This document shows, piece after piece, positions 1 to 64,000 of a stretch of DNA of 64,000 nucleotides. The position numbers were made by a program, and so were the translations under genes. How positions within the stretch are numbered: the stretch's first letter is position 1; every line of letters starts with the position of its first letter. This stretch comes from Patescibacteria group bacterium (lineage in GTDB: Bacteria > Patescibacteriota > Patescibacteriia > UBA9570): assembly GCA_041665365.1 (NCBI GenBank), contig JBAYIY010000005.1, positions 5,946 to 69,945 on the forward strand, in the 5' to 3' direction. The notes beneath the pieces were generated by a model. The model saw only the letters and a list, made by a program, of their open reading frames with translations. It made no database searches and had not been told where the DNA came from.

Positions 1-118
1 TGGAGAATCTCAAGGCACTGCAGTGCAAGCCGAGCTGGGTAGAATTGAACGCTGGATTAGTTATGCCGAAATGCTATAATGATGATCGCTTATCATTCAA
101 CTAACCCGTAAACAATCT

Positions 119-1021
119 ATGTCGAGTTTACCACAACCTCCAACCAAATCTTGGTACAAACGCTGGTGGATCTGGCTGTTAATAATTGTTGTCCTGCTCG
201 CTGTTGCCGGTGTAATTGTACAACAAGTGCGCAGCTCAATAAGCTCAAGCAGTACAACCGCTGAACAAACCGTTATAGCAGAGCGCCGTGACTTAGCTAA
301 AACTATCGTGACCACTGGCAAAATTGCCCCAGAACACAGTGAAGCGTTATCTTTTAGTTTTGGTGGTAGTATCAAAGAATTAAACGTTGCGGTTGGCGAT
401 GAAGTAAGTAAAGATGATGTTTTGGCTAAAACTTCAAACCAAAGTTTGAAAGCGCCGTTTGATGGTCGAGTTATTTCTGTCAGTACCTTTGTTGGCTCCA
501 CTGCTACGCCTGGTATTCCAGTGATGGAAATTGGTTATCGCACAAACTTTATTGATTTTATCGCTTCCGAATCGGAGGTATTTGATATCACTACTGGTCA
601 AACAGCTGAACTAACTATCCCTACTTACAACACTGGTTCAACGGTTTACCATGGTACTGTTGAAACGGTGAGTTCTAAAAAAGTCATGTTAAGTGCTACT
701 GAAAACGGTTATCTGGTTCGTATTCGTCCAACTGATCTACCGGACACTGTGAACAATCGAATTGATTTAACGGTTAATGTTAAAGTTCTGATTGCCGAAA
801 AAACAAATGTTTTGTCGGTCGAACGCGCGGCGATTCAATATGACAGCGTTGATCGACCGTTTGTTTGGACGCCAAATTCAGTGACGCCAACCGAACCGAT
901 CGTACAAAACATAGTTACTGATTTTGAAGGAGATGATTATATCGAAATTACATCTGGTATTAAAGCGGGTGATACTATTTTGCTCAATATTCCTAAAGCG
1001 TCGACCAATTCAATTTTCTAA
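119..1021 (+). CDS. efflux transporter periplasmic adaptor subunit (HlyD/MacA-type membrane fusion protein)
   Basis: 300 aa with an N-terminal TM helix (WWIWLLIIVVLLAVAGVIV) and a lipoyl-like hairpin segment (GKIAPEHSEALSFSFGGSIKELNVAVGDEVSKDDVLA). It sits directly upstream of, and abuts, the MacB-type ATPase and permease genes. Confidence 0.55.
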   Translation: MSSLPQPPTKSWYKRWWIWLLIIVVLLAVAGVIVQQVRSSISSSSTTAEQTVIAERRDLAKTIVTTGKIAPEHSEALSFSFGGSIKELNVAVGDEVSKDDVLAKTSNQSLKAPFDGRVISVSTFVGSTATPGIPVMEIGYRTNFIDFIASESEVFDITTGQTAELTIPTYNTGSTVYHGTVETVSSKKVMLSATENGYLVRIRPTDLPDTVNNRIDLTVNVKVLIAEKTNVLSVERAAIQYDSVDRPFVWTPNSVTPTEPIVQNIVTDFEGDDYIEITSGIKAGDTILLNIPKASTNSIF

Positions 1022-1701
1022 TGAAACCATCCGGCACGCCAGTTATTAAAGTGGTTAATTTGGTAAAAACTTACTGGAGTGGCAGTGTAGCCGTAGAGGC
1101 CTTACGCGGTATTGACTTGGAAGTACCAGAGGGTGATTTCTTAGCCTTAATGGGTCCATCTGGTTCGGGTAAATCTACTTTAATGAACGTACTGGCTTTC
1201 TTGGATGCTCCCACGAGCGGTGAATATTGGTTTGCGGGCACTAATATCACCTCGTTTGATGATAACTACCGCGCCGAATTACGTAATGCAGTGTTGGGAT
1301 TTGTGTTTCAACAATTTCATCTCCTGGCTCGTACCACCGCACTGGATAATGTCGCCCTTCCCCTACTCTATGCCGGTGTAAAAAAATCCAAGGCGCGTGA
1401 ACGCGCATACGCAATGTTAAAAAAAGTTGGTTTAGCCCATCGCATTTATCACCGCCCGAATGAACTATCCGGTGGTCAACAACAACGTGTTTCTATAGCT
1501 CGAGCTTTAGTTAATAATCCAACAGTGTTGTTTTGTGATGAACCAACCGGTAATTTAGATTCAAAGACATCTAACGAAATCATGGAATTAATTGGTACCT
1601 TACATAAAGAAGGTAAAACCATTGTCATGGTCACCCACGAAGAAGAAGTGGCTGCTTTTGCGGCTAGAAAGATTATTTTACGCGATGGTAAAATTATATA
1701 G
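1021..1701 (+). CDS. ABC transporter ATP-binding protein (MacB/LolD-type)
   Basis: Walker A GPSGSGKST, ABC signature LSGGQQQRVSIARAL, Walker B VLFCDEPTGNLD and an H-loop (VMVTHEEE). Confidence 0.9.
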   Translation: MKPSGTPVIKVVNLVKTYWSGSVAVEALRGIDLEVPEGDFLALMGPSGSGKSTLMNVLAFLDAPTSGEYWFAGTNITSFDDNYRAELRNAVLGFVFQQFHLLARTTALDNVALPLLYAGVKKSKARERAYAMLKKVGLAHRIYHRPNELSGGQQQRVSIARALVNNPTVLFCDEPTGNLDSKTSNEIMELIGTLHKEGKTIVMVTHEEEVAAFAARKIILRDGKII

Positions 1702-1704
1702 ACT

Positions 1705-2949
1705 ATGATGCTTATTACTCACGTTCAAACTGCACTACGCCAATTACTCTCCAACAAAGCCAAATCAGCTTTAACCATGTTGGGTATTATTATCGGAATC
1801 GGTTCAGTTATTTTAATTATGACCTTAGGTGAAATTGCCAAACAGTTTTTGTTGGGTCAGATTTCTCAATTTGGTACCAATGTGATAGAAGTTGCCTCCA
1901 CTGGTTCGTTCGGTCCTTTCAAAGAAGAAGAACCAATCACTTTTAGTTTGCAAGATGCCGAAGCCCTCGAGCGTTCCAGTTTATTATCTGATATGGAAGC
2001 GATCTCAGCGGCTTATACTTCAGCTGGTACCTTAGAATACGACAGTAAAAAATATCAGATCATGATTTGGGGAGACAAGCCAGCTGTATTTACCATAAAC
2101 AAACTGGATGTTTTAGCGGGTAGAACTTTCACTGATGCTGAAGTAAATCGTAGTGATCGAGTGATTGTATTATCGCAAAAATTTGCTGAAGATGTGTTTG
2201 ATACATCGGCTAATGCTATTGGTAAAACAGTAACGGTGTCGGGTCGCGCCTTTACGGTTTTAGGTGTCGTTAATGATCCCCCCATGAGTGGTGGACCTTT
2301 TGGCGGTAGCTATACATATTTTCCTATCACCACCACTTATGCATATTTAGCCCCAGCGGCCGATAATAATAAAGTGATTTTTTTAATGATTTCTACCAAA
2401 CCAGAAACTGACACTGAACTATTTAAAGATCGCCTCTCATTTGAACTAAAAAGAATTAAACATTTAGACGATGCCCAGATGGAAGGTATTAGCGTGGCCA
2501 GTCGTGAACAAATGCTCAGTATTTTTAACAATGTGTTGCTTGGTATCCAAATGTTTGTCGCCGCTATCGCAGGCATCTCACTGTTTGTTGGTGGTATTGG
2601 GATTATGAATATCATGTTAGTGACAGTTAAGGAACGCACCAAAGAAATTGGTTTACGTAAGGCCGTGGGTGCCAAAAATAGTTCAATACTGATTCAATTC
2701 TTAATTGAAGCGGCTGTGTTAACCACGGTGGGTGGTTTGATTGGTATTGGTAGTGCCTTAGGTTTAGCTAACCTGGCTGTATTTGTGGTTAATATTGTGC
2801 AACCCACTTGGGCTATTCATTTTGTACTGGTGCCATCAGCTATTATTTTAGCCTGTGCTGTATCTATGAGTACCGGATTCATTTTTGGCCTGTATCCAGC
2901 GATGAAAGCCGCTAAATTACACCCTATCGAGGCACTCAGGTATGAGTAA
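1705..2949 (+). CDS. ABC transporter permease, FtsX/MacB family
   Basis: 414 aa with an N-terminal TM helix, a large periplasmic domain and three C-terminal TM helices (FtsX-like). It follows the ABC ATPase. Confidence 0.8.
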   Translation: MMLITHVQTALRQLLSNKAKSALTMLGIIIGIGSVILIMTLGEIAKQFLLGQISQFGTNVIEVASTGSFGPFKEEEPITFSLQDAEALERSSLLSDMEAISAAYTSAGTLEYDSKKYQIMIWGDKPAVFTINKLDVLAGRTFTDAEVNRSDRVIVLSQKFAEDVFDTSANAIGKTVTVSGRAFTVLGVVNDPPMSGGPFGGSYTYFPITTTYAYLAPAADNNKVIFLMISTKPETDTELFKDRLSFELKRIKHLDDAQMEGISVASREQMLSIFNNVLLGIQMFVAAIAGISLFVGGIGIMNIMLVTVKERTKEIGLRKAVGAKNSSILIQFLIEAAVLTTVGGLIGIGSALGLANLAVFVVNIVQPTWAIHFVLVPSAIILACAVSMSTGFIFGLYPAMKAAKLHPIEALRYE

Positions 2950-3439
2950 AATATACACCAAAACAGGAGATAAAGGCACGTCGGGGTTGTTTGGGGGTGA
3001 ACGAGTAAAAAAAAATCATCCAAGATTAGAGGCGTATGGCACATTAGATGAATTAAACAGCCATGTGGGTTTAATTGTGGCTTTACTCCCCGCTCAGCAA
3101 ACTCAATTACAAACTATTCAAAAAACCATTCAAAATATTGCGTCACACCTGGCCCTCGCTCCCTTACCTCAATTGTCACCTGATTTAATTACTGATCTGG
3201 AAAAATCTATTGATAAAATGACATCTACTCTACCTGAACTGCACGAATTCATCCTACCGGGTGGAAATATCATTTCTAGCCAAATTCACATTGCCAGAAC
3301 AGTCTGTCGCCGGGCAGAAAGAAATATTATTACCTTGGCTGAAACAGACACAATTGATCCGTTAATTATTCAATATATAAATAGATTATCAGATTGGTTA
3401 TTTACCCTAGCCCGTTATGTCCAATACAATAGCCACTAA
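2942..3439 (+). CDS. ATP:cob(I)alamin adenosyltransferase, PduO-type
   Basis: N-terminus MSKIYTKTGDKGTSGLFGGERVKKNHPRLEAYGTLDELNSHVG matches the PduO/MMAB-type adenosyltransferase signature (TKTGDxGxT...R..K......EAxGxxDELNS). Confidence 0.7.
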   Translation: MSKIYTKTGDKGTSGLFGGERVKKNHPRLEAYGTLDELNSHVGLIVALLPAQQTQLQTIQKTIQNIASHLALAPLPQLSPDLITDLEKSIDKMTSTLPELHEFILPGGNIISSQIHIARTVCRRAERNIITLAETDTIDPLIIQYINRLSDWLFTLARYVQYNSH

Positions 3440-4412
3440 AACCAAAGTCCAACCACAACTCCAATTACAGACGACTGGTTTAGTGTTAGGTTTAGATGTG
3501 GGTGCTACAAAAACCACTGCAGCCATCGGTGATAGTAAACGAATTTATAGTCAGGGCGAAAATGGCCCGGGTAACATTCATGATAATACACCAAATGACA
3601 TTATAACTCATTTACGTTCTGCCACAGACCAAGCTGTTAAACAACTGCACCTCGCGCAACTTCCGCAATTTCGCGCGATCGTAGTGGGTATGGCCGGCAT
3701 CGATTCACCGCACGATCAATCGTTAGCGGAAAAATTAGTTATACAAGCTTTGAAAACCTGGTTGGCACCGCACTGCCAATTACAAGTCATGAATGATATT
3801 CATATCGTTAGAAGTAGTGGGAGCGATGATCCGTACGGTATGGCTTTAATTGCCGGTACTGGCTCGCATTGTTTTGGTATAAATCATAAAGGTGAATTGG
3901 CTCATGCTGGAGGTTTAGAATATATATTATCTGATGAAGGGAGTGCTTATGAAATGGGTCTCAAGGCCTTACGCGCCGCGATTCGTAGTGGTGATGGCCG
4001 AATTAAACCAACTGGCCTAGAAAAGGCTGTTCTTAAACATTTCAAAGTAGGTACAATCAGATCACTGGAACCGGTTGTTTATCATGGAACCGGTTTAAGA
4101 AAAACCGACATTGCGCAGTTAGCCAAACTAGTTGACGCTCAAGCTAAAAAAGGTGATTGGCGCGCTTTAGAAATTATTGACGAAACCATGGCTGAACTGG
4201 TTTTATTAGTCTCGGCTGTTGTGCAGCGTCTTAAACTGCAGGCTGTCCCATTTGATTTAGTTGTAGTCGGCGGTGTCTTTAATATCAGTGCGCTACCATT
4301 CTTAGATACATTCAAAAAGAAGATTAAACCAATCTGTCCACGAGCCGAAGTGATACAACCGAAATACCCACCGGTATATGGCGCTGTGCGTTTAGCGGCC
4401 GCTATGGTTTAA
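3417..4412 (+). CDS. BadF/BadG/BcrA/BcrD-type ATPase (N-acetylglucosamine kinase-like)
   Basis: ASKHA-fold motifs: an N-terminal phosphate-1 motif LGLDVGATKTTAAIGD and a later GTGS block (ALIAGTGSHCFG). Confidence 0.55.
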   Translation: MSNTIATKTKVQPQLQLQTTGLVLGLDVGATKTTAAIGDSKRIYSQGENGPGNIHDNTPNDIITHLRSATDQAVKQLHLAQLPQFRAIVVGMAGIDSPHDQSLAEKLVIQALKTWLAPHCQLQVMNDIHIVRSSGSDDPYGMALIAGTGSHCFGINHKGELAHAGGLEYILSDEGSAYEMGLKALRAAIRSGDGRIKPTGLEKAVLKHFKVGTIRSLEPVVYHGTGLRKTDIAQLAKLVDAQAKKGDWRALEIIDETMAELVLLVSAVVQRLKLQAVPFDLVVVGGVFNISALPFLDTFKKKIKPICPRAEVIQPKYPPVYGAVRLAAAMV

Positions 4413-4578
4413 CAATACAATAGTGGGTTTCGTCATTATGGTAAATGACACCACACTTATCACATTGATTCATTTCCACTAACGCCCTACCGTGTTGTTC
4501 GCAGGCATCAGCCTGACAATTACCTGGTTCACCGGCTTGCCCATGGCAAGACCCAGCACAGACATAAACTTGAGACAT
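4402..4578 (-). CDS. small Cys-rich protein (58 aa), putative metal-binding
   Basis: Not in the ORF track (below its length cut-off). ATG at 4576-4578 (minus) is preceded by GGAGGAAAGG at 7-nt spacing. Translation is MSQVYVCAGSCHGQAGEPGNCQADACEQHGRALVEMNQCDKCGVIYHNDETHYCIVKP (8 Cys, 4 His). It lies immediately downstream of queG on the same strand. Confidence 0.3.
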   Translation of the reverse strand: MSQVYVCAGSCHGQAGEPGNCQADACEQHGRALVEMNQCDKCGVIYHNDETHYCIVKP

Positions 4579-4645
4579 AACCTTTCCTCCAGGTTAATAA
4601 TAAATTTACTGGCGGTAGTATACAAGTCATGGTCATCTTGTGCAA

Positions 4646-5701
4646 CTATTTTTGTAATCTATTCAATCCCCATTCAGCATGTTCCCTAATTAAAGGATCA
4701 TTATCATGGACTAACCACTCTAAGGTTTTAATATGCCCTGTGTGACCAGAATTACCTAGAGCCACGGCCACATTGCGTAATAAACCGGATCGTTTCACAC
4801 GCATAATCGGCGTTCCTTTAAACCGTTCCAAAAAAGTTGCTTCAGTTAATTGAGCCAAGTCTGTTAAATATGGTGCCTGCCGCTCTAACGCTGCATCAAA
4901 CCAGTCATTCTGAGTCTGTTTAGCCTGCTCGGTTCCATTCCACGGACAGACTTCCTGGCAGATATCACAACCATAAATGTTATTTTTCAATAACGGCCTA
5001 AATTGTTCTGGAATACTAGTTTTACTTTCAATGGTTAAATAAGACAAACACCGTCTGGCATCTATGACTTTATTTTTTACAATGGCCTGAGTTGGACAAT
5101 TTGCCAAGCAAGTATGACAGGTTCGGCAACCACCAGTTTTTTTATAAATAACTGGTGCTAAATTCTTATTCACAATAATCTCACAAATAAATAAATATGA
5201 GCCATACAGCGAATTTATTAACATTGAGTTATTACCGATAAAACCCAGTCCAGCGCGTTCGGCTAAGTCTCGTTCTAAAATTGGCCCAGTATCAACATAA
5301 GCGCGTGCTGAGACTGTATCCCCTAATTGTTCTTCTAAATATTTAATTAACACTAATAATTTTTTCTTGATGACTTTATGGTAATCTTTACCCCAAGTAT
5401 ACCGCGCAAATATCCCGCGCCTCGGATCATTTTTGATCGCATCTGGCAGATCACTAGTTCGATACGTATAAACCAGTGTAATGACAGATTGACCAGTCGG
5501 CAAAATATTACGAATATCAGCCCGTTTCTCTTTTCGTTGATTAGTTTCTAACCAGTTCATGTCAGCTTGATAGCGATGATCTAACCATTCACTAAATTGT
5601 GGAAAAGTCTGCGCTGGTTCAGTCGGTATTATACCCACTCGTAGAAACCCCAAGTGAGTTTGAGCCCAGTGGACAAGTTGCGCACTAAAATCTGGTGTCA
5701 T
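4646..5701 (-). CDS. queG: epoxyqueuosine reductase
   Basis: Two 4Fe-4S ferredoxin motifs (CRTCHTCLANCP and CDICQEVCPWN) and a HEAT-like C-terminus. Overall layout is typical of QueG. Confidence 0.8.
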   Translation of the reverse strand: MTPDFSAQLVHWAQTHLGFLRVGIIPTEPAQTFPQFSEWLDHRYQADMNWLETNQRKEKRADIRNILPTGQSVITLVYTYRTSDLPDAIKNDPRRGIFARYTWGKDYHKVIKKKLLVLIKYLEEQLGDTVSARAYVDTGPILERDLAERAGLGFIGNNSMLINSLYGSYLFICEIIVNKNLAPVIYKKTGGCRTCHTCLANCPTQAIVKNKVIDARRCLSYLTIESKTSIPEQFRPLLKNNIYGCDICQEVCPWNGTEQAKQTQNDWFDAALERQAPYLTDLAQLTEATFLERFKGTPIMRVKRSGLLRNVAVALGNSGHTGHIKTLEWLVHDNDPLIREHAEWGLNRLQK

Positions 5702-5717
5702 GTGGTAAAATATATTT

Positions 5718-6476
5718 ATGAGAACCGATTGGAATAAAGTATCTATCTGGTATGGTAAACATCTGCAAAAACCAGATACTTACCAACATAGTTTAATTTT
5801 CCCCAAAACACTGCACTTATTACAACCACAACCAGATAAACATTACCTAGATATTGCCTGTGGTGAAGGGGCGTTGGCCGAGCATATCATAAAAACCAAA
5901 AATACTCACGTCACCGGGGTAGATCTTGCCCCAAATTTAATCGCTCAGGCTAACAAAAAACAGTTACGTAACTGCCACTTTATAGTAGGTGATGCCACTA
6001 ATTTTCCCAAACAAATTCTTGAACACCAGTTTGATGGCGCCACTTGTATTTTAGCTTTACAAAATATCGCAGATATCACACCGATTTTCAAAGCCACCGC
6101 TAAAGTTCTAAAACCAAACTCCCCTTTGATTATTGTCTTAAACCATCCTTGTTTTCGTCCACCGCAACAAAGCGGCTGGGGGTTTGATGAACCACGTAAA
6201 CTCCAGTATCGCCGGATTGATACGTATATGAGTAGTTATCATGTGAACTTGACGGCCCATCCCGGTAAAAAAACCACTGTGAGTACAGTATCATTTCATC
6301 GCCCGTTACAAGATTACATAAATGGTTTAGGAGTCGCTGGTTTTATGATTGATCGCCTCGAAGAATGGACCTCCAATCGTGCCAGTCAACCGGGTGGTCG
6401 TGCCAAAGCCGAAAATCGATCCCGCCAGGAGTTTCCGTTGTTTATGGCGATTAGAGCTTATGTCACCTCTTTCTGA
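5718..6476 (+). CDS. class I SAM-dependent methyltransferase
   Basis: Motif I LDIACGEGALAEH, an acidic post-I residue (VTGVDLAP) and motif II/III-like blocks. Confidence 0.7.
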   Translation: MRTDWNKVSIWYGKHLQKPDTYQHSLIFPKTLHLLQPQPDKHYLDIACGEGALAEHIIKTKNTHVTGVDLAPNLIAQANKKQLRNCHFIVGDATNFPKQILEHQFDGATCILALQNIADITPIFKATAKVLKPNSPLIIVLNHPCFRPPQQSGWGFDEPRKLQYRRIDTYMSSYHVNLTAHPGKKTTVSTVSFHRPLQDYINGLGVAGFMIDRLEEWTSNRASQPGGRAKAENRSRQEFPLFMAIRAYVTSF

Positions 6477-8089
6477 TAACAACCTTCACAGTAAACTAAT
6501 TCTTTACGCTCCGGTGAATAGGTAGTAGAAAATTCTGTGCTGCACCGCCCGTGATGACTGTGATCAATTTGGGTGCACATACACTGCCGTTGCCACAGTT
6601 GTCGCGGATTGCGTAGCTGAAAGCGTTGTCGACGCCGTTCATCTGGACACAACTGTGGAATTGGTAAACCCATACGCTGATAAAAATCCAATTCGGCCTG
6701 CACAGTGCGATATGGTTTACCAGTCACGGCGCAAACTAAGGTGTTACTGTTTGTTACACTAGAGCCCGCTGCACTCGTATTTTCCCGCCACAACCAACCA
6801 TGATTACGTGTTTGCTCAGACGTTAATGGGTACCACATTTGCGCCATCGATTCATTATAAGCAAACGGTGACATTGTGATTGGAAAGAATTCACCCCATT
6901 CGCCGGTTTGCTTCATATGGGTAATCAACTTTTGCTGTAACTGTTTATAATCGGTTTCTGAGTAGGGTTTATTAAGAATGCAAAATTTTTCTTGCTTTAA
7001 CCCAACACACCCAAACAAATCATGGCCTTTTTCAATTTCGATACTATACACACAGTTAGTCGCCGACCACGCACCTATGGAAAATTTACAGTTATATGAT
7101 TGATACCCCAAACTACTACCTTCATAAGCTAATTCTATATCGGTAGTATGACAAACATCCATTAAATCTTTCACATGAAAACCAGTATACACATAAGCAC
7201 ACTGATCGATACCAGTTACATCGTAACACTGATAAGCAGCATGCGAATTAAAAATAAAATCACCCGATACTTGCTCGCTGCTGGCTTGCTCTAATGGCCG
7301 ATGAATAGCCTTGATCTTTAGTTCCTCAAATTTTGTTAACAATTCAGTCAGTTTACCCTGTCTTAATTTCTCCATAATCAGGCCCTTCTCTTGTGTATAT
7401 GCCTCCGGTGAATAATGTTTATTATAAATATAATATTGTTTATTTCTTAAATTGGTAGAGAATAAACAATCGGTGCAACCACGACAATCGAACAAAAACA
7501 AGCTATCGGTACAATGCTTACAATTTTGCGCAAACCACAAACGATAACATTTTTCCACATCAACTACCTCATAACAATCTTCACTTTCAATGCAATTCAA
7601 AGTATCCACACAACTAATCGATTTTATGATCTGACTAGAATACAAACAATCTTCATCGTAATCTCCGGCAAAGACCAAATAACAATCTTTGCAATGTCCG
7701 GTCATATTAACATAATTGGAATTCTCATTAGCAATGACTGTTAAAGCCATCTTTGGAACGGCTTTGAAAAGTTTATTCCATTGCGTAAAAAATGGCTGCG
7801 CGAAATCAATCTCTTGACCATAATCTAAAGCAGTCCATTGATCTGATAACCAACAATCGGAACAATATATTGTATAGACTGTTTCAGCTGGATAAATTGA
7901 GATTATTGGTTTATGACAAAGATCACACGGCCGATTAAACATCGTATGCTCATTCCGCCACGCCAAGCGCCGCTGTTGCCGACAATCTGGACACAAGGTT
8001 GGTGCTGGTACAGAAATCTTCTGATAAAAAACCTGATCGGAAGCTGTGATTTGAAAAGTTTTACTGCACTGTTGACATTGTTTGGTCAT
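6458..8089 (-). CDS. Cys-rich double-zinc-ribbon family protein, paralog 1 (unknown function)
   Basis: 543 aa. N-terminal CQQC...CPDCR and CDLCHK...YCSDCW ribbons, a central run of NC..C dyads, the conserved block FGCVGLKQEKFCILNKPYSETDY...GEWGEFFP...SPFAYNE, and a C-terminal block RNPRQLWQRQCMCTQIDH...TTYSPERKELVYCEGCY. The third ribbon is degenerate (CAVTG...LCPDERR). Its start overlaps the paralog 2 stop in ATGA. Confidence 0.8.
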   Translation of the reverse strand: MTKQCQQCSKTFQITASDQVFYQKISVPAPTLCPDCRQQRRLAWRNEHTMFNRPCDLCHKPIISIYPAETVYTIYCSDCWLSDQWTALDYGQEIDFAQPFFTQWNKLFKAVPKMALTVIANENSNYVNMTGHCKDCYLVFAGDYDEDCLYSSQIIKSISCVDTLNCIESEDCYEVVDVEKCYRLWFAQNCKHCTDSLFLFDCRGCTDCLFSTNLRNKQYYIYNKHYSPEAYTQEKGLIMEKLRQGKLTELLTKFEELKIKAIHRPLEQASSEQVSGDFIFNSHAAYQCYDVTGIDQCAYVYTGFHVKDLMDVCHTTDIELAYEGSSLGYQSYNCKFSIGAWSATNCVYSIEIEKGHDLFGCVGLKQEKFCILNKPYSETDYKQLQQKLITHMKQTGEWGEFFPITMSPFAYNESMAQMWYPLTSEQTRNHGWLWRENTSAAGSSVTNSNTLVCAVTGKPYRTVQAELDFYQRMGLPIPQLCPDERRRQRFQLRNPRQLWQRQCMCTQIDHSHHGRCSTEFSTTYSPERKELVYCEGCYQKEVT

Positions 8090-9771
8090 ACTGCTTCTTT
8101 TTGATAACAGTCTTCACAATAGAGAATCTCCTTACGGTCTGGCGAATAGGTTGTTTCAAAGTTCACGGCACAACGGCCTGCATGTTTATGGTCAATTTGT
8201 GTGCACATGCATTGACGCTGCCAGAGCTGGCGAGGATTACGTAAAAATCGACGTTGCAGATGACGACAGTAAAAACAAATATTTGGTAGTGGAATAATAC
8301 GCGCACGGTAATACTCTAGTTCATGGGTGGTAATCTTGTAGTTTTTGCGGCAATTTTGGCAGGCTAGAATTGCAGTCAATATATCATCATTCACTTCCTT
8401 AATATCATCCGGTAAAATGGTCATTGTTTCTTGTCCAACTGTACTAGGTAATTGCTCTTGCCAATGATAGCCCTGAGCTTGTGCCATAGATTGAGTTAGT
8501 GGGAACCACCATTGAGCAGAGGTTTCATTGTAGCCAAATGGACTGATCACCGCAGGAAAGTATTGTCCATATTCACCACGGTCTTGCATGGCCGTTATTA
8601 ACTTAGTACGTAATTCATAATATTCACTCGCCGCATATGACCGATTTAAAATGCAAAATTCTTTTTGTCTTAATGACACAGACCCAAAACAGTTTTTACA
8701 GCCAGATGAGCTGATACAGTATTCCATGTTACTGCTACCATCAAACACTTGGTGACAAAACTTAATGTTATAACAGTTACCCCCGACAATGGTGCAGTCA
8801 TAGATCAATTCGGCATTTAAACCATACTGATAGTAGTCATAACTATCTTTTACGTGCATGGATAACTGCGAACAGAATTTACTGTTCTCCACTTCTCGGC
8901 AATCATAACTAGCCAAGACATTTTTGCTTTGATAAATGTTATTACCGGTGCAATCTTCCGTCTTGTTGCTTTGTTGATATTTGTAAAACCTCGTCACTTG
9001 ATATTGATGTATTTTTTCCAACCAATACTGAACTTGGCTGTGCGAACCAAAATTTATGGCTTCGAGACGATGATTATACTCAACCTCAGTGAGCTGCTTA
9101 TTCAACCAATAATATTTTTGGTTACGTAAACCAACCGATCCAAAGCAATCATGACAACCCACACAATCCTTAAGCATGAAACTGTCCGAACAATTCAAAC
9201 AATCTTGCGACCACTTGAGATTATACGAATCATGACAATCTATACAGTTATAGCAAAGCTCACAGTTGAAATTATTATAACCATCCATGGTATCTTTGGA
9301 TTGTTTTAGGCCGTAAGTGTATAGACAGTTTTCGTTGAGGTCAGCATGAAAGATTAAGTAACAATTTTTATTATCACCGGCATAATTTGTATAATCGCTA
9401 TTTTCATTGTTTCCACCAACATCAGTCGCTTGATGTGGAATACATTGATCAAGTGCTTGCAATTGCGGAAAAAAAGGTTTAGTTAAATCAATCTCACTGC
9501 CATAGTCTAATGGATCCCACTTATCACTCCACCAACAAGCACGACAATATGAAACATAAGGCGAATTTGGTTTATAAATGGTCAGAATTTTTTTGTGACA
9601 CAATTGACACTCTCCTGGATATAAAATCATTTCATTACACCATGTCAGGCGCCGCTGTTGTCGGCAATCTGGACACAAGGTTGGTGCTGGTACAACAATC
9701 TTCTGATAAAAAGCCTGATCGGAATCTGTGATTTGAAAAGTTTTACTGCACTGTTGACATTGTTTGGTCAT
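8086..9771 (-). CDS. Cys-rich double-zinc-ribbon family protein, paralog 2
   Basis: 561 aa. The first 44 residues are near-identical to paralog 1 (MTKQCQQCSKTFQIT.SDQ.FYQKI.VPAPTLCPDCRQQRRL). C-terminal CQNCRKNYKIT...CFYCRH plus RNPRQLWQRQCMCTQIDH...YCEDCY. Confidence 0.8.
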   Translation of the reverse strand: MTKQCQQCSKTFQITDSDQAFYQKIVVPAPTLCPDCRQQRRLTWCNEMILYPGECQLCHKKILTIYKPNSPYVSYCRACWWSDKWDPLDYGSEIDLTKPFFPQLQALDQCIPHQATDVGGNNENSDYTNYAGDNKNCYLIFHADLNENCLYTYGLKQSKDTMDGYNNFNCELCYNCIDCHDSYNLKWSQDCLNCSDSFMLKDCVGCHDCFGSVGLRNQKYYWLNKQLTEVEYNHRLEAINFGSHSQVQYWLEKIHQYQVTRFYKYQQSNKTEDCTGNNIYQSKNVLASYDCREVENSKFCSQLSMHVKDSYDYYQYGLNAELIYDCTIVGGNCYNIKFCHQVFDGSSNMEYCISSSGCKNCFGSVSLRQKEFCILNRSYAASEYYELRTKLITAMQDRGEYGQYFPAVISPFGYNETSAQWWFPLTQSMAQAQGYHWQEQLPSTVGQETMTILPDDIKEVNDDILTAILACQNCRKNYKITTHELEYYRARIIPLPNICFYCRHLQRRFLRNPRQLWQRQCMCTQIDHKHAGRCAVNFETTYSPDRKEILYCEDCYQKEAV

Positions 9772-9800
9772 ACTTCGATAAACTCAGTATAAATAAACTC

Positions 9801-10580
9801 CTATTTACTCGACTCAACGGATTGATGCCACAACGTATAGAAGATATGTGCCTGATGATTGGCTAATTCTTTATTATGAATCGTAATACCAAATAGTTCT
9901 TGCCCGGGGAAAATGTAGGCTACGTGATCGGCGTAAATTAATTGATCACAGGTAGCACCAAGTTGACGCTGGCTTGATTCTGGAATTATTTCCTGAATAG
10001 TACTGCGCGCGACCGTATATGAACCGGAGGTTTCTAGAATCATTTTCAAGTGTAGATCTTTTTCCTTGCTGCGTAACATGATCTCCTCTAAAAATTCTAG
10101 ATACCGGCCATGCAGCGTGGGTGTATAATCCACCGCCGCGAGCACTAATAAATCGTCACCCTTTTTGGAATAAGTTAAAGCCTCATCCCAAATTTTGGCA
10201 ATCGCTTCCTGTGCGCGGAAATAATGAATCTCCAAATCTTCCGGTACTGACGCATAGAGAACATTTAATTCGCCAATTAGATTAGGCATGTCGGTGGCCA
10301 ACTTATCCAAATTGCGGCGCTCTTGTTCAAACACGGTCAGTAATTTAGCCGGTTTGGCCACTTTGCATTTTTGCCCATAGCTGCGCACATCCATATCCGC
10401 TAGCCCCTTTTGATTCAAGACTTTAAAAATATTGTAACCAGTCATGCGGGATAATCCAGCCCGTTCGGCAATTTGCGGAATCGTGGCTAAACCCAACTCT
10501 AATCCGGCCACATAAAATTTTATATCGTTGTCCGTTAAACCAAGTTGTAAAAGATCTTTCTTAATTTTGCTTGTGATCAT
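9801..10580 (-). CDS. TrmB-family transcriptional regulator
   Basis: N-terminal wHTH typical of TrmB (LGLTDNDIKFYVAGLELGLATIPQIAERAGLSRMTGYNIFKVLNQKGL) followed by a C-terminal effector domain. Confidence 0.65.
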   Translation of the reverse strand: MITSKIKKDLLQLGLTDNDIKFYVAGLELGLATIPQIAERAGLSRMTGYNIFKVLNQKGLADMDVRSYGQKCKVAKPAKLLTVFEQERRNLDKLATDMPNLIGELNVLYASVPEDLEIHYFRAQEAIAKIWDEALTYSKKGDDLLVLAAVDYTPTLHGRYLEFLEEIMLRSKEKDLHLKMILETSGSYTVARSTIQEIIPESSQRQLGATCDQLIYADHVAYIFPGQELFGITIHNKELANHQAHIFYTLWHQSVESSK

Positions 10581-10690
10581 AGGTTATCATGTGCCGTAAC
10601 GTGGTCAAACGTGATTATATTTCTACCTGTGGAAAATGAATAAAATAGCTAGCCTTAGGTTAGCAGATTAACCAAACATGTCAAATCAAC

Positions 10691-12307
10691 TTATACTACA
10701 GTTTTTGTATAACAGTCTTCACAATACACTAACTCTTTTCTATCTGGTGAATAAGTGGTTTCAAATTCGGTTTTACAACCAGTATTCATGCATTGTTTAT
10801 GCCATAATTGATACGGCACACGATGTTTCATACGCTCAATATGTCGGCAGTCTGGGCAAATTTCTGGCCAGGGTATGTTCTGAGTGGCGTAAAACTTCAA
10901 TTCTTGCGGAATTAATTTAAAACTCTTGTGACAGTGTGTGCAATCATAAATTTGTTTAGTCGCATCGGCTTTACCATAAGTGCCAGGCAGCTGATCTTGC
11001 CACATCCAACCGCTAGCGCGCGCTTGCGCTTTGGTTAGCGGAAACATTTCTTGGGCCATCGTCTCATTATACGCATAGGTAGACAGCGCCGGCGAAAAGA
11101 ATTGACCCCACTCGCCGGTTTGTTTCATGTGCTCGATTAATTTATCTTTCAGTGTATTATAATCTGTCTCAGAATACTGTTTATTTAAAATGCAATATTT
11201 TTCATTTTTTAAACCAATACAACCAAAACAATTTTCCGGTCCATTTAAACATTGATCACAGTACAAGTTATTTTGCCCATGCCAAACAATATTACAAAAC
11301 CAATTACCATACGCTTGTCCACCACAAGCATGCGCTTCATAGAGCAGCTCGGCTTCTTCACCGTAAACGGTAAAATCGTAGCAATCTTTCGATTGAAAGA
11401 TGCCAAAACAATACGCACAATGTTCTGAGGTTTTTGTTTGAAAGGAAAATGTTGTAGCCAGATTGCCGACTAAATAATCACCACTACTCATCTCATTGCG
11501 TAAACCACGATAATACTTATACGGTACTGTCAGGGTGAATTCATTAAACTCATCACGCGCTCGGTTAATGCCTGCCCGAGTATCTAATTGATAACTAGCT
11601 AACTTTTTAGCATAGTCTTCCGGGTTATATTGCTGATTAAAAATACAATACGATTTGTTCCGTAAACCCACCGACATAAAACAATTTGAACATCCATTAC
11701 AATCTGTTAAAAAATATGAATCGCGACAATTATTAACATGCCACGAGTAATTGACATTGTAACAATCCTCACTATGCGTGGTTTCGTAACACAGCTCACA
11801 TTTGTGGTTATAACTGCAATCAATTGAATCTTTTACATAGTAGATGCCCAACGAATATAAGGAATTTTCACAATCAGTGGCATCGTACACCATGTAACAA
11901 TTCTTTAATCTATAAACGTGATTACAATAATCACTATTTTCCCCGGTGGCATCATTCATTAAAGCAATGCGCGGTACACGCTGTTTGAGCTCTAACAGTT
12001 GATCAAACAACGGTCGCGTAAAATCAATGTCTTGACCATAATCAAGTGGGTTCCATGTATCACTCCACCAACACGTGCGACAATACACTGTATACTTTTT
12101 ATCCGGTGAATACACAGACAAAGTATTATTACCACACACCGCACACTGGCGTTGATATAAAGTATGTTCATTACGATTCGTTAAACGTAATTGAAACCGA
12201 CACGCCGGACACCGTACCGGCTTAGGTACGCCCAAACGCTTGTAATAAGCCTGATCCGCCTCAGTAATGATGAAACTATGTTGACAGTGCTGACAAGTTG
12301 TTTCCAT
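10691..12307 (-). CDS. Cys-rich double-zinc-ribbon family protein, paralog 3
   Basis: 538 aa. METTCQHCQHSFIITEADQAYYKRLGVPKPVRCPACRFQLRL, central Cys dyads, the FGCIGLKNEKYCILNKQYSETDY...GEWGQFF block, and C-terminal CTHCHKSF...CPDCRH...TTYSPDRKELVYCEDCY. Confidence 0.8.
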   Translation of the reverse strand: METTCQHCQHSFIITEADQAYYKRLGVPKPVRCPACRFQLRLTNRNEHTLYQRQCAVCGNNTLSVYSPDKKYTVYCRTCWWSDTWNPLDYGQDIDFTRPLFDQLLELKQRVPRIALMNDATGENSDYCNHVYRLKNCYMVYDATDCENSLYSLGIYYVKDSIDCSYNHKCELCYETTHSEDCYNVNYSWHVNNCRDSYFLTDCNGCSNCFMSVGLRNKSYCIFNQQYNPEDYAKKLASYQLDTRAGINRARDEFNEFTLTVPYKYYRGLRNEMSSGDYLVGNLATTFSFQTKTSEHCAYCFGIFQSKDCYDFTVYGEEAELLYEAHACGGQAYGNWFCNIVWHGQNNLYCDQCLNGPENCFGCIGLKNEKYCILNKQYSETDYNTLKDKLIEHMKQTGEWGQFFSPALSTYAYNETMAQEMFPLTKAQARASGWMWQDQLPGTYGKADATKQIYDCTHCHKSFKLIPQELKFYATQNIPWPEICPDCRHIERMKHRVPYQLWHKQCMNTGCKTEFETTYSPDRKELVYCEDCYTKTVV

Positions 12308-12314
12308 AAGGTGA

Positions 12315-13877
12315 TTAATATATTAGCTTATTGTAACACCCTTCACAATACACTGTTTCTTTTCTATCTGGTGCATAAGTGGTTTCAAACTCTACCTGAC
12401 ACCCTTTATTCATACATTGACGGTGCCATAAGCGACGCGGATTGCGTAATTTCATTCTATCCAAATGTCGGCACTGCGGACAAAGCTGCGGTACTGGCAA
12501 ATGCCATTGCTGATAATAGGCCAGTTCATTAGCAACTAGGCGATAATTTTTCGCACAGCGCTGACAGGTTGGTAGATTATCAACCTGGTTGTCTAGCTGT
12601 TTTGTGACAGTTTCAGCCATAGGAAAATACTCCTGAGCCACTGTGTCTTGATATGGAAATGGCGACAGTGACAATGGAAAAAATTCTCCCCACTCCCCGT
12701 GTTGTGTCATACCTTGTTTAATTTGTTTTACCAAAGTATTATAATCTGTTTCCGAATAAGACTTATTTAAAATACAATATTGTTGTTTACGTAAACCAAT
12801 GCAACCAAATAAATTCTGGCTGGTAAAACAATGATCACAATAAAACAAATTGGAATTCCCATCCCAACAAATATTTAAACCAAGACTGTTTTTAGTCTGT
12901 AAACTACTATGACATTCGTAAGTTAACTCATTCTCAACTCCACCAATAAATAAATCCCGACTGTCCTTTGTTTGCCGCACATCAAATACATAAGCTGTTT
13001 GCTCCTGGTCAATCACATCAAACCCATAAGTAGTTTGGTAACAATTTTTCATTAAATCACCGGAAGATTGTTCACAATTAATTTGCTCACTGGCTAAATG
13101 CGGTAACGCTATTTCTAGTTTAGCTAGTTGAGCGCGATACTGTGCAATCGTTTCATGTGTCCAATTAACCGCCGCTAAACGTGCTCGGTAGTCAGCTTCA
13201 CTTAATTGTTCATTGAACCAACAAAACTTTTTATTGCGCAAATTAACACAGCCAAAACAATCGCTGCAGTTACGACACGCATATGAAAAATAACAATCCC
13301 GACAATTAACACAGCGTTGTGAAAAAAACACTTGATAACAATCACTGCACTCAACTATTTCGTAACACAATTCACAGCGATACGGCATAATAAAATCCAT
13401 ACAGTCACGCGAGTGAAATGGAAACATACCATACAGACAATTTTCATTATCAATGCCACCGGCTGACAAATATAAATTTTTCCCGGCTACTGCCCACGGC
13501 GCATAATCGCAATTTTCACAATTGCGAGTGGTAATGGCCATGCGCGGCACCACTAATTGTAAAGCCCGAATTTGCTCAAAAAAAGATTGACCCGGTTGAT
13601 ATACCCGACCAAAACTAAGTGGATCCCAAACATCAGACAACCAGCAAGTTTGACAGTATATGGTGTATGGGCTATCTGGTGCATATAATGAAATCACTGC
13701 TTTGCCACATAAGCGGCACTTATCTGCGTACAAACTCCGCTCATTCCGCCACGCCAAGCGCCGCTGTTGCCGACAATCTGGACACAAGGTTGGCTGCGGT
13801 ACAGCCATACGTTGATAAAACTCCAGATCGGCTGGATAAATGGTAAATGTTTGCTGACAATTAGTGCACTTACTCAT
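12315..13877 (-). CDS. Cys-rich double-zinc-ribbon family protein, paralog 4
   Basis: The track start is 13904; I prefer Met10 (MSKCTNCQQTF, ATG 13875-13877) by alignment to the other paralogs. That start lies 2 nt after the RelE stop. Same conserved blocks (FGCIGLRKQQYCILNKSYSETDY...GEWGEFFP...; C-terminal CPQCRH...TTYAPDRKETVYCEGCY). Confidence 0.75.
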   Translation of the reverse strand: MSKCTNCQQTFTIYPADLEFYQRMAVPQPTLCPDCRQQRRLAWRNERSLYADKCRLCGKAVISLYAPDSPYTIYCQTCWLSDVWDPLSFGRVYQPGQSFFEQIRALQLVVPRMAITTRNCENCDYAPWAVAGKNLYLSAGGIDNENCLYGMFPFHSRDCMDFIMPYRCELCYEIVECSDCYQVFFSQRCVNCRDCYFSYACRNCSDCFGCVNLRNKKFCWFNEQLSEADYRARLAAVNWTHETIAQYRAQLAKLEIALPHLASEQINCEQSSGDLMKNCYQTTYGFDVIDQEQTAYVFDVRQTKDSRDLFIGGVENELTYECHSSLQTKNSLGLNICWDGNSNLFYCDHCFTSQNLFGCIGLRKQQYCILNKSYSETDYNTLVKQIKQGMTQHGEWGEFFPLSLSPFPYQDTVAQEYFPMAETVTKQLDNQVDNLPTCQRCAKNYRLVANELAYYQQWHLPVPQLCPQCRHLDRMKLRNPRRLWHRQCMNKGCQVEFETTYAPDRKETVYCEGCYNKLIY

Positions 13878-14139
13878 AAACGTCACGCCGATGTCCAACA
13901 TCAAGAATGATTAATTTAATTGTCGAAAAAGATTCATGACTTAATTGTAAAATCACCCGATAATCACCTACCCGCAAACGATGTGTGGCTGGAGCAAAAT
14001 TATGCAACGGTTTTAAAACCGATATTATATCCGGATGGGTTTTAAGCTGTTTTAGTTTGCTGACAATTCGGCTCTGTTGTACGACATGTAATTTTTTGAA
14101 TCGTTTCTCAGCCCACTGACTAAAAACAAAAGTAACCAT
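13870..14139 (-). CDS. type II toxin, RelE/ParE family
   Basis: 89 aa. C-terminal RVGDYRVILQL...LDVGHRRDVYE matches the RelE/ParE core motif. It lies 3 nt downstream of the antitoxin gene. Confidence 0.8.
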   Translation of the reverse strand: MVTFVFSQWAEKRFKKLHVVQQSRIVSKLKQLKTHPDIISVLKPLHNFAPATHRLRVGDYRVILQLSHESFSTIKLIILDVGHRRDVYE

Positions 14140-14141
14140 GT

Positions 14142-14390
14142 TTAAATGACTAAACTACTAAGACCAGATTTAGCTGATTGTTGATAACGCCGTTGCAATT
14201 TTTCAGCATTTTTATTCATGGCAAAATCTTCTAAATAATCACTAATGGTGTCATCACAACCATCAAAATACGGTAACATAACAATTCTACCTTTGCCGTG
14301 ATTGGTGACAATATAGCTTTTGTCTGCAATGGCAGTAGAAATGGTTCCAATGCGTTGTTGTACTTCAGTTGTAGTAATAATACTAGTCAT
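14142..14390 (-). CDS. type II antitoxin, Phd/YefM-like
   Basis: 82 aa with the Phd/YefM-like pattern (TTTEVQQRIGTISTAIADKSYIVTNHGKGRIVMLPYFDG). Upstream of and tightly coupled to the RelE/ParE gene. Confidence 0.55.
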   Translation of the reverse strand: MTSIITTTEVQQRIGTISTAIADKSYIVTNHGKGRIVMLPYFDGCDDTISDYLEDFAMNKNAEKLQRRYQQSAKSGLSSLVI

Positions 14391-14441
14391 AGTTATATTT
14401 TATTTAATATATATTATCGTATACTATTTCATATATTTATG

Positions 14442-16013
14442 TCAAGCTACTATTCTTTGATAACAGTCTTCACAATACACTAACTCTTTTCTATCTGATG
14501 CATAAGTGGTTTCGAATTCGTTTTTACAACCTTTATTCATGCATTGACGATGCCACAAGGTCATTGGGTTTTGAAATTTGAATCGTTCCGCCAGACGACA
14601 GTTTGGGCACAAGTGTGGTTGGGGTAGACGCATCTTTTGATAAAAAGCTAGCTCTTGGGCAATAATCTTAAATGGGTGGGTACACTGGGTGGTTTTGGTT
14701 TCAGTTAATGGAAAATATGCTTGAGCCAAAGTTTCATTATAAGTATACATGGATAAATCTAATGGAAAAAATTCACCATACGTGTATCTCAGACCTTTGG
14801 TATCAACGTACGGCATGTCGATCATGTGTTGTTTAATTTTTTTGACTAGATCGTGGTAAGCAGATGCAGAATACTGTTTATTTAAAATACAATACTGTTT
14901 TTTTCTGACACCGACACAACCGAAGATATCGGCTGAATTTATGGCTAACAGCGCATATTCTAAATTACGACAATCCGGCCAGCTCATGATACTAAATTTC
15001 ACATTGTAAACATTCTCCCCTACCCCCACACATTCATAGGCTCGCTCCACATTATTACCCCAGGATAAATAATCATAAGAGTCACGTATGGGATTAAGCC
15101 CACTTAACATAATGTATTTGCAATTTTCGGCCTGACTAACTTGATAAGCCTGATAAGTATGTCTAGAATTATCAACATAATCGCCAGACACACTGTCATT
15201 TTTTTTACCATGCATGTATTTTACTGGGTATTGCAACCAATTATTACTCGCTTCAGTTTTGAGCCGGTGTATTTCAGTATTAGATGTAAAGTCTACGCTC
15301 GCTAATTTAGCCAGGTAGGTGTCTTTATCCAGTGGCTGATTAAACCAATAATAATTTTGATTATGCAAATTAGCTGACCCAAAACAATTGGTGCAACCAA
15401 CTAAATTTCGTGAAAAATATATATCACTAGAATCATTACAATCAATCGAGTAAAAGGTGCGATAACATTTTTTTATGTTACTACTCCAATAACACAATTC
15501 CGACTCGTCAACCATGTTGCAATCAAAACAATCTTTAGATTTAGTGATATTATCGCAATAATAAGAATCTTCGACATAATCAGAATGAAACACCAGATAA
15601 CAATTTTTTAAATGACCCACATTCATACAGTAGTCACTATTCTCCAATGTGGGAGTGTCAGAGCATAATGCCATCAAGGGCACGCGCTGCATGAGTTGTT
15701 TAAATTGTGTAAAAAACGGTTTAGAAAAATCATAGTCAGTGCCATATGTCATCGCCTCCCACTGGTCAGACCACCAACAAGTGTTACAGTACACTGTATA
15801 AGGTTTATCTGAGGAATACATTGATAACATTGACTTACCGCATAAATCACACTGGTCTTGATACAACGACCGCATGTTATAAAAACTCAACCGCCGAATT
15901 AACCGACACTGTGGACACCACGTGGGTGGTGGCACAGCCATTTGTTTATAAAAATCTAAATCCATTTGATCAAGCACAAAGCGTTGCTGACAGCGAACAC
16001 ATTGTTTAATCAT
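14442..16013 (-). CDS. Cys-rich double-zinc-ribbon family protein, paralog 5
   Basis: 523 aa. MIKQCVRCQQRFVLDQMDLDFYKQMAVPPPTWCPQCRLIRRL, Cys dyads, FGCVGVRKKQYCILNKQYSASAY, and a C-terminal CPNCR...NPMTLWHRQCMNKGC...TTYASDRKELVYCEDCY. Its start overlaps the stop of the 923-aa gene (ATGA). Confidence 0.8.
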   Translation of the reverse strand: MIKQCVRCQQRFVLDQMDLDFYKQMAVPPPTWCPQCRLIRRLSFYNMRSLYQDQCDLCGKSMLSMYSSDKPYTVYCNTCWWSDQWEAMTYGTDYDFSKPFFTQFKQLMQRVPLMALCSDTPTLENSDYCMNVGHLKNCYLVFHSDYVEDSYYCDNITKSKDCFDCNMVDESELCYWSSNIKKCYRTFYSIDCNDSSDIYFSRNLVGCTNCFGSANLHNQNYYWFNQPLDKDTYLAKLASVDFTSNTEIHRLKTEASNNWLQYPVKYMHGKKNDSVSGDYVDNSRHTYQAYQVSQAENCKYIMLSGLNPIRDSYDYLSWGNNVERAYECVGVGENVYNVKFSIMSWPDCRNLEYALLAINSADIFGCVGVRKKQYCILNKQYSASAYHDLVKKIKQHMIDMPYVDTKGLRYTYGEFFPLDLSMYTYNETLAQAYFPLTETKTTQCTHPFKIIAQELAFYQKMRLPQPHLCPNCRLAERFKFQNPMTLWHRQCMNKGCKNEFETTYASDRKELVYCEDCYQRIVA

Positions 16014-18781
16014 ATATTTTTCAGCTCATTTAGTCTTTTTTTCACTCTTTCATGAACTGATTGAGCCACGGCTGATTTATCTGAATCCATAAAACAACTC
16101 TCTAGTCTGGTTAATATACTAGATTGCGTTACAGCTTCACCAGCCCCAAATACTCGTTTTCTAATGGCAAGATTAATTTCACGTATTACTATTTTTTTTA
16201 ATTCTTGTGCCAGTGCTCTAACTTGATTTGGTAATAATACTAACACCGCTTTTTGAAGATTATCTATTGATCCAGGGATCAATTTCTTTACTTCAGCAGT
16301 TGTAGAGTTATGCTGAAACATTACTACACCTGACCAAAGGGCAGCTCTGTAATCTTCTTGGTAACACAGACGCAGAGACAATTGATCAATTGCCTGTTCA
16401 CCCTGTTGCATGCTAATAAAACCAGGATCATTTGGAATATATTGTTCAGCTAAACGAAATAACTTTGTCTGCCAATCATGTTTGTAATTTATTATATTAT
16501 CAAAATATATATTATCAAAAAGATTAGGATCATCATCTCTCATTTTTTTTAAAGTATCTCTCCACTGATCTAAAGTTGTAATTCTATCTATTTTTTTTGT
16601 TTTAGGTTGGCCTTCTTCATAAACTGTAACTTCTTGTGCTTCAAGTGGTTTGGCAAACTCAAGTAAGGCATTATACTTTGGATCAAATAATTTTTGTAAT
16701 AAAACTTTCCGGTCGGCTTCGGGCATGGCTTCAATAATCGCCTCAAAATCACCCTCGCGTACTATTCTACCCCATTGTTCTACAAATTGATCAGGTGTTA
16801 CGATGCGTTGTAGTACCCGATATATCGCTCCCGGTTCACCGTTTGGTCGGTAATTATAAATTGTCTCTATATATTTTTTAAATTTCTCTGATTCTGGAAC
16901 ATTTGGGTCATCTTCAATAAGACGTTGCCCAATAATAAACACTTTACTATCTACTTCTTTCGCCATCGCATAAAGTCTAGTTGGTTTAAGAATTTTTCGC
17001 CAAACTGCTGCCACAGTTTTTGGTTTAACCCCCTGTCTTTTTTGCCAGGCACGACGTGCTCGTTGAAACGTAGATTCATCTTTCATAGCTTGCGCCTCAC
17101 GTTCTACTAATCCATCATACCATTTCAACCATTGTTCTTGAGTGATATTTGGATGCGCTTCCCATACATCTCTTAATCCAAGTTGACGATCCAGTCGATG
17201 TAGTCTTTGTTCTTTAGTCAAATCATGCTGAAATTCATCACACAGTAACGCTGTATCAGATACAGTTTCCCAAATTTGTAAGCGCATATCTTCAAATATA
17301 GGTCCAGTTAGGGTTTTTAATTTCATAGTTCCAACACGAGCCTCTTTAATTTTTTTAATCTCAGGATCATTTTGCATAACTTCAGGTAAACTATTCCAAG
17401 TAGCAAAAAATACATCTGGAGTACCAGTTTTAAGACGGTGTAGAGTTCTTTCACGTTCGGCAAAGGAGACAACTTTCAACATGGCTTCAAGATCATGGCG
17501 GATTTTGTACCCCGGCATAAACTGCATATACATACCAGCTAACAACACTGGGTGAACTGTTTGCTCAGTGGCCGCTTGTCTAAATTGAGCATCAATAGTG
17601 CGCATGGCAGCATCAGAGATGGCGGTTAATTCCGGCATGGGGGTATCAACCTCAAGTAAGGCTTCAACTCGTTTTTTAAATAGTTGTAGACCTTCATTAT
17701 CTTCTGGAATGGATAAATGTAATGACCGATATAAGGCGAGATGAAACACATTACCAAATACCCCACTGCGAGCGGCGGTTGGCTCGGCATAATCATGGCC
17801 AGGGGTAACGCCGATCATTTGTAAAAACAATAATGGATTAGTAGCTTTAACTTTTTCAGCAGCATTAAGTAAGGCAATAACATCTTCAGAATCACCATGG
17901 GCAAAGTGTAGCGTGGCGCGATAATCAGCCAGTTCAGCTGGAGACATGTCGTCTCGTAATAGCTTACTGTGTTCATCAATCCAAGTAATCAGCGTTTGAT
18001 AAGCCGCGTGATCCGGGGCATGTTCTAAATCATAGGCTAAAGTATCTGATCGACGCCGTAATTCATTGGGTAAAGTACGTGGTGCCCTATCACGCCTGAT
18101 CTCTAATCTGGTTTGCCAATAGTCTTGATGAGTTGCACCATCTAATGGATCAATTTCTCCCACCCATTTAATAGCTTCTTTACCGGGATGAACCGGGGTA
18201 GTGAAATCTAAAATTGGAAAAGTAGGATCTTGGTCATGCACTGCCTGCATCAAACCAAATAATGAAGTGACGCGTTCGGCACCGGCTTCCCCCCTGTATA
18301 GACCAGTTTGAACAGCATCTAAAACATCAATCGTTCTAATCAGTTCCTGTAGATTATAAAATTTTGGGTTTAATTCACCAATTAAATATCCTTGTAAGGT
18401 GCGTAGTTGAGTTTGTTCAGCTGGGTTTAATGGTGCACCATTTCCTGCCGCGCGATAGAGTAATGCTGGATACGATGTATTTACAGCAAAAGCCTCTAAG
18501 CGTGTTTCAATGTCCCCCACTAATACCACTGCATCAGACTTATCCGCTACTCGTCTGGATAAACTCTCTAAGGCTCCATCGTTGGTACCAGTTCTAAAAG
18601 TAACATCTAAAACTTGCTGCGCCGACTTAGGTGGGACAGTTTTGATCTCATCTTTAACTATTTCTACACCAGTATCGGCAGGTTGCAATTTACGACCTGT
18701 ATCCACAGTTCTTGCTTGTTTTCCTCTTCTCCCTCTACCTCGAGTTTCTACAGACATAATTACTCCAACAAGTCTTTCCAA
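16010..18781 (-). CDS. large hypothetical protein (923 aa), Arg-rich N-terminus
   Basis: Long uninterrupted ORF with the same codon usage as its neighbours. Basic N-terminus (RGRGRRGKQARTVDTGRK). Predicted soluble and helical. No motif I recognise. Translationally coupled at both ends. Confidence 0.7.
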   Translation of the reverse strand: MERLVGVIMSVETRGRGRRGKQARTVDTGRKLQPADTGVEIVKDEIKTVPPKSAQQVLDVTFRTGTNDGALESLSRRVADKSDAVVLVGDIETRLEAFAVNTSYPALLYRAAGNGAPLNPAEQTQLRTLQGYLIGELNPKFYNLQELIRTIDVLDAVQTGLYRGEAGAERVTSLFGLMQAVHDQDPTFPILDFTTPVHPGKEAIKWVGEIDPLDGATHQDYWQTRLEIRRDRAPRTLPNELRRRSDTLAYDLEHAPDHAAYQTLITWIDEHSKLLRDDMSPAELADYRATLHFAHGDSEDVIALLNAAEKVKATNPLLFLQMIGVTPGHDYAEPTAARSGVFGNVFHLALYRSLHLSIPEDNEGLQLFKKRVEALLEVDTPMPELTAISDAAMRTIDAQFRQAATEQTVHPVLLAGMYMQFMPGYKIRHDLEAMLKVVSFAERERTLHRLKTGTPDVFFATWNSLPEVMQNDPEIKKIKEARVGTMKLKTLTGPIFEDMRLQIWETVSDTALLCDEFQHDLTKEQRLHRLDRQLGLRDVWEAHPNITQEQWLKWYDGLVEREAQAMKDESTFQRARRAWQKRQGVKPKTVAAVWRKILKPTRLYAMAKEVDSKVFIIGQRLIEDDPNVPESEKFKKYIETIYNYRPNGEPGAIYRVLQRIVTPDQFVEQWGRIVREGDFEAIIEAMPEADRKVLLQKLFDPKYNALLEFAKPLEAQEVTVYEEGQPKTKKIDRITTLDQWRDTLKKMRDDDPNLFDNIYFDNIINYKHDWQTKLFRLAEQYIPNDPGFISMQQGEQAIDQLSLRLCYQEDYRAALWSGVVMFQHNSTTAEVKKLIPGSIDNLQKAVLVLLPNQVRALAQELKKIVIREINLAIRKRVFGAGEAVTQSSILTRLESCFMDSDKSAVAQSVHERVKKRLNELKNI

Positions 18782-20823
18782 GATACTTTATTGGCTGGCG
18801 CATTGATTTGCGGTGGAGTGATTGGTTTTGGTTTAACCGGTTGTGGTTGTACAGGTTTATTTGGTTGCGGTGGTACCTGTTGGGGCAATTCACCACCTCT
18901 ATTTCGCCGTCGTCGGCGCCGTTTGCGTTTTTGTCCATCACCGGTTGGAGTTGGTTGAACATTCTGTGGTTTTGGTTGTTGAACCACGGGTTTTTCCAAA
19001 ACAACACGTGGAGCCGTACCATTTTTTAATGCCTGTAGGGGCAATTCATGAATTGCCCCTACAGGGTGAATTGGTTCAATCTCATCATCCGGCACATCTT
19101 CGAACTCATCATCATTATCTTCATCAACAACCAGATCAACTTTCTTACTCCCCTCTCCTGCAGAAGGAGAGGGGCTGGGGGCGAGGTCTCTCAATTGATG
19201 ATTAATAAAACTAATCCGTGGCCGAGTTGATGCATTATTATTTTCTACTTCATCTTCTTTAATAGCTTTTGCTAATTCGACTACTGCTGGTTTATTTGGT
19301 TTTGTTTGTTCAACTTGAATTGGCTTAGCTGGTACTTCACCGGGAATAAAATTACTGGTATCAACCTGCCCATTAGTTGCTTCGGCTTCATTGACGGTTA
19401 GCTGTACACCCTCTTTAGACATTTTAGCTGGTTTGTCATCGTCTGATAATTCAGGTTCAGCAGCGGTGATAATTTGATCCGGCCAATCCATCTCATCGTC
19501 TTTGGGTGAGGTTGTTGGAGCTATCTCGGGGTTAACATTGGGTCGATTAATTTGTACGCCACTCCAACGAATAATCCGATCTTCCACCACGGCTTGAGGG
19601 CGAGCATACCGTTCGCGTGAGACTTTAATCACTTTGTCTTTATTGTCGGTGGCACCGGTGGCTGGTGGTAAACCAATAGCTGAGAATGGTTCGGTGGCCA
19701 CACCATCAACCATTAAACGCATGCAAACAGTATATTTTTTCAGATTAACAATATCGGCTGGTAAAAACTGTGGCGCGAATTCTAACTCTAACTCGGCAGC
19801 ATCAGTTGCACCCACTCGAAACACAATCATTGTCCCGACGTTACCAAACACAGCGGCTTTTACCACATCACCTAATTGTTCAAAATACTGATGCGCCATG
19901 ATTAAACACAAGCGATATTTTCTGGCTTCAGATAAAATTCCAGCAAAACTATCGGTGGCGAAATTTTGAAACTCATCAACATATAAATAGAAATCTTTCC
20001 GCTCCTCTTCTGGAATATCTACCCGGCTCATGGCCGCAATTTGCAATTTTGTAATCATCATGGCTCCCAGCAAGGCCGAATTTTCTTCACCAATTCTGCC
20101 TTTAGCCAGATTCATAATTAAAATCTTCTGATTGTCCATCACATCACGCATCTCGATAGTGCTCTTCGATTGTCCGACAATGTTACGAATAATCGCTGAA
20201 GCTAAAAACTGACCGACTTTGTTTTGAATTGGCGCAATCGCTTCAGTTCTAAATTTTTCTGAATAATTGGCGTATTCATCGGCCCAAAAGGTTTTCACCA
20301 CTGGGTCGGTCACTTTATCAACCACTTTTTTACGATAGGCTTTATCGACCAACATGCGCATTAAACCCAACAACGTGCTGCCGGGATATTCTAATAACGC
20401 CAAAATGGTATTGGTCATAATGTACTCCATGCGTGGTCCCCAAGAATCAGCCCAGATTTTCTTGAACACACCCACTAAACCATAGGCCACTAGATGTTTA
20501 TAATCTTCGCCAATACTTTCTAAAATATTAAACGCAATCGGATATTTGGTATCAGACGGATTAAAGTAGATCACATCATTAACCCGATTAGTGGGAATGA
20601 ACTCTAAAATCTTTTCGGCTAAATCACCATGTGGGTCAACTACGGCTACGCCATGCCCAGCCCGAATATCACTAATAATCGCATTTTCCAACATGGTGGA
20701 TTTACCCATGCCGGTCTTACCCACTAAATACATATGCCGGCGCCGATCATCCCGTTTAATACCAAATTTACGCCGTTGGTTACGGAAGTTAGTTTCGGCA
20801 AAGACGGCAATTTCGCTGGACAT
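18760..20823 (-). CDS. P-loop ATPase, TraD/VirD4 (type IV coupling protein)/HerA-FtsK-like
   Basis: Walker A MYLVGKTGMGKST and Walker B FYLYVDEFQNF. T4CP-like motifs VVDPHGD and LIMAHQYFEQL. The ~200-aa C-terminal tail is disordered, Pro/Asp/Glu-rich, and ends in KRKRRRRRRNRGG plus a P/Q-rich repeat. Confidence 0.75.
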   Translation of the reverse strand: MSSEIAVFAETNFRNQRRKFGIKRDDRRRHMYLVGKTGMGKSTMLENAIISDIRAGHGVAVVDPHGDLAEKILEFIPTNRVNDVIYFNPSDTKYPIAFNILESIGEDYKHLVAYGLVGVFKKIWADSWGPRMEYIMTNTILALLEYPGSTLLGLMRMLVDKAYRKKVVDKVTDPVVKTFWADEYANYSEKFRTEAIAPIQNKVGQFLASAIIRNIVGQSKSTIEMRDVMDNQKILIMNLAKGRIGEENSALLGAMMITKLQIAAMSRVDIPEEERKDFYLYVDEFQNFATDSFAGILSEARKYRLCLIMAHQYFEQLGDVVKAAVFGNVGTMIVFRVGATDAAELELEFAPQFLPADIVNLKKYTVCMRLMVDGVATEPFSAIGLPPATGATDNKDKVIKVSRERYARPQAVVEDRIIRWSGVQINRPNVNPEIAPTTSPKDDEMDWPDQIITAAEPELSDDDKPAKMSKEGVQLTVNEAEATNGQVDTSNFIPGEVPAKPIQVEQTKPNKPAVVELAKAIKEDEVENNNASTRPRISFINHQLRDLAPSPSPSAGEGSKKVDLVVDEDNDDEFEDVPDDEIEPIHPVGAIHELPLQALKNGTAPRVVLEKPVVQQPKPQNVQPTPTGDGQKRKRRRRRRNRGGELPQQVPPQPNKPVQPQPVKPKPITPPQINAPANKVSWKDLLE

Positions 20824-20825
20824 AT

Positions 20826-22319
20826 TTATACAAATGGTAAATTAGATGGCGCTTCTGGTTCGACTTTAATTGCTGGAGTTGCGGGAGATGTTTGAGTTGT
20901 TGGTGTTTCCATGACGGGTTCAACCATGACGACAGGTTTAACAGTAACACCACCGCCTTTTTCTAACTGCACCGGAATGGCAGCACTAGCCTCAGCTTCA
21001 TCATAGCGCAATAACGTCGGCGGTTCCACACCACGCGATTGCGCCTTAGCCACATACGGCGCTCGCACATCAATTGACGGAAAGTGAAATAAAGCCGTAA
21101 TCTCTTCGGTTGATAAAATAAACCCTTCATGTTCACCTCGTTCCATGTCGCGTGACTTATATGCCCAATACATCCGGCGATAACGATTCAATACCCGATA
21201 CTTTGGAAATACAAACCGCCAAGATAAACAATTTTGATCAGTCCGCGTAATTTCACCCTCAGTAAAAGAATTAATATAACGATACAAACGCAAACCGCTT
21301 AACATACCACGACGAACTTTTTTGGAATCAACCATAGCCGGTGGAGCAAAATACATAAAGCGCACTTTTGAATGAAACGGCCAACGCGAGGCTTTTTTAT
21401 CAACTTCCTCAACAAATTCCTGTTCTGGTTTAGTCATACGCTGTCTTTCTTCTAAACGAGTATCATCGTGTGTTTCGGCCGCCGCTGATTCACCGCCAAA
21501 CAGAGCCTGATTAGTCATTTGCAGTGTTGATATGACAGTAGATTGAACGTGATCCATAATATCCGGGCCAGCATGGCCAGATTTGCCTGGCTCAACTAGA
21601 TTCATGATGGTTTCTTGTGCCCGGATTTTAAGTTTACCAAGATCGGCTGGTTGAATCATAATTTGATACCACAATTTTTCACCGGGTTGCAAGCGACTCA
21701 TAAATTCCAAAAGGTTGGCAAATGGATCAACCGCCTTCTGCGCTAAACTATGTTCAAACGCCGGATAAGGTTTAATCGGTAAAACATCGTCACCTTCCAA
21801 ACGCATCTCTGATCCCCATCCGGTCACTTTACGAGAATTAATCATTTCTAATGAGATATCTTTCGTATAATCTTCGACTTCAGACATGATGGCATCGGGG
21901 TAATGAGAATAAAATGCCGCCTGCACCATTTCTTTATAATATTTTGGAGCACGTACATAATAAGTAATATAGCCACCATCACTGACAATTTCGAAAGAGT
22001 ATTGCTCTTGTACAAAACCCAACCACCAAGTTTCGTACCAATCGGGTTGGTTATAAATACCATGCAGTTGTACAAAAATCTGTTCTACTGCCTTCATACT
22101 CTGCTCATTGTTCAGCGGCACTTCAATGCGATACATGACATGTTTGGTATGGTGTTTAAACTTTTCTTGAATCCAAAACAACCAACCGGTAAAGGCCATT
22201 TTTATCATGATCGGTATAAAAATCAATGCCCCACCATGACCAAGCAAAAACCATAACGCTTGAAACGGGTTATTGCCGTACTCTTTTAAAATATATTCAA
22301 GCAGCGGGGGCATACACAA
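20826..22319 (-). CDS. membrane-anchored hypothetical protein (497 aa)
   Basis: Two N-terminal TM helices (ALWFLLGHGGALIFIPIMI / FTGWLFWI), a large soluble domain and a low-complexity Pro/Thr-rich C-terminus. It ends 3 nt before the ATPase gene starts. Confidence 0.7.
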   Translation of the reverse strand: MCMPPLLEYILKEYGNNPFQALWFLLGHGGALIFIPIMIKMAFTGWLFWIQEKFKHHTKHVMYRIEVPLNNEQSMKAVEQIFVQLHGIYNQPDWYETWWLGFVQEQYSFEIVSDGGYITYYVRAPKYYKEMVQAAFYSHYPDAIMSEVEDYTKDISLEMINSRKVTGWGSEMRLEGDDVLPIKPYPAFEHSLAQKAVDPFANLLEFMSRLQPGEKLWYQIMIQPADLGKLKIRAQETIMNLVEPGKSGHAGPDIMDHVQSTVISTLQMTNQALFGGESAAAETHDDTRLEERQRMTKPEQEFVEEVDKKASRWPFHSKVRFMYFAPPAMVDSKKVRRGMLSGLRLYRYINSFTEGEITRTDQNCLSWRFVFPKYRVLNRYRRMYWAYKSRDMERGEHEGFILSTEEITALFHFPSIDVRAPYVAKAQSRGVEPPTLLRYDEAEASAAIPVQLEKGGGVTVKPVVMVEPVMETPTTQTSPATPAIKVEPEAPSNLPFV

Positions 22320-23391
22320 CAGTATAACGACCGTCTGGTAATTTACTAAATAATCGACGATTAGTGAGGGCTAAATGAATGGTATTTTTTTTCACAATCC
22401 GTTGTTCCAATACGGCTGTGACAAGTTGATCGCGTGTTAATGGACCACGCTCGGTTAAGATTTTTTTCACAATATCAGCTACGGCGCCTTTTTCGTAACC
22501 CCACTCCTTAAGAGCATAAATGCCACGACCCACTAACACATACTGGCTATTTAAAATTAATTCATTATGCACCGTGGGTGGATGGGCTTCTTTTTTAAAA
22601 ACTTCGGTAATTTGCTGAGCAATGTCGACAAAATGCATCGGTTTACTTACTTTTTTCAAAATTAAATAGATTTTATCATTCATGCGTTTTGGTACCACGC
22701 TCCCCCACGCCCGTAAACCGTATTCATCAAATGGATTATGATCGATCGCATCACTCACTTCCAATAAAGCGATAATAGTTTTTTCAGTTAATCTTGCATC
22801 AGGTGGAATTAGGTTCATAATACCAGCTACATTGAGAGGGATATTGGCCGTACCAATAGTGCGCACTAACAAATCGAGCGACTCGGTAATAAACTTGATG
22901 TCAGCGGTCTTAATGCGCCAACTTTTCATAAAAGTTTTGTCCGGACCGACTGACATTACCCGTGCACTGAGCAATTCAGTCAAAATAAACACTAAAGCCG
23001 CCTCCAGTTCGACCGTACTTTTTTCCAATAAAACCTCACTTAATAAATGGCTCTCTTGCATGATACCCCCGTGCTCTTCCAAGGTGGTTAGAATAACATG
23101 CTCAATCGGTTTTAAAACTACTTGTAAACTTGGATGTAATTTAATTTTACTCACAGCTAGGTTTTCGATCTGACGAATCCGTTCCCGAGTCACGGTATAT
23201 GATACTCCGATCGCTTCTAGGGTTTCTTTTGGTACACCATTTAATCCGTAACGCCGCTGTAACACATCAGCTTCTTTATCATTTAATTTGGCTAAAAGTA
23301 CACGAACAACATCACCAGGTTCAAACTCCTGTTTTTCTTGATCCTCTTTGCTCGCAATAATGCGATCAAGAATAGAAACTCCCATATCCAT
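22297..23391 (-). CDS. sigma-70 region 4 domain protein with a ~290-aa C-terminal extension (non-canonical sigma-like DNA-binding protein)
   Basis: Residues ~35-85 (DVLQRRYGLNGVPKETLEAIGVSYTVTRERIRQIENLAVSKIK) are a textbook sigma-70 region 4.2 HTH. No region 2 or 3 is recognisable. Overlaps the downstream gene by 23 nt. Confidence 0.75.
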   Translation of the reverse strand: MDMGVSILDRIIASKEDQEKQEFEPGDVVRVLLAKLNDKEADVLQRRYGLNGVPKETLEAIGVSYTVTRERIRQIENLAVSKIKLHPSLQVVLKPIEHVILTTLEEHGGIMQESHLLSEVLLEKSTVELEAALVFILTELLSARVMSVGPDKTFMKSWRIKTADIKFITESLDLLVRTIGTANIPLNVAGIMNLIPPDARLTEKTIIALLEVSDAIDHNPFDEYGLRAWGSVVPKRMNDKIYLILKKVSKPMHFVDIAQQITEVFKKEAHPPTVHNELILNSQYVLVGRGIYALKEWGYEKGAVADIVKKILTERGPLTRDQLVTAVLEQRIVKKNTIHLALTNRRLFSKLPDGRYTVVYAPAA

Positions 23392-23400
23392 AATAAGCGG

Positions 23401-23429
23401 AGTATATCACTTTCTTTACAATCTGTCAA
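23401..23429 (-). promoter_or_regulatory. near-consensus sigma-70 promoter, TTGACA-17 nt-TATACT, 9 nt upstream of the sigma-r4 gene ATG (leaderless or near-leaderless)
   Basis: On the minus strand: gatTTGACAgattgtaaagaaagtgaTATACTccgcttattATG. Confidence 0.45.
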
Positions 23430-23449
23430 ATCTATGGCCTGACCTGATA

Positions 23450-24334
23450 TTATTTTTTATTGAGTAATCTTTGCCAGATTAAAAGTGATGGGCTGGCGAT
23501 AAAGATTGAAGAATAGGTACCAACTCCAACACCAATTATTAAAGCTAAGATGAAATAGCGAATACTCTCTCCCCCGAAAAGTAACAAGACAGCCAATACA
23601 ATAATGACTGTCGTTGAGGTGTTTAATGACCGCATTAATGTCTGTTCAATACTATGTCCAATTATTTCAGCAAAAGTACTCCGAGCAGACCGATGTAAGT
23701 TTTCCCGAATTCTATCAAAGACTACAATGGTGTCATGAACGGAGAAACCCAAGATGGTCAATAAAGCCGTGATAAACATGACGTTTATTTCGACACCATA
23801 ATATTTACCTAACACCACAAACACACCCAGCGGGATCGTAATATCATGTAACAAAGCAATGACTGTAGATAAACCATACGCCCAAGATGGCACCGGACCG
23901 TTAGACACTGAGCGGAAAGCCCAGGCGATGTAGATAACAATGGCTACCACTACCAGGATAATAGCCGTAATGGCTTTTTGCCTTAATTCTTGGCCGATCG
24001 TTGGACCGATTGATTCAAAACTGTCTTCAACCGCCCCTGTGCCTAAAGCCGCCAACACGGCCACCCGCTGATCATCACTCATGAATTGAGTTTTTAAAAT
24101 ATAACTATCGTCATTAACCGGTTCCACTTGCACCTCACCCAAATTTAATGCGGCGACCTGACTTGAAACCGTTTCTGGACTAGGACGTTGTGTGGTGTAT
24201 TTAACTTGTAATAAAGTACCACCGGTGAAATCAATGCCCAAATTGAAGCCGAAGATAATAATTAAAACGATACTACCACCCACCATCAAACCAGAGATGG
24301 TATACCAGACTAAACGTAAGCGTAAAATACCCAT
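23450..24334 (-). CDS. secF: protein translocase subunit SecF
   Basis: 294 aa with six TM helices. Directly downstream of secD. Conserved SecF blocks (GIDFTGGT, ILGFSVHDTIVVFDRIREN). Confidence 0.85.
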   Translation of the reverse strand: MGILRLRLVWYTISGLMVGGSIVLIIIFGFNLGIDFTGGTLLQVKYTTQRPSPETVSSQVAALNLGEVQVEPVNDDSYILKTQFMSDDQRVAVLAALGTGAVEDSFESIGPTIGQELRQKAITAIILVVVAIVIYIAWAFRSVSNGPVPSWAYGLSTVIALLHDITIPLGVFVVLGKYYGVEINVMFITALLTILGFSVHDTIVVFDRIRENLHRSARSTFAEIIGHSIEQTLMRSLNTSTTVIIVLAVLLLFGGESIRYFILALIIGVGVGTYSSIFIASPSLLIWQRLLNKK

Positions 24335-24335
24335 A

Positions 24336-25976
24336 TTATTTTTTAGAAGATAACACTTTTAATAATGTCCGCGTCACCGTGATAGCGGTAAACATACTCA
24401 AAACAATACCAATGGCTAAGGTGACAGCAAAACCTTTAATCACTGAGGTACCAAACCAAATTAGAATCACACAAGTAATTAATGATGAGACATTAGAATC
24501 GCGAATTGATAACCAAGCCCGTTTAAAACCATCGTCAATGGCACTTTGTTTATCTTTACCGCGTTTTAATTCTTCTTTCATTCTTTCAAAGATTAAAATA
24601 TTGGCATCAACCGCCATACCTAATGACAAAATAAACCCGGCAATACCTGAAAGCGTTAAAGTAATCGGCCAAAGTTTAAATATGGCTAAGAGCACTAAAC
24701 CATACACCGTCAAAGCACAGATTGCCAGTATACCTGGATACCGGTAATAACCAACCATAAATACTGCCAAACAGATCATAGCTAATAGGCCAGCTAAAAC
24801 ACTACGCTCTAAGGCCTCTATACCCAAACTAGGGCCAATGTTGCGCTGATTAACTAATGTAATTGGTACTGGTAGAGCCCCTTCATTTAAACGGCGGGCT
24901 AAGGTTTTAGCTTCATCTAATGTGAAATTTCCTTCAATGGTAGCTTGACCACCACTAATCGCTTCGTTCACCACTGGCGTACTGATAGCGCTACCATCTA
25001 AATAAATCGCAATCGTTTTACCAACATTATCTCCGGTAATTTTTTCAAATAATTTTGAACCTTCATCGTTAAACTGCAAAGCTACCAGTGGCACTGATGT
25101 GGTTTGGTCAAATTGGACTGACGCTTTTTTTAATTGTTTACCGGTTAATTCAGTATCATCATACTGTGGACCAAACACACTAATATCTAAGGGATACTTT
25201 TTATATTCAATAGTACTTATTTTCACAGCTTCGATGGTGGCGGCACCTTCCGGAGCTGTTGTACTGATACCATTTAAAACATCTAGCACACCGGTTTGTT
25301 TATCTTCCACTTTTAATATTACATAGGCATCACTTTTATCGATCAAATTCGGTATCACAGCCCCACTGTTTGCTGAAAACGCAGTATCGGCTAAGGCTGG
25401 ATCAATTTGCACACGAGAGACATAACCTAAAGCCGTATAATTATCAGGCGCTAACGTAGCAAAATCTTCCCCCGCTTTGGCTTTATCCAATGTGCCTTGC
25501 GCTTGGGTTTGTGTTTGGACATTAAGGCCATCTAAGAAATTTTTTTGATCAGCGCTGAGCGTTTGATCAGTGGACTCAGTTTTAAATTGTAACGATGGCG
25601 TTTCACCAATTTGTTTTATGGCGGCATTGATGTCGGTGATACCGGGTAATTCCACCAACACCCGCCAGTGTTCGCCCGACCGGCTACTTTGTACCACTGG
25701 CTCAGATACACCAAAAGCATTAACGCGCCGTTCAATCACATCACGTAAACCAGCTAAAGCATCGGCTTCTTCACCGGCTGCGACGCGAGACAAATCGGCT
25801 TCATATACTAAAGCCGTACCACCTTGTAAATCAAGACCTAACTGCACTTTTAATTCACGCACCATTTTGCCTTGCCAGGTGATATCCGGACCATTCGGGT
25901 AATCCACTACCGCGGCCACCACCGCCAAAGCCATAATACCACCAAACAAGCACCAAAGTTTCCGACGCACTGTCAT
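24336..25976 (-). CDS. secD: protein translocase subunit SecD
   Basis: 546 aa with an N-terminal TM helix, a large periplasmic domain and C-terminal TM helices (LGLDLQGGT, GPSLG, SMFTAITVTRTL). Confidence 0.85.
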   Translation of the reverse strand: MTVRRKLWCLFGGIMALAVVAAVVDYPNGPDITWQGKMVRELKVQLGLDLQGGTALVYEADLSRVAAGEEADALAGLRDVIERRVNAFGVSEPVVQSSRSGEHWRVLVELPGITDINAAIKQIGETPSLQFKTESTDQTLSADQKNFLDGLNVQTQTQAQGTLDKAKAGEDFATLAPDNYTALGYVSRVQIDPALADTAFSANSGAVIPNLIDKSDAYVILKVEDKQTGVLDVLNGISTTAPEGAATIEAVKISTIEYKKYPLDISVFGPQYDDTELTGKQLKKASVQFDQTTSVPLVALQFNDEGSKLFEKITGDNVGKTIAIYLDGSAISTPVVNEAISGGQATIEGNFTLDEAKTLARRLNEGALPVPITLVNQRNIGPSLGIEALERSVLAGLLAMICLAVFMVGYYRYPGILAICALTVYGLVLLAIFKLWPITLTLSGIAGFILSLGMAVDANILIFERMKEELKRGKDKQSAIDDGFKRAWLSIRDSNVSSLITCVILIWFGTSVIKGFAVTLAIGIVLSMFTAITVTRTLLKVLSSKK

Positions 25977-26521
25977 AAGCGTTTACGATAGATATAATAA
26001 CCGGCTGATAAAATAAGTAGCACACCAATCACTCCTCCTACCACCCACGGCCAGTATTTTACGGCATTAGTGTCATCCAGTACAATCGGTTTATTCCGTT
26101 CTTGCGTAACAGCATCACTAGTATAACTCCCATCAGCTTTAATATTGATAGTATGATAACTGCGATTTTTATCACCCGCTTCCAGCGCTGTGGCTAAACC
26201 TGTCACTGAATATTGAGCGACGGCAGCTTGTTGATAACTTTGTAGGATAGTTTGATCGGTCAGATTAGCCACCCGCGGATAACCTTCCGGCAATTGATAA
26301 AATGTGGCATCAACTGAGGCTTGCTCACGAAATGGCGTTAAACTACACCGATTACCCTGACAAGTGTAAATCGTAGCATCATTGGCTAAAGTAAAAACAT
26401 AATTATATCGCGTTTGTTGTTCATCGGATTGGCCATCATGCAACAATACCACATCTGATGGCTGCGGTAGAGACACAGCTTGAGCCATTAGTGGAAATAA
26501 TAAAGTTAAAAACCAAATCAT
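25973..26521 (-). CDS. hypothetical exported protein with C-terminal membrane anchor
   Basis: 182 aa with a signal peptide (MIWFLTLLFPLMAQA) and a C-terminal TM helix followed by KRL. Confidence 0.55.
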   Translation of the reverse strand: MIWFLTLLFPLMAQAVSLPQPSDVVLLHDGQSDEQQTRYNYVFTLANDATIYTCQGNRCSLTPFREQASVDATFYQLPEGYPRVANLTDQTILQSYQQAAVAQYSVTGLATALEAGDKNRSYHTINIKADGSYTSDAVTQERNKPIVLDDTNAVKYWPWVVGGVIGVLLILSAGYYIYRKRL

Positions 26522-26524
26522 AAC

Positions 26525-27916
26525 TTATGGAACATTTATTACAACATCGCCCACTTGACCCCAATTATACAACCATTCGGCATTGGTCGCATCAATGTTA
26601 ATACAACCATGACTCATTTTGTGACCAAAGTTGTGATGCCAGTAGGCATAGTGTAGGTGAAATGGTCCAGAAAAACGTAGGTTCCATTTGACGTTCTTTA
26701 AATCATAGTTATCAGGATTGTTTGTACCATAATTCCAGGTATAATCTTTCATGAATATTTTTTCTTGCACAGCAAATTGACCAAGCGGTGTGGGATATTT
26801 ATCAATCCCGGTGGAAACATAAAACTCTCGGACTAATTCACCATATTCGTAGACGCGCGTTTTTTGTTCGGATATATCAGTTTCAATATAGCGAATTAAA
26901 TCCGCTCGGCCTTGGGCGCGATTCTTGCCCGGGACGGTTACGACGTCAATCTTACCATCGCCAGTCACATCACCCAGTGCCAGGTTTAAGCCACCGCGAA
27001 AATCTGCTGGGTAAGCAAAAAAACTTTTACTGGTGTTCGCTCCATACCCTTCAAAAAAAATAACTTGTGGGCCACCACTTTGCCGAGGCGTAACCGCTAC
27101 TTCAGCCATACCATCATGATCAATGTCACCCGCGGCTACATTAGTACCACTATATAATCCGGAAAAAGCTTTCCAGTTCCCTAATATGTCACCGTTATTT
27201 TTATAAACTTTCACCCAATCTTCACCGGCTGAATAAATTGACATGACCAGTTCATCATCTTTACCACCATCCACATTGGCGGTTGTTATAGCGACACCAC
27301 CAACATTGTCACTGGCAAAAGGATGAAACTCAGTCCCCAAAAAACGACCTTTACGCGAAAACACGCGCACATCCGCAGCACCCCCTGGGCCGGCCGCGAC
27401 CGCTATTTCAGAAATGCCATCGCCGTTATAATCACCCACGGTAACATCACAGCCACCGCGAAAATTAGAAGCAAACGCAAAAAAACCTGGGCCAAATACA
27501 CTTTTGCCCGCAGCATCAAACACCCGCACCTGTGGCCCACCGCCAGCACCAACTCCGGTGATAATCTCCGCTTTACCATCGTGGTTCAAATCACCGGTGG
27601 CAACTTTTACACCAGTGCGTAAAGACTGATCGTAAGCAAACCACTGTGATACTAACGTACCGTCACCTTCAAACACTTGCACCATTGGGCCACCGTCCCG
27701 GCCGGCTCCAACCACAATTTCATCAACTCCATCGCCATCCACATCACCCACTGCTACATCAAGACCACCATCAAAACTACCATTGAGGGCGTTAAAACTA
27801 GTAGTTTGATTAAAAGATTTATCAAATACTCGTACCTCGGGTGCCATACTATCGTAGGCCAAGGTCAGCACTGGAAAACACAAACTAAGTGTTATTACTA
27901 GACCATATTTATGCAT
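26525..27916 (-). CDS. FG-GAP repeat protein fused to a C-terminal L,D-transpeptidase (YkuD) domain
   Basis: Signal peptide, then repeated GDVDGDGVDEIVVGAG..GGP.V.VF units (FG-GAP/VCBS). C-terminal YkuD catalytic motif YWHHNFGHKMSHGCINIDATNAEWLYNW. Confidence 0.8.
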   Translation of the reverse strand: MHKYGLVITLSLCFPVLTLAYDSMAPEVRVFDKSFNQTTSFNALNGSFDGGLDVAVGDVDGDGVDEIVVGAGRDGGPMVQVFEGDGTLVSQWFAYDQSLRTGVKVATGDLNHDGKAEIITGVGAGGGPQVRVFDAAGKSVFGPGFFAFASNFRGGCDVTVGDYNGDGISEIAVAAGPGGAADVRVFSRKGRFLGTEFHPFASDNVGGVAITTANVDGGKDDELVMSIYSAGEDWVKVYKNNGDILGNWKAFSGLYSGTNVAAGDIDHDGMAEVAVTPRQSGGPQVIFFEGYGANTSKSFFAYPADFRGGLNLALGDVTGDGKIDVVTVPGKNRAQGRADLIRYIETDISEQKTRVYEYGELVREFYVSTGIDKYPTPLGQFAVQEKIFMKDYTWNYGTNNPDNYDLKNVKWNLRFSGPFHLHYAYWHHNFGHKMSHGCINIDATNAEWLYNWGQVGDVVINVP

Positions 27917-27940
27917 GGCGCTAGTGTAGCAGGTTCAGTC

Positions 27941-29335
27941 TTATTGTTCAATAACCGCAAGGTCGCCCACATTCATCCAACCATAGAGCCACTCGGCATT
28001 GGTATAAGAAATGTTCACACAACCATGGCTCATAGGATGACCAAAATTATTATGCCAGTAGGCACCGTGTAAATAATAATGAGGTCTAAACTCAAGATTA
28101 TATAAGGTATTTGGTAGATAAAAACCAGGACCAGAATATAACTTACTATAGATTTTTCTTAGAATATGATACTCCCCTGGCGGTGTGCCCATACCCGGGA
28201 CACCGGACGAGATTAAAAAACTATTCACCAAATAACCCTGTTCGTATGCATACATTCTTTGTTCACTTAAATCTACGCGCACATATTTAGCCACATCAGT
28301 GCGACCATCTGGTTTTAGTTTACCAGGCAAGGTGACGATGCGATCTTGGTAGACTGCTATATTCACGCCACTGTGAAAATCTTCTTCATAGGCAAAGAAA
28401 CCAGGATTGATATCTTTACCATTGGCCTCATACATTTTTACTTGTGGACCGCCCTTACCATGTACACCTACCACTATTTCAACTTTACCATCATTATCAA
28501 TGTCACTGGCCGCGACATTCACGCCACCTCTAAACCCTTCACCGAAAACTTTAAATTCGTTAACGATAGTTTGTTGGGCATCGTAGTTATAAATTTTAAC
28601 CCAAGCATCGCCATCTTGTTGAATAGTAGTGATCACTTCGGCGGCTGGATCGTTATCGACATTACCAACAGCGACACTGACACCACCCTGGTTGTCATTG
28701 GCAAACGGATGAAACTCATATGTTTTTTGTTTACCGGTCGCTGAGAAAACACGCACGGTTGGTGCCATTTTTTCTCCACTGCCCACTACGATGTCAGCTT
28801 TACCGTCGGCATCAACATCTCCCACGGCGACATTGACTCCGCCATTGTAAGATTGATCGAAGGCGAAGAAGCCTACTGTTTGATCCACCCGACCACTGCC
28901 ATCGAACACGCGAATATGTGGACCACCACCAACTTTTGGCCCAGTGATAATTTCGGTTCGACCATCTCCATCCACATCACCAGCGGCTACATTCACCCCT
29001 GCTAGCATGTTGGTATCGTACGCGTAGAACTGATTAATAAATGAACCATCTAATCGAAAGGTTCTAACTTGCGGCCCGCCTCCTAAACCGGCCGCCGTAA
29101 TTATTTCTGGTATGCCATCTGTTCCTAGATCAGCGATCGCTATTGTACCGCCGCCCGTAAAGGCTTGATCGTAAGCAAAAAAATGAGTAGTTTGGTTGTA
29201 CTGTCCATTACTATTCGAAAACACCCGTACTTCCGGTGCTCGCAAATATGTGGCCGCCTGAACATTGGTGGCGACAGTTGTTCCAATCAGAAGGCAAAAT
29301 AAACTCACTATTATGTAGTGTGTCTTCATAATCAA
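27941..29335 (-). CDS. FG-GAP repeat protein fused to a C-terminal L,D-transpeptidase domain (tandem paralog)
   Basis: Signal peptide, FG-GAP units (GDVDGDGRTEIITG..GGPHIRVFDG) and C-terminal YWHNNFGHPMSHGCVNISYTNAEWLYGW. Confidence 0.8.
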   Translation of the reverse strand: MIMKTHYIIVSLFCLLIGTTVATNVQAATYLRAPEVRVFSNSNGQYNQTTHFFAYDQAFTGGGTIAIADLGTDGIPEIITAAGLGGGPQVRTFRLDGSFINQFYAYDTNMLAGVNVAAGDVDGDGRTEIITGPKVGGGPHIRVFDGSGRVDQTVGFFAFDQSYNGGVNVAVGDVDADGKADIVVGSGEKMAPTVRVFSATGKQKTYEFHPFANDNQGGVSVAVGNVDNDPAAEVITTIQQDGDAWVKIYNYDAQQTIVNEFKVFGEGFRGGVNVAASDIDNDGKVEIVVGVHGKGGPQVKMYEANGKDINPGFFAYEEDFHSGVNIAVYQDRIVTLPGKLKPDGRTDVAKYVRVDLSEQRMYAYEQGYLVNSFLISSGVPGMGTPPGEYHILRKIYSKLYSGPGFYLPNTLYNLEFRPHYYLHGAYWHNNFGHPMSHGCVNISYTNAEWLYGWMNVGDLAVIEQ

Positions 29336-29652
29336 TTCATATTTAAACTACCCTCAACCACTGTGTATTGAGACTTAGTTAATTCAGCTATAACTTCTGC
29401 TAGTGAAGAACCACTAAATTTCAGATCTTTAAAACCTTGCAAAGCCTCATTTTCGACAACTGCTCCGTATGTAGGTGTAATATCGACAGACATCGAACCG
29501 GTACCGACATCTTTTGTCATTACCACGGCAAACTTGACCGGTTGATCGCTCCCTGGAATATTCACATCTATCGTACCACTACGAGTTTGTTCAGGAATAG
29601 AACCGCGTTCATTATTACGGTGCCTCCAAAAATCAGGCTTTAATTCTGTCAT
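29332..29652 (-). CDS. hypothetical protein (106 aa)
   Basis: ORF with a 4-nt overlap onto the downstream LDT-fusion gene. No recognisable motif. Confidence 0.45.
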   Translation of the reverse strand: MTELKPDFWRHRNNERGSIPEQTRSGTIDVNIPGSDQPVKFAVVMTKDVGTGSMSVDITPTYGAVVENEALQGFKDLKFSGSSLAEVIAELTKSQYTVVEGSLNMN

Positions 29653-29892
29653 ATTTTGCTTGTGTTTTAACTACCGTTTTTTATTTTTGAACTAACTCAA
29701 AATCACTATAAACAAAGTATAGCAAAAAAAATGACCTTCGTCAACTAGCTGACAAAATAGACGATCACTCCAACCAAGAAAACCAACGCCACAGCTCCGC
29801 CAAAACCTAAGACGATCATCATGGTGGTACTTAGACCAGACCGATTATTGCGCAAATATTTACTCATACATTTTTGTTTAGTGACTGCTTAA

Positions 29893-31263
29893 TTATTGAT
29901 TAGTTGATAACTTTAACCGACTTTGAATCACAATCACCATTAAGGCCACTACTCCGACTAAGGCTAACAAAATTGAGTATTCCGGAATGGTAACCACTAA
30001 GGGGAAGAAACCCATGAACAATACCAACATGGGCAAGAGGAATTTTATGGAGAATTTACCACCAGCCACGCGCCCAACTAAATACAACATGAGTGCACTT
30101 ATTAATACCCACGCACTGACAAAGGCGCCATACAGTGGCATCGAAAAATATGGGACATTTGTAATGTTGGCAAACACTTCAATGGTTGGATCAATCGTAA
30201 AGCTCGATAAATAATGGAATAGTGGGAAAAATAAAGTATATAGAATTGATAGTAAAAACAAATCGATTAACGATAATGGTTTGCTACCAAACTGATAAAC
30301 TAAAAATAATAAGATGATAATAAAGACTACAAAGATCGGCGCCATCACCACATAAACGCGCGATACTTGCAGTGATGGGTTAACCTTATCCCCGATCGCT
30401 ATAGAAATAGTTGGTTTGGAATAAAGGTCAGGCTTATCCCAAGTGAGTTGCACATAGTTCGCACCAAACTCTCTCTGATCAACCGATAAACCTTTGGCGA
30501 CATCGTAAGACCGAATACCGTTGATGCGTCCGATAAAATGAAAATCCTGCGACCCTTTGGGATTATCAATCCCTTCATAAGTAAACACGGCTAAACCAAC
30601 TGTGTTATAGGTCACATGAACTGTCACATTACCATTAGCCGGAATCTCACCATTCCATTCTAAACCAAGATTTTCCGTGACGCTGGGATAATAATAGTCG
30701 TACGTGTCGGTATTATTTTCCAGTTTAATAGTAGTCTTGGCATTTGAGACTGGTTTACCATCAACCGATAAGGTGGCATTACTAATTTCATTATCACTCG
30801 CTTCGCTGGGGAAAGGAAATCTAAACGACACGGCCGCCGTTTCAGCTAAGGTATTACTTAATACATAATCAGCACTAAATTTTGTGCGGTAAGTGGGTTG
30901 GTAGGTTAAACCTTTTTTCACATAATCCGCGGTGATATCTACTTGACCGGAAGTACTAGTGAGAGAAGTATTCTCAACAAAGCGTTTCACTTTTTCGGCA
31001 TTAAGTTGCTCCTTGTCATACAAAGGTTCAGCCGAATCAACCCCTGCTAAACTAGGCGAAGTTTGTGTGAGTGATCCATTATAAACCGCACTGACAGCGT
31101 CATAATTACTGGCGGTAATATCTTCTCGGGTACTAACCACGGCCATCATAATTAAACTAAATACTCCAATCGACATGGCCAGAATAATCACCGCCGTAAA
31201 ATACTGGATTAATAAATAATTGTTTTTGGCAAGTAGTGAGACTGGTTTTGTTGGTTGATCCAT
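29893..31263 (-). CDS. hypothetical membrane protein (456 aa)
   Basis: N-terminal TM helix, a ~270-aa extracytoplasmic domain and C-terminal multi-TM helices. Confidence 0.6.
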   Translation of the reverse strand: MDQPTKPVSLLAKNNYLLIQYFTAVIILAMSIGVFSLIMMAVVSTREDITASNYDAVSAVYNGSLTQTSPSLAGVDSAEPLYDKEQLNAEKVKRFVENTSLTSTSGQVDITADYVKKGLTYQPTYRTKFSADYVLSNTLAETAAVSFRFPFPSEASDNEISNATLSVDGKPVSNAKTTIKLENNTDTYDYYYPSVTENLGLEWNGEIPANGNVTVHVTYNTVGLAVFTYEGIDNPKGSQDFHFIGRINGIRSYDVAKGLSVDQREFGANYVQLTWDKPDLYSKPTISIAIGDKVNPSLQVSRVYVVMAPIFVVFIIILLFLVYQFGSKPLSLIDLFLLSILYTLFFPLFHYLSSFTIDPTIEVFANITNVPYFSMPLYGAFVSAWVLISALMLYLVGRVAGGKFSIKFLLPMLVLFMGFFPLVVTIPEYSILLALVGVVALMVIVIQSRLKLSTNQ

Positions 31264-31315
31264 AGGGGTTAGTAAATAGTAATAGGTTGTATTGTAATCG
31301 AAAAAAGGGGAAAGA

Positions 31316-31993
31316 TCAACTTAGTTGTGTGAACATGGTTTGCAGTTGAGCTTTGGTTAATTGCCCGGGGGCGGATTGCTCGGCTTTAGTTAACGGGGCA
31401 AATATCATCTCATTGCCCCACAGTGATCCATAGATTCTGGTCACTGTCCCCCATTCGCCCATACCGAGAACAATAACCGGAAACTTTTTAGCTTTTAGTT
31501 CCAGTAATAATTGCAGTAAGGTCAGGGCATTTTTTTTATGTAAACACAGGGTTGAGATTTTATAAATCTTGGGTGCATACCGGTGCATGACATCAATTAT
31601 TTCCCATAATTTTTCCAGATGCGGTGTATTGTGATAATTATGATAAGACACAATTTGTTGAACAGACCAATGGTGGTTTTTGATAAGCTCTAACTCGTCA
31701 GTTTGATCGGAAATATCTAAATCCAACCAAGCCGGTGTGTTACGCACTTGTTGGATAATTCTTAAATGTTGATCGGCATCCAAACGTACTCGAGCGAGCT
31801 TTTGTCTGCGCAACACCAGAATAAGTTTTTTACCCAATTGTTTAATCAGTTGTGGAACAAATGAATCATCCAAATCAGTGATGTAATCCAACCACACTTC
31901 GAAGTAGGTATAGTCAGACAGATTAGCCTGAATAGTTGCTAACACTTCTGCTTGAGTGCTCTTAATTATGGGTAGACAGTATTTTATAGTCAT
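31316..31993 (-). CDS. aroD: 3-dehydroquinate dehydratase, type I
   Basis: 225 aa. C-terminal APGQLTKAQL resembles the AroD SAPGQISVNDL block, and PKIYKIST resembles the catalytic-Lys block PKIALMP. The N-terminal IKYCLPII resembles KICVPI. Confidence 0.5.
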   Translation of the reverse strand: MTIKYCLPIIKSTQAEVLATIQANLSDYTYFEVWLDYITDLDDSFVPQLIKQLGKKLILVLRRQKLARVRLDADQHLRIIQQVRNTPAWLDLDISDQTDELELIKNHHWSVQQIVSYHNYHNTPHLEKLWEIIDVMHRYAPKIYKISTLCLHKKNALTLLQLLLELKAKKFPVIVLGMGEWGTVTRIYGSLWGNEMIFAPLTKAEQSAPGQLTKAQLQTMFTQLS

Positions 31994-32005
31994 AGCATTA
32001 AATTA

Positions 32006-33034
32006 TCAGTTCTGTTTTAATTTGTAATACGTTGCCTTGCCTTTACCGTGTGCTGTAATCATTTTTTGATCAACGAGATAACGCAAATCGGCGGCGCGAG
32101 TTGATTTGGCGCGTTTTACCAATGTGGCATAAAACGCATCATTGATCGAGCCATGGGCTCGAATATAGTTCATGATAATATGGTGATACTCTTTTAAACC
32201 TGAAGCGGGGGCTTGGCTGGTGTTATCTAGCTCAGTCTTCACTCGTATTAGTTCATCAATGATTCCGTCCGTAAAATATTCTAGCCACACCGTAAAATCA
32301 ACTTTCAAATCATAATAACTACCTCTCTCTCCCACCAGAGAAAAATACTTTGTCACATTATTATTATAATAACGCTCAAAACTAAATAATTGAAAAGTAT
32401 TTAAACCTAATCCAGCTAACAATACTTTGGTAGCCAAACGCACGGTTCGACCATTGCCATCAATAAACGGATGAATTAAAACAAATTGTTTGTGAAAAAT
32501 TCCGGATAAGATTAAAGCATCAATCGTGCCTTGTTGAGTAGCAATAAACTCTATTAAATCTCCGAGTAAATTTGGCACATCCTGCTGATCTGGTGGCCAA
32601 TAAACTGTTTGACCAATGCTTGGATCACGTACAAACACTGGCGCAGTTCTTATCACTCCTGAGGATGATTCCAACATGACTCCTGTTGTTACTTGACGAT
32701 GAATTTTTAATATTAAAGATTCATCAAGTATATGTCTGCCAGTTTTTAGTTGATCATTTAACATCATTAAAGCCTGATTATAATTCAACACTTCTCGTTG
32801 GGTATCACGAATATGCGCCGGAGCTTGTTTGAGAAGTTGTTTCACATCTGTTAATGGTAAGGGATTCCCCTCGATACTAGTTGAAGCATGAGCTGACACT
32901 TCACGTGCAATTCGTTCCAGTTCAAATAAAACTACTTGCGGAAAACGCCGGTTATTCAAAATTTCCACTATCTGGCTAATTTTCTTAATATTAGCCAGTA
33001 ATTGATTGGTAATAGTGTACTTGGGTTCAAACAT
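32006..33034 (-). CDS. Fic/DOC family protein
   Basis: Fic motif HPFIDGNGRTVRL and a C-terminal winged-helix tail (AHGKGKATYYKLK). Confidence 0.85.
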   Translation of the reverse strand: MFEPKYTITNQLLANIKKISQIVEILNNRRFPQVVLFELERIAREVSAHASTSIEGNPLPLTDVKQLLKQAPAHIRDTQREVLNYNQALMMLNDQLKTGRHILDESLILKIHRQVTTGVMLESSSGVIRTAPVFVRDPSIGQTVYWPPDQQDVPNLLGDLIEFIATQQGTIDALILSGIFHKQFVLIHPFIDGNGRTVRLATKVLLAGLGLNTFQLFSFERYYNNNVTKYFSLVGERGSYYDLKVDFTVWLEYFTDGIIDELIRVKTELDNTSQAPASGLKEYHHIIMNYIRAHGSINDAFYATLVKRAKSTRAADLRYLVDQKMITAHGKGKATYYKLKQN

Positions 33035-33059
33035 AATTGTCTGATGTATCTATTTATTT

Positions 33060-33088
33060 ATAGACGCATTATAGACGATTCATAGACG
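33060..33088. promoter_or_regulatory. triple 11-nt-periodic direct repeat ATAGACG in the divergent Fic/MFS intergenic region (candidate operator)
   Basis: ATAGACG at 33060-33066, 33071-33077 and 33082-33088, lying 26-54 nt upstream of the Fic start. A TATAAT box at 33144-33149 precedes the MFS gene ATG (33157). Confidence 0.35.
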
Positions 33089-33156
33089 ATTGTCAAACTG
33101 AAATTGCACAGATAGACCACAATATGGAGTTTGTTTTTGTGATATAATACGACACA

Positions 33157-34392
33157 ATGTTAACAACAAGACTCACCTTTTTTCAGGCTTTGCTAACTAA
33201 AGATACCCGAGCAATCTATTACGTATTAGTATTTTCTTTTGATTTCTTAGTTGGTCTAACCGCCACTATTTATTCACTATACCTACTCCGTAACGGCTTA
33301 GATTTATTTCAGGTCAATTTAGTCAACACGGTTTTTATGTTGGGTAGTGTAATTTTTGAAATTCCAACTGGTGCGTTGGCCGATTACGCTGGCCGCAAAA
33401 TATCCGTGCTCCTCAGTTTTGCGTGTTTACCCATCGGCTTTGGAATATATTATTTCTCTTCATCAATCGGTTGGTTTATGTTCGCCGAACTTTGGATTGC
33501 TTTTGCTGTAGCCTGCTTATCTGGTGCTCTCGATGCTTGGGTAATTGATCAAATACAACACCAGGGTTATACCAGTAAAACTGATTTAGTTTTTTCACAT
33601 GGTGGTATCGCTAGTGGTTTAGCTTTACTGCTGGGTGGTGTAATTGGTGCGCAGTTGGGAAATATTTCATTAGGTTTACCATTTGGTTTTGGAGCTATCT
33701 TTGGTTTATTAGTATTGTTATTCACCTACTGGGGAATGATGGAAACAATTAATCACACTAAACGCCGCCAATTTCACTGGCTAACCGGTGTAAAAAGTAT
33801 TAGACATGCCTTTAATCCGGTGGTCATTTGGTTGTTACTGGCGACCGGGGTAGCTAATTTTGCATTTCAACCATTGAACATGTATTGGTCGCCCCGCGTA
33901 ATGGAAATGACTAATCATCAAGTTTGGTTATTAAGTTATGTTTGGATCGGAGTCTCTCTTAGTCTAATGTTGGGAGCTTATTTAGCACAACGCTTTACCA
34001 AATTCACGATGTCTCAGCACTGGTTGTTTGTGATCACAACTTTGATATTAGCTTTACCAATTATTATCATTGCCTCAACCTCCGTAGTATCGACATTGCT
34101 AAGTGGCTTCTTCATTTATGAGATTGGCCGTGGTTTACTAACGCCACTCCATAAAAGTTTTTTAAATAAACACATTCCAGCAAATGAACGCGCGACGTTA
34201 TTATCGTTTGATTCCTTAATAAGCAAATTATGTGCCGGCGCTGGCTTAATTTTATTTGGTTATTTAGCCCGACAATATTCCATTTCACTCACCTGGCTCT
34301 TGGCCGGCCTGATACTATTGTTTCTGATCCCACTTTATTATTACGCTACAAAGAACAGTAAACTGACAGCAGAATATAAACGTGAAAATTAA
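33157..34392 (+). CDS. MFS transporter
   Basis: 411 aa with ~12 TM helices and the MFS loop 2-3 motif (GALADYAGRK). Confidence 0.8.
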   Translation: MLTTRLTFFQALLTKDTRAIYYVLVFSFDFLVGLTATIYSLYLLRNGLDLFQVNLVNTVFMLGSVIFEIPTGALADYAGRKISVLLSFACLPIGFGIYYFSSSIGWFMFAELWIAFAVACLSGALDAWVIDQIQHQGYTSKTDLVFSHGGIASGLALLLGGVIGAQLGNISLGLPFGFGAIFGLLVLLFTYWGMMETINHTKRRQFHWLTGVKSIRHAFNPVVIWLLLATGVANFAFQPLNMYWSPRVMEMTNHQVWLLSYVWIGVSLSLMLGAYLAQRFTKFTMSQHWLFVITTLILALPIIIIASTSVVSTLLSGFFIYEIGRGLLTPLHKSFLNKHIPANERATLLSFDSLISKLCAGAGLILFGYLARQYSISLTWLLAGLILLFLIPLYYYATKNSKLTAEYKREN

Positions 34393-34410
34393 GGTGCTAC
34401 GTTTCTATAA

Positions 34411-34689
34411 CTATTCTTGTATTAGGTGGGCTTTCAAAGCACTAATTTTATTATCCCACACTGAAGTATCACTACTAAGCCACTCGCCAAGTTCTGGAAC
34501 CATTTCACCCTCTTTATATTTACCGCTATATTTTTCGAAGTTATCAAGCTGCTCCCGTTTTCTTGCCGCACAAAAGGCAATTTCACTTTTAATTTCCTCA
34601 TCTGTCATGGGTTGTTCTGATTCTTCCTTTAAGGTAGGTTTCATACCTTCTATATTTTTGGGCTGTACTTTAAAGGGTGATTTTTCCAT
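34411..34689 (-). CDS. hypothetical small acidic protein (92 aa)
   Basis: Glu/Lys-rich ORF between the MFS gene and the second Fic gene. No motif. Confidence 0.35.
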   Translation of the reverse strand: MEKSPFKVQPKNIEGMKPTLKEESEQPMTDEEIKSEIAFCAARKREQLDNFEKYSGKYKEGEMVPELGEWLSSDTSVWDNKISALKAHLIQE

Positions 34690-34711
34690 ATTATTCTTGT
34701 TAATATATAAA

Positions 34712-35770
34712 TTATTTCTTCAAACGATAATACGTCGCTTTGCCTTTGCCGTGCGCTGCAATCATTTTAATTTTCTTCAACTTTTGTAGATGTAATTGAG
34801 CGGTTCGTTTTGGACAATGTAAAATATCCACCACATCACTGATGGTCAGTCTACCAAGCGAACCAAGAAAATCTAAAATAGTAACTTGATCTTTATCCAA
34901 AAATATTTGCGTGTCGATATTTAAATCCTTCAGCTTGACTGGCAAACTGAATATTTTACGTCTCACCAGATCGATTTCTTCTTTAAAGCCATTTATAAAA
35001 TATTCCAACCAAGGGGTAAAATCTTGGCGACGAGTATCATAATCCTTGCCAATATTAATGGCGGCATAATAAGCTGGCCGATCATTGTTATAATAATCTT
35101 CCAACGCAAATAAGTGACGGAAATCATAACCACGCTGATAGAGCACTAAAGTGGCTAGGGCGCGAGCCGTTCGACCATTGCCATCGGCAAAAGGATGAAT
35201 CGCAGCAATTTCTTGATGGACAATGCCTGCTACGATAACCGGATTAATTTGCTCTTTGATACTATACTGCATCCATTCGATTAAATTATCCATTAACTTT
35301 GGTACAGCATTTACCGCGGCAGCTGTGTACATGATCTCCTGTCTACCGTCAGCATATCTACGTACAACATACACCATGTGTTTTCTATATTTACCAGATG
35401 ATCCAACTGGCAATGTATTGGTTGTCACTAAACGATGAATCTTTAAAATAACCTGTTTAGTTATGACCTTTTTTTCTTTAACAACTTGGTCAATATATTT
35501 GAGTGCTTTGAGATAATTTTCTACTTCATAAATATCTCGCACCGGGGCAGTAATCTTTTGTTTGTTCGCCAATGCTTCAACTTCTCGAACATTTAAAATG
35601 TTGCCCTCTATAGCCGTTGAACTATGAGTCATTCTAATTAAAGCTTGCCGACGGAGCTTTAGTTCTTGTTGCGGCAAAATTCGCGCACGTTCAATTACTG
35701 CTTTACCTTCGGAAATAGCAGTTAACAGGTGAACAATTTTATCAGTCAATTGATATTTTGGATGAAACAT
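34712..35770 (-). CDS. Fic/DOC family protein (paralog)
   Basis: Fic motif HPFADGNGRTARAL and tail AAHGKGKATYYRLKK. I place the start at Met30 (MFHPKYQLT, aligning with MFEPKYTIT of the other Fic) rather than the track's 35857. Confidence 0.8.
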   Translation of the reverse strand: MFHPKYQLTDKIVHLLTAISEGKAVIERARILPQQELKLRRQALIRMTHSSTAIEGNILNVREVEALANKQKITAPVRDIYEVENYLKALKYIDQVVKEKKVITKQVILKIHRLVTTNTLPVGSSGKYRKHMVYVVRRYADGRQEIMYTAAAVNAVPKLMDNLIEWMQYSIKEQINPVIVAGIVHQEIAAIHPFADGNGRTARALATLVLYQRGYDFRHLFALEDYYNNDRPAYYAAINIGKDYDTRRQDFTPWLEYFINGFKEEIDLVRRKIFSLPVKLKDLNIDTQIFLDKDQVTILDFLGSLGRLTISDVVDILHCPKRTAQLHLQKLKKIKMIAAHGKGKATYYRLKK

Positions 35771-35803
35771 ACGGCATTGTAATAATACTACAAAAAATCT
35801 AAT

Positions 35804-35831
35804 CGCGCAAGATCCGCGCATAAATCGCGCA
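35804..35831. promoter_or_regulatory. triple 11-nt-periodic direct repeat CGCGCA upstream of the second Fic gene (candidate operator)
   Basis: CGCGCA at 35804-35809, 35815-35820 and 35826-35831, lying 34-61 nt upstream of the proposed start at 35770. Confidence 0.35.
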
Positions 35832-35853
35832 AGCCTGATTAACATTTTACTGC

Positions 35854-35885
35854 CCATGACACTTCTTGAAGTGTTATCTTAATGG
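35854..35885 (-). promoter_or_regulatory. conserved ~32-nt upstream element, copy 1 (CCATTAAGATARCACTTCAA-N7-CATGG on the minus strand)
   Basis: The 20-mer TTGAAGTGYTATCTTAATGG at 35866-35885 recurs at 37188-37207 with one mismatch. Each copy starts exactly 96 nt upstream of a minus-strand start codon (35770 and 37092). Confidence 0.4.
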
Positions 35886-35940
35886 AAAATTTATTATCTT
35901 ATTGACTGTGCCTTTACCGGTGGCGCCAAACTGAGCGCAT

Positions 35941-37092
35941 TTATTGATCGGTTTTAAAACTAACCGAATCTGACCAAGGTGTTAAGACGCCGCCAATTTT
36001 CGCACGCACCCTGACTTGGTAATGATGATTGGATAGTAGTTCAGACAAGGTATGCTTAGCAGCAGTCGTTTTGATCGTATCGAGCACTTTTCCAGAAGTT
36101 GACCGAAGTTGTATCGTGTATTTCTGCACATCGGTAAGTGTATCCCAAGTAACCCGCGCACTACTGTCTGTACGATTAGCTTTCGGTACAGCCACATTTT
36201 GTACACCAACCTTTTTGATTTTATAACTCAACTGGTCAGTTGAATCTTGAGCAGCATCGGCCGCCATTAATGCACTAGTAGTAAAATCACCTCCAGCATA
36301 GGTTTGCACAGCAAAATTCAGCATATCACCATAATCAATATTTTTCAGATTCAATAATCCAGTACCATCGGCATTGGTTAAATTCAAATCCGTTTCAAAA
36401 CCACCAGCGCTATCCACGTTTTTGCCCGACTCCCCACCCTTAGAGGTGTCACCGATTTCTGGATCAATGACAACTAACAAACTATCTTCATCTGGATTAA
36501 ATGCGGCTGTAGCAAAATCTTCAGTTGTGGATTCTTCATAAATAGCCGTGACCTCAGGACCATTTTCCATGCCGATACTATCACGCAAGGCGTGGAGGTA
36601 AACCGCATAGTACAGAATGGAACCAGAATCACCTTTCTGCATCTTAAACACTAACCACATATCCAGGTCAGCGGGTAAACCAACATTGTCACCTGGGCCA
36701 TCTTGGTCACCGAATTCATAGTATTTTTCTTCCACTAGATCATATACCGATAATAAGGGGTGGAAAGAGTCAATATAGAGTTGCAATTGTGTGGCCGTAT
36801 TACAGACTTTTATATTTTCTAAATCACTCATCAGGTCGATGTTGGTAGTATAACGATCTCCACTAGATTCCGTAGTAGACCAACCAGTGTCACTATAATA
36901 GTAACTAATTCCAGTGAGATCTGATCCATCGGTAGTCAGTGACTCAACATCTGCCCAGTCGCCCGTATTATTATCAATGACTACGCCACTGCAGGCGTTA
37001 CCATCGGCTGAGACAACATTGGGCAATAAGGTACTGCCAATGACCAAACTGGTAGAGATGATGCTGATAATAAACACTTTCAATGGAACCAT
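35941..37092 (-). CDS. secreted protein with C-terminal fibronectin type III domain
   Basis: Signal peptide and an Asp/Gly/Thr-rich central region. C-terminal ~90 aa are FN3-like (VTWDTLTDVQKYTIQLRSTSG...YQVRVRAKIGGVLTPWSDSVSF). Confidence 0.6.
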   Translation of the reverse strand: MVPLKVFIISIISTSLVIGSTLLPNVVSADGNACSGVVIDNNTGDWADVESLTTDGSDLTGISYYYSDTGWSTTESSGDRYTTNIDLMSDLENIKVCNTATQLQLYIDSFHPLLSVYDLVEEKYYEFGDQDGPGDNVGLPADLDMWLVFKMQKGDSGSILYYAVYLHALRDSIGMENGPEVTAIYEESTTEDFATAAFNPDEDSLLVVIDPEIGDTSKGGESGKNVDSAGGFETDLNLTNADGTGLLNLKNIDYGDMLNFAVQTYAGGDFTTSALMAADAAQDSTDQLSYKIKKVGVQNVAVPKANRTDSSARVTWDTLTDVQKYTIQLRSTSGKVLDTIKTTAAKHTLSELLSNHHYQVRVRAKIGGVLTPWSDSVSFKTDQ

Positions 37093-37175
37093 AAAATATT
37101 ATTTAATAATCCTATTTTAGTAGTATAACAAACCCTTACTTTAATTAACAAGGCCCTCCCTTTGTAACCTATTGG

Positions 37176-37207
37176 CCATGGCAACGTTTGAAGTGCTATC
37201 TTAATGG
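37176..37207 (-). promoter_or_regulatory. conserved ~32-nt upstream element, copy 2
   Basis: See copy 1. TTGAAGTGCTATCTTAATGG at 37188-37207 with CCATGG at 37176-37181. It overlaps the 3' end of the antiporter gene and lies 96 nt upstream of the FN3 gene start. Confidence 0.4.
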
Positions 37208-38188
37208 GAAGGAATTTAGTATACCTTGCTCCACCAAAAACGCAATTAGAACATAGAGCCCGTAGGCACTCAAAAACATTACCCCAAACCCTTTGCTCAG
37301 ACGTTGTCCCCTATACATTAATCCAGCTAGTAAAAGTGTTAGTAGTAAAACCAATGGCAAGTCAAACTTCCAGAAGCTAGCAGCAACCGTAATCGGCGCT
37401 ATACAGATAGTAACACCTAAGACAATCAAAATATTGAGAATATTACTACCGACCACATTGCCAATCACTAAATCATTTGACTTTCGTAGTGAAGCAGTAA
37501 TGCCGGTGACAATTTCTGGTAACGATGTACCAACTGCCACAATGGTAATGCCAATAAATAATTCGCTCAACTGAAATAATCGTGCCAACACAATGGCATT
37601 GGTCACAACCATCCGTGCACCAACAAATAACAAGGCTAAGCCGGCCAGCAATGCTGCTACTGATACTACTAAATCTTTCCGCTGCCGAATGGCTATGTTG
37701 GTTGCTATATCGTCTCGTTCAATGCCATTATTTTGGCTGTGGTAACGTACGGCTATCCAAGTAAACCCTACTCCACATGCCACCAATATCACCCCATCAA
37801 CGCGACTCAAATAGCCATCAATCACCATAAGATAAAGCAACCCTATGGAACAGAGCAAACCAAATAATTCTAACCGTGACTTTTTAGCTAAACCTAGATT
37901 GATGGGATAAATCAGTATGCTTAGCCCCAGCACGATCCCAATATTCGCCACGTTACTACCCAAAACATTACCAAGTACAATATCGTTTTTCTGCTCGAGG
38001 CCCGCAATAATACCAACGACTAATTCTGGTAAGGACGTTCCCAGGGCTACAATGGTTAAACCAATAATAATCAATGGGACTCGCCAGTAACGCGCTAACG
38101 CGGAACTATGATCCAAGAACAGAGTTGAACCTTTATAGAGAATAAACATCCCTACTGCGCCAAGTACAATTGGGATCACATACGCCAT
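37196..38188 (-). CDS. Ca2+/cation antiporter (CaCA/YrbG family)
   Basis: Duplicated alpha-repeat motifs GNVLGSNVANIGIVLG and GNVVGSNILNILIVLG. The start is moved to the internal Met (MAYVIPIV) to avoid a 95-nt overlap with the secA 3' end. Confidence 0.75.
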   Translation of the reverse strand: MAYVIPIVLGAVGMFILYKGSTLFLDHSSALARYWRVPLIIIGLTIVALGTSLPELVVGIIAGLEQKNDIVLGNVLGSNVANIGIVLGLSILIYPINLGLAKKSRLELFGLLCSIGLLYLMVIDGYLSRVDGVILVACGVGFTWIAVRYHSQNNGIERDDIATNIAIRQRKDLVVSVAALLAGLALLFVGARMVVTNAIVLARLFQLSELFIGITIVAVGTSLPEIVTGITASLRKSNDLVIGNVVGSNILNILIVLGVTICIAPITVAASFWKFDLPLVLLLTLLLAGLMYRGQRLSKGFGVMFLSAYGLYVLIAFLVEQGILNSFPLR

Positions 38189-38210
38189 GTTGAGTAGTAT
38201 AGCAAAAAAA

Positions 38211-40844
38211 CTATTGACCGTGGCACTTCTTATACTTCTTCCCACTGCCACACGGGCAAGGATCATTGCGGCCAACTTTGGCGGGTTCGACATTTTCGTC
38301 ACCACCCATGAGTTTTTGGGGTTGTTTTTGGGCGGGCTCGGGAGCTAGTTTTTTCACATCGGCCATTTTGTAGATACTATACACCACTTGTTTTTGAATG
38401 TTAGCAATCAATTCAGTGAACATGCCGTAAGCCTCATTTTTATATTCTACCAACGGATCTTTTTGGCCATAACCACGCAAGCCAATTCCTTCACGCAAAT
38501 AGGACATTTGATCGAGATGCTCAATCCATAAAGTATCAATGGCGCGCAAATAGAAGCCTCGTTCGATTTGATATACTAAGTTAGTATCGGCGACATCTTC
38601 AATCATTTTAGCATAACGCTCACGGGCTAAATTCATGAGATATTCCACAATATGGGTTCTGGCTTCAACATCGTGTAACTTATCACCACCTTGGGCTTTA
38701 ATGTCTTCTAACTTTTTTCGTTGTTCAGCGGCTACTGGAAAAATAGAATTGACGGTTTCATATATTTCCTGAATATCCCACTGTTTATCTTTTTCCTGAT
38801 TGGTATGAAAAGACACGACATACTCAATTTCGTTTTCAACTAACTCCATGATTAACTTATTCACTTCATTCGGTTGCACCGCTAAGATTTCATTGCGCTT
38901 GCGATAAATTACCTCACGATGCCGATTCATGACATCATCATATTTCACCAAATGTTCGCGGATATCAAAGTTGTGTCCTTCCACTTTTTTCTGAGCCGTT
39001 TCAATCGAGCGCGATACAATGCGATTTTCAATCGGCATATCCTCCGGCCAGTTTAAACTATTCATCAAACCTTTCACTCGATCGGTGGCAAAAATTCTCA
39101 TTAGGTCATCTTCCATGGAGACAAAAAACTGGGAAATACCCGGATCCCCTTGCCGGCCAGACCGACCACGCAATTGATTGTCAATCCGACGCGCTTCATG
39201 CCGTTCCGTACCGACTACCACTAACCCACCGACCGCGCGCACCGCTTCCGCTTCGGCGGCATCTTGCGGATTACCACCTAAAATAATATCCACACCGCGG
39301 CCAGCCATGTTGGTAGCCAAGGTCACTGCCCCCTTCTTACCGGCTTGAGCAATAATCTCAGCTTCACGTTCATGCTGTTTCGCATTTAAGACTTGGTGTG
39401 GTACACCGGCATTAAAAAGTAGTTTAGACAGTAATTCATTTTTTTCAATCGAGATAGTACCAATTAATACTGGATTACCAGCCTCATGATATTGGCGCAC
39501 TTTTTCCACCACGGCAGCCATCTTTCCTTTCTCATTACGAAAAATGGCATCGGGTGAATCTTTCCGCACTAGTGGCATGTTGGTGGGAATCACCACCACA
39601 TCGAGTTTATAAATTTTATAGAATTCTTCTTTCTCAGTTTCAGCGGTACCGGTCATACCAGATAATTTAGTATACAACCGAAATAAATTCTGGAAAGTAA
39701 TGGTGGCCAATGTACGCGATTCACGTTTGATTTCAATGCGTTCTTTGGCTTCTATGGCTTGATGTAAACCTTCACTGTAGCGTCGGCCGGGCATTAAACG
39801 GCCGGTGAATTCATCGACAATAATCACTTCATTCTCTTTTACTACATAATCACGATCGCGCTTAAATAAAGCAAAGGCTTTTAAGGCTTGTTCAATATGA
39901 TGCACTGTCGTCACACCACCACTTTCATAAATATTCCCAACTCCTAACCAATCTTCCATCTTAGCAATGCCACCAGCGGTCAGTGTAGTGACACGCATTT
40001 TTTCATCGACATTATAATCTTCATTTTCCACTAATTTTTCGACTAATTGCGCAAACCGGAAATATTGATCGGTCGCGGCTTCGGCTTCACCGGAAATAAT
40101 CAATGGTGTGCGGGCTTCATCAATTAAAATACTATCCACTTCATCGACGATAGCATAAGCTAAACCACGTTGCGTTTTGCGCTCGTTACTTGTCACCATG
40201 TTGTCCCGCAGATAATCAAAGCCAAACTCATTGTTGGTACCATAAACAATATCCACTTGATAAGCCTCACGGCGTGAGACTGGTTTTAAATTCGACATGT
40301 CTACTTTAAAAGACGCAGTTTTATCTACTTCATTTTCTTCAGTAGTTGGATCAAATTTAAATGACACCATTTGGTGTTGAATGCAACTGACCGATAAACC
40401 TAACCAGTGATACAGTTGCCCCATCCAATCGGCATCTCGTTTGGCTAAATAATCATTCACTGTAACCACGTGCACGCCTTGGCCAGATAAGGCATTCAAA
40501 TACACTGCCGCTGTAGCCGTTAAAGTTTTACCTTCACCGGTTTTCATTTCGGCAATCATACCGCGATGCAACACCACTGCCCCAATTAACTGCACCGTAT
40601 AATGACGTTGCCCCAACACCCGTTTGGCGGCTTCACGCACAACTGCAAAAGCATCAGGCAAAATATTATCTAATGTTTCACCTTTGGTTAAACGCTCTTT
40701 AAGTTTTCCAGTTTGACTTTGCAACTCAGCATCAGACATGGCTTGATAAGCCGCCTCCAACTGATCGACTTGATCAATGATGGGCTGAATGCCTTTGACG
40801 ATTTTTTTACTTTCGTCGCCAAACCATTTATCGAGAAAATTCAT
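38211..40844 (-). CDS. secA: preprotein translocase ATPase SecA
   Basis: 877 aa. N-terminal MNFLDKWFGD, DEAD-motor motifs (LRGRSGRQGDPG) and a C-terminal zinc-binding tail CPCGSGKKYKKCHG. Confidence 0.95.
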   Translation of the reverse strand: MNFLDKWFGDESKKIVKGIQPIIDQVDQLEAAYQAMSDAELQSQTGKLKERLTKGETLDNILPDAFAVVREAAKRVLGQRHYTVQLIGAVVLHRGMIAEMKTGEGKTLTATAAVYLNALSGQGVHVVTVNDYLAKRDADWMGQLYHWLGLSVSCIQHQMVSFKFDPTTEENEVDKTASFKVDMSNLKPVSRREAYQVDIVYGTNNEFGFDYLRDNMVTSNERKTQRGLAYAIVDEVDSILIDEARTPLIISGEAEAATDQYFRFAQLVEKLVENEDYNVDEKMRVTTLTAGGIAKMEDWLGVGNIYESGGVTTVHHIEQALKAFALFKRDRDYVVKENEVIIVDEFTGRLMPGRRYSEGLHQAIEAKERIEIKRESRTLATITFQNLFRLYTKLSGMTGTAETEKEEFYKIYKLDVVVIPTNMPLVRKDSPDAIFRNEKGKMAAVVEKVRQYHEAGNPVLIGTISIEKNELLSKLLFNAGVPHQVLNAKQHEREAEIIAQAGKKGAVTLATNMAGRGVDIILGGNPQDAAEAEAVRAVGGLVVVGTERHEARRIDNQLRGRSGRQGDPGISQFFVSMEDDLMRIFATDRVKGLMNSLNWPEDMPIENRIVSRSIETAQKKVEGHNFDIREHLVKYDDVMNRHREVIYRKRNEILAVQPNEVNKLIMELVENEIEYVVSFHTNQEKDKQWDIQEIYETVNSIFPVAAEQRKKLEDIKAQGGDKLHDVEARTHIVEYLMNLARERYAKMIEDVADTNLVYQIERGFYLRAIDTLWIEHLDQMSYLREGIGLRGYGQKDPLVEYKNEAYGMFTELIANIQKQVVYSIYKMADVKKLAPEPAQKQPQKLMGGDENVEPAKVGRNDPCPCGSGKKYKKCHGQ

Positions 40845-40850
40845 ACTCCG

Positions 40851-41195
40851 TTACACCGCCGACTTGCGGTCGCGACTTTCAGCATTAGCTCGACGATGTT
40901 TTGTTTCTAATTTATTTTTTAAGTCACGTAATTGTCGTTCCATTTCATCCTTCACAATATCAATCGCCGCATACATCGTAGCCGCGACTTCCTCAGTAAA
41001 AAGCACCTCATGCCCAACATGAAATTGAGCCGTGGCTTTAAACTCTTCCTTATGTTGCTCGCGCACATCCTCAAGGGTGACGCGAATTTCAGTGATAGAC
41101 TCATTAAATTTCGCTAAACCACCGATTTTGGTATCGACATATTGCTTGAGAGCCTCGGTCAGCTCAATGTTTTTGCCGGATAGTTGGATATTCAT
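40851..41195 (-). CDS. hpf: ribosome hibernation promoting factor (HPF/RaiA)
   Basis: 114 aa. MNIQLSGKNIELTEALKQYVDTKIGGLAKF is typical of the HPF/YfiA family. Confidence 0.8.
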   Translation of the reverse strand: MNIQLSGKNIELTEALKQYVDTKIGGLAKFNESITEIRVTLEDVREQHKEEFKATAQFHVGHEVLFTEEVAATMYAAIDIVKDEMERQLRDLKNKLETKHRRANAESRDRKSAV

Positions 41196-41213
41196 AGTGG
41201 GGGTAGTATAACA

Positions 41214-42068
41214 CTAGAACCCAATATATTCAATCTCCTCCATTAACTGCACGCCGGTTTTATCGCGGACTTGTTGTTTAATATATGAAATCAGCTGCAC
41301 CACTTGATCAGCGGTGGCATGACCAACATTTAATATAAAATTGGCGTGGGTGTTAGATACCATGGCATCGCCGATTTTGTAACCTTTTAAACCCAACTCA
41401 TCAATTAACTGAGCGGCGGTTTTATCGCCAGGTGGATTGCGGAAAGTACAGCCAGCCGTATCCTCGCCCACATTTTGCTCCAGCTTTTTCTGATTAGCTA
41501 AACCAATCATGGTTTTACGTAACGCCATCGGGTCACCCGGTTGTAACTGGAAAGTAGCATCGAGCACCACTAAGGGTTGATGTTTAAAAATACTATCGCG
41601 ATATTGAAAAGCACAGTCAGCTTTAGTGTAAGTAGCTATTCTCCCTTCATAATCTGTGACCGTACAGGTTTTTAATACTTGAGAAATATCTGAGCCGCGA
41701 CAACCAAGATTCGCCCACACGGCTCCACCGACTGAGGCGGGCACACCTGTGGCAAATTCCAAACCGGCTAAACCCTGACCAACGGCGGTACGAATCACCG
41801 CACTAAGTGGTAATCCGGCTCCGGCTTTAACATAATTATCATTGACAGAAATTCCACCAATATCTACTTTAATCACTAACCCGGCAAAACCATGATCATG
41901 CACTAATACATTACTTCCCCCACCTAACACAAACACCGGCCACTGTTTAGTTTCGGCTTCCTTTAAGGCTGATAATAATTCAGCCGTATTTTTTACCCGC
42001 ACAAAAAACTTGGCCGAACCACCAATTTTTAAAGTGGTAAAAGCGGCTAAGCTGACGTTGTCTTGCAT
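41214..42068 (-). CDS. murB: UDP-N-acetylenolpyruvoylglucosamine reductase
   Basis: 284 aa with the FAD-binding N-terminus (FTTLKIGGSAKFF...VLGGGSNVL) and MurB C-terminal blocks. Confidence 0.85.
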   Translation of the reverse strand: MQDNVSLAAFTTLKIGGSAKFFVRVKNTAELLSALKEAETKQWPVFVLGGGSNVLVHDHGFAGLVIKVDIGGISVNDNYVKAGAGLPLSAVIRTAVGQGLAGLEFATGVPASVGGAVWANLGCRGSDISQVLKTCTVTDYEGRIATYTKADCAFQYRDSIFKHQPLVVLDATFQLQPGDPMALRKTMIGLANQKKLEQNVGEDTAGCTFRNPPGDKTAAQLIDELGLKGYKIGDAMVSNTHANFILNVGHATADQVVQLISYIKQQVRDKTGVQLMEEIEYIGF

Positions 42069-43423
42069 AAGGTATCGGCCACTTCATAAACATCCCCTGC
42101 CCCCACGATCAACACAACATCTTTCGCTTCAACATGCTCGGCCAACAAATGTTCCGTAGCCAAATTATCTTTCGAATATAAAACCATTTTGCCGCGTTGT
42201 TCAATGGCGGTGACTAAATCATGTGAGGATACAGCTTGATCAGAACTGGCTTCACGCCCGGCCACATCGTAAATTTCTTGCATGATAATCAAATCAGCTA
42301 GATCAAACGCTTCAGCAAAACCTTTAAATAATCTTTTTGTACGATTATGTTGATGGGGTTGAAACACAATTACGATGCGTCGATTTGGATACCACTCTTT
42401 AGTGGCTTTTAACGTACTAGTCAGTGCCGTAGGATGATGAGCATAATCTGAAATGACATCGGCTCCCCGATATTGCCCAACTAATTCAAACCGCCGCCAG
42501 GTACCGGTGAATTGATCTAACCCAGCTTGAATGGTTTTAGCATCAATCCCCAAATGTCGAGCATAAGCAATGACAGCTAGAGCATTGTAGATATTAAAAT
42601 CCCCCGGCACGTGAATGGTATAATGTGCTCCATCAACCGAAAAGGTTTGTTGGTGACCAGATTTGGTAATATCTTTAGCCATATAATCGGCTGACTCTTT
42701 GATACCAAATGATACTACTGTGCCATCGAAACCTAACTCTTTACTTTCAGAATCATCGGCGTTACGCACATACACACCGTCACTAGGTAGTTTATCCAGA
42801 TAACTTTGAAAGGTGGCTTGAATATGATCGAGATCGCGATAATAATCCAAATGATCTTCTTCAATATTTGTAATGATGATGGCATTCGGACTTAACTCCA
42901 ACATGTGCGCCCGATATTCACACGCTTCCACCACAATCGTGCCATGATCTTTACCCACGCGCACATTGCTCCCTAAAGATTTTATTGTACTACCCACAAT
43001 CGCAGTGGGATCGTAACCCGCGGCCGTTAAAACTAGTGTCAGTAAAGCCGTTGTGGTGGTTTTACCGTGTGTGCCAGACACAGTCACACGATGATTATAG
43101 GCTGACATTAAATCTCCCACGGCTGCAAAATAAGTTTGAGTTTTATGTTCCAATTTCTTTTCAATGATTATAGCTCGTTCTGGATTAGTGGTTGGCACTG
43201 CATCAGAATAAATGTATAAGTCTGCATCTAACGGCACATGATCAGCTGATTGAGGAATAAGCACTGTAATTCCTTCGGCCTTTAAACCATCTATCACGGC
43301 ACCGCCGGCACCATCGGAACCAGACACGGATTTACCGAGTTGATGGGTGATGCGCGCCAAACCAGATACGCCGGCTCCACCGATGCCAATATAATAGATT
43401 TTTTTCGCTTGATTGATTTTCAT
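42047..43423 (-). CDS. murC: UDP-N-acetylmuramate--L-alanine ligase
   Basis: 458 aa. N-terminal IYYIGIGGAGVSGLARI, Mur ligase P-loop VSGTHGKTTTTALL and C-terminal domain blocks. Confidence 0.85.
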   Translation of the reverse strand: MKINQAKKIYYIGIGGAGVSGLARITHQLGKSVSGSDGAGGAVIDGLKAEGITVLIPQSADHVPLDADLYIYSDAVPTTNPERAIIIEKKLEHKTQTYFAAVGDLMSAYNHRVTVSGTHGKTTTTALLTLVLTAAGYDPTAIVGSTIKSLGSNVRVGKDHGTIVVEACEYRAHMLELSPNAIIITNIEEDHLDYYRDLDHIQATFQSYLDKLPSDGVYVRNADDSESKELGFDGTVVSFGIKESADYMAKDITKSGHQQTFSVDGAHYTIHVPGDFNIYNALAVIAYARHLGIDAKTIQAGLDQFTGTWRRFELVGQYRGADVISDYAHHPTALTSTLKATKEWYPNRRIVIVFQPHQHNRTKRLFKGFAEAFDLADLIIMQEIYDVAGREASSDQAVSSHDLVTAIEQRGKMVLYSKDNLATEHLLAEHVEAKDVVLIVGAGDVYEVADTLCKTTSA

Positions 43424-43437
43424 AGTCCTCCTCTATT

Positions 43438-44574
43438 CTATAGTAGTGGCAGTATTTTGCCAATCAAATAGAGTGAACCAGTAACGATACCAACATCCTG
43501 TTTGGTTAATTTTTTCTTGAAGTATTTAAACGCAGCGGTTGAATCGGTTAATTTTTTGATCTTAATAGTTTTATCCAATTTTTTTACGGCTTTTTCTAAT
43601 TGCGTTAAAGAATAACTATTGGGAAAAGTAGTGAGAATTATTTCATCAACTAATGATAATAATGGTTTTAATGTATTGATTAGATCTTTGGTTGATTTAA
43701 TACTACATAAACAAATAACGGTTTTATCTTTTAATGGTACTAGTTGTTTTAATGAGTGCGTAAACGCCGACATTTTTTGTGGATTATGTGCACCGTCTAA
43801 AATAATTAATGGTTTACGATTAACTACTTCAAACCGCCCACGTGACTGCACGGTTTTTAGACCATAACGAATGGCGGCACTACCGATACCCAAACGTTGC
43901 ACGGCTTCAATGGCTAAAATGGCATTGCGAATTTGATAGTGACCAACCCAATTAAGCTGCACATCCTTTAAATGTTTATAATCAAACACACTACCGGTTA
44001 AATCAGCTTGTTTAAGTTTGAATTTTGATAAATCAATGTAGGTGCCACGTTTAATAAACGTTGAACCAGTTAGGCCAATACACCCAGGTTTAATAATGTC
44101 TTGTTTATCACGAGCAATGATTTGTTTTGTCTTACCTAATATGTCCATGTGATCCAAACCAATATCAGTCACTATGGCCACAGTGGGTTGTACTATATTG
44201 GTGGCATCGAATTTTCCACCGATCCCAACTTCGATCACAGCGTAATCCACCTGACGATCGGCAAAATATGACAACGCTGCTAAGGTATATTGTTCAAACT
44301 CAGTTAAATTAACATCGACTGGCGGTACTAGTTTACGAATCGGTTTACCATTTACCGTGATGCGTTCTGTCTCCGTCACCAAGGCCGGTGAAGTAAACAA
44401 TCCCACATTATAGCCCGCTGCTTGTAAAATACTCGCAATCATGGCACAGGTGGAACCTTTGCCTGATGTCCCACCGACATGAATCACTTTATATTTACGC
44501 TCCGGATGCCCAAACCGTTCGACAGCGGCTTGCATGCGCTCGAGTTGATAATTAACGGTGAGTTGGTTATCCAT
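43438..44574 (-). CDS. Mur ligase family protein, FolC-like (folylpolyglutamate synthase-like)
   Basis: 378 aa. The P-loop HVGGTSGKGST matches FolC's GTNGKGS better than MurD/E/F. It sits between murG and murC. Confidence 0.55.
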   Translation of the reverse strand: MDNQLTVNYQLERMQAAVERFGHPERKYKVIHVGGTSGKGSTCAMIASILQAAGYNVGLFTSPALVTETERITVNGKPIRKLVPPVDVNLTEFEQYTLAALSYFADRQVDYAVIEVGIGGKFDATNIVQPTVAIVTDIGLDHMDILGKTKQIIARDKQDIIKPGCIGLTGSTFIKRGTYIDLSKFKLKQADLTGSVFDYKHLKDVQLNWVGHYQIRNAILAIEAVQRLGIGSAAIRYGLKTVQSRGRFEVVNRKPLIILDGAHNPQKMSAFTHSLKQLVPLKDKTVICLCSIKSTKDLINTLKPLLSLVDEIILTTFPNSYSLTQLEKAVKKLDKTIKIKKLTDSTAAFKYFKKKLTKQDVGIVTGSLYLIGKILPLL

Positions 44575-45565
44575 ATCTAGAAATCAACTGAACCAACCGT
44601 TGCTTCGCTCCGTTTGGTAGCACAGCAATAATATTTTTTCCTAACTGATCAAGTTTAGTTTGATCATGTAGTAGATTGGTAATTTCCTGAGTAAACCTTT
44701 CCGGTGTCAGTGTGGTTTGCTCCAACACCACCGCTGCATTATGTTTGGTAAATATTTTAGCATTATCTTCTTGATGTGAATTAGGTATTGGGATAATCAT
44801 AGTTGGTTTACCCAACTCCGCTAATTCAGAGAGTGTCCCCAACCCGGCACGACACACCACTAAATCAGCTTTATGTATGGCCTCATTAAACTCGTTGGTT
44901 AGTAAAGTATATGGGTGATAACGTGCATGATTAATGGTATGTATCATTTTACCTTCACCGGTAATATGAATCACGTTAACCTGGTTACATAGTTCTGTAG
45001 ACACTAAATCATTAATAAACTGTGCCCCTGTTCCCCCACCCATAATCAACACTGTTGGTACACTACTATCTAATTTAATTTCATTAGTGGTAACAGATAA
45101 ATCTCGCACCGGATTACCAATCGGCTCGACAGATAAAGGTGTTTCAGCAAAGGCTTTGGTTAATACTGTAGCAAATGGTTTCATCAGTTTAGTAGATAAA
45201 CTTAACCGCACATCTTGCTGGTGCACCACCACTGGAACATTGCACCACCAAGCCGCCCACACTAATGGTACAGACACAAACCCACCGGCCGAAACAACGA
45301 CAGTTGGATTATATCTCATGATGTAATACCAACTTTGCCAGAACGCCAATATAATAATAAACGGATCAATAATATTTCGTATAGAAAAATACCGCCGTAA
45401 TTTTCCAGATAATAACGGCAGATAAACCAGGTCGGTCACTAATTGTCTTTCTACTCCTTGATACGTGCCGACAAAAAATAACTCATGCTTTCGCAACTGC
45501 TCAGCGACAGCGAGTAACGGTGTGACTGATCCGGCGGTACCACCACCACTAAACATTATGCGCAT
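44567..45565 (-). CDS. murG: UDP-N-acetylglucosamine--N-acetylmuramyl-(pentapeptide) pyrophosphoryl-undecaprenol GlcNAc transferase
   Basis: 332 aa. N-terminal MRIMFSGGGTAGSVTPLLAV (MurG G-loop) and a C-terminal GT-B domain. Confidence 0.85.
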   Translation of the reverse strand: MRIMFSGGGTAGSVTPLLAVAEQLRKHELFFVGTYQGVERQLVTDLVYLPLLSGKLRRYFSIRNIIDPFIIILAFWQSWYYIMRYNPTVVVSAGGFVSVPLVWAAWWCNVPVVVHQQDVRLSLSTKLMKPFATVLTKAFAETPLSVEPIGNPVRDLSVTTNEIKLDSSVPTVLIMGGGTGAQFINDLVSTELCNQVNVIHITGEGKMIHTINHARYHPYTLLTNEFNEAIHKADLVVCRAGLGTLSELAELGKPTMIIPIPNSHQEDNAKIFTKHNAAVVLEQTTLTPERFTQEITNLLHDQTKLDQLGKNIIAVLPNGAKQRLVQLISRYG

Positions 45566-45566
45566 A

Positions 45567-46730
45567 TTAACGTTGTAAAGATGTTTGTCTGGAAATATTT
45601 ATTAGAATGCCTACCGCGGCTAGAATTGTGGCCATAGATGTACTGCCATAACTGATTAATGGTAAAGGGATGCCGGTTAATGGTAATAAAGACAACATGG
45701 CCATCATGTTAACCACCGCTTGAAATGAAATCCAAGTCACCACACCGGTGGCCACAATTTTTCCAAAACTGTCCGGAGCATGTTTGGCCACCTGCACGCC
45801 CTGCCACATAATCGCCATAAACAAAGCCACCACACTGACTGTAATAATAAAACCCATTTCTTCAGCCACGACCGCAAAAATAGAATCAGTTGCTACTTCA
45901 GGTAAATAATTAAACTTTTGCCGGGAATGGCCTAAACCTAAACCAAACATTCCACCTGATCCAATCGCCAATAAGGCCTGATTGATATGAAAACCAATGC
46001 CCAATGGATCTAAATCTGGATGCAGAAAGACCGACAAACGTTCGGCGCGATAAACAAAAGAAGACATAAATAATGGCAGTACTTTAACCATAACAAAAAA
46101 TGTGGCACCGGCCGCGGCAAAAATAATCCCCAAGTGTTTCCAGGGCGCCCCGGCCACGTAATATGACACAATCGCAATCACCGCAATGACTACCATCGTG
46201 CCCAGATCTTTTTGCAGGCCGGCAATGATTAATACCATAAAACTAACCATGACCATAAATGGCATGAAACCAGTGCTAAAATCATGAATCGCTTGGCTTT
46301 TTTCTCTTGCTTCTAGCCAAACACCTAAGTACAATAAAAAAGTTAACTTAATAACTTCTGACGGTTGAAATAAAATGCCGCCTAAATCAATCCAGCGCCG
46401 TGCTCCTAATAATTCAACACCCACACCCGGAATTAGAACCGCTAACAACAGTACAATATTCAAAAGAATTAATGGAAAGGCCAATTTTTTCCAAATGTGA
46501 TAATCCAAGCGTGAAAAAGCCCACAACGCCGGTAACCCAAGCAACACACCATAGAGTAATTGTCGTTTTACAAAATAATATGGATCACCATGGCTACCAA
46601 AACCGTCTGGCGCACTGGCCGACGACAACATAATTAAACCAAAAATCAACACAATGAAGATTAATCCCACTAAGGTGTAATTAGGATTATGGAAAAAAGC
46701 AGCGGCGCGGGATTTTACACTGTGCTTCAT
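45567..46730 (-). CDS. ftsW: SEDS-family peptidoglycan glycosyltransferase FtsW/RodA
   Basis: 387 aa with 10 TM helices and SEDS blocks. Lies upstream of murG in the dcw-like order. Confidence 0.8.
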   Translation of the reverse strand: MKHSVKSRAAAFFHNPNYTLVGLIFIVLIFGLIMLSSASAPDGFGSHGDPYYFVKRQLLYGVLLGLPALWAFSRLDYHIWKKLAFPLILLNIVLLLAVLIPGVGVELLGARRWIDLGGILFQPSEVIKLTFLLYLGVWLEAREKSQAIHDFSTGFMPFMVMVSFMVLIIAGLQKDLGTMVVIAVIAIVSYYVAGAPWKHLGIIFAAAGATFFVMVKVLPLFMSSFVYRAERLSVFLHPDLDPLGIGFHINQALLAIGSGGMFGLGLGHSRQKFNYLPEVATDSIFAVVAEEMGFIITVSVVALFMAIMWQGVQVAKHAPDSFGKIVATGVVTWISFQAVVNMMAMLSLLPLTGIPLPLISYGSTSMATILAAVGILINISRQTSLQR

Positions 46731-48574
46731 TAGTTTAATTGGTCTAATTGCAAATTACGTGTCACTAAATAATGTAGCTTATGTTTGGCTTCTTGACCAG
46801 CTTGTAATGTAACACGATTTTTCTTGCCTAGTTTAATTCTAAACCCACGCGGTCGCCATCTTTTAGTAAAAGTTTGTGTCTCTAACAGAGACTTGGTTTG
46901 TTGTTTATATAAAAACACTTTTATCTTTCTTTTACTAGGTGTTCTAGTGACAGCGATAAAAAGATATTCATGGCGTGCCGCAAACACCCGCGCTAATATC
47001 TTGCGTTGGGCACGATCATTAAAAGTTAAAGTTTGGACAATGGTATTTGTCGCACAATTAACCACCCAAGCTTGTTGGCCAACTTTTTCAACCACAATGC
47101 GATAGCGTCGATTGCGTGCATACTTACGCAATTTATAATCGGTGGTGGGATAATTAGCTAAAATACCGCCCAAAGTGACAGAATTCTCACAGGTATAAAT
47201 CGGCCAATAACCAATATAAACTTTACCATTGCCGCTATTATACTGACTGGCAGCAACTACAATCTCAGAAGCGCCATCTCCATTAAAATCAACTGCTGCC
47301 ACTTTGGCGGCCGCTAGATCTGCCTCGGCTTCACCAGTAAATGGATAATCATCCGTAACATTATGACTAGTTAACGAAGTACTACCTAACACTAAGAAAG
47401 CCCGCCCGGCTTGGTTGTCTAAATTTGACGGTGCCCCCAACAAAAGATCGTCAATCCCATCATGATTTAAATCCTTTAGCACAGTCACGGCCGTACCTAA
47501 AGCATCATCGGCGAAGGCAGTTGTTAAAATAATACCAGAATTGATTGACTGCGACTCCGGTAAACTGCTCGCTCCAGACATAATATAAACCCGCCCCGCG
47601 TTACTGGCATCAGCATCACTGGCTGGAGCACCAATCACAATGTCATTATAACCGTCACCGGTCACATCACCCACCGCTAAACTATCACCAATCTTTTCGT
47701 TCCGGGTTTGTCCGGCAATATTACTAAAATTATCTAGCGCTTGATTGGTATAATGGGTCGTTTGTCCGGGAACAATATAAACATAACCAGCATCTCGAGT
47801 TGACCCATCATGGCGATGGGCGGTCACAATTATATCACTGACACCATCATTCGTAACATCACCGGCCGCAATGGCTGAACCGGTATAGTCATAACTGTCA
47901 CCTGACAATAAGGTATAATCACCTAAATCTTCAGTGGTTGAGAAACTAGCGGCTTGACCATACACGAGATAGACTCCACCGGATCGACTACTGCGCCAGG
48001 TTGCACCAATGGCAAAATCATCATAACCGTCGCCGTCCATATCGCCAACTCCTTGCACAGCCGCCCCGGCTCCATCTTTAGAATTTTCTCCATAGAAGCG
48101 CGGGAAATTTTTAACCGATTGATTTGTGATATGACTGATTTGTCCATACACAATGTAAATAGTGCCAGGATTAGAATTACTACTGTCATGATAATTTGAC
48201 ACGACAGCAAAATCATCAAACCCATCACCATTGATATCTCCTAACCCACCCAGTTGTTCACCAAGTTTGTCACCGGCAGTTTCGCCTGTTATCGTTGGTT
48301 GATCAGGAAAAACAATTTCATCAATCCGCGCGGCTTGCCCATAGATAATATAAACCGCGCCTTCAGAATTTGTTCCGGCCGATGGTGCTGACACAATCAT
48401 ATCTTGATAACCATCAGCATTGAGATCACCAACGTTAGCCACAGCTGTTCCCGCAAATTGACTGGCCGCTGTATTGGTAATTGAAGCAAAATCAGCCAGA
48501 CTGGTCTCGGCTGCTGCCCGTCCTAAAACCGGTACACTGATACAAACTAAACAAATTAACCAATATCTATACAT
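46730..48574 (-). CDS. FG-GAP repeat protein (secreted)
   Basis: 614 aa with a signal peptide, at least seven FG-GAP units (GDLNADGYQDMIVSAP, GDINGDGFDDFAV, GDMDGDGYDDFAIGA...) and a ~150-aa C-terminal domain of unknown type. Its stop overlaps the ftsW start by 1 nt. Confidence 0.75.
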   Translation of the reverse strand: MYRYWLICLVCISVPVLGRAAAETSLADFASITNTAASQFAGTAVANVGDLNADGYQDMIVSAPSAGTNSEGAVYIIYGQAARIDEIVFPDQPTITGETAGDKLGEQLGGLGDINGDGFDDFAVVSNYHDSSNSNPGTIYIVYGQISHITNQSVKNFPRFYGENSKDGAGAAVQGVGDMDGDGYDDFAIGATWRSSRSGGVYLVYGQAASFSTTEDLGDYTLLSGDSYDYTGSAIAAGDVTNDGVSDIIVTAHRHDGSTRDAGYVYIVPGQTTHYTNQALDNFSNIAGQTRNEKIGDSLAVGDVTGDGYNDIVIGAPASDADASNAGRVYIMSGASSLPESQSINSGIILTTAFADDALGTAVTVLKDLNHDGIDDLLLGAPSNLDNQAGRAFLVLGSTSLTSHNVTDDYPFTGEAEADLAAAKVAAVDFNGDGASEIVVAASQYNSGNGKVYIGYWPIYTCENSVTLGGILANYPTTDYKLRKYARNRRYRIVVEKVGQQAWVVNCATNTIVQTLTFNDRAQRKILARVFAARHEYLFIAVTRTPSKRKIKVFLYKQQTKSLLETQTFTKRWRPRGFRIKLGKKNRVTLQAGQEAKHKLHYLVTRNLQLDQLN

Positions 48575-48581
48575 ACAAATA

Positions 48582-50366
48582 TTATCTTTTTAAAACTGCC
48601 AAAAATGCTTCTTTCGGAATATCTACTTTGCCAATAGATTTCATTTTGGCCTTACCTTTCTTTTGTTTTTCCAGCAATTTTCGTTTCCGGCTAACATCAC
48701 CACCATACAGTTTGGCCGTGACATCCTTGCGCATGGCTGGAATGCGCTCGGATGCTATTATCTTACCACCAATCGTCGCTTGCAGTCGAACCTCAAACAT
48801 TTGGCGCGGTAAAACCTGTTTTAATGATGTTACTATCTTTCGTCCAATACTCTGGGCATCATCACTATAAACAATCGAAGATAAGGCTTCAATGGGTTCA
48901 CCGGCTACTTGAATATCCATCCGTCTAACCTCGCAGGTAGTATAACCCACGACCTCATAATTGAGTGAGGCATAACCAGACGACACATTTTTTAAACGAT
49001 CATAAAAATCAACAATGATACCAGACAGTGGCACCTTATAATGAATCACTACCCGTTCCGGATCGAGATATTCCAAATCACTATTGGATGGTTGCCCCCG
49101 TCGATCTTGCAGTAAAGCCATGATGCCGCCAATATAGGCGGTTGGTGTCACCACATCAACTTGCATGACCGGTTCTTCCACTAATTTCATTTGTGTCGGA
49201 TCAGGTAAATCAAGCGGCGATGAAATAGTAGTAACGGTACCATTGGTCAGAGTCACGCGATACGCCACTGCCGGAACCGTCACAATTAAATCCAAATTAT
49301 ATTCACGGTGTAAGCGCTCTTGCACCACATCAAGATGCAGTAAACCCAAAAACCCACACCGAAAACCATATCCTAAAGCTTTCGAATTTTCCGGTTCAAA
49401 AGTTAAAGCCGCATCATTTAATTTTAATTTACCCAAGGCTTCACGCAATTTAGGAAAATCATCACCCTCTTTGCAAAAAATACTAGCAAACACCATCGGC
49501 TTGGCTTGCCGATAACCCGGTAATGGCACTGCAGCTGGATCTTTCGCTAGCGTAATAGTATCTCCTACTTTACACTCCTCGACAGATTTTAAGCCCGTCA
49601 CCACATAGCCAATTTCACCGGCGCCTAAACTGGGTTGAGCTAAATATTTTGGTTTAAAATACCCCACCTCAATGGCTTCAGAGGTGACTTTGTTAATCAT
49701 AAATAACAATTTACTATGTCTATCAATACTGCCTTGCATTAACCGAACATAAGCAATTACTCCACGATAATCATCAAAGGTGGAATCAAAAATTAAGGCT
49801 TGAGTGGTTTCGCCTACCACTGTCGGCGATGCAACTTTATTAATAACCGCATCTAAAATTGATAAAACATTCTCACCGGTTTTGGCTGACACACAAATAA
49901 TTTCATCATCGGTACAGCCGAGCAAGTGTTTTATTTCTTGCCGCACTTTCGGTACATCGGCAGCTGGTAAATCAATTTTATTAATGACCGGTATGATTTG
50001 CAAATCTTGCTCAATAGCTAAATACAAATTAGCTAAAGTTTGTGCCTCGATCCCTTGGCTCGCATCGACCACTAACAAGGCTCCCTCACAACAGGCTAAT
50101 GAACGCGATACTTCATAAGTAAAATCAACGTGGCCAGGTGTATCAATTAAATTTAGTATGTAACCGTGATATTCCATGCGTACCGGCTGCAGTTTTATGG
50201 TGATACCTCGTTCCCGCTCAATATCCATGGAATCCAACAATTGATCTTTCATCTCCCGTTTGGAGACAGTGCCAGTTAATTCTAACAGCCGATCAGCTAA
50301 GGTTGATTTACCATGATCAATATGAGCAATAATGCAAAAATTGCGGATTTTATCGAGTGGTGTCAT
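48582..50366 (-). CDS. lepA: elongation factor 4 (LepA)
   Basis: G1 motif AHIDHGKST, DTPGH, NKID, and the LepA-specific C-terminal domain. Start placed at MTPLDKIRNF rather than the track's 50402. Confidence 0.9.
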   Translation of the reverse strand: MTPLDKIRNFCIIAHIDHGKSTLADRLLELTGTVSKREMKDQLLDSMDIERERGITIKLQPVRMEYHGYILNLIDTPGHVDFTYEVSRSLACCEGALLVVDASQGIEAQTLANLYLAIEQDLQIIPVINKIDLPAADVPKVRQEIKHLLGCTDDEIICVSAKTGENVLSILDAVINKVASPTVVGETTQALIFDSTFDDYRGVIAYVRLMQGSIDRHSKLLFMINKVTSEAIEVGYFKPKYLAQPSLGAGEIGYVVTGLKSVEECKVGDTITLAKDPAAVPLPGYRQAKPMVFASIFCKEGDDFPKLREALGKLKLNDAALTFEPENSKALGYGFRCGFLGLLHLDVVQERLHREYNLDLIVTVPAVAYRVTLTNGTVTTISSPLDLPDPTQMKLVEEPVMQVDVVTPTAYIGGIMALLQDRRGQPSNSDLEYLDPERVVIHYKVPLSGIIVDFYDRLKNVSSGYASLNYEVVGYTTCEVRRMDIQVAGEPIEALSSIVYSDDAQSIGRKIVTSLKQVLPRQMFEVRLQATIGGKIIASERIPAMRKDVTAKLYGGDVSRKRKLLEKQKKGKAKMKSIGKVDIPKEAFLAVLKR

Positions 50367-51924
50367 GCAGCCCGAGTATATCAGCTTCCCGCGCAAAGGC
50401 AATGTTAGCGAATTGCCACGGTTTATCCATTATGCCCAGCTGAACAAAATGATCAGTGTGTGGTACAGGGATGGGCTGAGTGATAATAGATTGAGGGATA
50501 TCTTCAGACGGAAAAGCATCTGTCACTATAATGACATAACGAATGTTATTGGCCACGGTTAATTTTGAATGATCTGAACTACTCATGACATAATTGAAAG
50601 ATTTCAGAGCATAATCCCGACCCGGTGACACTTCCACTACTTGATAATCGGGTAAGATGTAGGATATTTCACGAAAAGCATCTTTATTGCGTAGTAATAA
50701 ACCATTGGCTGGAGAGGGGTATTGTAAATTGCGCGTTGTTACAACCAAAGTTTGATCGGCCGGATAGTGTTGCGCCAGTTTTTGTACTTCCAACAAATAA
50801 GTTGATTGATTTTGCAAGGCCAGGTAGTTCCACTTAAACAGCTCTGGTGCGTAACGCGCCAGTTTTTGTAAATAGACCTGAGCCCGCGTGTGTGGAAAAA
50901 AATTAGTCTGAGCATACACTGGGCTGAGCAGTAAAAAAATACTCAGATTTAAAACAATTATCACACCGGCTAAACTTAAGCGGCGCTGCACTAACGGTAC
51001 TAATAGTAAGTAGGCTGGTGGTAATAACACTAAGGCGTAACCGACTTGTCCAAAATGAATCAAGCCATAAATGAGCCAAGCCGGACACACCCACGCTAAG
51101 CCAAATAAAATCCATGAGCGCTGGCCACGAATGATCTTGTAAACCGCCCAACCTAAACCAACCAAAACAAGATTCAAACTCAACAATAAAGTACTGCCAA
51201 CAAACTTAATTTGATTCCAGGTCCAGGCGGTATCGGCCGCGGCGCTACCGTACAACTTCCGTGATAATTCTAGATAATTATTCAAGCCACCCGTTAACCA
51301 AACGACGGGGATAAACCATAGTAGTGTCAGTCCAATAATTATACCACTGGTTATTAGCAATAATTTCCAGTTCCGGCGGTGAAAAGACGCCTGATAGATA
51401 AATAATGGTAATAATAACAACAACAGTGAGGGTCGAAAGGCTCCGGCTAATCCTAGTGTTAATGCTCCAAAAATTAAATACTGTCTGTCACGTTTAGTCA
51501 TGGTGAGAAAAACCAAATACCCTAAAGTGATACTCGCCGCCGCATCGACCGTATACGTTAGAGCCACCTCACGATTCAACCAAAATAACGGATTAACCAT
51601 CCAGGCTAAACTGATTAATCCGGCAGTCAGGTTTTTCTTCGATAATTGATAACACAATAAATACAGCATAATAACAGACACCCAACCAAATAGAGCCGCC
51701 ACTAAAGTTAGGGCTATATTATCTGGTAGTACCACACCAAACAATTTTCCTAAGACAATAAATAACGGATAACCTGGCGGATGTGGTTGATGCAGATTAA
51801 CATCATAATGATGTAAAGCGATATTAAATTGCGCCGCATCCCAATTAAACGGCACCGTCGAAAACCATGGTAAAGTTATTGCCCAATAAATGATTGATAA
51901 TCCCACTAACCAGCGTCGCATCAT
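50350..51924 (-). CDS. polytopic membrane protein, possible GT-C-type (ArnT/PMT-like) glycosyltransferase
   Basis: 524 aa with ~12 TM helices and a C-terminal soluble domain. Family assignment is tentative. Confidence 0.45.
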   Translation of the reverse strand: MMRRWLVGLSIIYWAITLPWFSTVPFNWDAAQFNIALHHYDVNLHQPHPPGYPLFIVLGKLFGVVLPDNIALTLVAALFGWVSVIMLYLLCYQLSKKNLTAGLISLAWMVNPLFWLNREVALTYTVDAAASITLGYLVFLTMTKRDRQYLIFGALTLGLAGAFRPSLLLLLLPLFIYQASFHRRNWKLLLITSGIIIGLTLLWFIPVVWLTGGLNNYLELSRKLYGSAAADTAWTWNQIKFVGSTLLLSLNLVLVGLGWAVYKIIRGQRSWILFGLAWVCPAWLIYGLIHFGQVGYALVLLPPAYLLLVPLVQRRLSLAGVIIVLNLSIFLLLSPVYAQTNFFPHTRAQVYLQKLARYAPELFKWNYLALQNQSTYLLEVQKLAQHYPADQTLVVTTRNLQYPSPANGLLLRNKDAFREISYILPDYQVVEVSPGRDYALKSFNYVMSSSDHSKLTVANNIRYVIIVTDAFPSEDIPQSIITQPIPVPHTDHFVQLGIMDKPWQFANIAFAREADILGLHDTTR

Positions 51925-53504
51925 AACAACCGTTTTAATTTAATTAAAGATTGTTTGACAATATTCAATTCAGGAAATTGAAAGATGTAGGCTAAACCCA
52001 TATATATTATAGCGCCTCCAACCATACTGACCAAGGTTTGTATTAATATACCAACATATGTCTGCATATCTACCAGTGGGGCAACTAAATATTTCAAACC
52101 ATGAATCACAAAACCAGTGCTGATAGTTGCCAAACTGATTCGTAAGACCGCTTGAATAATAGCGTTATCTTCCAGATCACCGAATTTTAAACGCAAAGCT
52201 CCTAATAATAACAGCATATTCAACACACTACTAATAGAAAAGGCTAGGGCTAAACCGTATAACCCGTACCACTGACTTAAACTATTGGCCAATAATAAAT
52301 TCGTCAGCACACTAATAATACTGATAACTACGGTGGTTTTTGTATCTTGATGAGCAAAAAAAGAGCGCGCCAAGAGTGGAATTGAGGCTTGCGCGAATAA
52401 GGCGATCGAAAATATTCCGAGCACTTGCGCCGTAGCAATGGTCGCTGTCCAATCAAACGCTCCACTCCCTAAGCCTAAAATCAACCGAACAATTTGTGCG
52501 CGTAACAGCAAAATAACTACACTAATGGGAATTATTAAAAATAGTAATCTGCGAAAATTGTTGGAAAAAACTTGTTTGAATTTTGGCAAATCTTGTTCCG
52601 CAAACGCTTGGGAAAAAATTGGAAACGCTGAAATGGCTAGAGATACGCCAAACATATTGATCGGTACATTCTGTAAATTGTCCGCCCACTTCCAGATGGT
52701 TAAATTTCCAACCGATAAACGCAGGGCATAAGCTGTAATGATAATGGCATTAACTTGAGTAATACCCAAAGCCAAGGCGCGCGGTGGCATTAAGCGTAAT
52801 AATTTTTTTACTCCCGGAGTGCGCCAGGACGCCCACGGTTGATAATGAAAACCAGTGCTAAACACCGCCACACCTTGAATTGTCAGATGCAGTAAAGCTC
52901 CAAGAATTACACCATAGGCTAGCCCAACGACACCAAATTTTGGATACAGCCAGATAATCCCAATAATAATGCCAACATTATATAAAATTGGAGCCAGAGC
53001 AAAAGCGATAAATTGCCGTTTGGCTTGGAGAATTCCAGAAAACACGTTACTGATGCCAAAACAAATCACGCTCAATAACATAATCCGCATGAGTTGGGCT
53101 GTACCAACTTGCTGTTCCAATGGCCGATTAGCCATTAACCAATGCGCGATCGGATTAGATAACACCAGACCGATAACAGTACAAACAATTAAACCAAGTG
53201 TGATGATATTCAACACACTACTGGCTAATCGATTAGCTTCGGCGGTACTGCCTTGCGTCCGTCTTTCAATATAAATTGGTATAAAACTAGCCGATAATGC
53301 CCCTAATACTACTATATTAAAAATAAAATCTGGTACTTGAAAAGCGGCATTGTACATATCTAGTACCGCTCCGGCACCAAGGATTTGCGCAAATAAATTT
53401 TCGCGTACTAAACCGATTAGACGAGACAATAGTGAAGCCAGGGCCATGATAGCGGCACCACCGACTACTGTTTGTGCCAAAGCTCTAAGCCGTTTCCACC
53501 ACAT
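51921..53504 (-). CDS. murJ: lipid II flippase MurJ
   Basis: 527 aa with 14 TM helices and a MurJ/MviN-like N-terminus (SRLIGLVRENLFAQILGAG). Confidence 0.75.
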   Translation of the reverse strand: MWWKRLRALAQTVVGGAAIMALASLLSRLIGLVRENLFAQILGAGAVLDMYNAAFQVPDFIFNIVVLGALSASFIPIYIERRTQGSTAEANRLASSVLNIITLGLIVCTVIGLVLSNPIAHWLMANRPLEQQVGTAQLMRIMLLSVICFGISNVFSGILQAKRQFIAFALAPILYNVGIIIGIIWLYPKFGVVGLAYGVILGALLHLTIQGVAVFSTGFHYQPWASWRTPGVKKLLRLMPPRALALGITQVNAIIITAYALRLSVGNLTIWKWADNLQNVPINMFGVSLAISAFPIFSQAFAEQDLPKFKQVFSNNFRRLLFLIIPISVVILLLRAQIVRLILGLGSGAFDWTATIATAQVLGIFSIALFAQASIPLLARSFFAHQDTKTTVVISIISVLTNLLLANSLSQWYGLYGLALAFSISSVLNMLLLLGALRLKFGDLEDNAIIQAVLRISLATISTGFVIHGLKYLVAPLVDMQTYVGILIQTLVSMVGGAIIYMGLAYIFQFPELNIVKQSLIKLKRLL

Positions 53505-53506
53505 GG

Positions 53507-55615
53507 TTATTCAAAGACAGCGCCCACAAAGCGATCACTAGTTAACGCTTCATCCAACTTTAAGGTGGTGGCCGGATAGCTCCAGGCCAAAGTCCAATTG
53601 GCAGGATAATCCAAGCTGGTGTGCACCATCGGATCAAACGATCCAGGTTGTTTTTGTAATAACAAACTGTAGCGTCCGGGTGCCCATTGGCTACGCGTTA
53701 CTGTGAAGGGTAAACGATAACTGATCGTGACGATACTAGTGCTACCCGGTTCGGTTTGAATCCAATTACCAAATACAGTTTTACCAAACTCCTGATTAAT
53801 TCTGGTTTGTGTCTTGCTATCTACCAAAATAGTTCCACTCACGGCTTGTAAATCTGCATCTTGTTCATAACCAGACTCAACCGGCAAAACAATATTTGGA
53901 TCTGGTTGAGTAAAGCCTTCGGCACTTAATAACTCACTCCCTTGTGGTACATAAATTCTCACATAATCAACGTTTTTTACATTAGCGAAAAGATCATCTG
54001 GCTGCCCGGTATGCTCACGCGTTAACGTAACGGTATCAATCACATTTCCGGCCGCATCAATACTGGCATGATGCTGAATGGAAGTTTGTACAACCTTATC
54101 TGTCTTCCCACCACCGATATTGGTATCAACCACTTCCAAATAATCACCGGGAGTGGATTTTACCTCCCCTGTCCAACCGCGGGCTTGAAATTCTTGCTCA
54201 ATGAATTGATCGTTAAAATACACGAGAATATCTTTTTGTTGCAAACCATTATAGACTACTTGTAACATCGGTAAAACCGTGGTGGCATCAACTGTAAATA
54301 ATTTATCCAGTAAGCGCGGAGTTAAGTCAGCGATGAATTTTTTGGATTCACGCGTGTCATCATATTTCCGTTCCGCCTGGGTTTGGGTGATTAAATAAAA
54401 ATTATCACTATCCACCACAGCATCATACTCGGGCATAGCAATGGGACCGGTAATAGTTAACATTTGTTCAATAATATCTGGCGTTAACGTAATTACACCA
54501 TCAACCGATGGCCCACCACTATGCTCATAAAACCATTGGATTTTTTCAGCTGACGTGGGAAAATCTGGCCACCAGTTAGCATCCTGTAATTGCCATTTTG
54601 CATTCACTAAATGCAACGGCTGTGGAGAGATGACTTGCTCGGTTAGACCACCCATTAAATCATACGGGCCCCCGCCAGGAATTTCTAAACTACTGACTCG
54701 ACCGTGATCAATATCGATTAAAGCAAAACTGCCGATAAAGCCGCCGGTGGCACGAAGTTCGCGATTATTTTGAAACAAAACTAAATACCGTTTTGGTTTA
54801 TCATGTCCCATTAACGTCACTAATGATTCAGTTAGTGCTACCATTTCTTCCAAATTTTTTGTGATAACGGGTAATTCGGTTTGTGCCAAGCGAATTTTAT
54901 CATGATATTCAGCTGGTACAGTGACCAAATTTACTTCGGATAAAGCTAAATTAGCTCGTTGTAAACGCGGTACGATCGGACGAATTAATGAGTGCGCCGC
55001 CACGAATAAATCGACCGGCTGACTATCTGAAGTAGTTTGAGATAATTGTTCAATCAGATTAAATGCCTTCACCATATCGGTGCCAGCTCCGGCAATCTGT
55101 TCACCGGCAATTAACAAATTATCGGTTGAGCCATATACCGGCGACAAAGTGGCATTCAAAGTATGCAATTTATCTTGCGCCTCCTGAAAGCTGATCTCAG
55201 CTTTATCAAATTTACCGGCTTGCATATCATCGACCGCGGCACCACTTAATAAACGGATATCATCAATGGTGGGGTTGGCCTGCCGGAGCATGGCAATGGT
55301 AGCCGCCGGCAATAAAGCTAACCCAGCGACAACAGCAAAAGCCAAAGCCGGCTTCCAGGCAAAGCTTAGATGCCAAGTTGTATGCCTCTGACGTACGACT
55401 GGTGGAGTAACTAATTTGGCTGGTTCGGGAATCGGTTGTACATTTAATACGGCTTTTTTTTCAACTTTAATGACCGGTTTGATCTCAGGTGCCAGTGGCA
55501 CTAGGGCTCTTAAATCAATAATATTATTTTTCGGTACACCTAACTGACCGGCTCGATCAACATGACCAAGACCGTCAGGTGTTAAGTTGGATGTTTTTGG
55601 TATAAACTTTTTCAT
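53507..55615 (-). CDS. hypothetical membrane-anchored extracytoplasmic protein (702 aa)
   Basis: One TM helix around residue 100 (ALAFAVVAGLALLPAATIAML) and a large extracytoplasmic domain. Sits between polysaccharide glycosyltransferases and murJ. Confidence 0.6.
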   Translation of the reverse strand: MKKFIPKTSNLTPDGLGHVDRAGQLGVPKNNIIDLRALVPLAPEIKPVIKVEKKAVLNVQPIPEPAKLVTPPVVRQRHTTWHLSFAWKPALAFAVVAGLALLPAATIAMLRQANPTIDDIRLLSGAAVDDMQAGKFDKAEISFQEAQDKLHTLNATLSPVYGSTDNLLIAGEQIAGAGTDMVKAFNLIEQLSQTTSDSQPVDLFVAAHSLIRPIVPRLQRANLALSEVNLVTVPAEYHDKIRLAQTELPVITKNLEEMVALTESLVTLMGHDKPKRYLVLFQNNRELRATGGFIGSFALIDIDHGRVSSLEIPGGGPYDLMGGLTEQVISPQPLHLVNAKWQLQDANWWPDFPTSAEKIQWFYEHSGGPSVDGVITLTPDIIEQMLTITGPIAMPEYDAVVDSDNFYLITQTQAERKYDDTRESKKFIADLTPRLLDKLFTVDATTVLPMLQVVYNGLQQKDILVYFNDQFIEQEFQARGWTGEVKSTPGDYLEVVDTNIGGGKTDKVVQTSIQHHASIDAAGNVIDTVTLTREHTGQPDDLFANVKNVDYVRIYVPQGSELLSAEGFTQPDPNIVLPVESGYEQDADLQAVSGTILVDSKTQTRINQEFGKTVFGNWIQTEPGSTSIVTISYRLPFTVTRSQWAPGRYSLLLQKQPGSFDPMVHTSLDYPANWTLAWSYPATTLKLDEALTSDRFVGAVFE

Positions 55616-56711
55616 AGAGAGCCAAGGTCTGCTTGGCCATTATTTGCCAATCATAACGCCTAACTTGGCGATAACCGCGGGCAATATAATCCGCCCGTAC
55701 GGCCTCGTCTTGGGTTAAGATTTGGATACCTCGTAGTATACCAGAAATATCATCAGGTTCAAAGTAAACTGCGGCGTCACCCAACACCTCGGGCAAACAA
55801 GAGCTTCTGGCTGATACCACCGGCGTACCATATTGCATAGCCTCTAGTGGTGGTAAACCAAAGCCTTCATAGCGCGATGGAAAAACATACACCGCCGCCG
55901 CTCGATACAAACTAGGTAAATGCGCATCCGGTACAAACCCAACAAAGTGCATCACGTCATCTACATCCTTTGCCCAAGCTAATTGTTTTAAGCGATCATA
56001 AAAATAGTCACCTTTCCCAACTAAAACGCAATGCAGCTTACTCCCCTGTTTCTTTAACTGTTGCATCACACTAACTAGTTGTTCTAAGTTTTTATGCGGA
56101 TAGGCGTTACCCACATATAAAAGATACGGCCAGTTAATATTATAACGTTTTAGAGCAATCGCTTTAGCCTCAAGTTTATCGACTGCTTCATACAAAACGG
56201 TAATTTTGTTTTTTGGTAATGAAAAATAATCGATTAAATCTCGTTTTGAGTATTCCGACACCGTGATAATATGTTGCGCGGCCCGCGCCGCATGACTAAT
56301 TACACTGTGGTAACCCAATTGTTTTATTTTATACATTAATGGCCCTAAGGTAGTGGCTCGTTCGGTGGGAAAACGACTAATGATTAAATCATGAATCGTC
56401 ACAATAAATGGCCGATTATATAATAATGGCACATTGAAATGTGGAAAATGAACCAAATCAAGTTTATAACGACGCAATTTAAGTGGTAATAATATTTGCT
56501 CAGCCAGTGAATACCACCGATAGGGTGCGGCAATAACCGTGACGTTCTTTTGCGGATAAGGCCAAGCTTCCACTAATTCTTCCGGAACAAAAATAAAATA
56601 CTGATTAGTGTGATCAAGTGGGAGTAAATATTTTAAGAGCTTTTCCGTATAGCGTCCTAAACCTTTGGATTGTTCGCCGCCAAAAAAACGGGCATCGATA
56701 CCAATACGCAT
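55575..56711 (-). CDS. glycosyltransferase family 4
   Basis: GT-B fold with the GT4 motif EGFGLPPLEAMQYGTPVV. Start set to MRIGIDARF (56711) by comparison with the adjacent paralog rather than the track's 56771. Confidence 0.75.
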   Translation of the reverse strand: MRIGIDARFFGGEQSKGLGRYTEKLLKYLLPLDHTNQYFIFVPEELVEAWPYPQKNVTVIAAPYRWYSLAEQILLPLKLRRYKLDLVHFPHFNVPLLYNRPFIVTIHDLIISRFPTERATTLGPLMYKIKQLGYHSVISHAARAAQHIITVSEYSKRDLIDYFSLPKNKITVLYEAVDKLEAKAIALKRYNINWPYLLYVGNAYPHKNLEQLVSVMQQLKKQGSKLHCVLVGKGDYFYDRLKQLAWAKDVDDVMHFVGFVPDAHLPSLYRAAAVYVFPSRYEGFGLPPLEAMQYGTPVVSARSSCLPEVLGDAAVYFEPDDISGILRGIQILTQDEAVRADYIARGYRQVRRYDWQIMAKQTLALYEKVYTKNIQLNT

Positions 56712-56716
56712 ATCAA

Positions 56717-57706
56717 TTAGTATACCGCCTGGCGTAGAACTCGCAATGTGTCCCGCGCGGTTTGTTCCCAAGAAAATTTTTTAAGTTGTTCTTTACCAGC
56801 TTCAATTAACCTCGTCCTCAACCTCTCATCCTGCAGTACTGTAGTAACGGCCAGCTGGATATCATGATTCGAATAGGGGTTAACATAGAGAGCGGCTTGT
56901 CCACAGATTTCAGGAATGGCACCGGCAAAACTGGCAATCACCGGCACACCCGCTTGCCAAGCTTCCAGTGGCGGAAAACCAAACCCTTCATATAAACTTG
57001 GGTACACTAGTGCTTGAGCATGTTCTAAAACATACCACTTCTGCGCTTCGGTTAAATATCCCAGGGGTGAGCCATCGCCAATTATAACTACATTGATATT
57101 GGGTAGAACCGGAATATTTTTTCTAGCATCACGCCCACCAAACATCACCACATAATTATCAGGCAAGTTTGGTACCAGTGCACTAGCCACGCGTTGCGGT
57201 GGACCAGATAAAATAGTCGTAACATGATTAGTTTTAACATCTTGCTGCGTAGATTGTGAGACAGTAATAATATGTTTGGCTTGTTTCATCAACCGCGTTG
57301 GTTGAATTAACCGGTGCCAGAGACGTTGTTTACGGGAGAGTAAATGTGGATAAAGATAAAGCGCACAATCATGCACGGTTAAAACATACGGGATTTTTCT
57401 ACTGTGTGGAAAAAAATTCCAATTGGGTAAAAATAGCACATCTACTCCACCTAAGATACGATCTATCTTAGGTGCCAAGCCAAATAAACTCAGCCCATGA
57501 AAGAGCTTATTTGGCCAAGGTAAATGGTGCCATTCAACTTCAGATGGAAATTCCAATTTTGGTTTTGACCAACCAGAGGTAAATAACACCAGCGTATCGG
57601 TACGATCAGGCAAAGCCAACAAAGCTCGAATGAGTTGCTGTGTATAAAAACTAACCCCCGATGGATGCGGCTCTAACAACGAGCGAGCATCAATCCCAAT
57701 GCGCAT
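56717..57706 (-). CDS. glycosyltransferase family 4
   Basis: MRIGIDARS N-terminus and the EGFGFPPLEAWQAGVPVI motif. Confidence 0.75.
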   Translation of the reverse strand: MRIGIDARSLLEPHPSGVSFYTQQLIRALLALPDRTDTLVLFTSGWSKPKLEFPSEVEWHHLPWPNKLFHGLSLFGLAPKIDRILGGVDVLFLPNWNFFPHSRKIPYVLTVHDCALYLYPHLLSRKQRLWHRLIQPTRLMKQAKHIITVSQSTQQDVKTNHVTTILSGPPQRVASALVPNLPDNYVVMFGGRDARKNIPVLPNINVVIIGDGSPLGYLTEAQKWYVLEHAQALVYPSLYEGFGFPPLEAWQAGVPVIASFAGAIPEICGQAALYVNPYSNHDIQLAVTTVLQDERLRTRLIEAGKEQLKKFSWEQTARDTLRVLRQAVY

Positions 57707-58341
57707 TATTGTAGATAGCGTCTAATATAAACCAGTACCAACGCTAATATCCAACCGGCGATTAAAGCTGCCACAGTAATTAATGTCACATTAGTTTCTT
57801 GATACACTACCACCGGCGTGAAGGCTTTTAATGCAAATAAACTGTGATTATTAGTATCCAATTGCGCGTCAGTTACTTCACGGGCTAATACCTTAGTCAT
57901 GGCATTAGCTAAATTAGTGGCCTCGTCAGAATAATACCGGCTGAAGGTAACAGTAAACTCTTGCGATGAATCTTGATCGGTGCGAAATTGACTGGTGAAT
58001 TGAGAAACATTGTCAATGGTATAGCCTAAACCAGCCGTCTCATAAATTTTACTAATCACAGCCGGGCTGCGCAGTAAACTCATGACATGTTGCGTGAATA
58101 ACTCGGCGCCTTTGAGATCGTAATACGAACCATATTGATAATCTGATGTCGGTGAACGATTAACCAATTTTAATTCGTAACTCTGAATAGCTTTATAAGT
58201 AGACGGTCGTTTACTGGCTATCCCAAAAGCCACCACGGCCACAACCACGCCAAACAGAATAATAAATATGATGGAGTGACGAATTAGTGAGATATGATCT
58301 TTTAAATGTGTGGTTGACATAGCCTTATAGTAACGAATCAA
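57706..58341 (-). CDS. polysaccharide co-polymerase (Wzz/CapA-like chain-length determinant), short form
   Basis: 211 aa. One TM helix near the N-terminus (IIFIILFGVVVAVVAFGIA) and one at the C-terminus (LITVAALIAGWILALVLVYI), a PCP-like topology, with flanking GT4 genes. Confidence 0.45.
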   Translation of the reverse strand: MIRYYKAMSTTHLKDHISLIRHSIIFIILFGVVVAVVAFGIASKRPSTYKAIQSYELKLVNRSPTSDYQYGSYYDLKGAELFTQHVMSLLRSPAVISKIYETAGLGYTIDNVSQFTSQFRTDQDSSQEFTVTFSRYYSDEATNLANAMTKVLAREVTDAQLDTNNHSLFALKAFTPVVVYQETNVTLITVAALIAGWILALVLVYIRRYLQ

Positions 58342-59438
58342 TGATTAAGTGTAAACTCACGATAGGCGTTTTCCACGTACGCCTTAATTTTTGTTTGAAA
58401 TTGTTCAGTGGAAAAAGTTAGAGCAAAATCACGAATTGTCTGTGGCTGGTATTTAGTATGATCAAACCGAATGACCATGTCAGCCAAATCTTCCCAGGTT
58501 TGATAGTCGAAAAACTCGCCCGTCACACCAGGCTGAACAATTTCTTGCGCCCCACCGGCGCGATAGGCAATAATTGGTCGCCCTGAGGCCATTGCTTCAA
58601 CCATGGTAATACCAAAATCCTCGATTTGTGGATTAATAAAAGCCATACAACCTTGATATAGTTTAGCTAACTCAGCATCATCAACCCGACCAACGAATAC
58701 AATATTATCACTAGCCAAAGCACGCAAATGATCCAGTTCTGGACCGGTGCCAAAAACAACCAACTTGCGGCCTAAATGTTTAAAGGCTTCCACTACCAAA
58801 TCAAACCGTTTGTACGCCACAATGCGGCCACCGGTTAAAAAATAATCTTTCACCTCACCAATACTAAATTGTTTATTATCAACTGGCGGATAAATAATCG
58901 GCGCCGTTTTATGATAATATTTATTGATGCGGTTACGCACCAAGGTTGAATTAGCCAAAAACTGATCCACACGATCAGCGGCTAATTTATCCCACATCCG
59001 CACATACGTTAAAAAGAACGGCAAGAAACGTTTTACTAACCAGTTGACCTCTAATTCTTGCACATAATCGTGCGTATCACTCCATAAATAACGCGTGGGA
59101 GTATGACAATAACAAATATGTAATGTATCAGGCCGGGTGATAACACCCTTGGCAAAAGAGGCTGTGCTGGAAAGAATCACATCATATTCCATCAAATCAT
59201 AACTTTCCACAGCACTGGGCATGACTGGGAAAAACCACTGATAATGTTTTACGCCACCTGGCCAATGCTGCAAAAATGACGTCCGAATATCTTTATCCCG
59301 AAACGCGGCATTGGCGGCTTGTTTGTTATGCACTAACACATAAGTCGGCGCTTCCGGCCAAATTTGTTGAAAGGCGGCTAAGACTTTTTCGGCACCACCG
59401 TCTTGAGCCAGATGATCATGCACTAAGGCTAATTTCAT
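58338..59438 (-). CDS. glycosyltransferase family 4
   Basis: GT4 motif EDFGITMVEAMASGRPIIA. Confidence 0.75.
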   Translation of the reverse strand: MKLALVHDHLAQDGGAEKVLAAFQQIWPEAPTYVLVHNKQAANAAFRDKDIRTSFLQHWPGGVKHYQWFFPVMPSAVESYDLMEYDVILSSTASFAKGVITRPDTLHICYCHTPTRYLWSDTHDYVQELEVNWLVKRFLPFFLTYVRMWDKLAADRVDQFLANSTLVRNRINKYYHKTAPIIYPPVDNKQFSIGEVKDYFLTGGRIVAYKRFDLVVEAFKHLGRKLVVFGTGPELDHLRALASDNIVFVGRVDDAELAKLYQGCMAFINPQIEDFGITMVEAMASGRPIIAYRAGGAQEIVQPGVTGEFFDYQTWEDLADMVIRFDHTKYQPQTIRDFALTFSTEQFQTKIKAYVENAYREFTLNH

Positions 59439-60862
59439 AGAGCTTTACGTTTTTGCAATAAAATAAAGGGCGTCTTAAAAATAATATATAAATCTAATAT
59501 AATGCTCCAATTCTCCATGTAATAAGTATCTAATCTGATTTCATCAATAAACTCTAGGTCTGAGCGTCCGGAAATTTGCGCCATGCCGGTAACACCTGGC
59601 TTCATACTTAAAATTGATTTTTGGGCATCGGCATATTTTTCTACCTCGCGCGGTTGATGTGGGCGTGGGCCAACTACACTCATCTCCCCTTTTAATACAT
59701 TAATGAACTGAGGAAACTCATCTAAAGATAATTGTCGAATAATCCGTCCAACTCTGGTCACCCGTGGATCATCTTTAATTTTATAAACCGGGCCAGCTTT
59801 AATACTCTGTTCAGCAATTAATTTTTTTTCTAAGTCTAACGCTTCAGCATTGTGGCTATATTGCTCCCCGATACAATATTCTTGTTTCATGGAACGAAAT
59901 TTCAATGTATCAAAAAGTTTACCTTGTTCACCAACGCGCCGATTGCGATATATGACATTACCCGGTGAATCTAATTTCACAGCCAGCGCTGTTAATAACA
60001 TAATTGGACCAAACACAAGCAAAGCCAGTAAAGAAAATATTACATCAATCGTCCGTTTAAATATTTTACCCCAACCTTGCAACGGTGTGCGCTGCAATTC
60101 CATTAAGGGAATATCCGCTACCGGTCGCATCACTACATGAGATAATTTACTATCAAAAATATCCGCCGCATATTTGAACGCCAAATGATGGGTTTTACTG
60201 AAATCAATCAATTGCACAATTTGTTGTCGGGATAAATCTTGATCGGCCACAATAATTTCATCGATTTGTTTGACGCGCACAATCTTTTTTAATTTCTCAA
60301 CAATATCGGTGGAGAGGTGTTGGGCTCGTTCTACTACGACATAACCTAAAGTTGGACTGGTACGAAAAGCCTTATCTAAAATAGCCGCTGAGCGCGAGGC
60401 ACCCAGCAATAACACGCGATGTACCCCAATTCCCCGTTTGAACAAAGCCCGTTCCACTAAAATAACTACCAAACGAGCGCCTGATACTAATACGATGCTG
60501 ATTATCCAAGTTAATAAAATAATATAACGAGACGAAAATAAATCACGGTTAAAAAATAACACGATCATGATGATGAGTATTCCGGTGGAACTAGCTAGAA
60601 CAATTTTTCGTAATTCATCAACAATCCGTCTGGTGCCGGTTGTTTCATACATACCGTTCCAAGCAAAGATAACCACCATCAAGAACGCGCTAATAAACAA
60701 TAGCTTAATAAAATCCGTGTAAGGCAACGGATATTGTACGGCTCTAATACCGGTGACAAAATTCAAAAACCGGCTGTTGTAACTTAACCAACCAGATAAA
60801 ACTACTAAACAGTAGTCCAAAGGCACTAAGATACCTGCGATAATTAATTCGATTCTTTTCAT
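59435..60862 (-). CDS. undecaprenyl-phosphate sugar phosphotransferase (WbaP/EpsL 'bacterial sugar transferase' family)
   Basis: N-terminal TM helices, a central Rossmann-like domain, and the C-terminal catalytic domain with LDEFPQF...SVVGPRP. Confidence 0.8.
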   Translation of the reverse strand: MKRIELIIAGILVPLDYCLVVLSGWLSYNSRFLNFVTGIRAVQYPLPYTDFIKLLFISAFLMVVIFAWNGMYETTGTRRIVDELRKIVLASSTGILIIMIVLFFNRDLFSSRYIILLTWIISIVLVSGARLVVILVERALFKRGIGVHRVLLLGASRSAAILDKAFRTSPTLGYVVVERAQHLSTDIVEKLKKIVRVKQIDEIIVADQDLSRQQIVQLIDFSKTHHLAFKYAADIFDSKLSHVVMRPVADIPLMELQRTPLQGWGKIFKRTIDVIFSLLALLVFGPIMLLTALAVKLDSPGNVIYRNRRVGEQGKLFDTLKFRSMKQEYCIGEQYSHNAEALDLEKKLIAEQSIKAGPVYKIKDDPRVTRVGRIIRQLSLDEFPQFINVLKGEMSVVGPRPHQPREVEKYADAQKSILSMKPGVTGMAQISGRSDLEFIDEIRLDTYYMENWSIILDLYIIFKTPFILLQKRKAL

Positions 60863-60881
60863 GAAGTGATATTGCTACCAA

Positions 60882-61231
60882 CTCAAGTTGATCGATAAGC
60901 CGAATTCTGTCGTGGATGGCTATCTCTCTAGGCGAGCGACCAACCAGATTCGAGCAATTGCTTACCGCATCTGGAAATTTGCTCTTGCACCAAGAAGGGT
61001 TTACCACACAGTTATGTCACCATAACTGGAACAGTGTAGCCTTGCGACACCACTGTACTTTTCACCTTTCCCCTAAACTCAGCTCGCGCTGCGCTCAGGG
61101 TAGTATTGTCTCTGTGGCACTTTCCCTAACCTCACGGTTGGTTGCCGTTAGCAACTTCTTTTTTTGCTGGTGTTCGGACTTTCCTCCCAACTACGCCAAG
61201 GCTTCGTCGGGCAGCCATCTAATCAACTTGA
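60882..61231 (-). ncRNA. rnpB: RNase P RNA, bacterial type A
   Basis: Minus-strand read: 5' CUCAAGUUGAU...GGGAGGAAAGUCCGAACACC (P4 5' half, compare E. coli GAGGAAAGUCCGGGC) ... GGUGAAAAGUACAGUGGUGUCGCAAG ... CUAGAGAGAUAGCCAUCCACGACAGAAUUCGGCUUAUCGAUCAACUUGAG (compare E. coli CUAGAUGAAUGACUGUCCACGACAGAACCCGGCUUAUCGGUCAG). The P4 pairing AAGUCCGAA/UUCGGCUU covaries and P1 forms an 11-bp helix. The ends are approximate. Confidence 0.85.
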
Positions 61232-61250
61232 GTGCCTGGATTGTGCCAAG

Positions 61251-61667
61251 TTATGAGGATTTTGTCAACGCCTCATCAATGGCTTCATTCACTAACCGAT
61301 CAGCGTCTTTATTATATTCTCGCCGCACATGGGTAAAAGTAACCTTGTGGAATTTGGTGGTGAGATTCCACACTTTAAGAAATAGTTTTTGTAATTCCGG
61401 ATTTTTCACTTTATACTCACGCTTTAATTGTTTGACAGCTAATTCTGAATCCATAAAAAACTTGATCTCTTGTAATTGTGGATGATCTTGTTGATAAGCC
61501 ACGGCGGCTTCTAGCGCCAATATAATGGCAGTATACTCAGCTTGATTATTGGTAGCGTGACCCAAATATTTTTTAAATTCACCCAATTCAGGGCTATAAG
61601 CTCCACTAGCAGCCGGGCCAGGATTGCCGCGCGCACCACCGTCGGTAAAAAATGTAATAGTTGTCAT
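61251..61667 (-). CDS. rnhA: ribonuclease HI
   Basis: 138 aa. N-terminal ITFFTDGGARGNPGPAASGA (RNase H DxxG motif) and a conserved Asp/Glu/Asp arrangement. Confidence 0.8.
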   Translation of the reverse strand: MTTITFFTDGGARGNPGPAASGAYSPELGEFKKYLGHATNNQAEYTAIILALEAAVAYQQDHPQLQEIKFFMDSELAVKQLKREYKVKNPELQKLFLKVWNLTTKFHKVTFTHVRREYNKDADRLVNEAIDEALTKSS

Positions 61668-63091
61668 AAGTGTGCAGTGATATATTTTAAAACCATAGTT
61701 TCAGTATACAACTCAACCGGCGCTCGATTATCGGTTAAAACTTGGCGCGCTTGGCTGGGTGAAAAAGATGTAAAACCAGCATGAGAAAAATCTTGCCGTG
61801 ACGCTACCACAACATAGTTAAGCGAGTTCGGTACTGGTTTAATATACACGTACGGATACACCTGTTGCATGGTAGTCAACATAGTTTCAAATAACAGGGT
61901 ATGTTCACTAGTACTACCAATATTCATCGCCACTAAACCATTAGTGGGTTGTCGGGCGGCTAATTCCTCAAAAAACTCAACCGTCGTCATGTGCCAGGGA
62001 ATGTAATACTCATTAGTAAACACATCCATATAAATAATATCGTATTGTTGATCGGTGAATTTAATAAATTGCCGCCCATCGGCTATAACAATATTGATCG
62101 GTTGGTCATCCAAATGAAAGTATTTTTTTGCCACTCCTACTATTGCCGGATCAATTTCCACACCGGTGAGATGTAATGCCGGATACAGTGTAGTTAATTC
62201 ACGCGTTAATGTTCCTCCGGCTAAACCTAACACTAAAGTATTGTTTGGTTGTTCTAATAACTCTGGCACCTGCGCTAGATAATCATAATAACTATCAGTG
62301 TTTATCCCCTCTTTCATATAATAAGATTGCGTGCCTAAACCTTCATTGTACTGCAATAAATACCGATCCGGTTCTTCACTGACAACATAATATTGATAAT
62401 AAGTTTCACCTTGTTCAATAATATTTGTTTCGGCGCGTACGGGTATAGCGTAAAAAATTAGATACAAAACTATTGGTAATAATATTACTGGAATATATTT
62501 TATCTGGCGCAAACTTATCACTCCAATCAACGCCAATGAGAGAGCTGATAGATAAATAGTTTCTCTACTACCTAATAATGGCACGACTAAAAAAGCACTA
62601 CCAAACGTACCTAAAATACTTCCCATAGTAGACCAGGCATACAATGAACCAGCCGTAGCACCGGCGGTATTAATGTTAGATGTGGCCAGGCGAATCATAA
62701 ATGGGCTAACCATACCGAGTAAAAAAATCGGCAGGGCAAATAGGATTACTATTACCACGAACGAACCAATAATACTAAAAGCTAAACCAAACGTGAGGGG
62801 TCGAACCAAAAGATTGGTCATCACCGGTATTAAACTACTGGCGATACTGGCCAATAACACTAATAGACTAACCGTTTTTATATTTGGATAACGATCGGCT
62901 AATTTTCCGCCAACATAATAACCCAGTGAGAGTGCCATTAACACCACGCCGATAATATTTCCCCAGACAAAAATGGAGCTACCAAAAAATGGTGCCAATA
63001 AGCGCGAGGCGGCAAACTCCAACATCATCACGGCAGCCCCACACACAAACACATAAATGTTATAACCAAACTGTTTAGTGGTCATAACCAA
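61664..63091 (-). CDS. membrane-fused spermidine synthase-like aminopropyltransferase
   Basis: N-terminal ~200 aa with 6-7 TM helices. C-terminal spermidine synthase fold (VLGLAGGTLTREL, LTGVEIDPAIV, ADGRQFI, DIIYMDVF). Confidence 0.7.
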   Translation of the reverse strand: MVMTTKQFGYNIYVFVCGAAVMMLEFAASRLLAPFFGSSIFVWGNIIGVVLMALSLGYYVGGKLADRYPNIKTVSLLVLLASIASSLIPVMTNLLVRPLTFGLAFSIIGSFVVIVILFALPIFLLGMVSPFMIRLATSNINTAGATAGSLYAWSTMGSILGTFGSAFLVVPLLGSRETIYLSALSLALIGVISLRQIKYIPVILLPIVLYLIFYAIPVRAETNIIEQGETYYQYYVVSEEPDRYLLQYNEGLGTQSYYMKEGINTDSYYDYLAQVPELLEQPNNTLVLGLAGGTLTRELTTLYPALHLTGVEIDPAIVGVAKKYFHLDDQPINIVIADGRQFIKFTDQQYDIIYMDVFTNEYYIPWHMTTVEFFEELAARQPTNGLVAMNIGSTSEHTLLFETMLTTMQQVYPYVYIKPVPNSLNYVVVASRQDFSHAGFTSFSPSQARQVLTDNRAPVELYTETMVLKYITAHL

Positions 63092-64000
63092 TCTTCCACC
63101 ATAAATTGTAAATCCTTTCGATCATTCCAAACATTCATACCGATATGACCCACTAAATTAATTTTATCTCCTAAATGTAGCTGTTCAGCTTTATCGCCAT
63201 AACCAAACGCAATTACTTTAAGTTGATACTTGTCATCACCCAACACTAATCTAAGATGATTTTGTTTTTGACCCAACACTTGAAAATCCTTTACTGGCAC
63301 ATCATTTAATTTAAATAATGGTTCCCGATTCCCCTCGCCCCAGGGCTCAAGTTGTTGTAATTGCTCAAAGAAATCCCAAGTCACTTCTGATACAGTTAGT
63401 TCGGCTGCCAGTTCGATAACATGTTCGGTCGGTAAAGCCGCTAATTGATCTGCTACAGTAATTAAAAACTGTTTACTAAAAATGTCACGCGTCACATCTG
63501 ATAATAAACTAAAACCACAGGCCATGGCATGGCCACCATAACTAGCAAACTTATCTGACATGCGTTGTAAAGTATGAATCAAATCAACTCCAGGGACACT
63601 GCGCCCAGATCCAAACACTTTGCCTTGATTCAACGTCATAACAAAGGCCGGTTTGTGAAATTTAGAAACCAGTTTTCCCGCTACTAGTCCAATTAAACCA
63701 ATTGGCCAAGCGTCTGCAAAAACAAATACTACCGGCTGATCGGTTTGTGTGTCAGCTTGCAGTTTAGCCTCTTGATACATCGTCTCGGTTTGCTCCTGAC
63801 GAGACGTGTTCGTATCAGATAAATTTTGTGCTTCTAATGTAGCTTGCTCAGTAGATTCAGCTAACAACAGCGCCACGGCCATATTAGCATGATCAATTCT
63901 ACCCGCCGCATTGATCCAAGGCCCAATTTTGAAAGCAATACTACCGGTGGTTACCAGTGCAGCTGGTTTATGCGTTGCCGCAATCAAAGCTTGTAAACCT
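63082..64000 (-). CDS. recJ: single-stranded-DNA-specific exonuclease RecJ (C-terminal part; gene continues beyond the window end)
   Basis: DHHA1 block GGHAMACGFSL plus the RecJ OB-fold C-terminus. The ORF is open to the window edge, so the N-terminus is not in the window. Confidence 0.75.
   Translation of the reverse strand, partial: GLQALIAATHKPAALVTTGSIAFKIGPWINAAGRIDHANMAVALLLAESTEQATLEAQNLSDTNTSRQEQTETMYQEAKLQADTQTDQPVVFVFADAWPIGLIGLVAGKLVSKFHKPAFVMTLNQGKVFGSGRSVPGVDLIHTLQRMSDKFASYGGHAMACGFSLLSDVTRDIFSKQFLITVADQLAALPTEHVIELAAELTVSEVTWDFFEQLQQLEPWGEGNREPLFKLNDVPVKDFQVLGQKQNHLRLVLGDDKYQLKVIAFGYGDKAEQLHLGDKINLVGHIGMNVWNDRKDLQFMVEDWL

Follow-up and report, generated by a model that had tools for sequence, protein, structure and literature searches.

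Patescibacteria (CPR) account for a large share of bacterial diversity; they live on other cells, and no function is known for the majority of their genes. In the window analysed here (the whole 64-kb stretch of DNA), 13 co-directional ORFs occupy ~17 kb of the minus strand (6458–23391), and an earlier note had treated them as one system made from a gene combination that it did not recognise. The question raised by this locus is whether these genes belong to a single machine or to several. The reading preferred here, to which we assign a probability of roughly 60 %, is that these genes form a mosaic within a Patescibacteria chromosome, comprising a conserved split VirB4-like ATPase block, insertions and an array of Cys-rich genes as its clients, and not one 13-gene machine.

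All 13 ORFs were present at the coordinates claimed for them, and most junctions were as tight as had been described. The gene for the sigma-70 region 4 protein (22297–23391) overlaps that for the membrane protein (20826–22319) by 23 nt if the latter starts at TTG, or by 17 nt from its probable start at ATG 22313. The membrane protein gene is separated by 2 nt from the ATPase gene (18760–20823), and the antitoxin gene (14142–14390) by 2 nt from the toxin gene (13870–14139). ATGA overlaps join the gene for a 923-aa protein (16010–18781) to that for Cys-rich paralog 5 (14442–16013), and paralog 2 (8086–9771) to paralog 1 (6458–8089); 7 nt lie between paralog 4 (12315–13904, probable start ATG 13877) and paralog 3 (10691–12307). 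The claimed 22-nt overlap of the ATPase and 923-aa genes is doubtful, because the likelier start of the latter is ATG 18757, which is preceded by GGAG, lies 2 nt past the ATPase TAA and gives a product of 915 aa (898 aa in the NCBI call). Three junctions are looser, namely 51 nt 5′ of the antitoxin gene, and 110 nt 5′ and 29 nt 3′ of a gene for a TrmB-like winged-helix regulator (9801–10580; PF01978). The proposed near-consensus promoter (TTGACA-17-TATACT with an extended −10 TG, 23401–23429, minus strand) exists and is the top promoter-like match between 5.5 and 24.5 kb (11/12 positions), but such matches occur there at chance level (60 observed, 60.8 expected from shuffles), and it is therefore regarded as a consensus match only.

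These features bear on the possibility that all 13 genes constitute one new DNA/RNA-translocation or defence system, transcribed from 23401–23429, in which every component is obligate. Co-directional genes, most of which overlap the next or lie within a few nt of it, the lack of any convincing terminator within the run and the co-occurrence of ATPase and Cys-rich genes elsewhere are in keeping with it, whereas the 51- and 110-nt gaps, together with a promoter-like site of the antitoxin gene's own (14445–14416), permit internal starts. The comparative context largely refutes it. When 76 loci encoding the ATPase were compared, representing all CPR classes, neither the 923-aa gene nor the toxin–antitoxin pair was found in any of them (0/76 each), relatives with 85–93 % ATPase identity included; both are therefore passengers. 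In the nearest relative (locus L004), whose ATPase is 92 % identical, the Cys array begins at the ATPase stop codon. In most lineages the ATPase is followed by housekeeping genes such as pgk, cysS and alaS; a recJ-like gene, rnh and mnmA were also seen in this position. PADLOC matched the ATPase alone (mad8, 2e-13; HerA, 1.5e-6), with no partner from the MADS (mad8), HerA-Sir2 or HerA-DUF4297 systems among the eight other proteins scanned, so that nothing beyond this lone match favours the defence role suggested previously. We consider a single obligate system highly improbable.

The 923-aa protein had no match in Pfam, NCBIfam, PADLOC, PHROG, PDB or viral sequences. A single non-self homologue (31 % identity) was recovered among 5.8 billion proteins, and this lies in an unrelated context with neither an ATPase nor a Cys-rich neighbour. 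The toxin and antitoxin, being small adjacent genes with domains of the respective families, were assigned as a type II (Phd/YefM–ParE/RelE) pair: the antitoxin matched PF02604 (E 1.7e-4) and the toxin PF05016 (ParE; E 1.3e-4), both just under the Pfam cut-off, and the toxin also matched phrog_1213 (RelE-like, E 6e-14). The 923-aa orphan and the toxin–antitoxin pair are the second and third of four units in the mosaic, lineage-specific insertions outside the conserved module.

The first unit extends beyond the run. A membrane protein gene was found in 69 of the 76 ATPase loci and the gene for the sigma region 4 protein in 57, each time immediately upstream of the former, whilst in 38 loci secD and secF (in the window at 24336–25976 and 23450–24334, minus strand, identified from translations and locus comparison) preceded the latter gene in the same orientation. 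Order and strand were constant wherever the genes were present. SecD, secF and the genes for the sigma region 4 protein, the membrane protein and the ATPase are therefore a synteny block across Patescibacteria, with secD at its upstream end, and represent a unit kept across the phylum.

The product of 22297–23391 was identified with Pfam and NCBIfam. It possesses sigma-70 region 4 (aa 32–84), which matches RpoD/SigA structures and was matched by MzaA in PADLOC, and a C-terminal HARE-HTH or RNA polymerase delta-like winged helix (aa ~236–297). Both domains were found in 28/28 family members, so the label of a protein with sigma region 4 only has to be extended; region 4 was the only sigma domain matched in Pfam and NCBIfam, region 2 (core and −10 binding) being absent. 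The membrane protein has a single hydrophobic stretch of 30 residues (aa 21–50) and not the two clear TM helices previously attributed to it. Its soluble cytoplasmic domain was modelled as a VirB4 N-terminal-domain-like fold.

The ATPase matched PF10412 with 52.2 bits (cut-off 20.5; aa 25–344), and also PF12696, likewise above cut-off, and PF01935, with PF02534 above cut-off in orthologues. Its top PDB sequence matches were TrwB (1e9r, P-loop) and DotL, and Walker A (GKTGMGKS) and Walker B (VDEF) were invariant (alignment A3). The ATPase sequence gives no clean placement in either VirB4 or VirD4. Its core (aa 1–430) continues into a low-complexity tail with a basic run at the end, and no hydrophobic segment was found, as had been noted. 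In most orthologues the tail carries a CxxC-x17-CxxC zinc ribbon; PF23477, a zinc ribbon family, was matched by 58 of the best 120 orthologues and also by members of the Cys-rich family. Identity to the best 120 Patescibacteria homologues was 70–93 %, falling to as low as 51 % across the 76 loci. The domain calls of the earlier note (Sigma70_r4, TrwB_AAD_bind/TraG-D_C/DUF87, Phd/YefM, ParE/RelE and TrmB) were thus borne out by Pfam, NCBIfam and PHROG; the ATPase itself is already known, as the widespread VirD4-like ‘orphan T4CP’ of Patescibacteria (PMC12102498).

The very high conservation of the ATPase core, its basic or zinc-ribbon-bearing tails, the overlap of the HTH gene with the membrane protein gene and the position of the block among housekeeping genes (secDF, pgk and tRNA synthetase genes) would also suit a housekeeping DNA-handling device like FtsK/SpoIIIE, composed of an anchor, a motor and the sigma region 4/HARE-HTH protein as DNA-recognition subunit. 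This was judged very unlikely: FtsK_SpoIIIE matches to the orthologues were weak and sub-threshold, and sigma region 4 (as in RpoD) and HARE-HTH (as in the delta subunit) are both modules that contact RNA polymerase, which makes a role in transcription likelier than one as a translocase subunit.

The suggestion that membrane protein and ATPase represent a split coupling-protein arrangement was strengthened, since fused versions exist and the soluble domain of the former resembles VirB4. A single profile, phrog_5156, covers the membrane protein (positions 76–366) and the ATPase (407–806), and fused ORFs with TM segment, N-terminal domain and ATPase (757–1070 aa) were found in Saccharibacteria-labelled, Berkelbacteria, CPR3 and WWE3 loci; gp91 of Bacillus phage CP-51 (911 aa) is also of the fused form. 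The anchor with its VirB4-like domain and the VirD4/TrwB-like motor would together make up a membrane-tethered VirB4-type secretion ATPase in two polypeptides. We infer that motor subunits assemble into a membrane-located ring which, driven by ATP through the Walker motifs, moves or remodels a polymer substrate, with the variable tail as a probable substrate-recruiting end.

A more conventional possibility is that the pair serves as the coupling protein of a canonical Patescibacteria T4SS encoded elsewhere, the Cys array being unrelated and merely inserted at a permissive spot. Pfam and NCBIfam do group the ATPase with TrwB/TraD/VirD4, no Cys-rich gene lay within 10 kb in 71/76 ATPase loci, and among 5713 VirD4-like genes in 2918 Patescibacteria genomes, most were distant from virB4, only 148 being near it (Quinonero-Coronel et al. 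2025, PMC12102498). The partner domain, however, is VirB4 N-terminal-domain-like and not a T4CP transmembrane domain, no relaxase or mating-pair-formation gene (VirB4, VirB6) was found among window ORFs of ≥110 aa searched with Pfam or as a recurrent gene in the 76 loci, and VirB3, VirB6, VirB8 and other T4SS genes were likewise absent from the window. In S. epibionticum, a T4CP homologue, which may or may not be orthologous to the ATPase of 18760–20823, was reported to be non-essential where T4SS genes are essential, and exaptation was raised (PMC12102498). This dispensability also counts against the mosaic reading preferred here. The recurrence of ATPase–Cys adjacency described below, across at least four ATPase clades and a recoded lineage, also argues against this explanation, which we regard as unlikely.

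The fourth unit of the preferred mosaic is a fast-evolving tandem array of Cys-rich genes with the TrmB-like regulator inside it. In the model of paralog 1, two β-solenoid halves are flanked by an N-terminal and a C-terminal double zinc ribbon; paralog 5 belongs to the same family. Four of the five paralogs exceeded the Pfam cut-off for zf_Tbcl (paralog 3 among them, with zf_Tbcl_2 below cut-off), whilst paralog 5 fell short (19.4 bits against 24). This uncharacterised zinc-ribbon and β-solenoid family is large and Patescibacteria-wide, with more than 6391 homologues, all unnamed; the full-length copies (n = 199) were of 499–603 aa with ~37 Cys apiece, and tandem arrays reached 13 copies. Viral contigs contained next to no members of the family, an observation that is uninformative either way. 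Paralog 4 was 68 % identical to its orthologue L002_2, and paralog 3 was 67 and 57 % identical to L002_1 and L004_1, respectively, both of which lie directly 3′ of the ATPase in their own loci. Cys-rich orthologues thus retain 57–69 % identity where the ATPases retain 92–93 %, which shows that the array turns over quickly. Among the paralogs the termini are conserved and the solenoid surfaces variable, and Arg-rich motifs are conserved in the zinc ribbons. Of the 83 Cys-array loci, 10 contained TrmB-like genes; a diverged TrmB-like family occurred in eight loci. Toxin–antitoxin modules were interspersed in the arrays of this locus and of L079.

The co-occurrence of ATPase and Cys-rich genes was confirmed in other genomes and in several ATPase clades. 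Seen from the ATPase, it was confined to four close relatives and one Peregrinibacteria locus among the 76. Seen from the arrays, an ATPase homologue was present in 15/83 loci, mostly on the same strand and within ~100 nt of a Cys-rich gene, against an estimated chance expectation of ~1 (449 kb of flank, at the VirD4-like gene load of ~2 per ~1-Mb genome given in PMC12102498). These ATPases belonged to at least four clades, including a fused paralog devoid of a TM segment and a short paralog, and in a UGA-recoded lineage the ATPase was followed by eight Cys-rich genes. Eighty metagenome loci were picked by similarity to one paralog and are therefore not phylogenetically independent, and the array-adjacent ATPases are mostly paralogs with no membrane partner, which weakens the case for tying the arrays directly to the membrane-anchored module of the window. 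With arrays adjoining ATPases of the family in several lineages and a zinc-ribbon type common to arrays and ATPase tail, a functional link is plausible from these sequence comparisons. Adjacency and the shared small domain suggest that the Cys-rich proteins are most likely clients of the ATPase, as substrates or adaptors. Export of such clients would sit poorly with the usual nature of zinc-ribbon proteins, which tend to be stably folded and to stay in the cytoplasm. The mosaic make-up, the fold, the conservation and the adjacency are shown by the comparisons, and what is inferred is the oligomeric state, the substrate, the direction of transport and the client relation.

Two more specific proposals follow this link further. 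In the first, a hitherto overlooked, T4SS-independent pathway would use the ATPase of VirB4 architecture and T4CP-like sequence, membrane-tethered and with soluble paralogs, to handle the Cys-rich repertoire of arrays that can reach 13 genes or more, for example by exporting these proteins to the host cell or deploying them against it, with docking through the shared CxxC-x17-CxxC ribbon. The proposal is distinctly improbable. In the second, ATPase and arrays would make up a HerA-style assembly in the cytoplasm, for conflict or defence, the ring ATPase scaffolding zinc-ribbon/β-solenoid sensors of foreign nucleic acid or protein. The DUF87/HerA and PADLOC matches, the array-linked ATPases free of TM segments, the variable solenoids between conserved termini with their rapid turnover, the Arg-rich ribbons and the toxin–antitoxin modules within arrays are all compatible with it. 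Neither the ATPase loci nor the array loci, however, yielded a nuclease, Sir2, TIR or any other effector domain, no partner of a known defence system is present, and up to 13 near-full-length copies per array is unlike known HerA systems; such an assembly seems very unlikely.

For the mosaic reading, the significance of the locus lies in the VirD4-like ‘orphan coupling protein’, which is among the most conserved Patescibacteria genes. Three leads provide candidate partners and testable hypotheses for it: it would supply one half of a two-polypeptide VirB4-like machine tethered to the membrane; its neighbourhood of secDF and the sigma region 4/HARE-HTH gene is fixed; and genes of its own family recur directly beside large, fast-evolving arrays that encode an unnamed Cys-rich family of >6000 members. 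If the link between ATPase and array is functional, it would indicate that episymbiotic bacteria have a new transport or conflict system.

Among known systems, ESX/type VII secretion (an FtsK-like ATPase, EccC/EssC, with EccE and arrays of diversified substrates) offers an analogy only, as structural similarity is weak, WXG100, LXG and EssB/EccB-D components are absent here, and the Cys-rich proteins of ~560 aa with zinc ribbons are unlike its substrates. VirB4 (TrwK of R388; TrsD plus TrsE of pGO1) likewise has the VirB4 N-terminal-domain fold ahead of an ATPase domain, but here that domain has its own membrane anchor and, by HMM, the P-loop domain lies nearer to T4CPs; no locus protein matched the VirB4 models (CagE_TrbE_VirB/AAA_10) in Pfam or NCBIfam, a VirB4_plasma match (E 7e-4 across 36 residues) being the sole trace, and hhalign against TrsD, the N-part of the split VirB4, gave a probability of 0.45 %. 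T4CPs (VirD4, TrwB and TraD) share the nucleotide-binding domain of TrwB type, Walker A and B included, but carry an N-terminal TM domain in the same chain, whereas the ATPase here takes its anchor from the upstream gene and is paired with a VirB4-like domain, with no relaxase or T4SS nearby. The phrog_5156 proteins of large Bacillus phages (CP-51 gp91 and phage G gp156) have the same two-domain architecture in a single chain, with 24–28 % identity across 90 % of the ATPase core (tblastn), and differ in being fused, phage-encoded, unassigned in function and free of Cys-rich neighbours. The secDF and sigma region 4/HARE-HTH context and the link to Cys arrays were not found in the literature searched, whilst the ATPase gene itself behaves like the ‘orphan T4CP’ set of Patescibacteria (PMC12102498).

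The window derives from the chromosome of a member of the Patescibacteria (CPR), ‘Patescibacteria group bacterium’ being the label of self-matches, and the nearest relatives of its ATPase are in Kerfeldbacteria. All 13 co-directional minus-strand ORFs reported from 23391 to 6458 were present as claimed, and the domain assignments of the earlier note were borne out by Pfam, NCBIfam and PHROGs. Neighbouring ORFs mostly overlapped or were separated by a few nucleotides only, three junctions being looser (51, 110 and 29 nt). ATG 18757, which has GGAG before it and lies 2 nt past the ATPase stop codon, is a more probable start for the 923-aa protein than the one first chosen, which overlapped the ATPase gene. 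The promoter proposed for the run (TTGACA-17-TATACT, 23429–23401) was the best local match, although such matches were not commoner than in shuffled sequence. Rfam and tRNA scans revealed nothing within 6458–23391, and no tRNA gene was detected across the whole 64 kb.

The remaining window genes were housekeeping genes, including SecA, a mur/ftsW cluster, LepA, MurJ, glycosyltransferases and a full-length bacterial class A RNase P RNA (60880–61230, minus strand, 204.8 bits). Two genes for proteins with Fic/DOC domains (32006–33034 and 34712–35857, minus strand) stood on either side of an oppositely oriented MFS transporter gene, with 1.7 kb between them. Two tandem paralogs (26525–27916 and 27941–29335, minus strand) encoded both FG-GAP repeats and a YkuD (L,D-transpeptidase) domain, and a third protein possessing FG-GAP repeats only (46730–48574, minus strand) was located inside the mur/ftsW cluster.

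The ATPase core (aa 1–430) was matched by more than 8000 database proteins, and the 120 best-scoring homologues were 70–93 % identical to it, which is extraordinary conservation at the sequence level. Gene context was compared in 76 loci around ATPase orthologues from one-per-species genomes of all CPR classes, with neighbours labelled using phmmer. The membrane-protein gene was directly upstream of the ATPase gene in 69 of these, the sigma-r4/HARE-HTH gene was next upstream in 57 and secD–secF lay further upstream in 38, always in one order and on one strand. Genes downstream of the ATPase were not conserved, and in other classes included pgk, a recJ-like gene, rnh, cysS, mnmA and alaS. Literature searches found nothing relevant to the secDF context. 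The protein previously described as consisting of sigma-70 region 4 only did possess that region, but also a second, C-terminal HARE-HTH domain; both were present in all 28 family members. As both modules contact RNA polymerase, this protein more likely acts as a transcription factor than as a subunit of a translocase. In the cultured patescibacterium Minisyncoccus archaeiphilus (NZ_AP038758.1; locus L075, 6335–9841), a gene for a 1169-aa protein was inserted between the membrane-protein and ATPase genes, its product having an N-terminus that resembles a type IV pilin (FTLIELLVIIAIIAIL) and long repeats rich in Ser, Thr and Gly; like the 923-aa gene of the window, it seems to mark an operon position tolerant of large lineage-specific genes.

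The membrane protein, predicted earlier to have two TM segments, contained a single hydrophobic stretch, of 30 residues, and not two clear TM helices. Its family comprised approximately 1425 clusters at 50 % identity. No match was found in Pfam or NCBIfam and the PDB sequence search returned noise only, the sole profile match among Pfam, NCBIfam, PADLOC and PHROGs being phrog_5156. When an AF2 model (62 sequences in the alignment, pLDDT 85) was searched with Foldseek, the best 13 matches were all TrwK/VirB4 chains of plasmid R388, each with a probability of 1.00. Since the membrane protein lacks a P-loop, the match would fall on the VirB4 N-terminal domain (NTD). Comparison by hhalign gave no match between the membrane-protein profile and TrsD of pGO1. 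The ATPase sequence was T4CP-like (PF10412 at 52 bits, TraG-D_C), with a P-loop region matching TrwB and DotL, and hhalign of its profile with TrsE (VirB4-type) and TrsK (VirD4-type) of pGO1 did not separate the two options. An alternative reading as an FtsK-like DNA-handling device is quite unlikely.

The phrog_5156 profile spanned both the membrane protein and the ATPase. Full TM + NTD + ATPase fusions of 757–1070 aa were found in Saccharibacteria-labelled, Berkelbacteria, CPR3 and WWE3 loci, and fused forms were also present in large Bacillus phages, among them gp91 of CP-51 (911 aa; locus L163, 3753–6488) and gp156 of phage G. These phage proteins of about 900 aa carry the same membrane-protein domain and ATPase in a single chain. 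From this profile and the CPR and phage fusions, the two proteins are, as judged by sequence, halves of one architecture. The earlier suggestion of a split coupling protein was therefore right in spirit, fusions of the two parts being in existence, but its anchor subunit appears VirB4-NTD-like. A gene for a putative sigma factor was located approximately 2.3 kb from gp91 in CP-51, on the opposite strand.

A search with Cys-rich paralog 5 retrieved more than 6391 proteins. Matches with a source label were almost all from Patescibacteria, with one from an Aenigmatarchaeota-labelled MAG, and all were hypothetical or unnamed, the one exception being a generic label from JGI, ‘Zn ribbon nucleic-acid-binding protein’. 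PDB sequence searches with the Cys-rich proteins gave only noise, and nothing relevant to the family was found in the literature. Copies and arrays were taken from a scan of metagenome contigs. The 199 full-length copies were very uniform in length (499–603 aa) with approximately 37 Cys each; the termini and the 361–420 segment were conserved and the solenoid faces variable. Co-directional tandem arrays of at least two copies were present in 61 of 83 Cys loci, the largest containing 13 copies in 21.7 kb. The window paralogs were approximately 40 % identical to one another. The arrays appear to evolve fast and to be rearranged, since orthologues in sister genomes were 57–69 % identical, compared with 92–93 % for the ATPase, and differed in gene order.

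In paralog 1 (6458–8089), residues 481–485 read CPDER instead of the family CPxCR, leaving the third zinc ribbon one cysteine short; the copy may be undergoing decay or have been put to another use. Its stop is overlapped by 19 nt by a convergent class I SAM methyltransferase gene (5718–6476, plus strand) at the array end. A methyltransferase also precedes the single Cys gene of a Staskawiczbacteria locus (L078, 6615–12442); this Cys gene is situated between nrdD, for an anaerobic ribonucleotide reductase, plus the methyltransferase and a radical-SAM/Fer4_12 activase-like gene; a fixed nrdD/nrdG link was dropped, being found in this locus only.

Of the 83 Cys loci, 15 contained an ATPase homologue, mostly on the same strand as a Cys gene and within approximately 100 nt of it; 71 of the 76 ATPase loci had no Cys gene within 10 kb. 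By our estimate, about one of the Cys loci, which are not phylogenetically independent, would contain an ATPase by chance, given ~2 such genes per ~1-Mb genome (PMC12102498) and 449 kb of non-array flank. The only recurrent neighbours of Cys genes were the ATPase and TrmB-like regulators, the latter in 10 of the 83 loci, with a diverged TrmB-like family in eight. The view of the ATPase as an ordinary coupling protein of a distant T4SS, with the Cys array a chance neighbour, accords with its T4CP-like sequence and with the Cys-free ATPase loci, but the 15 co-occurrences speak against it; no T4SS or relaxase gene was detected among the window ORFs scanned with Pfam, and we regard this view as possible but doubtful.

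In the core tree, array-adjacent ATPases fell into at least four groups: the window's clade, a second main-clade group, a fused NTD + ATPase paralog without TM (including that of locus L065 from Peregrinibacteria, which has five Cys genes) and a short paralog. Array-linked paralogs mostly lacked the membrane partner. A reading as a HerA-style cytoplasmic conflict system is improbable. A CxxC-x17-CxxC ribbon (PF23477) was found just past the core in 58 of the 120 best ATPase orthologues and also in Cys-family members, and was absent from the ATPase of the window's clade. Two contigs (L103 and L117) each carried a main-clade and a short ATPase paralog with four Cys genes between them, which fits the reported ~2 T4CP homologues per Patescibacteria genome. 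When contig L114 (1–18717) was read with code 11, its Cys array fell into 28 fragments, whereas code 25 (UGA = Gly) gave an ATPase gene and, after it, eight full-length Cys genes; as the array is whole only under code 25, the contig is from a UGA-recoded lineage of the Gracilibacteria/Absconditabacteria type.

The 923-aa protein had no matches in Pfam, NCBIfam, PADLOC or PHROGs and only noise in the PDB sequence search, and contig lookup with its exact sequence returned no record. Around its single non-self homologue among 5.8 billion proteins (31 % identity) were genes for a radical-SAM protein, methyltransferases and unknown proteins, and neither an ATPase nor a Cys gene was among them. Neither relatives of the 923-aa protein nor the Phd/ParE pair, which has a promoter-like site of its own, were found in the 76 ATPase loci. 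In relatives with 92–93 % ATPase identity, the ATPase gene led into the orthologue of paralog 3, directly in L004 and by way of a short intervening ORF in L002. Both the 923-aa gene and the toxin–antitoxin pair are lineage-specific insertions; nothing in the base composition of the segment pointed clearly to foreign DNA. A phage origin of the 923-aa protein and of the Cys family was rejected because viral contigs contained no 923-aa relative and only one Cys-family fragment. A single 13-gene system, as proposed in the earlier note, has the co-directional run in its favour and these insertions against it, and is very improbable; the observation was confirmed and its interpretation supported in part.

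The picture to which we give a probability of about 0.6 is that the two chains of the conserved pair would together make up a ring ATPase of the VirB4/VirD4 group, tethered to the membrane, the Cys-rich proteins would be clients of this ATPase family, as substrates or adaptors, and the 923-aa gene and toxin–antitoxin pair would be bystanders. Our literature searches uncovered neither the split VirB4-like arrangement nor the context of secDF and the sigma-r4/HARE-HTH gene, nor any link to a Cys-rich family. VirD4-like T4CP genes are numerous in Patescibacteria (5713 in 2918 genomes, just 148 of them near virB4), and in S. epibionticum the T4CP homologue is dispensable and exaptation has been thought possible (PMC12102498). 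The ATPase belongs to a kind already recorded, the Patescibacteria orphan T4CP; the features that make it a variant meriting follow-up are an apparently split, VirB4-like architecture, a conserved gene context and repeated pairing with large arrays of an uncharacterised Cys-rich family.

Follow-up and report, generated by a model that had tools for sequence, protein, structure and literature searches.

Among described proteins, the unit that forms both ends of the proteins analyzed here, a zf_Tbcl finger followed by a zf_Tbcl_2/TIGR04272 finger (C-x2-C...F.....(E/D)Q.FY...G.P.P..C..CR then CxxC-x17-CxxC), is found in standalone proteins such as WP_187028406.1 of Pusillibacter faecalis (92 aa) and the CxxC-x17-CxxC small proteins of Methanosarcina mazei, and CxxC-x17-CxxC small proteins bind Zn according to ICP-MS (PMC12704099). 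The five Cys-rich paralogs described below (p1-p5) share this unit (p3 residues 4-122 were aligned by tblastn to a standalone 92-aa Tbcl plus CxxC-x17-CxxC protein), but differ from the standalone proteins in carrying it twice, on either side of a solenoid body of ~350 residues that belongs to no described family, and in having a Zn-less half-site in some copies.

The array lies in a 64-kb window (the whole stretch of DNA analyzed; all positions are window coordinates) of contig JBAYIY010000005.1 from a Patescibacteria group bacterium (GCA_041665365.1). The original prediction had placed five tandem paralogs here, and all five were recovered as intact minus-strand ORFs (520-561 aa), alignable end to end at 41-45% pairwise identity. 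They do stand in a row, but with a TrmB-like gene and a ParE/Phd pair in between:

6458..8089, minus strand: p1, 543 aa, 34 Cys, with Zn site 3 as a Zn-less half-site variant (C..TGK...CPDERR)
8086..9771, minus strand: p2, 561 aa, 40 Cys, its stop overlapping the p1 start by 4 nt
9801..10580, minus strand: TrmB-like winged-helix regulator inside the array, 259 aa (PF01978, E=5.7e-8)
10691..12307, minus strand: p3, 538 aa, 38 Cys
12315..13877, minus strand: p4, 520 aa counted from the ATG at 13877, 40 Cys
13870..14390, minus strand: toxin-antitoxin insertion within the array, ParE-like toxin plus Phd/YefM-like antitoxin (PF05016, E=1.3e-4; PF02604, E=1.7e-4)
14442..16013, minus strand: p5, 523 aa, 31 Cys, with a shortened linker preceding Zn site 3 and one site-3 ligand missing

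The ParE/Phd pair does not belong to the Cys-rich family, and no additional copies or fragments of the family were found elsewhere in the window. The proteins contain 31-40 Cys each (5.9-7.7% of residues) rather than the ~45 first proposed, and the predicted length range, which began at 523 aa, has to be extended to the 520 aa of p4, whose ATG start agrees with the family-wide M-x3-C start. The exact sequence of p2 was also found on JGI contig Ga0376277_0048071, clear orthologs (53-67%) exist only for p3 among the five, and p3 was used as the reference copy for modelling and residue numbering. The predicted lack of a signal peptide or TM segment was borne out, because no 19-residue window of p1-p5 reached a Kyte-Doolittle value of 1.6 (maxima 0.58-1.37) and because the start is fixed four residues before the first Zn ligand (M1-x3-C5, kept in 85-97% of 236 family members).

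These genes belong to a large, undescribed family of ~550-residue proteins whose named members are overwhelmingly Patescibacteria (CPR). At E <= 1e-30, it comprises 2,462 representatives (50% identity clusters), nearly all of 523-602 aa and matching end to end, and over 577 genome loci carry it, almost exclusively patescibacterial ones. The 80 family loci compared in detail (best matches to one query, not phylogenetically independent) hold 272 copies (median 3, maximum 11 per locus) with a within-array identity of 40% at the median and 58% at most, and 57 of them have arrays of 2-11 copies. The family had been called uncharacterised, and so it is: Pfam recognised the terminal fingers alone, NCBIfam, PADLOC and PHROGs gave nothing for the body, and sequence and fold searches of the PDB returned only weak, generic matches.

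Each paralog has a zf_Tbcl plus CxxC-x17-CxxC finger pair at the N-terminus and a second copy of this pair at the C-terminus, located in p3 as follows:

12173..12304, minus strand: zf_Tbcl treble-clef finger, Zn site 1 (C5, C8, C33, C36), residues 2-45 (PF13451, 33.8 bits, cutoff 24)
12062..12160, minus strand: CxxC-x17-CxxC finger, Zn site 2 (C55, C58, C76, C79), residues 50-82 (sub-threshold matches)
10823..10951, minus strand: second zf_Tbcl finger, Zn site 3 (C456, C459, C484, C487), residues 453-495 (second PF13451 stretch)
10700..10801, minus strand: second Tbcl_2-type finger, Zn site 4 (C506, C511, C529, C532), residues 503-536 (ligand conservation)

All motifs originally quoted, from the N-terminal ribbons to the C-terminal module, are present in the five-copy alignment (C-x2-C-x24-CP-x-CR; C-x2-C-x17-C-x2-CW; FGC.GLR...YCILNK.YS; GEWGEFFP...YNET.AQ; CP.CRH...FETTY.PDRKE.VYCE.CY). 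PF13451 scored above threshold in four of five copies (p1-p4, at 27.6-33.8 bits; further PF13451 stretches lie at the C-terminus), site 2 of p3 matched PF23477 (22.4 bits, cutoff 27) and TIGR04272 (19.5 bits, cutoff 36) below cutoff, and the site 4 finger gave weak LIM-like PDB sequence matches (E=0.0018). About 16 Cys per protein are predicted ligands of four structural Zn sites. Among the 236 members used for all conservation, entropy and ligand counts, site 1 is complete in 214, site 3 in 177 (with exactly two ligands in 38) and site 4 in 224, while the ligand number of site 2 is bimodal (four in 124 members, 0-1 in 107). Because finger ligands vanish all-or-none across the family, the sites are regarded as true Zn sites, and the Zn modules proposed for both ends as real. 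Charges are +2.1 and +2.6 for the fingers vs. -4.1 and -4.4 for the solenoids, and conserved Arg stripes mark the first (R37, R40, R41, R45) and the second (R488, R492, R496) zf_Tbcl finger of p3, with R504 conserved as well.

The body of each paralog is made of two tandem, homologous and very narrow beta-solenoid halves (local self-alignment score between them 138), here again given for p3:

11624..11947, minus strand: beta-solenoid half 1, Cys/Ser core ladder with conserved cap DCxGCxxCFGCxxLRNK..Y, residues 121-228
11498..11623, minus strand: linker helices, residues 229-270 (entropy 2.5-3.0 bits)
11198..11497, minus strand: beta-solenoid half 2, variable, homologous to half 1, residues 271-370 (entropy 2.2-3.1 bits)
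10988..11197, minus strand: most conserved block, YCILNKQYS...GEWGEFFP...YNET.AQ..FPL, residues 371-440 (entropy down to 0.85 bits)

Positions that point inward recur at intervals of three residues, within a super-period of 12, and carry Cys, Ser or Val. The 12-residue beta-helix of the Tenebrio antifreeze protein is comparable to this solenoid. Other narrow beta-solenoids for comparison are curli CsgA (8c50), the spruce-budworm antifreeze protein (1m8n) and the ryegrass ice-binding protein (3ult). In the predicted structure of p3, pLDDT reaches 91-95 in the conserved block; the exact coil geometry is uncertain, as pLDDT in the solenoids is just 61-78. A variable middle between conserved termini exists as predicted, but at residues ~241-360 instead of 230-330, and the linker helices are one of the family's most variable parts (10-35% identity between paralogs).

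Our tentative reading, held with somewhat less than even confidence, is that the five genes are functional paralogs encoding cytoplasmic recognition scaffolds that are stapled by Zn and whose surface varies. The finger pair, two solenoids, conserved block and repeated finger pair would form a rigid body, whose conserved parts (the basic, Arg-striped fingers, solenoid half 1 and the YCILNK...GEWGEFFP...YNET block) may dock on a common partner, either nucleic acid or a conserved protein, and whose fast-evolving linker helices and solenoid half 2 may confer paralog-specific recognition. Through duplication, divergence and gene conversion, a genome would have built up a set of 2-11 binders, each tuned differently, and a local winged-helix regulator would control expression of the arrays. 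TrmB-like homologs occur in 21 of the 80 family loci, often divergent just upstream of the array (commonly 'T< C> C>', with C a family gene), and in none of 80 ATPase-centred loci; a PaaX-like wHTH was found in 8 further family loci.

A VirD4-like ATPase is a frequent but non-obligate neighbour of the arrays, and in the window it is accompanied by two further genes:

16010..18781, minus strand: 923-aa ORF, overlapping at start and stop with its two neighbours, the ATPase and p5
18760..20823, minus strand: soluble VirD4/TrwB-like (T4CP/HerA-FtsK superfamily) ATPase (PF10412, E=5.7e-14)
20826..22319, minus strand: 497-aa membrane-anchored ATPase partner, TM at residues ~21-39

The paralogs could be cargo or effectors of an orphan T4CP-like ATPase with its membrane partner, exported without a Sec signal, which they lack, to the host of the episymbiont or to the cell surface, where the Cys ladder would form extracellular disulfides and the variable half would contact host targets; we consider this unlikely. 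The ATPase is present in 28/80 family loci (a raw count, uncorrected for its background rate in CPR synteny blocks), often in between family genes of the same orientation ('C> C> V> C>', V being the ATPase), with three different arrangements in three clades, and the genes for the 497-aa partner, the ATPase, the 923-aa protein and p5 are joined via overlapping start and stop codons. In addition, just 148 of 5,713 T4CP homologues in Patescibacteria are near virB4, with exaptation raised as possible, and the diversifying arrays have a parallel in the VirB2 pilins, which form arrays in this phylum too (PMC12102498). The reverse test fails, however: only 2 of 51 ATPase-centred loci (at least 8 kb) contain family genes vs. 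47 of 80 containing the 497-aa partner, which is fused to the ATPase in Peregrinibacteria (phrog_5156 spans both proteins). The association is asymmetric, and any link of the arrays to the ATPase is one that we infer. Neither VirB4 nor VirB6 is encoded in the window, four cytoplasmically folded Zn modules would be an awkward cargo for an unfolding translocase, and the i/i+6 co-variation of central Cys expected of disulfide pairs is absent among the 236 members. The 923-aa ORF has no Pfam, PADLOC or PHROG match and no homolog in 79 family loci.

The central 'NC..C/DC.GC..CF' dyads, first taken for ribbons or metal pairs, are core-ladder packing positions (~20 Cys) with the period-3/period-12 spacing of the solenoid, not obligate metal or disulfide pairs: their Cys are present in 25-93% of members, exchange with Ser, Val or Leu, and are lost in a graded, unimodal manner, unlike the all-or-none finger sites. 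This makes it improbable that the paralogs are thiol-rich metal/redox buffers. In such buffers, metal ions beyond those of the four finger sites would sit in the Cys-lined solenoid core, or the core would serve these anaerobes as an oxygen sensor or sacrificial thiol, a role that would suit the high Cys numbers (22-50 per protein), the dosage provided by multi-copy arrays and the last coil of solenoid 1, whose four inward Cys (C203, C206, C209, C212) are all kept in 129/236 members, with three or more kept in 199/236. With 6-8% Cys and many conserved aromatics they are also unlike metallothioneins, no Fer4/Fe-S family was matched, and rapid diversification is unexpected for a storage protein. 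CutA1 (divalent-ion tolerance) genes within or beside arrays in ~6 loci hint at a metal-related role, a counterpoint to the scaffold reading.

Residues 371-430 are by far the most conserved of the family (all 236 members have N375, Y378 and G401), and this block at the beta-helix end (N375, K376, Y378, G401, Y413, N414, E415) might be an active site like those of carbohydrate-active enzymes or acyltransferases built on a beta-helix, with substrates that differ by paralog. We give this little credence too, since no enzyme family or structure matched above noise, the coil period is 12 vs. 18 in hexapeptide-repeat enzymes, no cofactor- or nucleotide-binding motif was seen, and the sole fusion of a homolog to a GNAT acetyltransferase, which would support it, may be a gene-calling artefact. 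As a further counterpoint to the scaffold reading, the invariant polar residues Q103, D163, N224, D311, N375, Y378 and E469 could equally mark an active site.

As originally noted, p1 has lost Cys pairs of its third ribbon (two of four site-3 ligands), and p5 lacks one ligand of the same site. The half-site C..TGK...CPDER(R/H), with conserved replacement residues, recurs in 38/236 members of distant lineages, and the p1 variant is a recurrent subtype, not the decay suspected at first. A selfish or decaying repeat, with redundant copies drifting to pseudogenes, is a highly improbable reading of the array, for although the missing site-3 ligands and the inserted toxin-antitoxin pair would fit, no conserved block is missing from any of the five full-length ORFs, the arrays in those 57 loci consist of intact copies in otherwise streamlined genomes, and the window holds zero family fragments.

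The scaffold reading is consistent with how the copies diverge. Family copies are 35-55% identical to their counterparts in two syntenic loci (L002/L010), where the ATPase has 85/71%, TrmB 70/74% and the 497-aa partner 59/60%, and the array copies thus evolve much faster than neighbouring genes, in agreement with the diversification first proposed; relaxed constraint could be an alternative cause. The same proposal is backed by a tract shared by p1 and p2, whose first 141 nt are 91% identical vs. 45% protein identity overall:

7950..8092, no strand: gene-conversion tract of 143 nt, p1 5' end 92% nt-identical to p2 5' end (9632-9774), repeat family D4

A conserved scaffold with a diversified repertoire is typical of proteins that interact with hosts, phages or competitors. 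Within the same phylum, VirB2-like pilins likewise stand in tandem arrays of 2-11 divergent copies that share little identity (~25% vs. ~40% in the Cys-rich family), and both kinds of array can be read as diversification for host interaction; the pilins, however, are small, Sec-secreted membrane proteins encoded beside virB4, whereas the array proteins are ~550 aa long, probably cytoplasmic and without a virB4 within 64 kb (PMC12102498). Further afield, and by analogy only, parasites have variable multigene families of CxxC-rich proteins (see PMC3608669), such as the VSPs and high-cysteine proteins of Giardia and the cysteine-rich Hcp paralogs of Helicobacter. These are secreted or membrane-anchored and of unrelated fold, but they too consist of many diverged Cys-rich copies per small genome and combine a conserved scaffold with variable surfaces.

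The five paralogs (p1–p5) lie in a co-directional and densely packed run of genes in which several start and stop codons overlap. Starting at position 23391, it comprises a sigma-r4-like gene, the gene of a 497-aa membrane protein, a VirD4-like ATPase, a 923-aa ORF, p5, Phd and ParE, followed by p4, p3, a TrmB-like gene, p2, and p1 down to position 6458. The ParE stop is overlapped by 8 nt by the start of p4.

Array features in the window
6458–8089, minus strand: p1, 543 aa, 34 Cys
8086–9771, minus strand: p2, 561 aa, 40 Cys
9801–10580, minus strand: TrmB-like winged-helix gene, interrupting the array
10691–12307, minus strand: p3, 538 aa, 38 Cys
12315–13877, minus strand: p4, 520 aa, 40 Cys
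13870–14390, minus strand: toxin–antitoxin pair (ParE-like and Phd/YefM-like, respectively) lying as an insertion between p5 and p4
14442–16013, minus strand: p5, 523 aa, 31 Cys
16010–18781, minus strand: 923-aa ORF between the ATPase and p5, its start and stop codons overlapping both

Pairwise identities between p1–p5 were 41–45% over the full-length alignment, and no extra copy or fragment of the family was detected elsewhere in the 64-kb window by tblastn. All the motifs quoted in the original prediction were found, and the proposed absence of signal peptides and TM segments was confirmed by the lack of any hydrophobic segment (maximum 19-residue Kyte-Doolittle hydropathy of 0.58–1.37), while the estimate of ~45 Cys per paralog was too high (34, 40, 38, 40, and 31 from p1 to p5). 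Each copy begins four residues ahead of its first zinc ligand, a start kept in 85–97% of 236 members of the family. The 923-aa ORF had no match in Pfam, PADLOC, or PHROG and no homolog in any of 79 related loci, the syntenic loci L002 and L010 included, and appears to be a lineage-specific insertion.

A word-indexed search recovered > 6,693 proteins of the family, and an exhaustive profile search returned 2,462 of 1.84 billion cluster representatives at E ≤ 1e−30; the best matches in the latter set were nearly all 523–602 aa long and aligned end-to-end. One match bore an N-terminal GNAT domain. At least 577 loci were confirmed in species-representative genomes. The named matches listed were overwhelmingly Patescibacteria (Peregrini-/Peribacteria, Gracilibacteria, Kerfeld-, Falkow-, Magasanik-, Staskawicz-, Nomura-, Jorgensen-, Lipton-, and Harrisonbacteria, Paceibacteria), with a few bins that bear other labels (L001, L003, and L071, also L014 and L024). 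MAGs labelled Gammaproteobacteria hold the array's closest relatives, and further bins are assigned to Bdellovibrionales or Micrarchaeota. At least L001, L003, and L071 are probably mislabelled or contaminated Patescibacteria, as they carry the same synteny and L003 and L071 share the TrmB-like gene at 71–73% identity. The family was not found in the IMG/VR viral contigs, and matches in GenBank phages and PLSDB plasmids were restricted to the fingers. In the source records the proteins are annotated as ‘hypothetical protein’, ‘zinc-ribbon domain containing protein’, and ‘Zinc-binding domain-containing protein’ (e.g., EKD79334.1, MBI2415774.1, OGZ63517.1), and no description of the family was found in the literature searched.

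Arrays are common: 80 loci (≤ 22 kb each) contained 272 family ORFs, with a median of 3 and a maximum of 11 per locus, ≥ 2 copies in 57 loci and ≥ 5 copies in 16. Identity within arrays was low (median 40%, maximum 58%), only just above the median of 37% between loci. At 41–45% protein identity, saturation of synonymous sites precludes dN/dS, and divergence was gauged against syntenic neighbour genes instead. One syntenic relative, L002, is a Candidatus Kerfeldbacteria MAG locus that shares with the window the sigma-r4 protein, SecDF, YkuD paralogs, the ATPase, and the ATPase partner, i.e., the 497-aa membrane protein; this synteny places the organism of the window in the Patescibacteria (CPR). 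Identities to L002 and L010, respectively, were 85% and 71% for the VirD4-like ATPase, 70% and 74% for the TrmB-like regulator, and 59% and 60% for the 497-aa partner, against 35–45% for the family copies; the family therefore diverges much faster than its neighbours. The exception among the copies is p3, with 67%, 55%, and 53% identity to its counterparts in L001, L002, and L003. At their 5′ ends, p1 (7950–8092) and p2 (9632–9774) share 92% nucleotide identity over 143 nt, compared with 45% protein identity overall, which shows gene conversion between these adjacent copies. The 3′ ends of p3, p4, and p5 were 74–75% identical over 151 nt.

ORF clustering across the 80 loci yielded only two strongly recurrent neighbour families, the TrmB-like and the VirD4/TrwB-like proteins. 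The TrmB-like wHTH gene was present in 21 of the 80 loci, mostly divergent and directly upstream (‘T< C> C>’, C being a family gene) or embedded as in the window, and in none of 80 loci centred on the ATPase. Eight loci (L030, L031, L038, L049, L051, L053, L078, and L079) lack the TrmB-like gene and encode a PaaX-like wHTH protein (170 aa, with the PF20803 Cas2-like middle domain), which may be an alternative local regulator. CutA1 (divalent-ion tolerance, PF03091) was encoded within or directly adjoining the arrays, on the same strand, in seven mostly Paceibacteria-type loci (L008, L013, L033, L038, L040, L043, and L070), an adjacency that could reflect metal handling or clade synteny.

The soluble VirD4/TrwB-like ATPase was found in 28 of the 80 family loci, often interleaved and on the same strand, and it adjoins the family genes in the window as well, as would be expected if the proteins were exported as clients of this coupling-protein-like ATPase. 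We consider export unlikely, since the reverse neighbourhood test recovered family genes in only 2 of 51 ATPase-centred metagenome loci ≥ 8 kb, and neither VirB4 nor VirB6 was found among the ORFs scanned within the 64 kb. The same test downgraded the idea of a tight functional operon with the ATPase. Instead, the ATPase and the 497-aa partner (18760–22319 in the window) form an independent module, as the partner occurs in 47 of 80 ATPase-centred loci whereas family genes occur in 2 of 51; arrays often settle alongside the module, but the module does not require the arrays. Loci with the ATPase-partner module also include L008, L017, L032, L056–L058, and L074. The 497-aa ORF initially clustered with the ATPase, and direct BLASTP revealed no homology between them; the link between the two comes from genuine fusion proteins in other lineages, namely ~747-aa proteins in Peregrinibacteria, and phrog_5156 spans both parts. 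The partner has an N-terminal TM segment and might supply the membrane anchor missing from the ‘orphan’ Patescibacteria coupling proteins. According to a recent survey, 2,918 Patescibacteria genomes encode 5,713 coupling proteins of the VirD4 type, of which just 148 lie near virB4, and its authors raised their possible exaptation (PMC12102498). Among known defence components (PADLOC-DB 2.0), p3 had no match, and only the ATPase matched the generic mad8 and HerA models.

The wider window is a housekeeping chromosome segment (QueG, SecDF, SecA, Mur ligases, MurG, FtsW, MurJ, LepA, RecJ, glycosyltransferases) with nearly all genes on the minus strand. Two Fic/DOC-domain proteins are encoded 16–20 kb from the array (32006–33034 and 34712–35857, minus strand), with an oppositely oriented MFS transporter gene between them. 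Adjacent paralogs at 26525–27916 and 27941–29335 (minus strand) contain both FG-GAP repeats and a YkuD L,D-transpeptidase domain, and a third FG-GAP protein (614 aa; 46730–48574, minus strand) lies within the Mur/FtsW cell-wall cluster.

The structure of p3, used as the reference copy for residue numbering, was modelled with AlphaFold2 from 58 homologs (pLDDT 83.7, pTM 0.85).

Layout of the p3 model (residues)
2–45: finger 1
50–82: finger 2, followed by a helix
~121–228: strand-turn stack (solenoid 1)
229–258: helices
~271–370: second strand-turn stack (solenoid 2)
371–440: confident helical/loop block
453–495: finger 3
503–536: finger 4

The two stacks are homologous (local self-alignment score 138), and the model predicts a duplicated narrow solenoid with a Cys/Ser core. 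Foldseek comparison of the full model with the PDB gave no match (best E = 1.5), and a PDB sequence profile search returned weak LIM-like matches only. The folds of the parts belong to known classes, and their combination has no described relative.

The central Cys of this region had been read as dyads. In solenoid 1, autocorrelation at lags 3 and 12, respectively, was 0.66 and 0.57 for Cys and 0.69 and 0.66 for Cys/Ser, placing the central Cys on every third residue with a super-period of 12 residues; the periodicity signal of solenoid 2 was weaker. Across the 236 members, the central positions hold Cys in 25–93% of cases, with Ser, Val, Leu, and Ala as alternates, the number of Cys per putative coil is unimodally distributed, and no co-variation was observed between positions six residues apart (mean phi −0.02). 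Obligate disulfide or metal pairs were rejected on the latter two results; Cys exchange singly with Ser, Val, or Leu, and because of the 3/12 period, the graded replacement, the unimodal counts, and the phi value the central Cys are best explained as inward packing positions of a very narrow beta-solenoid. The coil C203/C206/C209/C212 is unusually Cys-rich, with all four present in 129 of 236 members, and is a possible candidate for an extra site. Metal or redox buffering by the thiol-rich core seems improbable: a metallothionein-like store fits poorly with a Cys content of only 5.9–7.7%, many conserved Tyr, Phe, and Trp, and a graded rather than all-at-once loss of central Cys. No Fe-S (Fer4-type) family was matched by any paralog at E ≤ 1; the neighbouring QueG does match such families.

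Conservation was highest in residues 361–430 (YCILNKQYS...GEWGEFFP...YNET.AQ..FPL; entropy down to 0.85 bits), where N375, Y378, and G401 are invariant among the 236 members. An enzyme centred on this block is a proposal to which we give as little weight as to buffering. The least conserved segments are residues 241–270 and 301–360. Both basic finger regions (+2.1 and +2.6) display conserved arginine stripes (R37, R40, R41, R45 and R488, R492, R496, R504), the solenoids are acidic (−4.1 and −4.4), and the median pI of the family is 6.3.

PF13451 (zf_Tbcl, gathering cutoff 24 bits) was the sole Pfam family above cutoff in p1–p4 (28.9, 28.1, 33.8, and 27.6 bits), with p5 below it at 19.4 bits, and a second PF13451 stretch was found at the C-terminus. 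PF23477 (zf_Tbcl_2; best 22.4 bits, cutoff 27) and the NCBIfam model TIGR04272 (best 19.5 bits, cutoff 36) remained below cutoff and were hit in p3 only; NCBIfam, PADLOC, and PHROGs otherwise offered nothing informative for the family. The CxxC-x17-CxxC spacing (C55-x2-C58-x17-C76-x2-C79) is present in all five copies. Ligands were counted in the alignment of the 236 full-length members from the 80 loci. At site 1 (sites 1 and 2 being the N-terminal finger pair, 3 and 4 the C-terminal one) all ligands were kept in the five copies and in 214 of 236 members, and at site 4 in 224. For site 2 the ligand count has two peaks, as 124 members keep four and 107 keep 0–1, and site 3, complete in 177 members and in p2–p4 among the five copies, retained exactly two ligands in 38. 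The four finger sites are thus likely to be real structural Zn sites, the support for Zn binding lying in this all-or-none loss of ligands.

The two-ligand state corresponds to a Zn-less half-site form of zf_Tbcl, C-x2-[ST]...C-P-x-E-R, in which the replacement residues are themselves conserved and which recurs in distant lineages (site 3 in 38 and site 1 in 13 of 236 members). In p1 it occupies residues ~446–485 (window ~6630–6750). As the arginine stripe is retained in these variants, the fold and function of the finger seem to survive the loss of the metal. The original prediction regarded p1 as possibly decaying; p1 belongs instead to an established half-site subtype that is recurrent and conserved, and decay of the array can be dismissed as very improbable. 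The match with the GNAT acetyltransferase domain is a 731-aa homolog (P0206) in which this N-terminal domain precedes a first finger that is Zn-less; it may be a genuine, isolated fusion or an artefact of gene calling.

The same finger pair exists as standalone ~90-aa ‘zinc-ribbon domain-containing proteins’; that of Pusillibacter aligns to p3 residues 4–122, and no solved relative of it was found. On the Pusillibacter faecalis plasmid pMM59_01 (L161, 5297–6258), the gene of the standalone 92-aa two-finger protein lies directly downstream of a sigma-70 family gene, a single case that could hint at a transcription-related role of the finger unit. Small CxxC-x17-CxxC proteins of Methanosarcina mazei were shown to bind zinc by ICP-MS (PMC12704099).

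Our preferred reading, which we hold tentatively, is that the proteins are cytoplasmic binding scaffolds, as no export signal was found. The invariant parts (the Arg-striped fingers, solenoid 1, and the 371–430 block) would bind a shared partner, which could be nucleic acid or a conserved protein. The variable linker and the second solenoid would set paralog-specific recognition, and each genome would then have a repertoire of binders for interacting with hosts, phages, or competitors. A more far-reaching version, which we find doubtful, is that these are Patescibacteria-specific intracellular hypervariable recognition proteins (a 12-residue beta-helix with four zinc-finger staples) that would confer specificity, as a repertoire, on a new system of conflict or host interaction and would work with the orphan VirD4-like ATPase and its partner, as clients of the ATPase or as adaptors loading substrates onto it; that the family represents a new type of system at all is rather unlikely. 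In a related variant, the Cys-lined helix core may carry a metal-ion column or a thiol ladder that switches with redox state, which would be a hitherto undescribed structural principle.

Patescibacteria have genomes of ~1 Mb, and the majority probably live on other microbes. The family comprises at least ~2,500 clusters at 50% identity; with typically 2–11 copies per locus, one array can fill 1–2% of a genome, and the family is a candidate for lineage-specific interaction biology because it is large, multi-copy, fast-evolving, and undescribed. It also offers a lead on why thousands of coupling-protein ATPases sit apart from type IV secretion genes, an issue already raised by others. The functional evidence is circumstantial; the family itself is large, fast-evolving, and lineage-specific, its phylum is enigmatic, and its predicted structure is unusual. 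Even the conservative reading aids annotation, by distinguishing ~16 Zn ligands from ~20 core Cys and by supplying domain boundaries for a family model.

The predicted design is unusual in that a minimal beta-helix lined with Cys, in a cytoplasmic protein, is capped by treble-clef finger pairs that are themselves duplicated. In the disulfide-braced beta-helix of insect antifreeze proteins, a Cys pair (i, i+6) spans each coil, whereas the present family lacks such obligate pairs. The building blocks, treble-clef/zinc-ribbon fingers and a beta-solenoid, are known, but neither their combination nor the family and the biology of its arrays is described in Pfam, NCBIfam, PADLOC, PHROGs, the PDB, or the literature searched.

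Follow-up and report, generated by a model that had tools for sequence, protein, structure and literature searches.

The window, i.e., the whole 64,000-nt stretch of Patescibacteria DNA analyzed here, carries an array of five paralogous genes, P1 to P5, with a gene for a TrmB-like regulator located inside the array and a VirD4/TrwB-like ATPase gene adjoining it. The genes of the array are as follows.

6458–8089, minus strand: paralog P1, an ORF encoding 543 aa (MFA6475157.1), with a Pfam zf_Tbcl (PF13451) match of 28.9 bits
8086–9771, minus strand: paralog P2, an ORF encoding 561 aa, whose stop codon overlaps the P1 start (ATGA)
9801–10580, minus strand: TrmB-like HTH regulator (Pfam PF01978, 5.7e-08), inside the array
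10691–12307, minus strand: paralog P3, an ORF encoding 538 aa
12315–13877, minus strand: paralog P4, an ORF encoding 520 aa counted from the ATG
14442–16013, minus strand: paralog P5, an ORF encoding 523 aa, included in the paralog alignment

All five copies are intact, full-length open reading frames, and their N-terminal domain corresponds to PF13451 (zf_Tbcl, a probable treble-clef zinc finger), for which the gathering threshold of 24 bits is passed by P1 (28.9 bits), P2 (28.1 bits), P3 (33.8 bits), and P4 (27.5 bits); P5 scores 19.4 bits, below the threshold, and still aligns over its full length with the other paralogs. The P2 protein is 100% identical to P0112 and the P4 protein to P0236 as annotated (520 aa), and use of the upstream TTG at 13904 as the P4 start is unlikely. 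P1 is a zinc-ribbon/beta-solenoid protein with an AF2 model of pLDDT 90.5. Members of the family are generally about 540 aa long and combine paired zinc ribbons with a beta-solenoid, without a signal peptide, and tandem copies of their genes, numbering 1 to 12 per locus, are distributed across Patescibacteria. PADLOC and PHROGs scans of the paralogs returned nothing informative, and a search of the literature on PF13451, DUF8128, or the zinc-ribbon family in Patescibacteria found nothing.

Tracts of shared DNA within the array

Over most of their length, the five paralogs are strongly diverged, with DNA identity of about 50% and protein identity of 40–44%, and the center is the least conserved part (34–40% at the amino acid level). 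Short tracts of identical or nearly identical DNA nevertheless connect three pairs of genes, each tract being specific to its pair and none being common to all five paralogs.

7983–8092, minus strand: tract A, P1 copy, gene nt −3 to +107, with 4 mismatches in 110 nt against 9665–9774
9665–9774, minus strand: tract A, P2 copy, repeated in direct orientation and in reading register with the P1 copy, at a distance of 1682 nt
7948–8002, minus strand: tract B, P1 copy, gene nt +88 to +142, exact over 55 nt against 13739–13793
13739–13793, minus strand: tract B, P4 copy, in frame, 5791 nt from the P1 copy
10709–10795, minus strand: tract C, P3 copy, 19–105 nt before the final stop-codon base
14460–14546, minus strand: tract C, P5 copy, 3751 nt from the P3 copy

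Tract A joins the 5' ends of P1 and P2, and its longest exact run is 49 nt (P1 8044–8092). Beyond the tract, the mismatch rate between the two genes rises to 21% at +108 to +140, which is the ordinary level for the N-terminal motif, and to about 50% beyond +141. An earlier note on this DNA had claimed approximately 95% identity between P1 7968–8089 and P2 9650–9771, and recounting gives 6 mismatches in 122 nt (95.1%); this figure mixes the 110-nt tract, at 96.4%, with background sequence. All four differences within tract A are nonsynonymous, a pattern unexpected under neutral decay, although four sites are too few to interpret.

Tract B joins P1 and P4, encodes PTLCPDCRQQRRLAWRNE, and overlaps tract A by 20 nt in P1, the hub of two tracts. 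Its edges are sharp, with four mismatches in a row directly 5' and dense mismatches 3'. Perfect identity between the two genes, as previously described, is correct for the 55 nt above, while the P1 coordinates given for it were off by 1–2 nt; the literal pairing of 7950–8003 with 13740–13793 yields 40 mismatches because it is one base out of register. The repeat spacings put at about 1.7 and 5.8 kb agree with the measured 1682 and 5791 nt.

Tract C, absent from the earlier note, lies at the 3' ends of P3 and P5 and contains 6 mismatches in 87 nt, including an exact run of 38 nt. It is the weakest of the three tracts, because DNA conservation of the 3' motif is generally good within the array (89% over 56 nt between P3 and P4).

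Evidence for recombination

In a Sawyer-type permutation test based on 1143 polymorphic sites, the fragments observed for P1/P2, P1/P4, and P3/P5 were reached in 0 of 5000 permutations. For tract A the test gives p<0.0002, tract B appears there as 38 consecutive concordant polymorphic sites (p<0.0002), and for tract C the values are p=0.004 for the run and p<0.0002 for the score.

Codon usage provides a second line of evidence, as synonymous identity is in clear excess inside the tracts. Identical codons are used at 36 of the 40 conserved residues in the N-terminus shared by P1 and P2, and all 17 degenerate codons of tract B are identical between P1 and P4, against a background of 0.49–0.55; comparisons across genomes show the same codon in a fraction of 0.49 (2217/4497), and gene-wide comparisons in 0.45–0.59. 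The third line is phylogenetic incongruence, seen in segment-wise nucleotide identities. From codon 48 to the end, P1 shares a DNA identity of 0.67–0.68 with its orthologs and of 0.50 with P2 and P4, and the corresponding values are 0.62 for P2 with its ortholog and 0.68 for P4 with its orthologs; P1 and P2 are 0.96 identical over codons 1–35, and P1 and P4 reach 1.00 over codons 30–47. The tracts therefore group paralogs of the same genome together, in conflict with the flanks, which group orthologs together.

It could be argued that no recombination took place and that purifying selection on the zinc-ribbon motif, combined with a genome-specific codon bias, kept the DNA alike, considering that the tracts fall on those protein segments that are best conserved and that the 12-residue core CRQQRRLAWRNE retains about 85% DNA identity even between genomes (30.6/36). 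Orthologs of P1 and P4 carry PTLCP[DN]CRQQRRLAWRNE as their own native motif, and the amino acid motif of the tracts more broadly is native to those of P1, P2, and P4, with codons that differ in every other genome. At the 54-nt motif, P1 and P2 from +108 to +142 match at 46 of 54 positions, within the null range, whereas P1 and P4 match at 54 of 54, compared with a mean of 36.6 and a maximum of 48 among the other 403 gene pairs. The same-codon fraction of 0.90 in tract A, set against the 0.49 found across genomes, is likewise not accounted for by selection on the protein, nor is the pair specificity of the tracts, given that within seven sister arrays carrying the same motifs no exact match exceeds 24 nt and blastn identity does not go above 87%. 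Selection and codon bias without recombination are accordingly very improbable, and the preference for gene conversion or recombination over protein-level selection, already expressed in the earlier note, is upheld by the synonymous identity, the conflict between flanks and tracts, the recoding of the motif elsewhere, and a second assembly.

That assembly also bears on the possibility of an artefact, i.e., a chimeric join or a collapsed repeat, which deserves consideration for a short-read metagenome source in which small-k assemblers can be led astray by an exact repeat of 55 nt. Contig L007 (JGI 3300037810), assembled independently, matches window positions 7827–14014 at 99.984% identity. 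It reproduces tracts A and B in both of their genes and, for tract C, the copy in P3; the contig ends before the one in P5. Furthermore, the paralog type is unchanged on both sides of every tract, which excludes a switch of assembly path, and tracts A and C are imperfect and thus not collapsed, so that an artefact is hardly credible.

Relics of a recent duplication, with the remaining parts of the genes diverging rapidly under positive selection, might be suggested by the tandem arrangement of the genes and the adjacency of P1 and P2. The orthologs of P1 to P4, however, are 56–71% identical at the amino acid level (66–71% for P1, 56–59% for P2, about 57% for the P3 orthologs L001_1 and L004_1, and 61–67% for P4), compared with 39–45% between paralogs of the window, which places the duplications before speciation and leaves this reading with almost no probability. 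In summary, the permutation test, the synonymous codons, orthology, and the second assembly speak against purifying selection, a recent duplication, and an assembly artefact, all three of which are rejected.

A nucleotide-level functional element conserved in the tract, for instance an RNA structure or a site bound by a regulator, was also considered, since the translation start region is where tract A begins and the array encodes a TrmB-like regulator. Synonymous sites are unconserved across genomes, however, and the identity is specific to gene pairs, making such an element exceedingly improbable. No Rfam family was found in the array, and the folding of the 5' region is poorer than that of shuffled sequences (z=+1.85); an RNA or regulatory element was rejected on these negative results.

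The generality of the phenomenon was examined in 64 other arrays of the family, retrieved with an alignment of the five paralogs, by counting exact matches of at least 38 nt between diverged genes of the same locus (n=837 pairs), excluding same-coordinate matches from physically overlapping stop-to-stop ORFs. Such matches occur in 24 of the 837 within-locus pairs, in 15 of the 64 loci, compared with 1 of 57,463 pairs between loci and 1 of 10,204 when matched for GC (Fisher p=2e-26), a difference that selection on the motif does not explain. All but one of the 24 tracts lie at gene termini, no more than about 200 nt away from a start or stop codon. Five further between-locus matches connect two contigs of one MAG.

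Probable conversion, possible reciprocal exchange and the direction of transfer

The tracts are very probably the footprints of recent ectopic (interlocus) gene conversion between non-allelic copies on one chromosome. The five genes are ancient paralogs whose splits are older than the divergence of this organism from its sequenced relatives, and their N- and C-terminal zinc-ribbon segments stay sufficiently alike in DNA for strand invasion, presumably of a RecA type, to start; among the window genes examined, none was a recA. Heteroduplex repair would then copy a short stretch (55–110 nt) from one paralog to another, perhaps without reciprocity, and the transfer would end with the sharp loss of similarity at the border of the conserved domain. 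Three distinct events can be made out: one between P1 and P2 (−3 to +107), slightly aged or patchily repaired; one between P1 and P4 (+88 to +142), very recent, with zero differences; and one between P3 and P5 at their 3' ends. The process is a recurrent one in arrays of the family across Patescibacteria, the terminal zinc-ribbon modules evolving in concert around a diverging central beta-solenoid.

Reciprocal or multi-step events, including unequal crossing-over, circle excision followed by re-integration at the conserved 5' segment, and allele replacement by transformation, constitute the main competing explanation and are regarded as unlikely. They would have placed P2 between TrmB and P1 with duplication of the 5' segment, producing an "apparent conversion" as in the model for the S. 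aureus lpl cluster. The TrmB gene is syntenic in six relatives (L001, L002, L004, L006, L008, and L010), and a P1-type gene directly follows TrmB in six (L001, L002, L004, L005, L006, and L008), with P2 lying between them only in the window. In addition, the body of P2 lies exactly between the two direct repeats of tract A, gene order and copy number vary greatly among the arrays of relatives, with the 1 to 12 genes per locus noted above, and a model of this kind has been proposed by Tsuru & Kobayashi (PMC2568036). On the other hand, integration by a single crossover duplicates a segment that is already near-identical and leaves the identity itself unexplained, the recombinant junction gave 0 matches in metagenome contigs (a collection without the source population), and tracts B and C join non-adjacent genes. 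Conversion of short patches fits tracts B and C better, because they are short internal or terminal blocks whose flanks on both sides are of their own paralog type; with one genome at hand, a reciprocal exchange of short patches is a possible form of the event.

The direction of transfer was approached through orthologs. A transfer from P2 to P1, considered on the basis of "MTKQC" and "PTLC", was rejected, as the closer P1 orthologs P0001 and P0007 show both; a transfer from P4 to P1, suggested by P4-ortholog nucleotides, is no longer favored, the closest P1 ortholog, L012, being closer still. Taken as a whole, amino acid and nucleotide comparisons with orthologs give small, partly conflicting leans. 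The preferred reading, held with modest confidence, is that P1 may have been the donor in both events (P1 to P2 and P1 to P4).

The tracts are in-frame direct repeats with exact runs of 38–55 nt, and it is plausible, as suggested in the earlier note, that they serve as substrates for deletion or expansion of the array. A crossover between P1 and P2 would recreate the TrmB–P1 arrangement of the relatives. In metagenome contigs from the same collection without the source population, the predicted P2-deletion junction had 0 matches and no array length polymorphism was found, and a 20-mer common to all three tracts retrieved only L088, an unrelated family member.

Known systems and significance for the family

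Several well-studied bacterial systems provide points of comparison. In Helicobacter pylori, the outer-membrane paralogs babA, babB, and babC are conserved at the 5' and 3' ends and diverge in between, and RecA-dependent conversion between their loci, demonstrated experimentally, generates chimeras and homogenized ends. The zinc-ribbon array resembles them in its homogenized ends around a divergent middle, whereas the bab genes are dispersed surface-adhesin genes under host selection, and conversion in the zinc-ribbon array is deduced from sequence. In the tufA/tufB genes and rRNA operons, non-allelic recombination keeps duplicates identical while orthologs diverge (concerted evolution); stretches of duplicates are similarly held identical within one genome here, although homogenization there spans the whole length and in the zinc-ribbon genes only 55–110-nt patches amid about 50% identity. 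In Neisseria pilE/pilS and Borrelia vlsE, silent, promoterless partial cassettes donate variable segments to one expression site at high frequency. A segmental, non-reciprocal transfer between tandem or nearby related sequences would be common to these systems and the array, in which, however, the copies are full-length, the conserved parts are transferred, and the events are sparse; silent partial donors and a single expression locus, the marks of a programmed cassette system, are not features of the array.

The closest tandem arrangement is the lpl cluster of Staphylococcus aureus, where a conserved DNA segment within the ORFs is the site of homologous recombination, leading to apparent conversions, deletions, duplications, and translocations, with arrays that differ between genomes (Tsuru & Kobayashi 2008, PMC2568036). 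Both are tandem arrays of diverged paralogs that vary between genomes. In lpl, however, the recombinogenic segment is central and the 5' and 3' regions are variable, a layout of the "unit spanning two adjacent genes" type that the zinc-ribbon array does not share, its ends being homogenized and its center variable. Moreover, the lpl evidence comes from many strains of one species, while no within-species rearrangement has been seen in the zinc-ribbon array, and the lpl products are lipoproteins, in contrast to zinc-ribbon/beta-solenoid proteins without a signal peptide.

The array thus presents a known mechanism in a new setting; as the mechanism is textbook, the value lies in the setting and the family, with no new principle. 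Together with the controls, it documents ectopic homologous recombination at work in small Patescibacteria genomes and shows that recombination shapes a phylum-wide family without a described function. For practical purposes, family trees built from N- or C-terminal domains will mislead, short-read assemblies of such arrays call for caution, and the in-frame repeats predict specific, searchable deletion and chimera products. A more far-reaching proposal, which is speculative and rather doubtful at present, is that the terminal zinc-ribbon modules act as recombination handles to shuffle, delete, and amplify central beta-solenoid cassettes, in which case the homogenized ends would be the by-product of a selected, recurrent process as opposed to sporadic conversion. 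If this were true, the arrays would represent a modular diversification system for proteins working with the VirD4/TrwB-like ATPase, for example secreted or host-interaction factors.

The array, its proteins and their surroundings

All five full-length paralogs (P1 to P5) are encoded on the minus strand within 6458-16013, in an array broken up by a TrmB-like regulator and containing a toxin-antitoxin pair, with a conserved trio of genes upstream:

6458-8089 (minus), full-length paralog P1
8086-9771 (minus), full-length paralog P2
9801-10580 (-), TrmB-like regulator
10691-12307 (minus), full-length paralog P3
12315-13877 (minus), full-length paralog P4
13870-14139 (minus), ParE-like toxin, between P5 and P4
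14142-14390 (minus), Phd/YefM-like antitoxin, between P5 and P4
14442-16013 (minus), full-length paralog P5
16010-18781 (minus), 923-aa ORF without a Pfam hit, between the ATPase and P5
18760-20823 (minus), TrwB/VirD4/HerA-like ATPase, trio member
20826-22319 (minus), DUF8128-like protein, trio member
22297-23391 (minus), sigma-70 region-4/HARE-HTH protein, trio member

The ParE stop and the P4 start overlap by 8 nt, and a toxin-antitoxin pair in this position was found in no sister array examined. The 923-aa ORF is missing from the same position in two related loci, L001 and L006. A phage family of unknown function, phrog_5156, matches both the ATPase (4.6e-66) and the DUF8128-like protein (4.1e-12), as if the two were split halves of one fused phage protein. 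The source contig belongs to the NCBI MAG 'Patescibacteria group bacterium' (proteins including MFA6475157.1, MFA6475160.1 and MFA6475164.1), and the array is surrounded by housekeeping genes, including SecA, SecDF, Mur ligases, FtsW, MurJ, LepA and RNase P RNA. The last of these (bacterial class A, 60880-61230, minus, 204.8 bits) is the sole Rfam hit in the window, while ARAGORN located no tRNA genes in the whole 64 kb. Additionally, a second tandem pair, of 463 and 464 aa with FG-GAP repeats and a YkuD L,D-transpeptidase domain, occupies 26525-29335 (minus), 46730-48574 encodes a third FG-GAP protein, and two Fic/DOC-domain proteins (32006-33034 and 34712-35857, minus) stand on either side of an MFS transporter gene.

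The paralogs are cysteine-rich proteins of 520-561 aa with mutual amino acid identity of 40-44%, in which the N-terminal treble-clef zinc finger zf_Tbcl scores above the Pfam threshold in P1-P4 and slightly under it in P5. For P1, AlphaFold2 run on an alignment of 116 sequences gives a confident model (pLDDT 90.5, pTM 0.91): a pair of zinc-ribbon units at the N-terminus precedes a central beta-solenoid (residues roughly 120-375) that carries a helical insertion, and a helical region is followed by further zinc-ribbon units at the C-terminus. At the P1 C-terminus (6458-6700, minus), 'VCAVTGKPY...CPDERRRQR' takes the place of 'C..C.K.Y...CP.CRH'; cysteine ligands of the treble-clef repeat are lost there and likewise in all P1 orthologs (L001, L002, L004 and L006), apparently a degenerate zinc site that the subfamily has kept. 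Any functional tie of the paralogs to the VirD4-like ATPase is a guess from synteny.

Identity tracts between diverged paralogs

Over whole genes, the paralogs share a DNA identity of 0.50-0.55 and the same codon at 45-59% of conserved degenerate residues. The earlier note had described patches of near-identical DNA among them and proposed recent intra-array gene conversion or recombination. Self-BLAST of the array bears out the patches, with corrected coordinates, and adds a third that had been overlooked:

7983-8092 and 9665-9774, tract A, 5' ends of P1 and P2
7948-8002 and 13739-13793, tract B, P1 and P4
10709-10795 and 14460-14546, tract C, 3' ends of P3 and P5

Position by position, P1 matches P2 at every base from -3 (upstream of the ATG) to +46, and up to +107 the two differ only at +47, +59, +76 and +77 (4 of 110 nt), after which 21% of sites differ from +108 to +140 and about half beyond +141; over the 5' 122 nt, exactly 6 mismatches were counted, as the approximate figure proposed from the sequence had it. 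The four mismatches within tract A are all nonsynonymous, with no synonymous change (A16D, V20A and, through two adjacent bases, S26V), a pattern that does not match neutral decay, the count being too small to test. The perfect P1/P4 stretch, placed previously at 7950-8003 and 13740-13793, is real and 55 nt long, its coordinates having been one base out of register; four consecutive mismatches (+84 to +87) precede it, identity runs from +88 to +142, and dense divergence follows. The P1 5' end is thus a mosaic, P2-like from -3 to +107 and P4-like from +88 to +142, and P1, P2 and P4 are all identical across the 20-nt overlap of tracts A and B. Tract C has 6 mismatches in 87 nt and an exact run of 38 nt.

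The tracts exceed what chance and protein constraint provide. In the N-terminal 47 codons, P1 and P2 use the same codon at 36 of 40 conserved degenerate residues, against 45-59% gene-wide, and the same region compared between genomes gives a same-codon fraction of 0.49 (2217/4497). In a Sawyer/GENECONV-style test with 5000 permutations of 1143 ungapped polymorphic sites, the P1/P2, P1/P4 and P3/P5 fragments were matched by 0/5000 permutations; P2/P4 was also significant, solely via the shared 20 nt. The tract B motif PTLCP[DN]CRQQRRLAWRNE occurs natively among P1 orthologs as well as P4 orthologs, and amino acid identity alone therefore tells nothing. Among 403 other family gene pairs, however, this 54-nt motif has a mean of 36.6 identical bases (SD 3.9) and a maximum of 48, reached by a pair of orthologs, versus 54/54 for P1/P4. 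The end of tract A was set at +107 because the P1/P2 identity over the same stretch (46/54) is unremarkable under this null.

Orthologs with available DNA comprise six for P1 (L001, L002, L004, L006, L012 and L013; 66-71% aa), one for P2 (L010; 59% aa) and two for P4 (L008 and L009; 67% aa). From codon 48 to the end, P1, P2 and P4 are nearest to their own orthologs (nucleotide identity 0.67-0.68, 0.62 and 0.68, respectively) and only about 0.50 identical to the window's other paralogs, whereas P1/P2 identity reaches 0.96 over codons 1-35 and P1/P4 identity 1.00 over codons 30-47. The paralog splits therefore predate speciation and the tracts are young, which excludes a relic of recent duplication; such incongruence between tract and flank is what ectopic conversion classically leaves behind.

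Origin and direction of the tracts

A contig from a separate assembly (L007, JGI 3300037810) reproduces window 7827-14014 at 99.984%; it includes tracts A and B, each in both genes concerned, and tract C in P3, and ends short of tract C in P5 (14460-14546). L003 corresponds to window 1-7652 at 99.974%. Flanks on both sides of every tract keep the gene's own paralog identity, and therefore the assembly did not jump from one repeat copy to another. A nucleotide-level functional element behind the identity is unlikely, given that no Rfam family lies within the array, the 5' region has less structure than its shuffled controls, synonymous sites vary between genomes, and the identities are specific to pairs rather than array-wide. 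The permutation test, codon identity, ortholog/paralog incongruence and second assembly together support the proposed intra-array conversion or recombination.

A possible variant of the same mechanism, by analogy with the S. aureus lpl cluster, in which unequal crossover or circle re-integration has been modelled (PMC2568036), would involve multi-step reciprocal events. A P1-type gene directly follows TrmB in six related loci, only the window has P2 in between, and P2 is flanked there by both tract A copies; yet P2 insertion alone would not generate the identity, and tracts B and C would be left unexplained.

Evidence on the direction of conversion is weak and mixed. Over residues 5-29, the window copies of P1 and P2 score 0.63 and 0.68 against P1 orthologs, and 0.56 and 0.58 against P2 orthologs. 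Tract A has a DNA identity of 0.75-0.78 with the closest P1 ortholog (L012) and 0.70-0.71 with the P2 ortholog, and tract B one of 0.87 with L012 and 0.81-0.83 with P4 orthologs. Residue 35 of the window P4 is Asp, as in P1 and P2 types (Asn in 4/5 P4 orthologs), and lineage-specific residues are kept just past the tract (WCNE in P2, WRNEHT in P1). Because of these comparisons, we modestly favour a scenario of two simple events with P1 as the donor each time, to P2 in one and to P4 in the other. The P3 C-terminus deviates from P3 orthologs toward the P5/P4 type, suggesting P5-to-P3 transfer for tract C.

RecA-type recombination can proceed from near-perfect identity over just a few tens of bp (in E. 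coli, about 25 bp), and conversion tracts stop once mismatches crowd together. In the paralogs, only the ends that code for zinc ribbons still carry near-perfect runs of the needed length, so that occasional strand invasion between copies, on the same or a sister chromosome, would begin there and abort at the domain boundary, leaving patches of 55-110 nt, each of which would extend the perfect homology on offer to the next event. The tract A, C and B copies form in-frame direct repeats spaced 1682, 3751 and 5791 nt, through which segments could be lost or duplicated: crossing-over between P1 and P2 would remove the P2 body and bring back the TrmB-P1 order of relatives, and P1xP4 or P3xP5 crossovers would yield in-frame chimeras. 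The predicted P1xP2 junction had no match in the metagenome collection scanned, which does not include this population.

Recurrence across the family

Seven sister arrays contained no within-array exact match >24 nt or BLAST identity >87%. A family scan of the paralog alignment against one genome per species (GTDB representatives) yielded 74 loci, from Peregrinibacteria/Peribacteria, Kerfeldbacteria, Uhrbacteria, Falkowbacteria, Staskawiczbacteria, Nomurabacteria, Saccharibacteria, Gracilibacteria and others, whose ORFs include 360 family genes by HMM search (342 without redundant loci), at 1 to 12 per locus (loci ≤22 kb). With the window excluded from the within-locus set, 24/837 diverged pairs (<60% aa) within loci share an exact match of at least 38 nt, in 15/64 loci; the longest is 84 nt, HSPs span 64-553 nt at 75-96% identity, and 23 of the 24 tracts lie at most about 200 nt from a start or stop codon. 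Between loci, 6 such pairs occur among 57,463, five of which link two contigs (L043 and L054) of a single Falkowbacteria MAG, leaving one true between-genome case (1/10,204 among GC-matched loci; Fisher p=2e-26).

The record title 'uncultured Gammaproteobacteria bacterium' borne by several TPA_asm MAGs with this family (L014, L015, L022, L023, L026, L033 and others, among them those with the closest P1 orthologs) is probably a labelling error, as gene content and synteny fit Patescibacteria. In L013 (860-900 and 2601-2645), 27 nt at the 5' end (GTTCAATGTAGTAAAACCTTTCAGATC) match exactly, with a one-codon offset, between the P1 ortholog and the paralog directly upstream, perhaps the trace of a similar conversion that was older or smaller. 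The densest inter-paralog tracts in the survey belong to L017 (Candidatus Peribacteria RIFOXYB1_FULL_54_35, MFYJ01000013.1), with exact matches of 84, 63, 56, 56, 49, 49, 44 and 42 nt at gene 5'/3' ends, several across gene junctions, which would make it the best locus for studying the tract-forming process.

The process, supported by sequence comparison as interlocus gene conversion and concerted evolution, has a mechanism already well understood; what is new is the setting, an uncharacterised Patescibacteria gene family in which conversion is recurrent and confined to gene termini. Given the within-locus excess at gene termini, terminal homogenisation within genomes therefore reads as a recurrent property of the family, of which the window is a clear example and not a curiosity.
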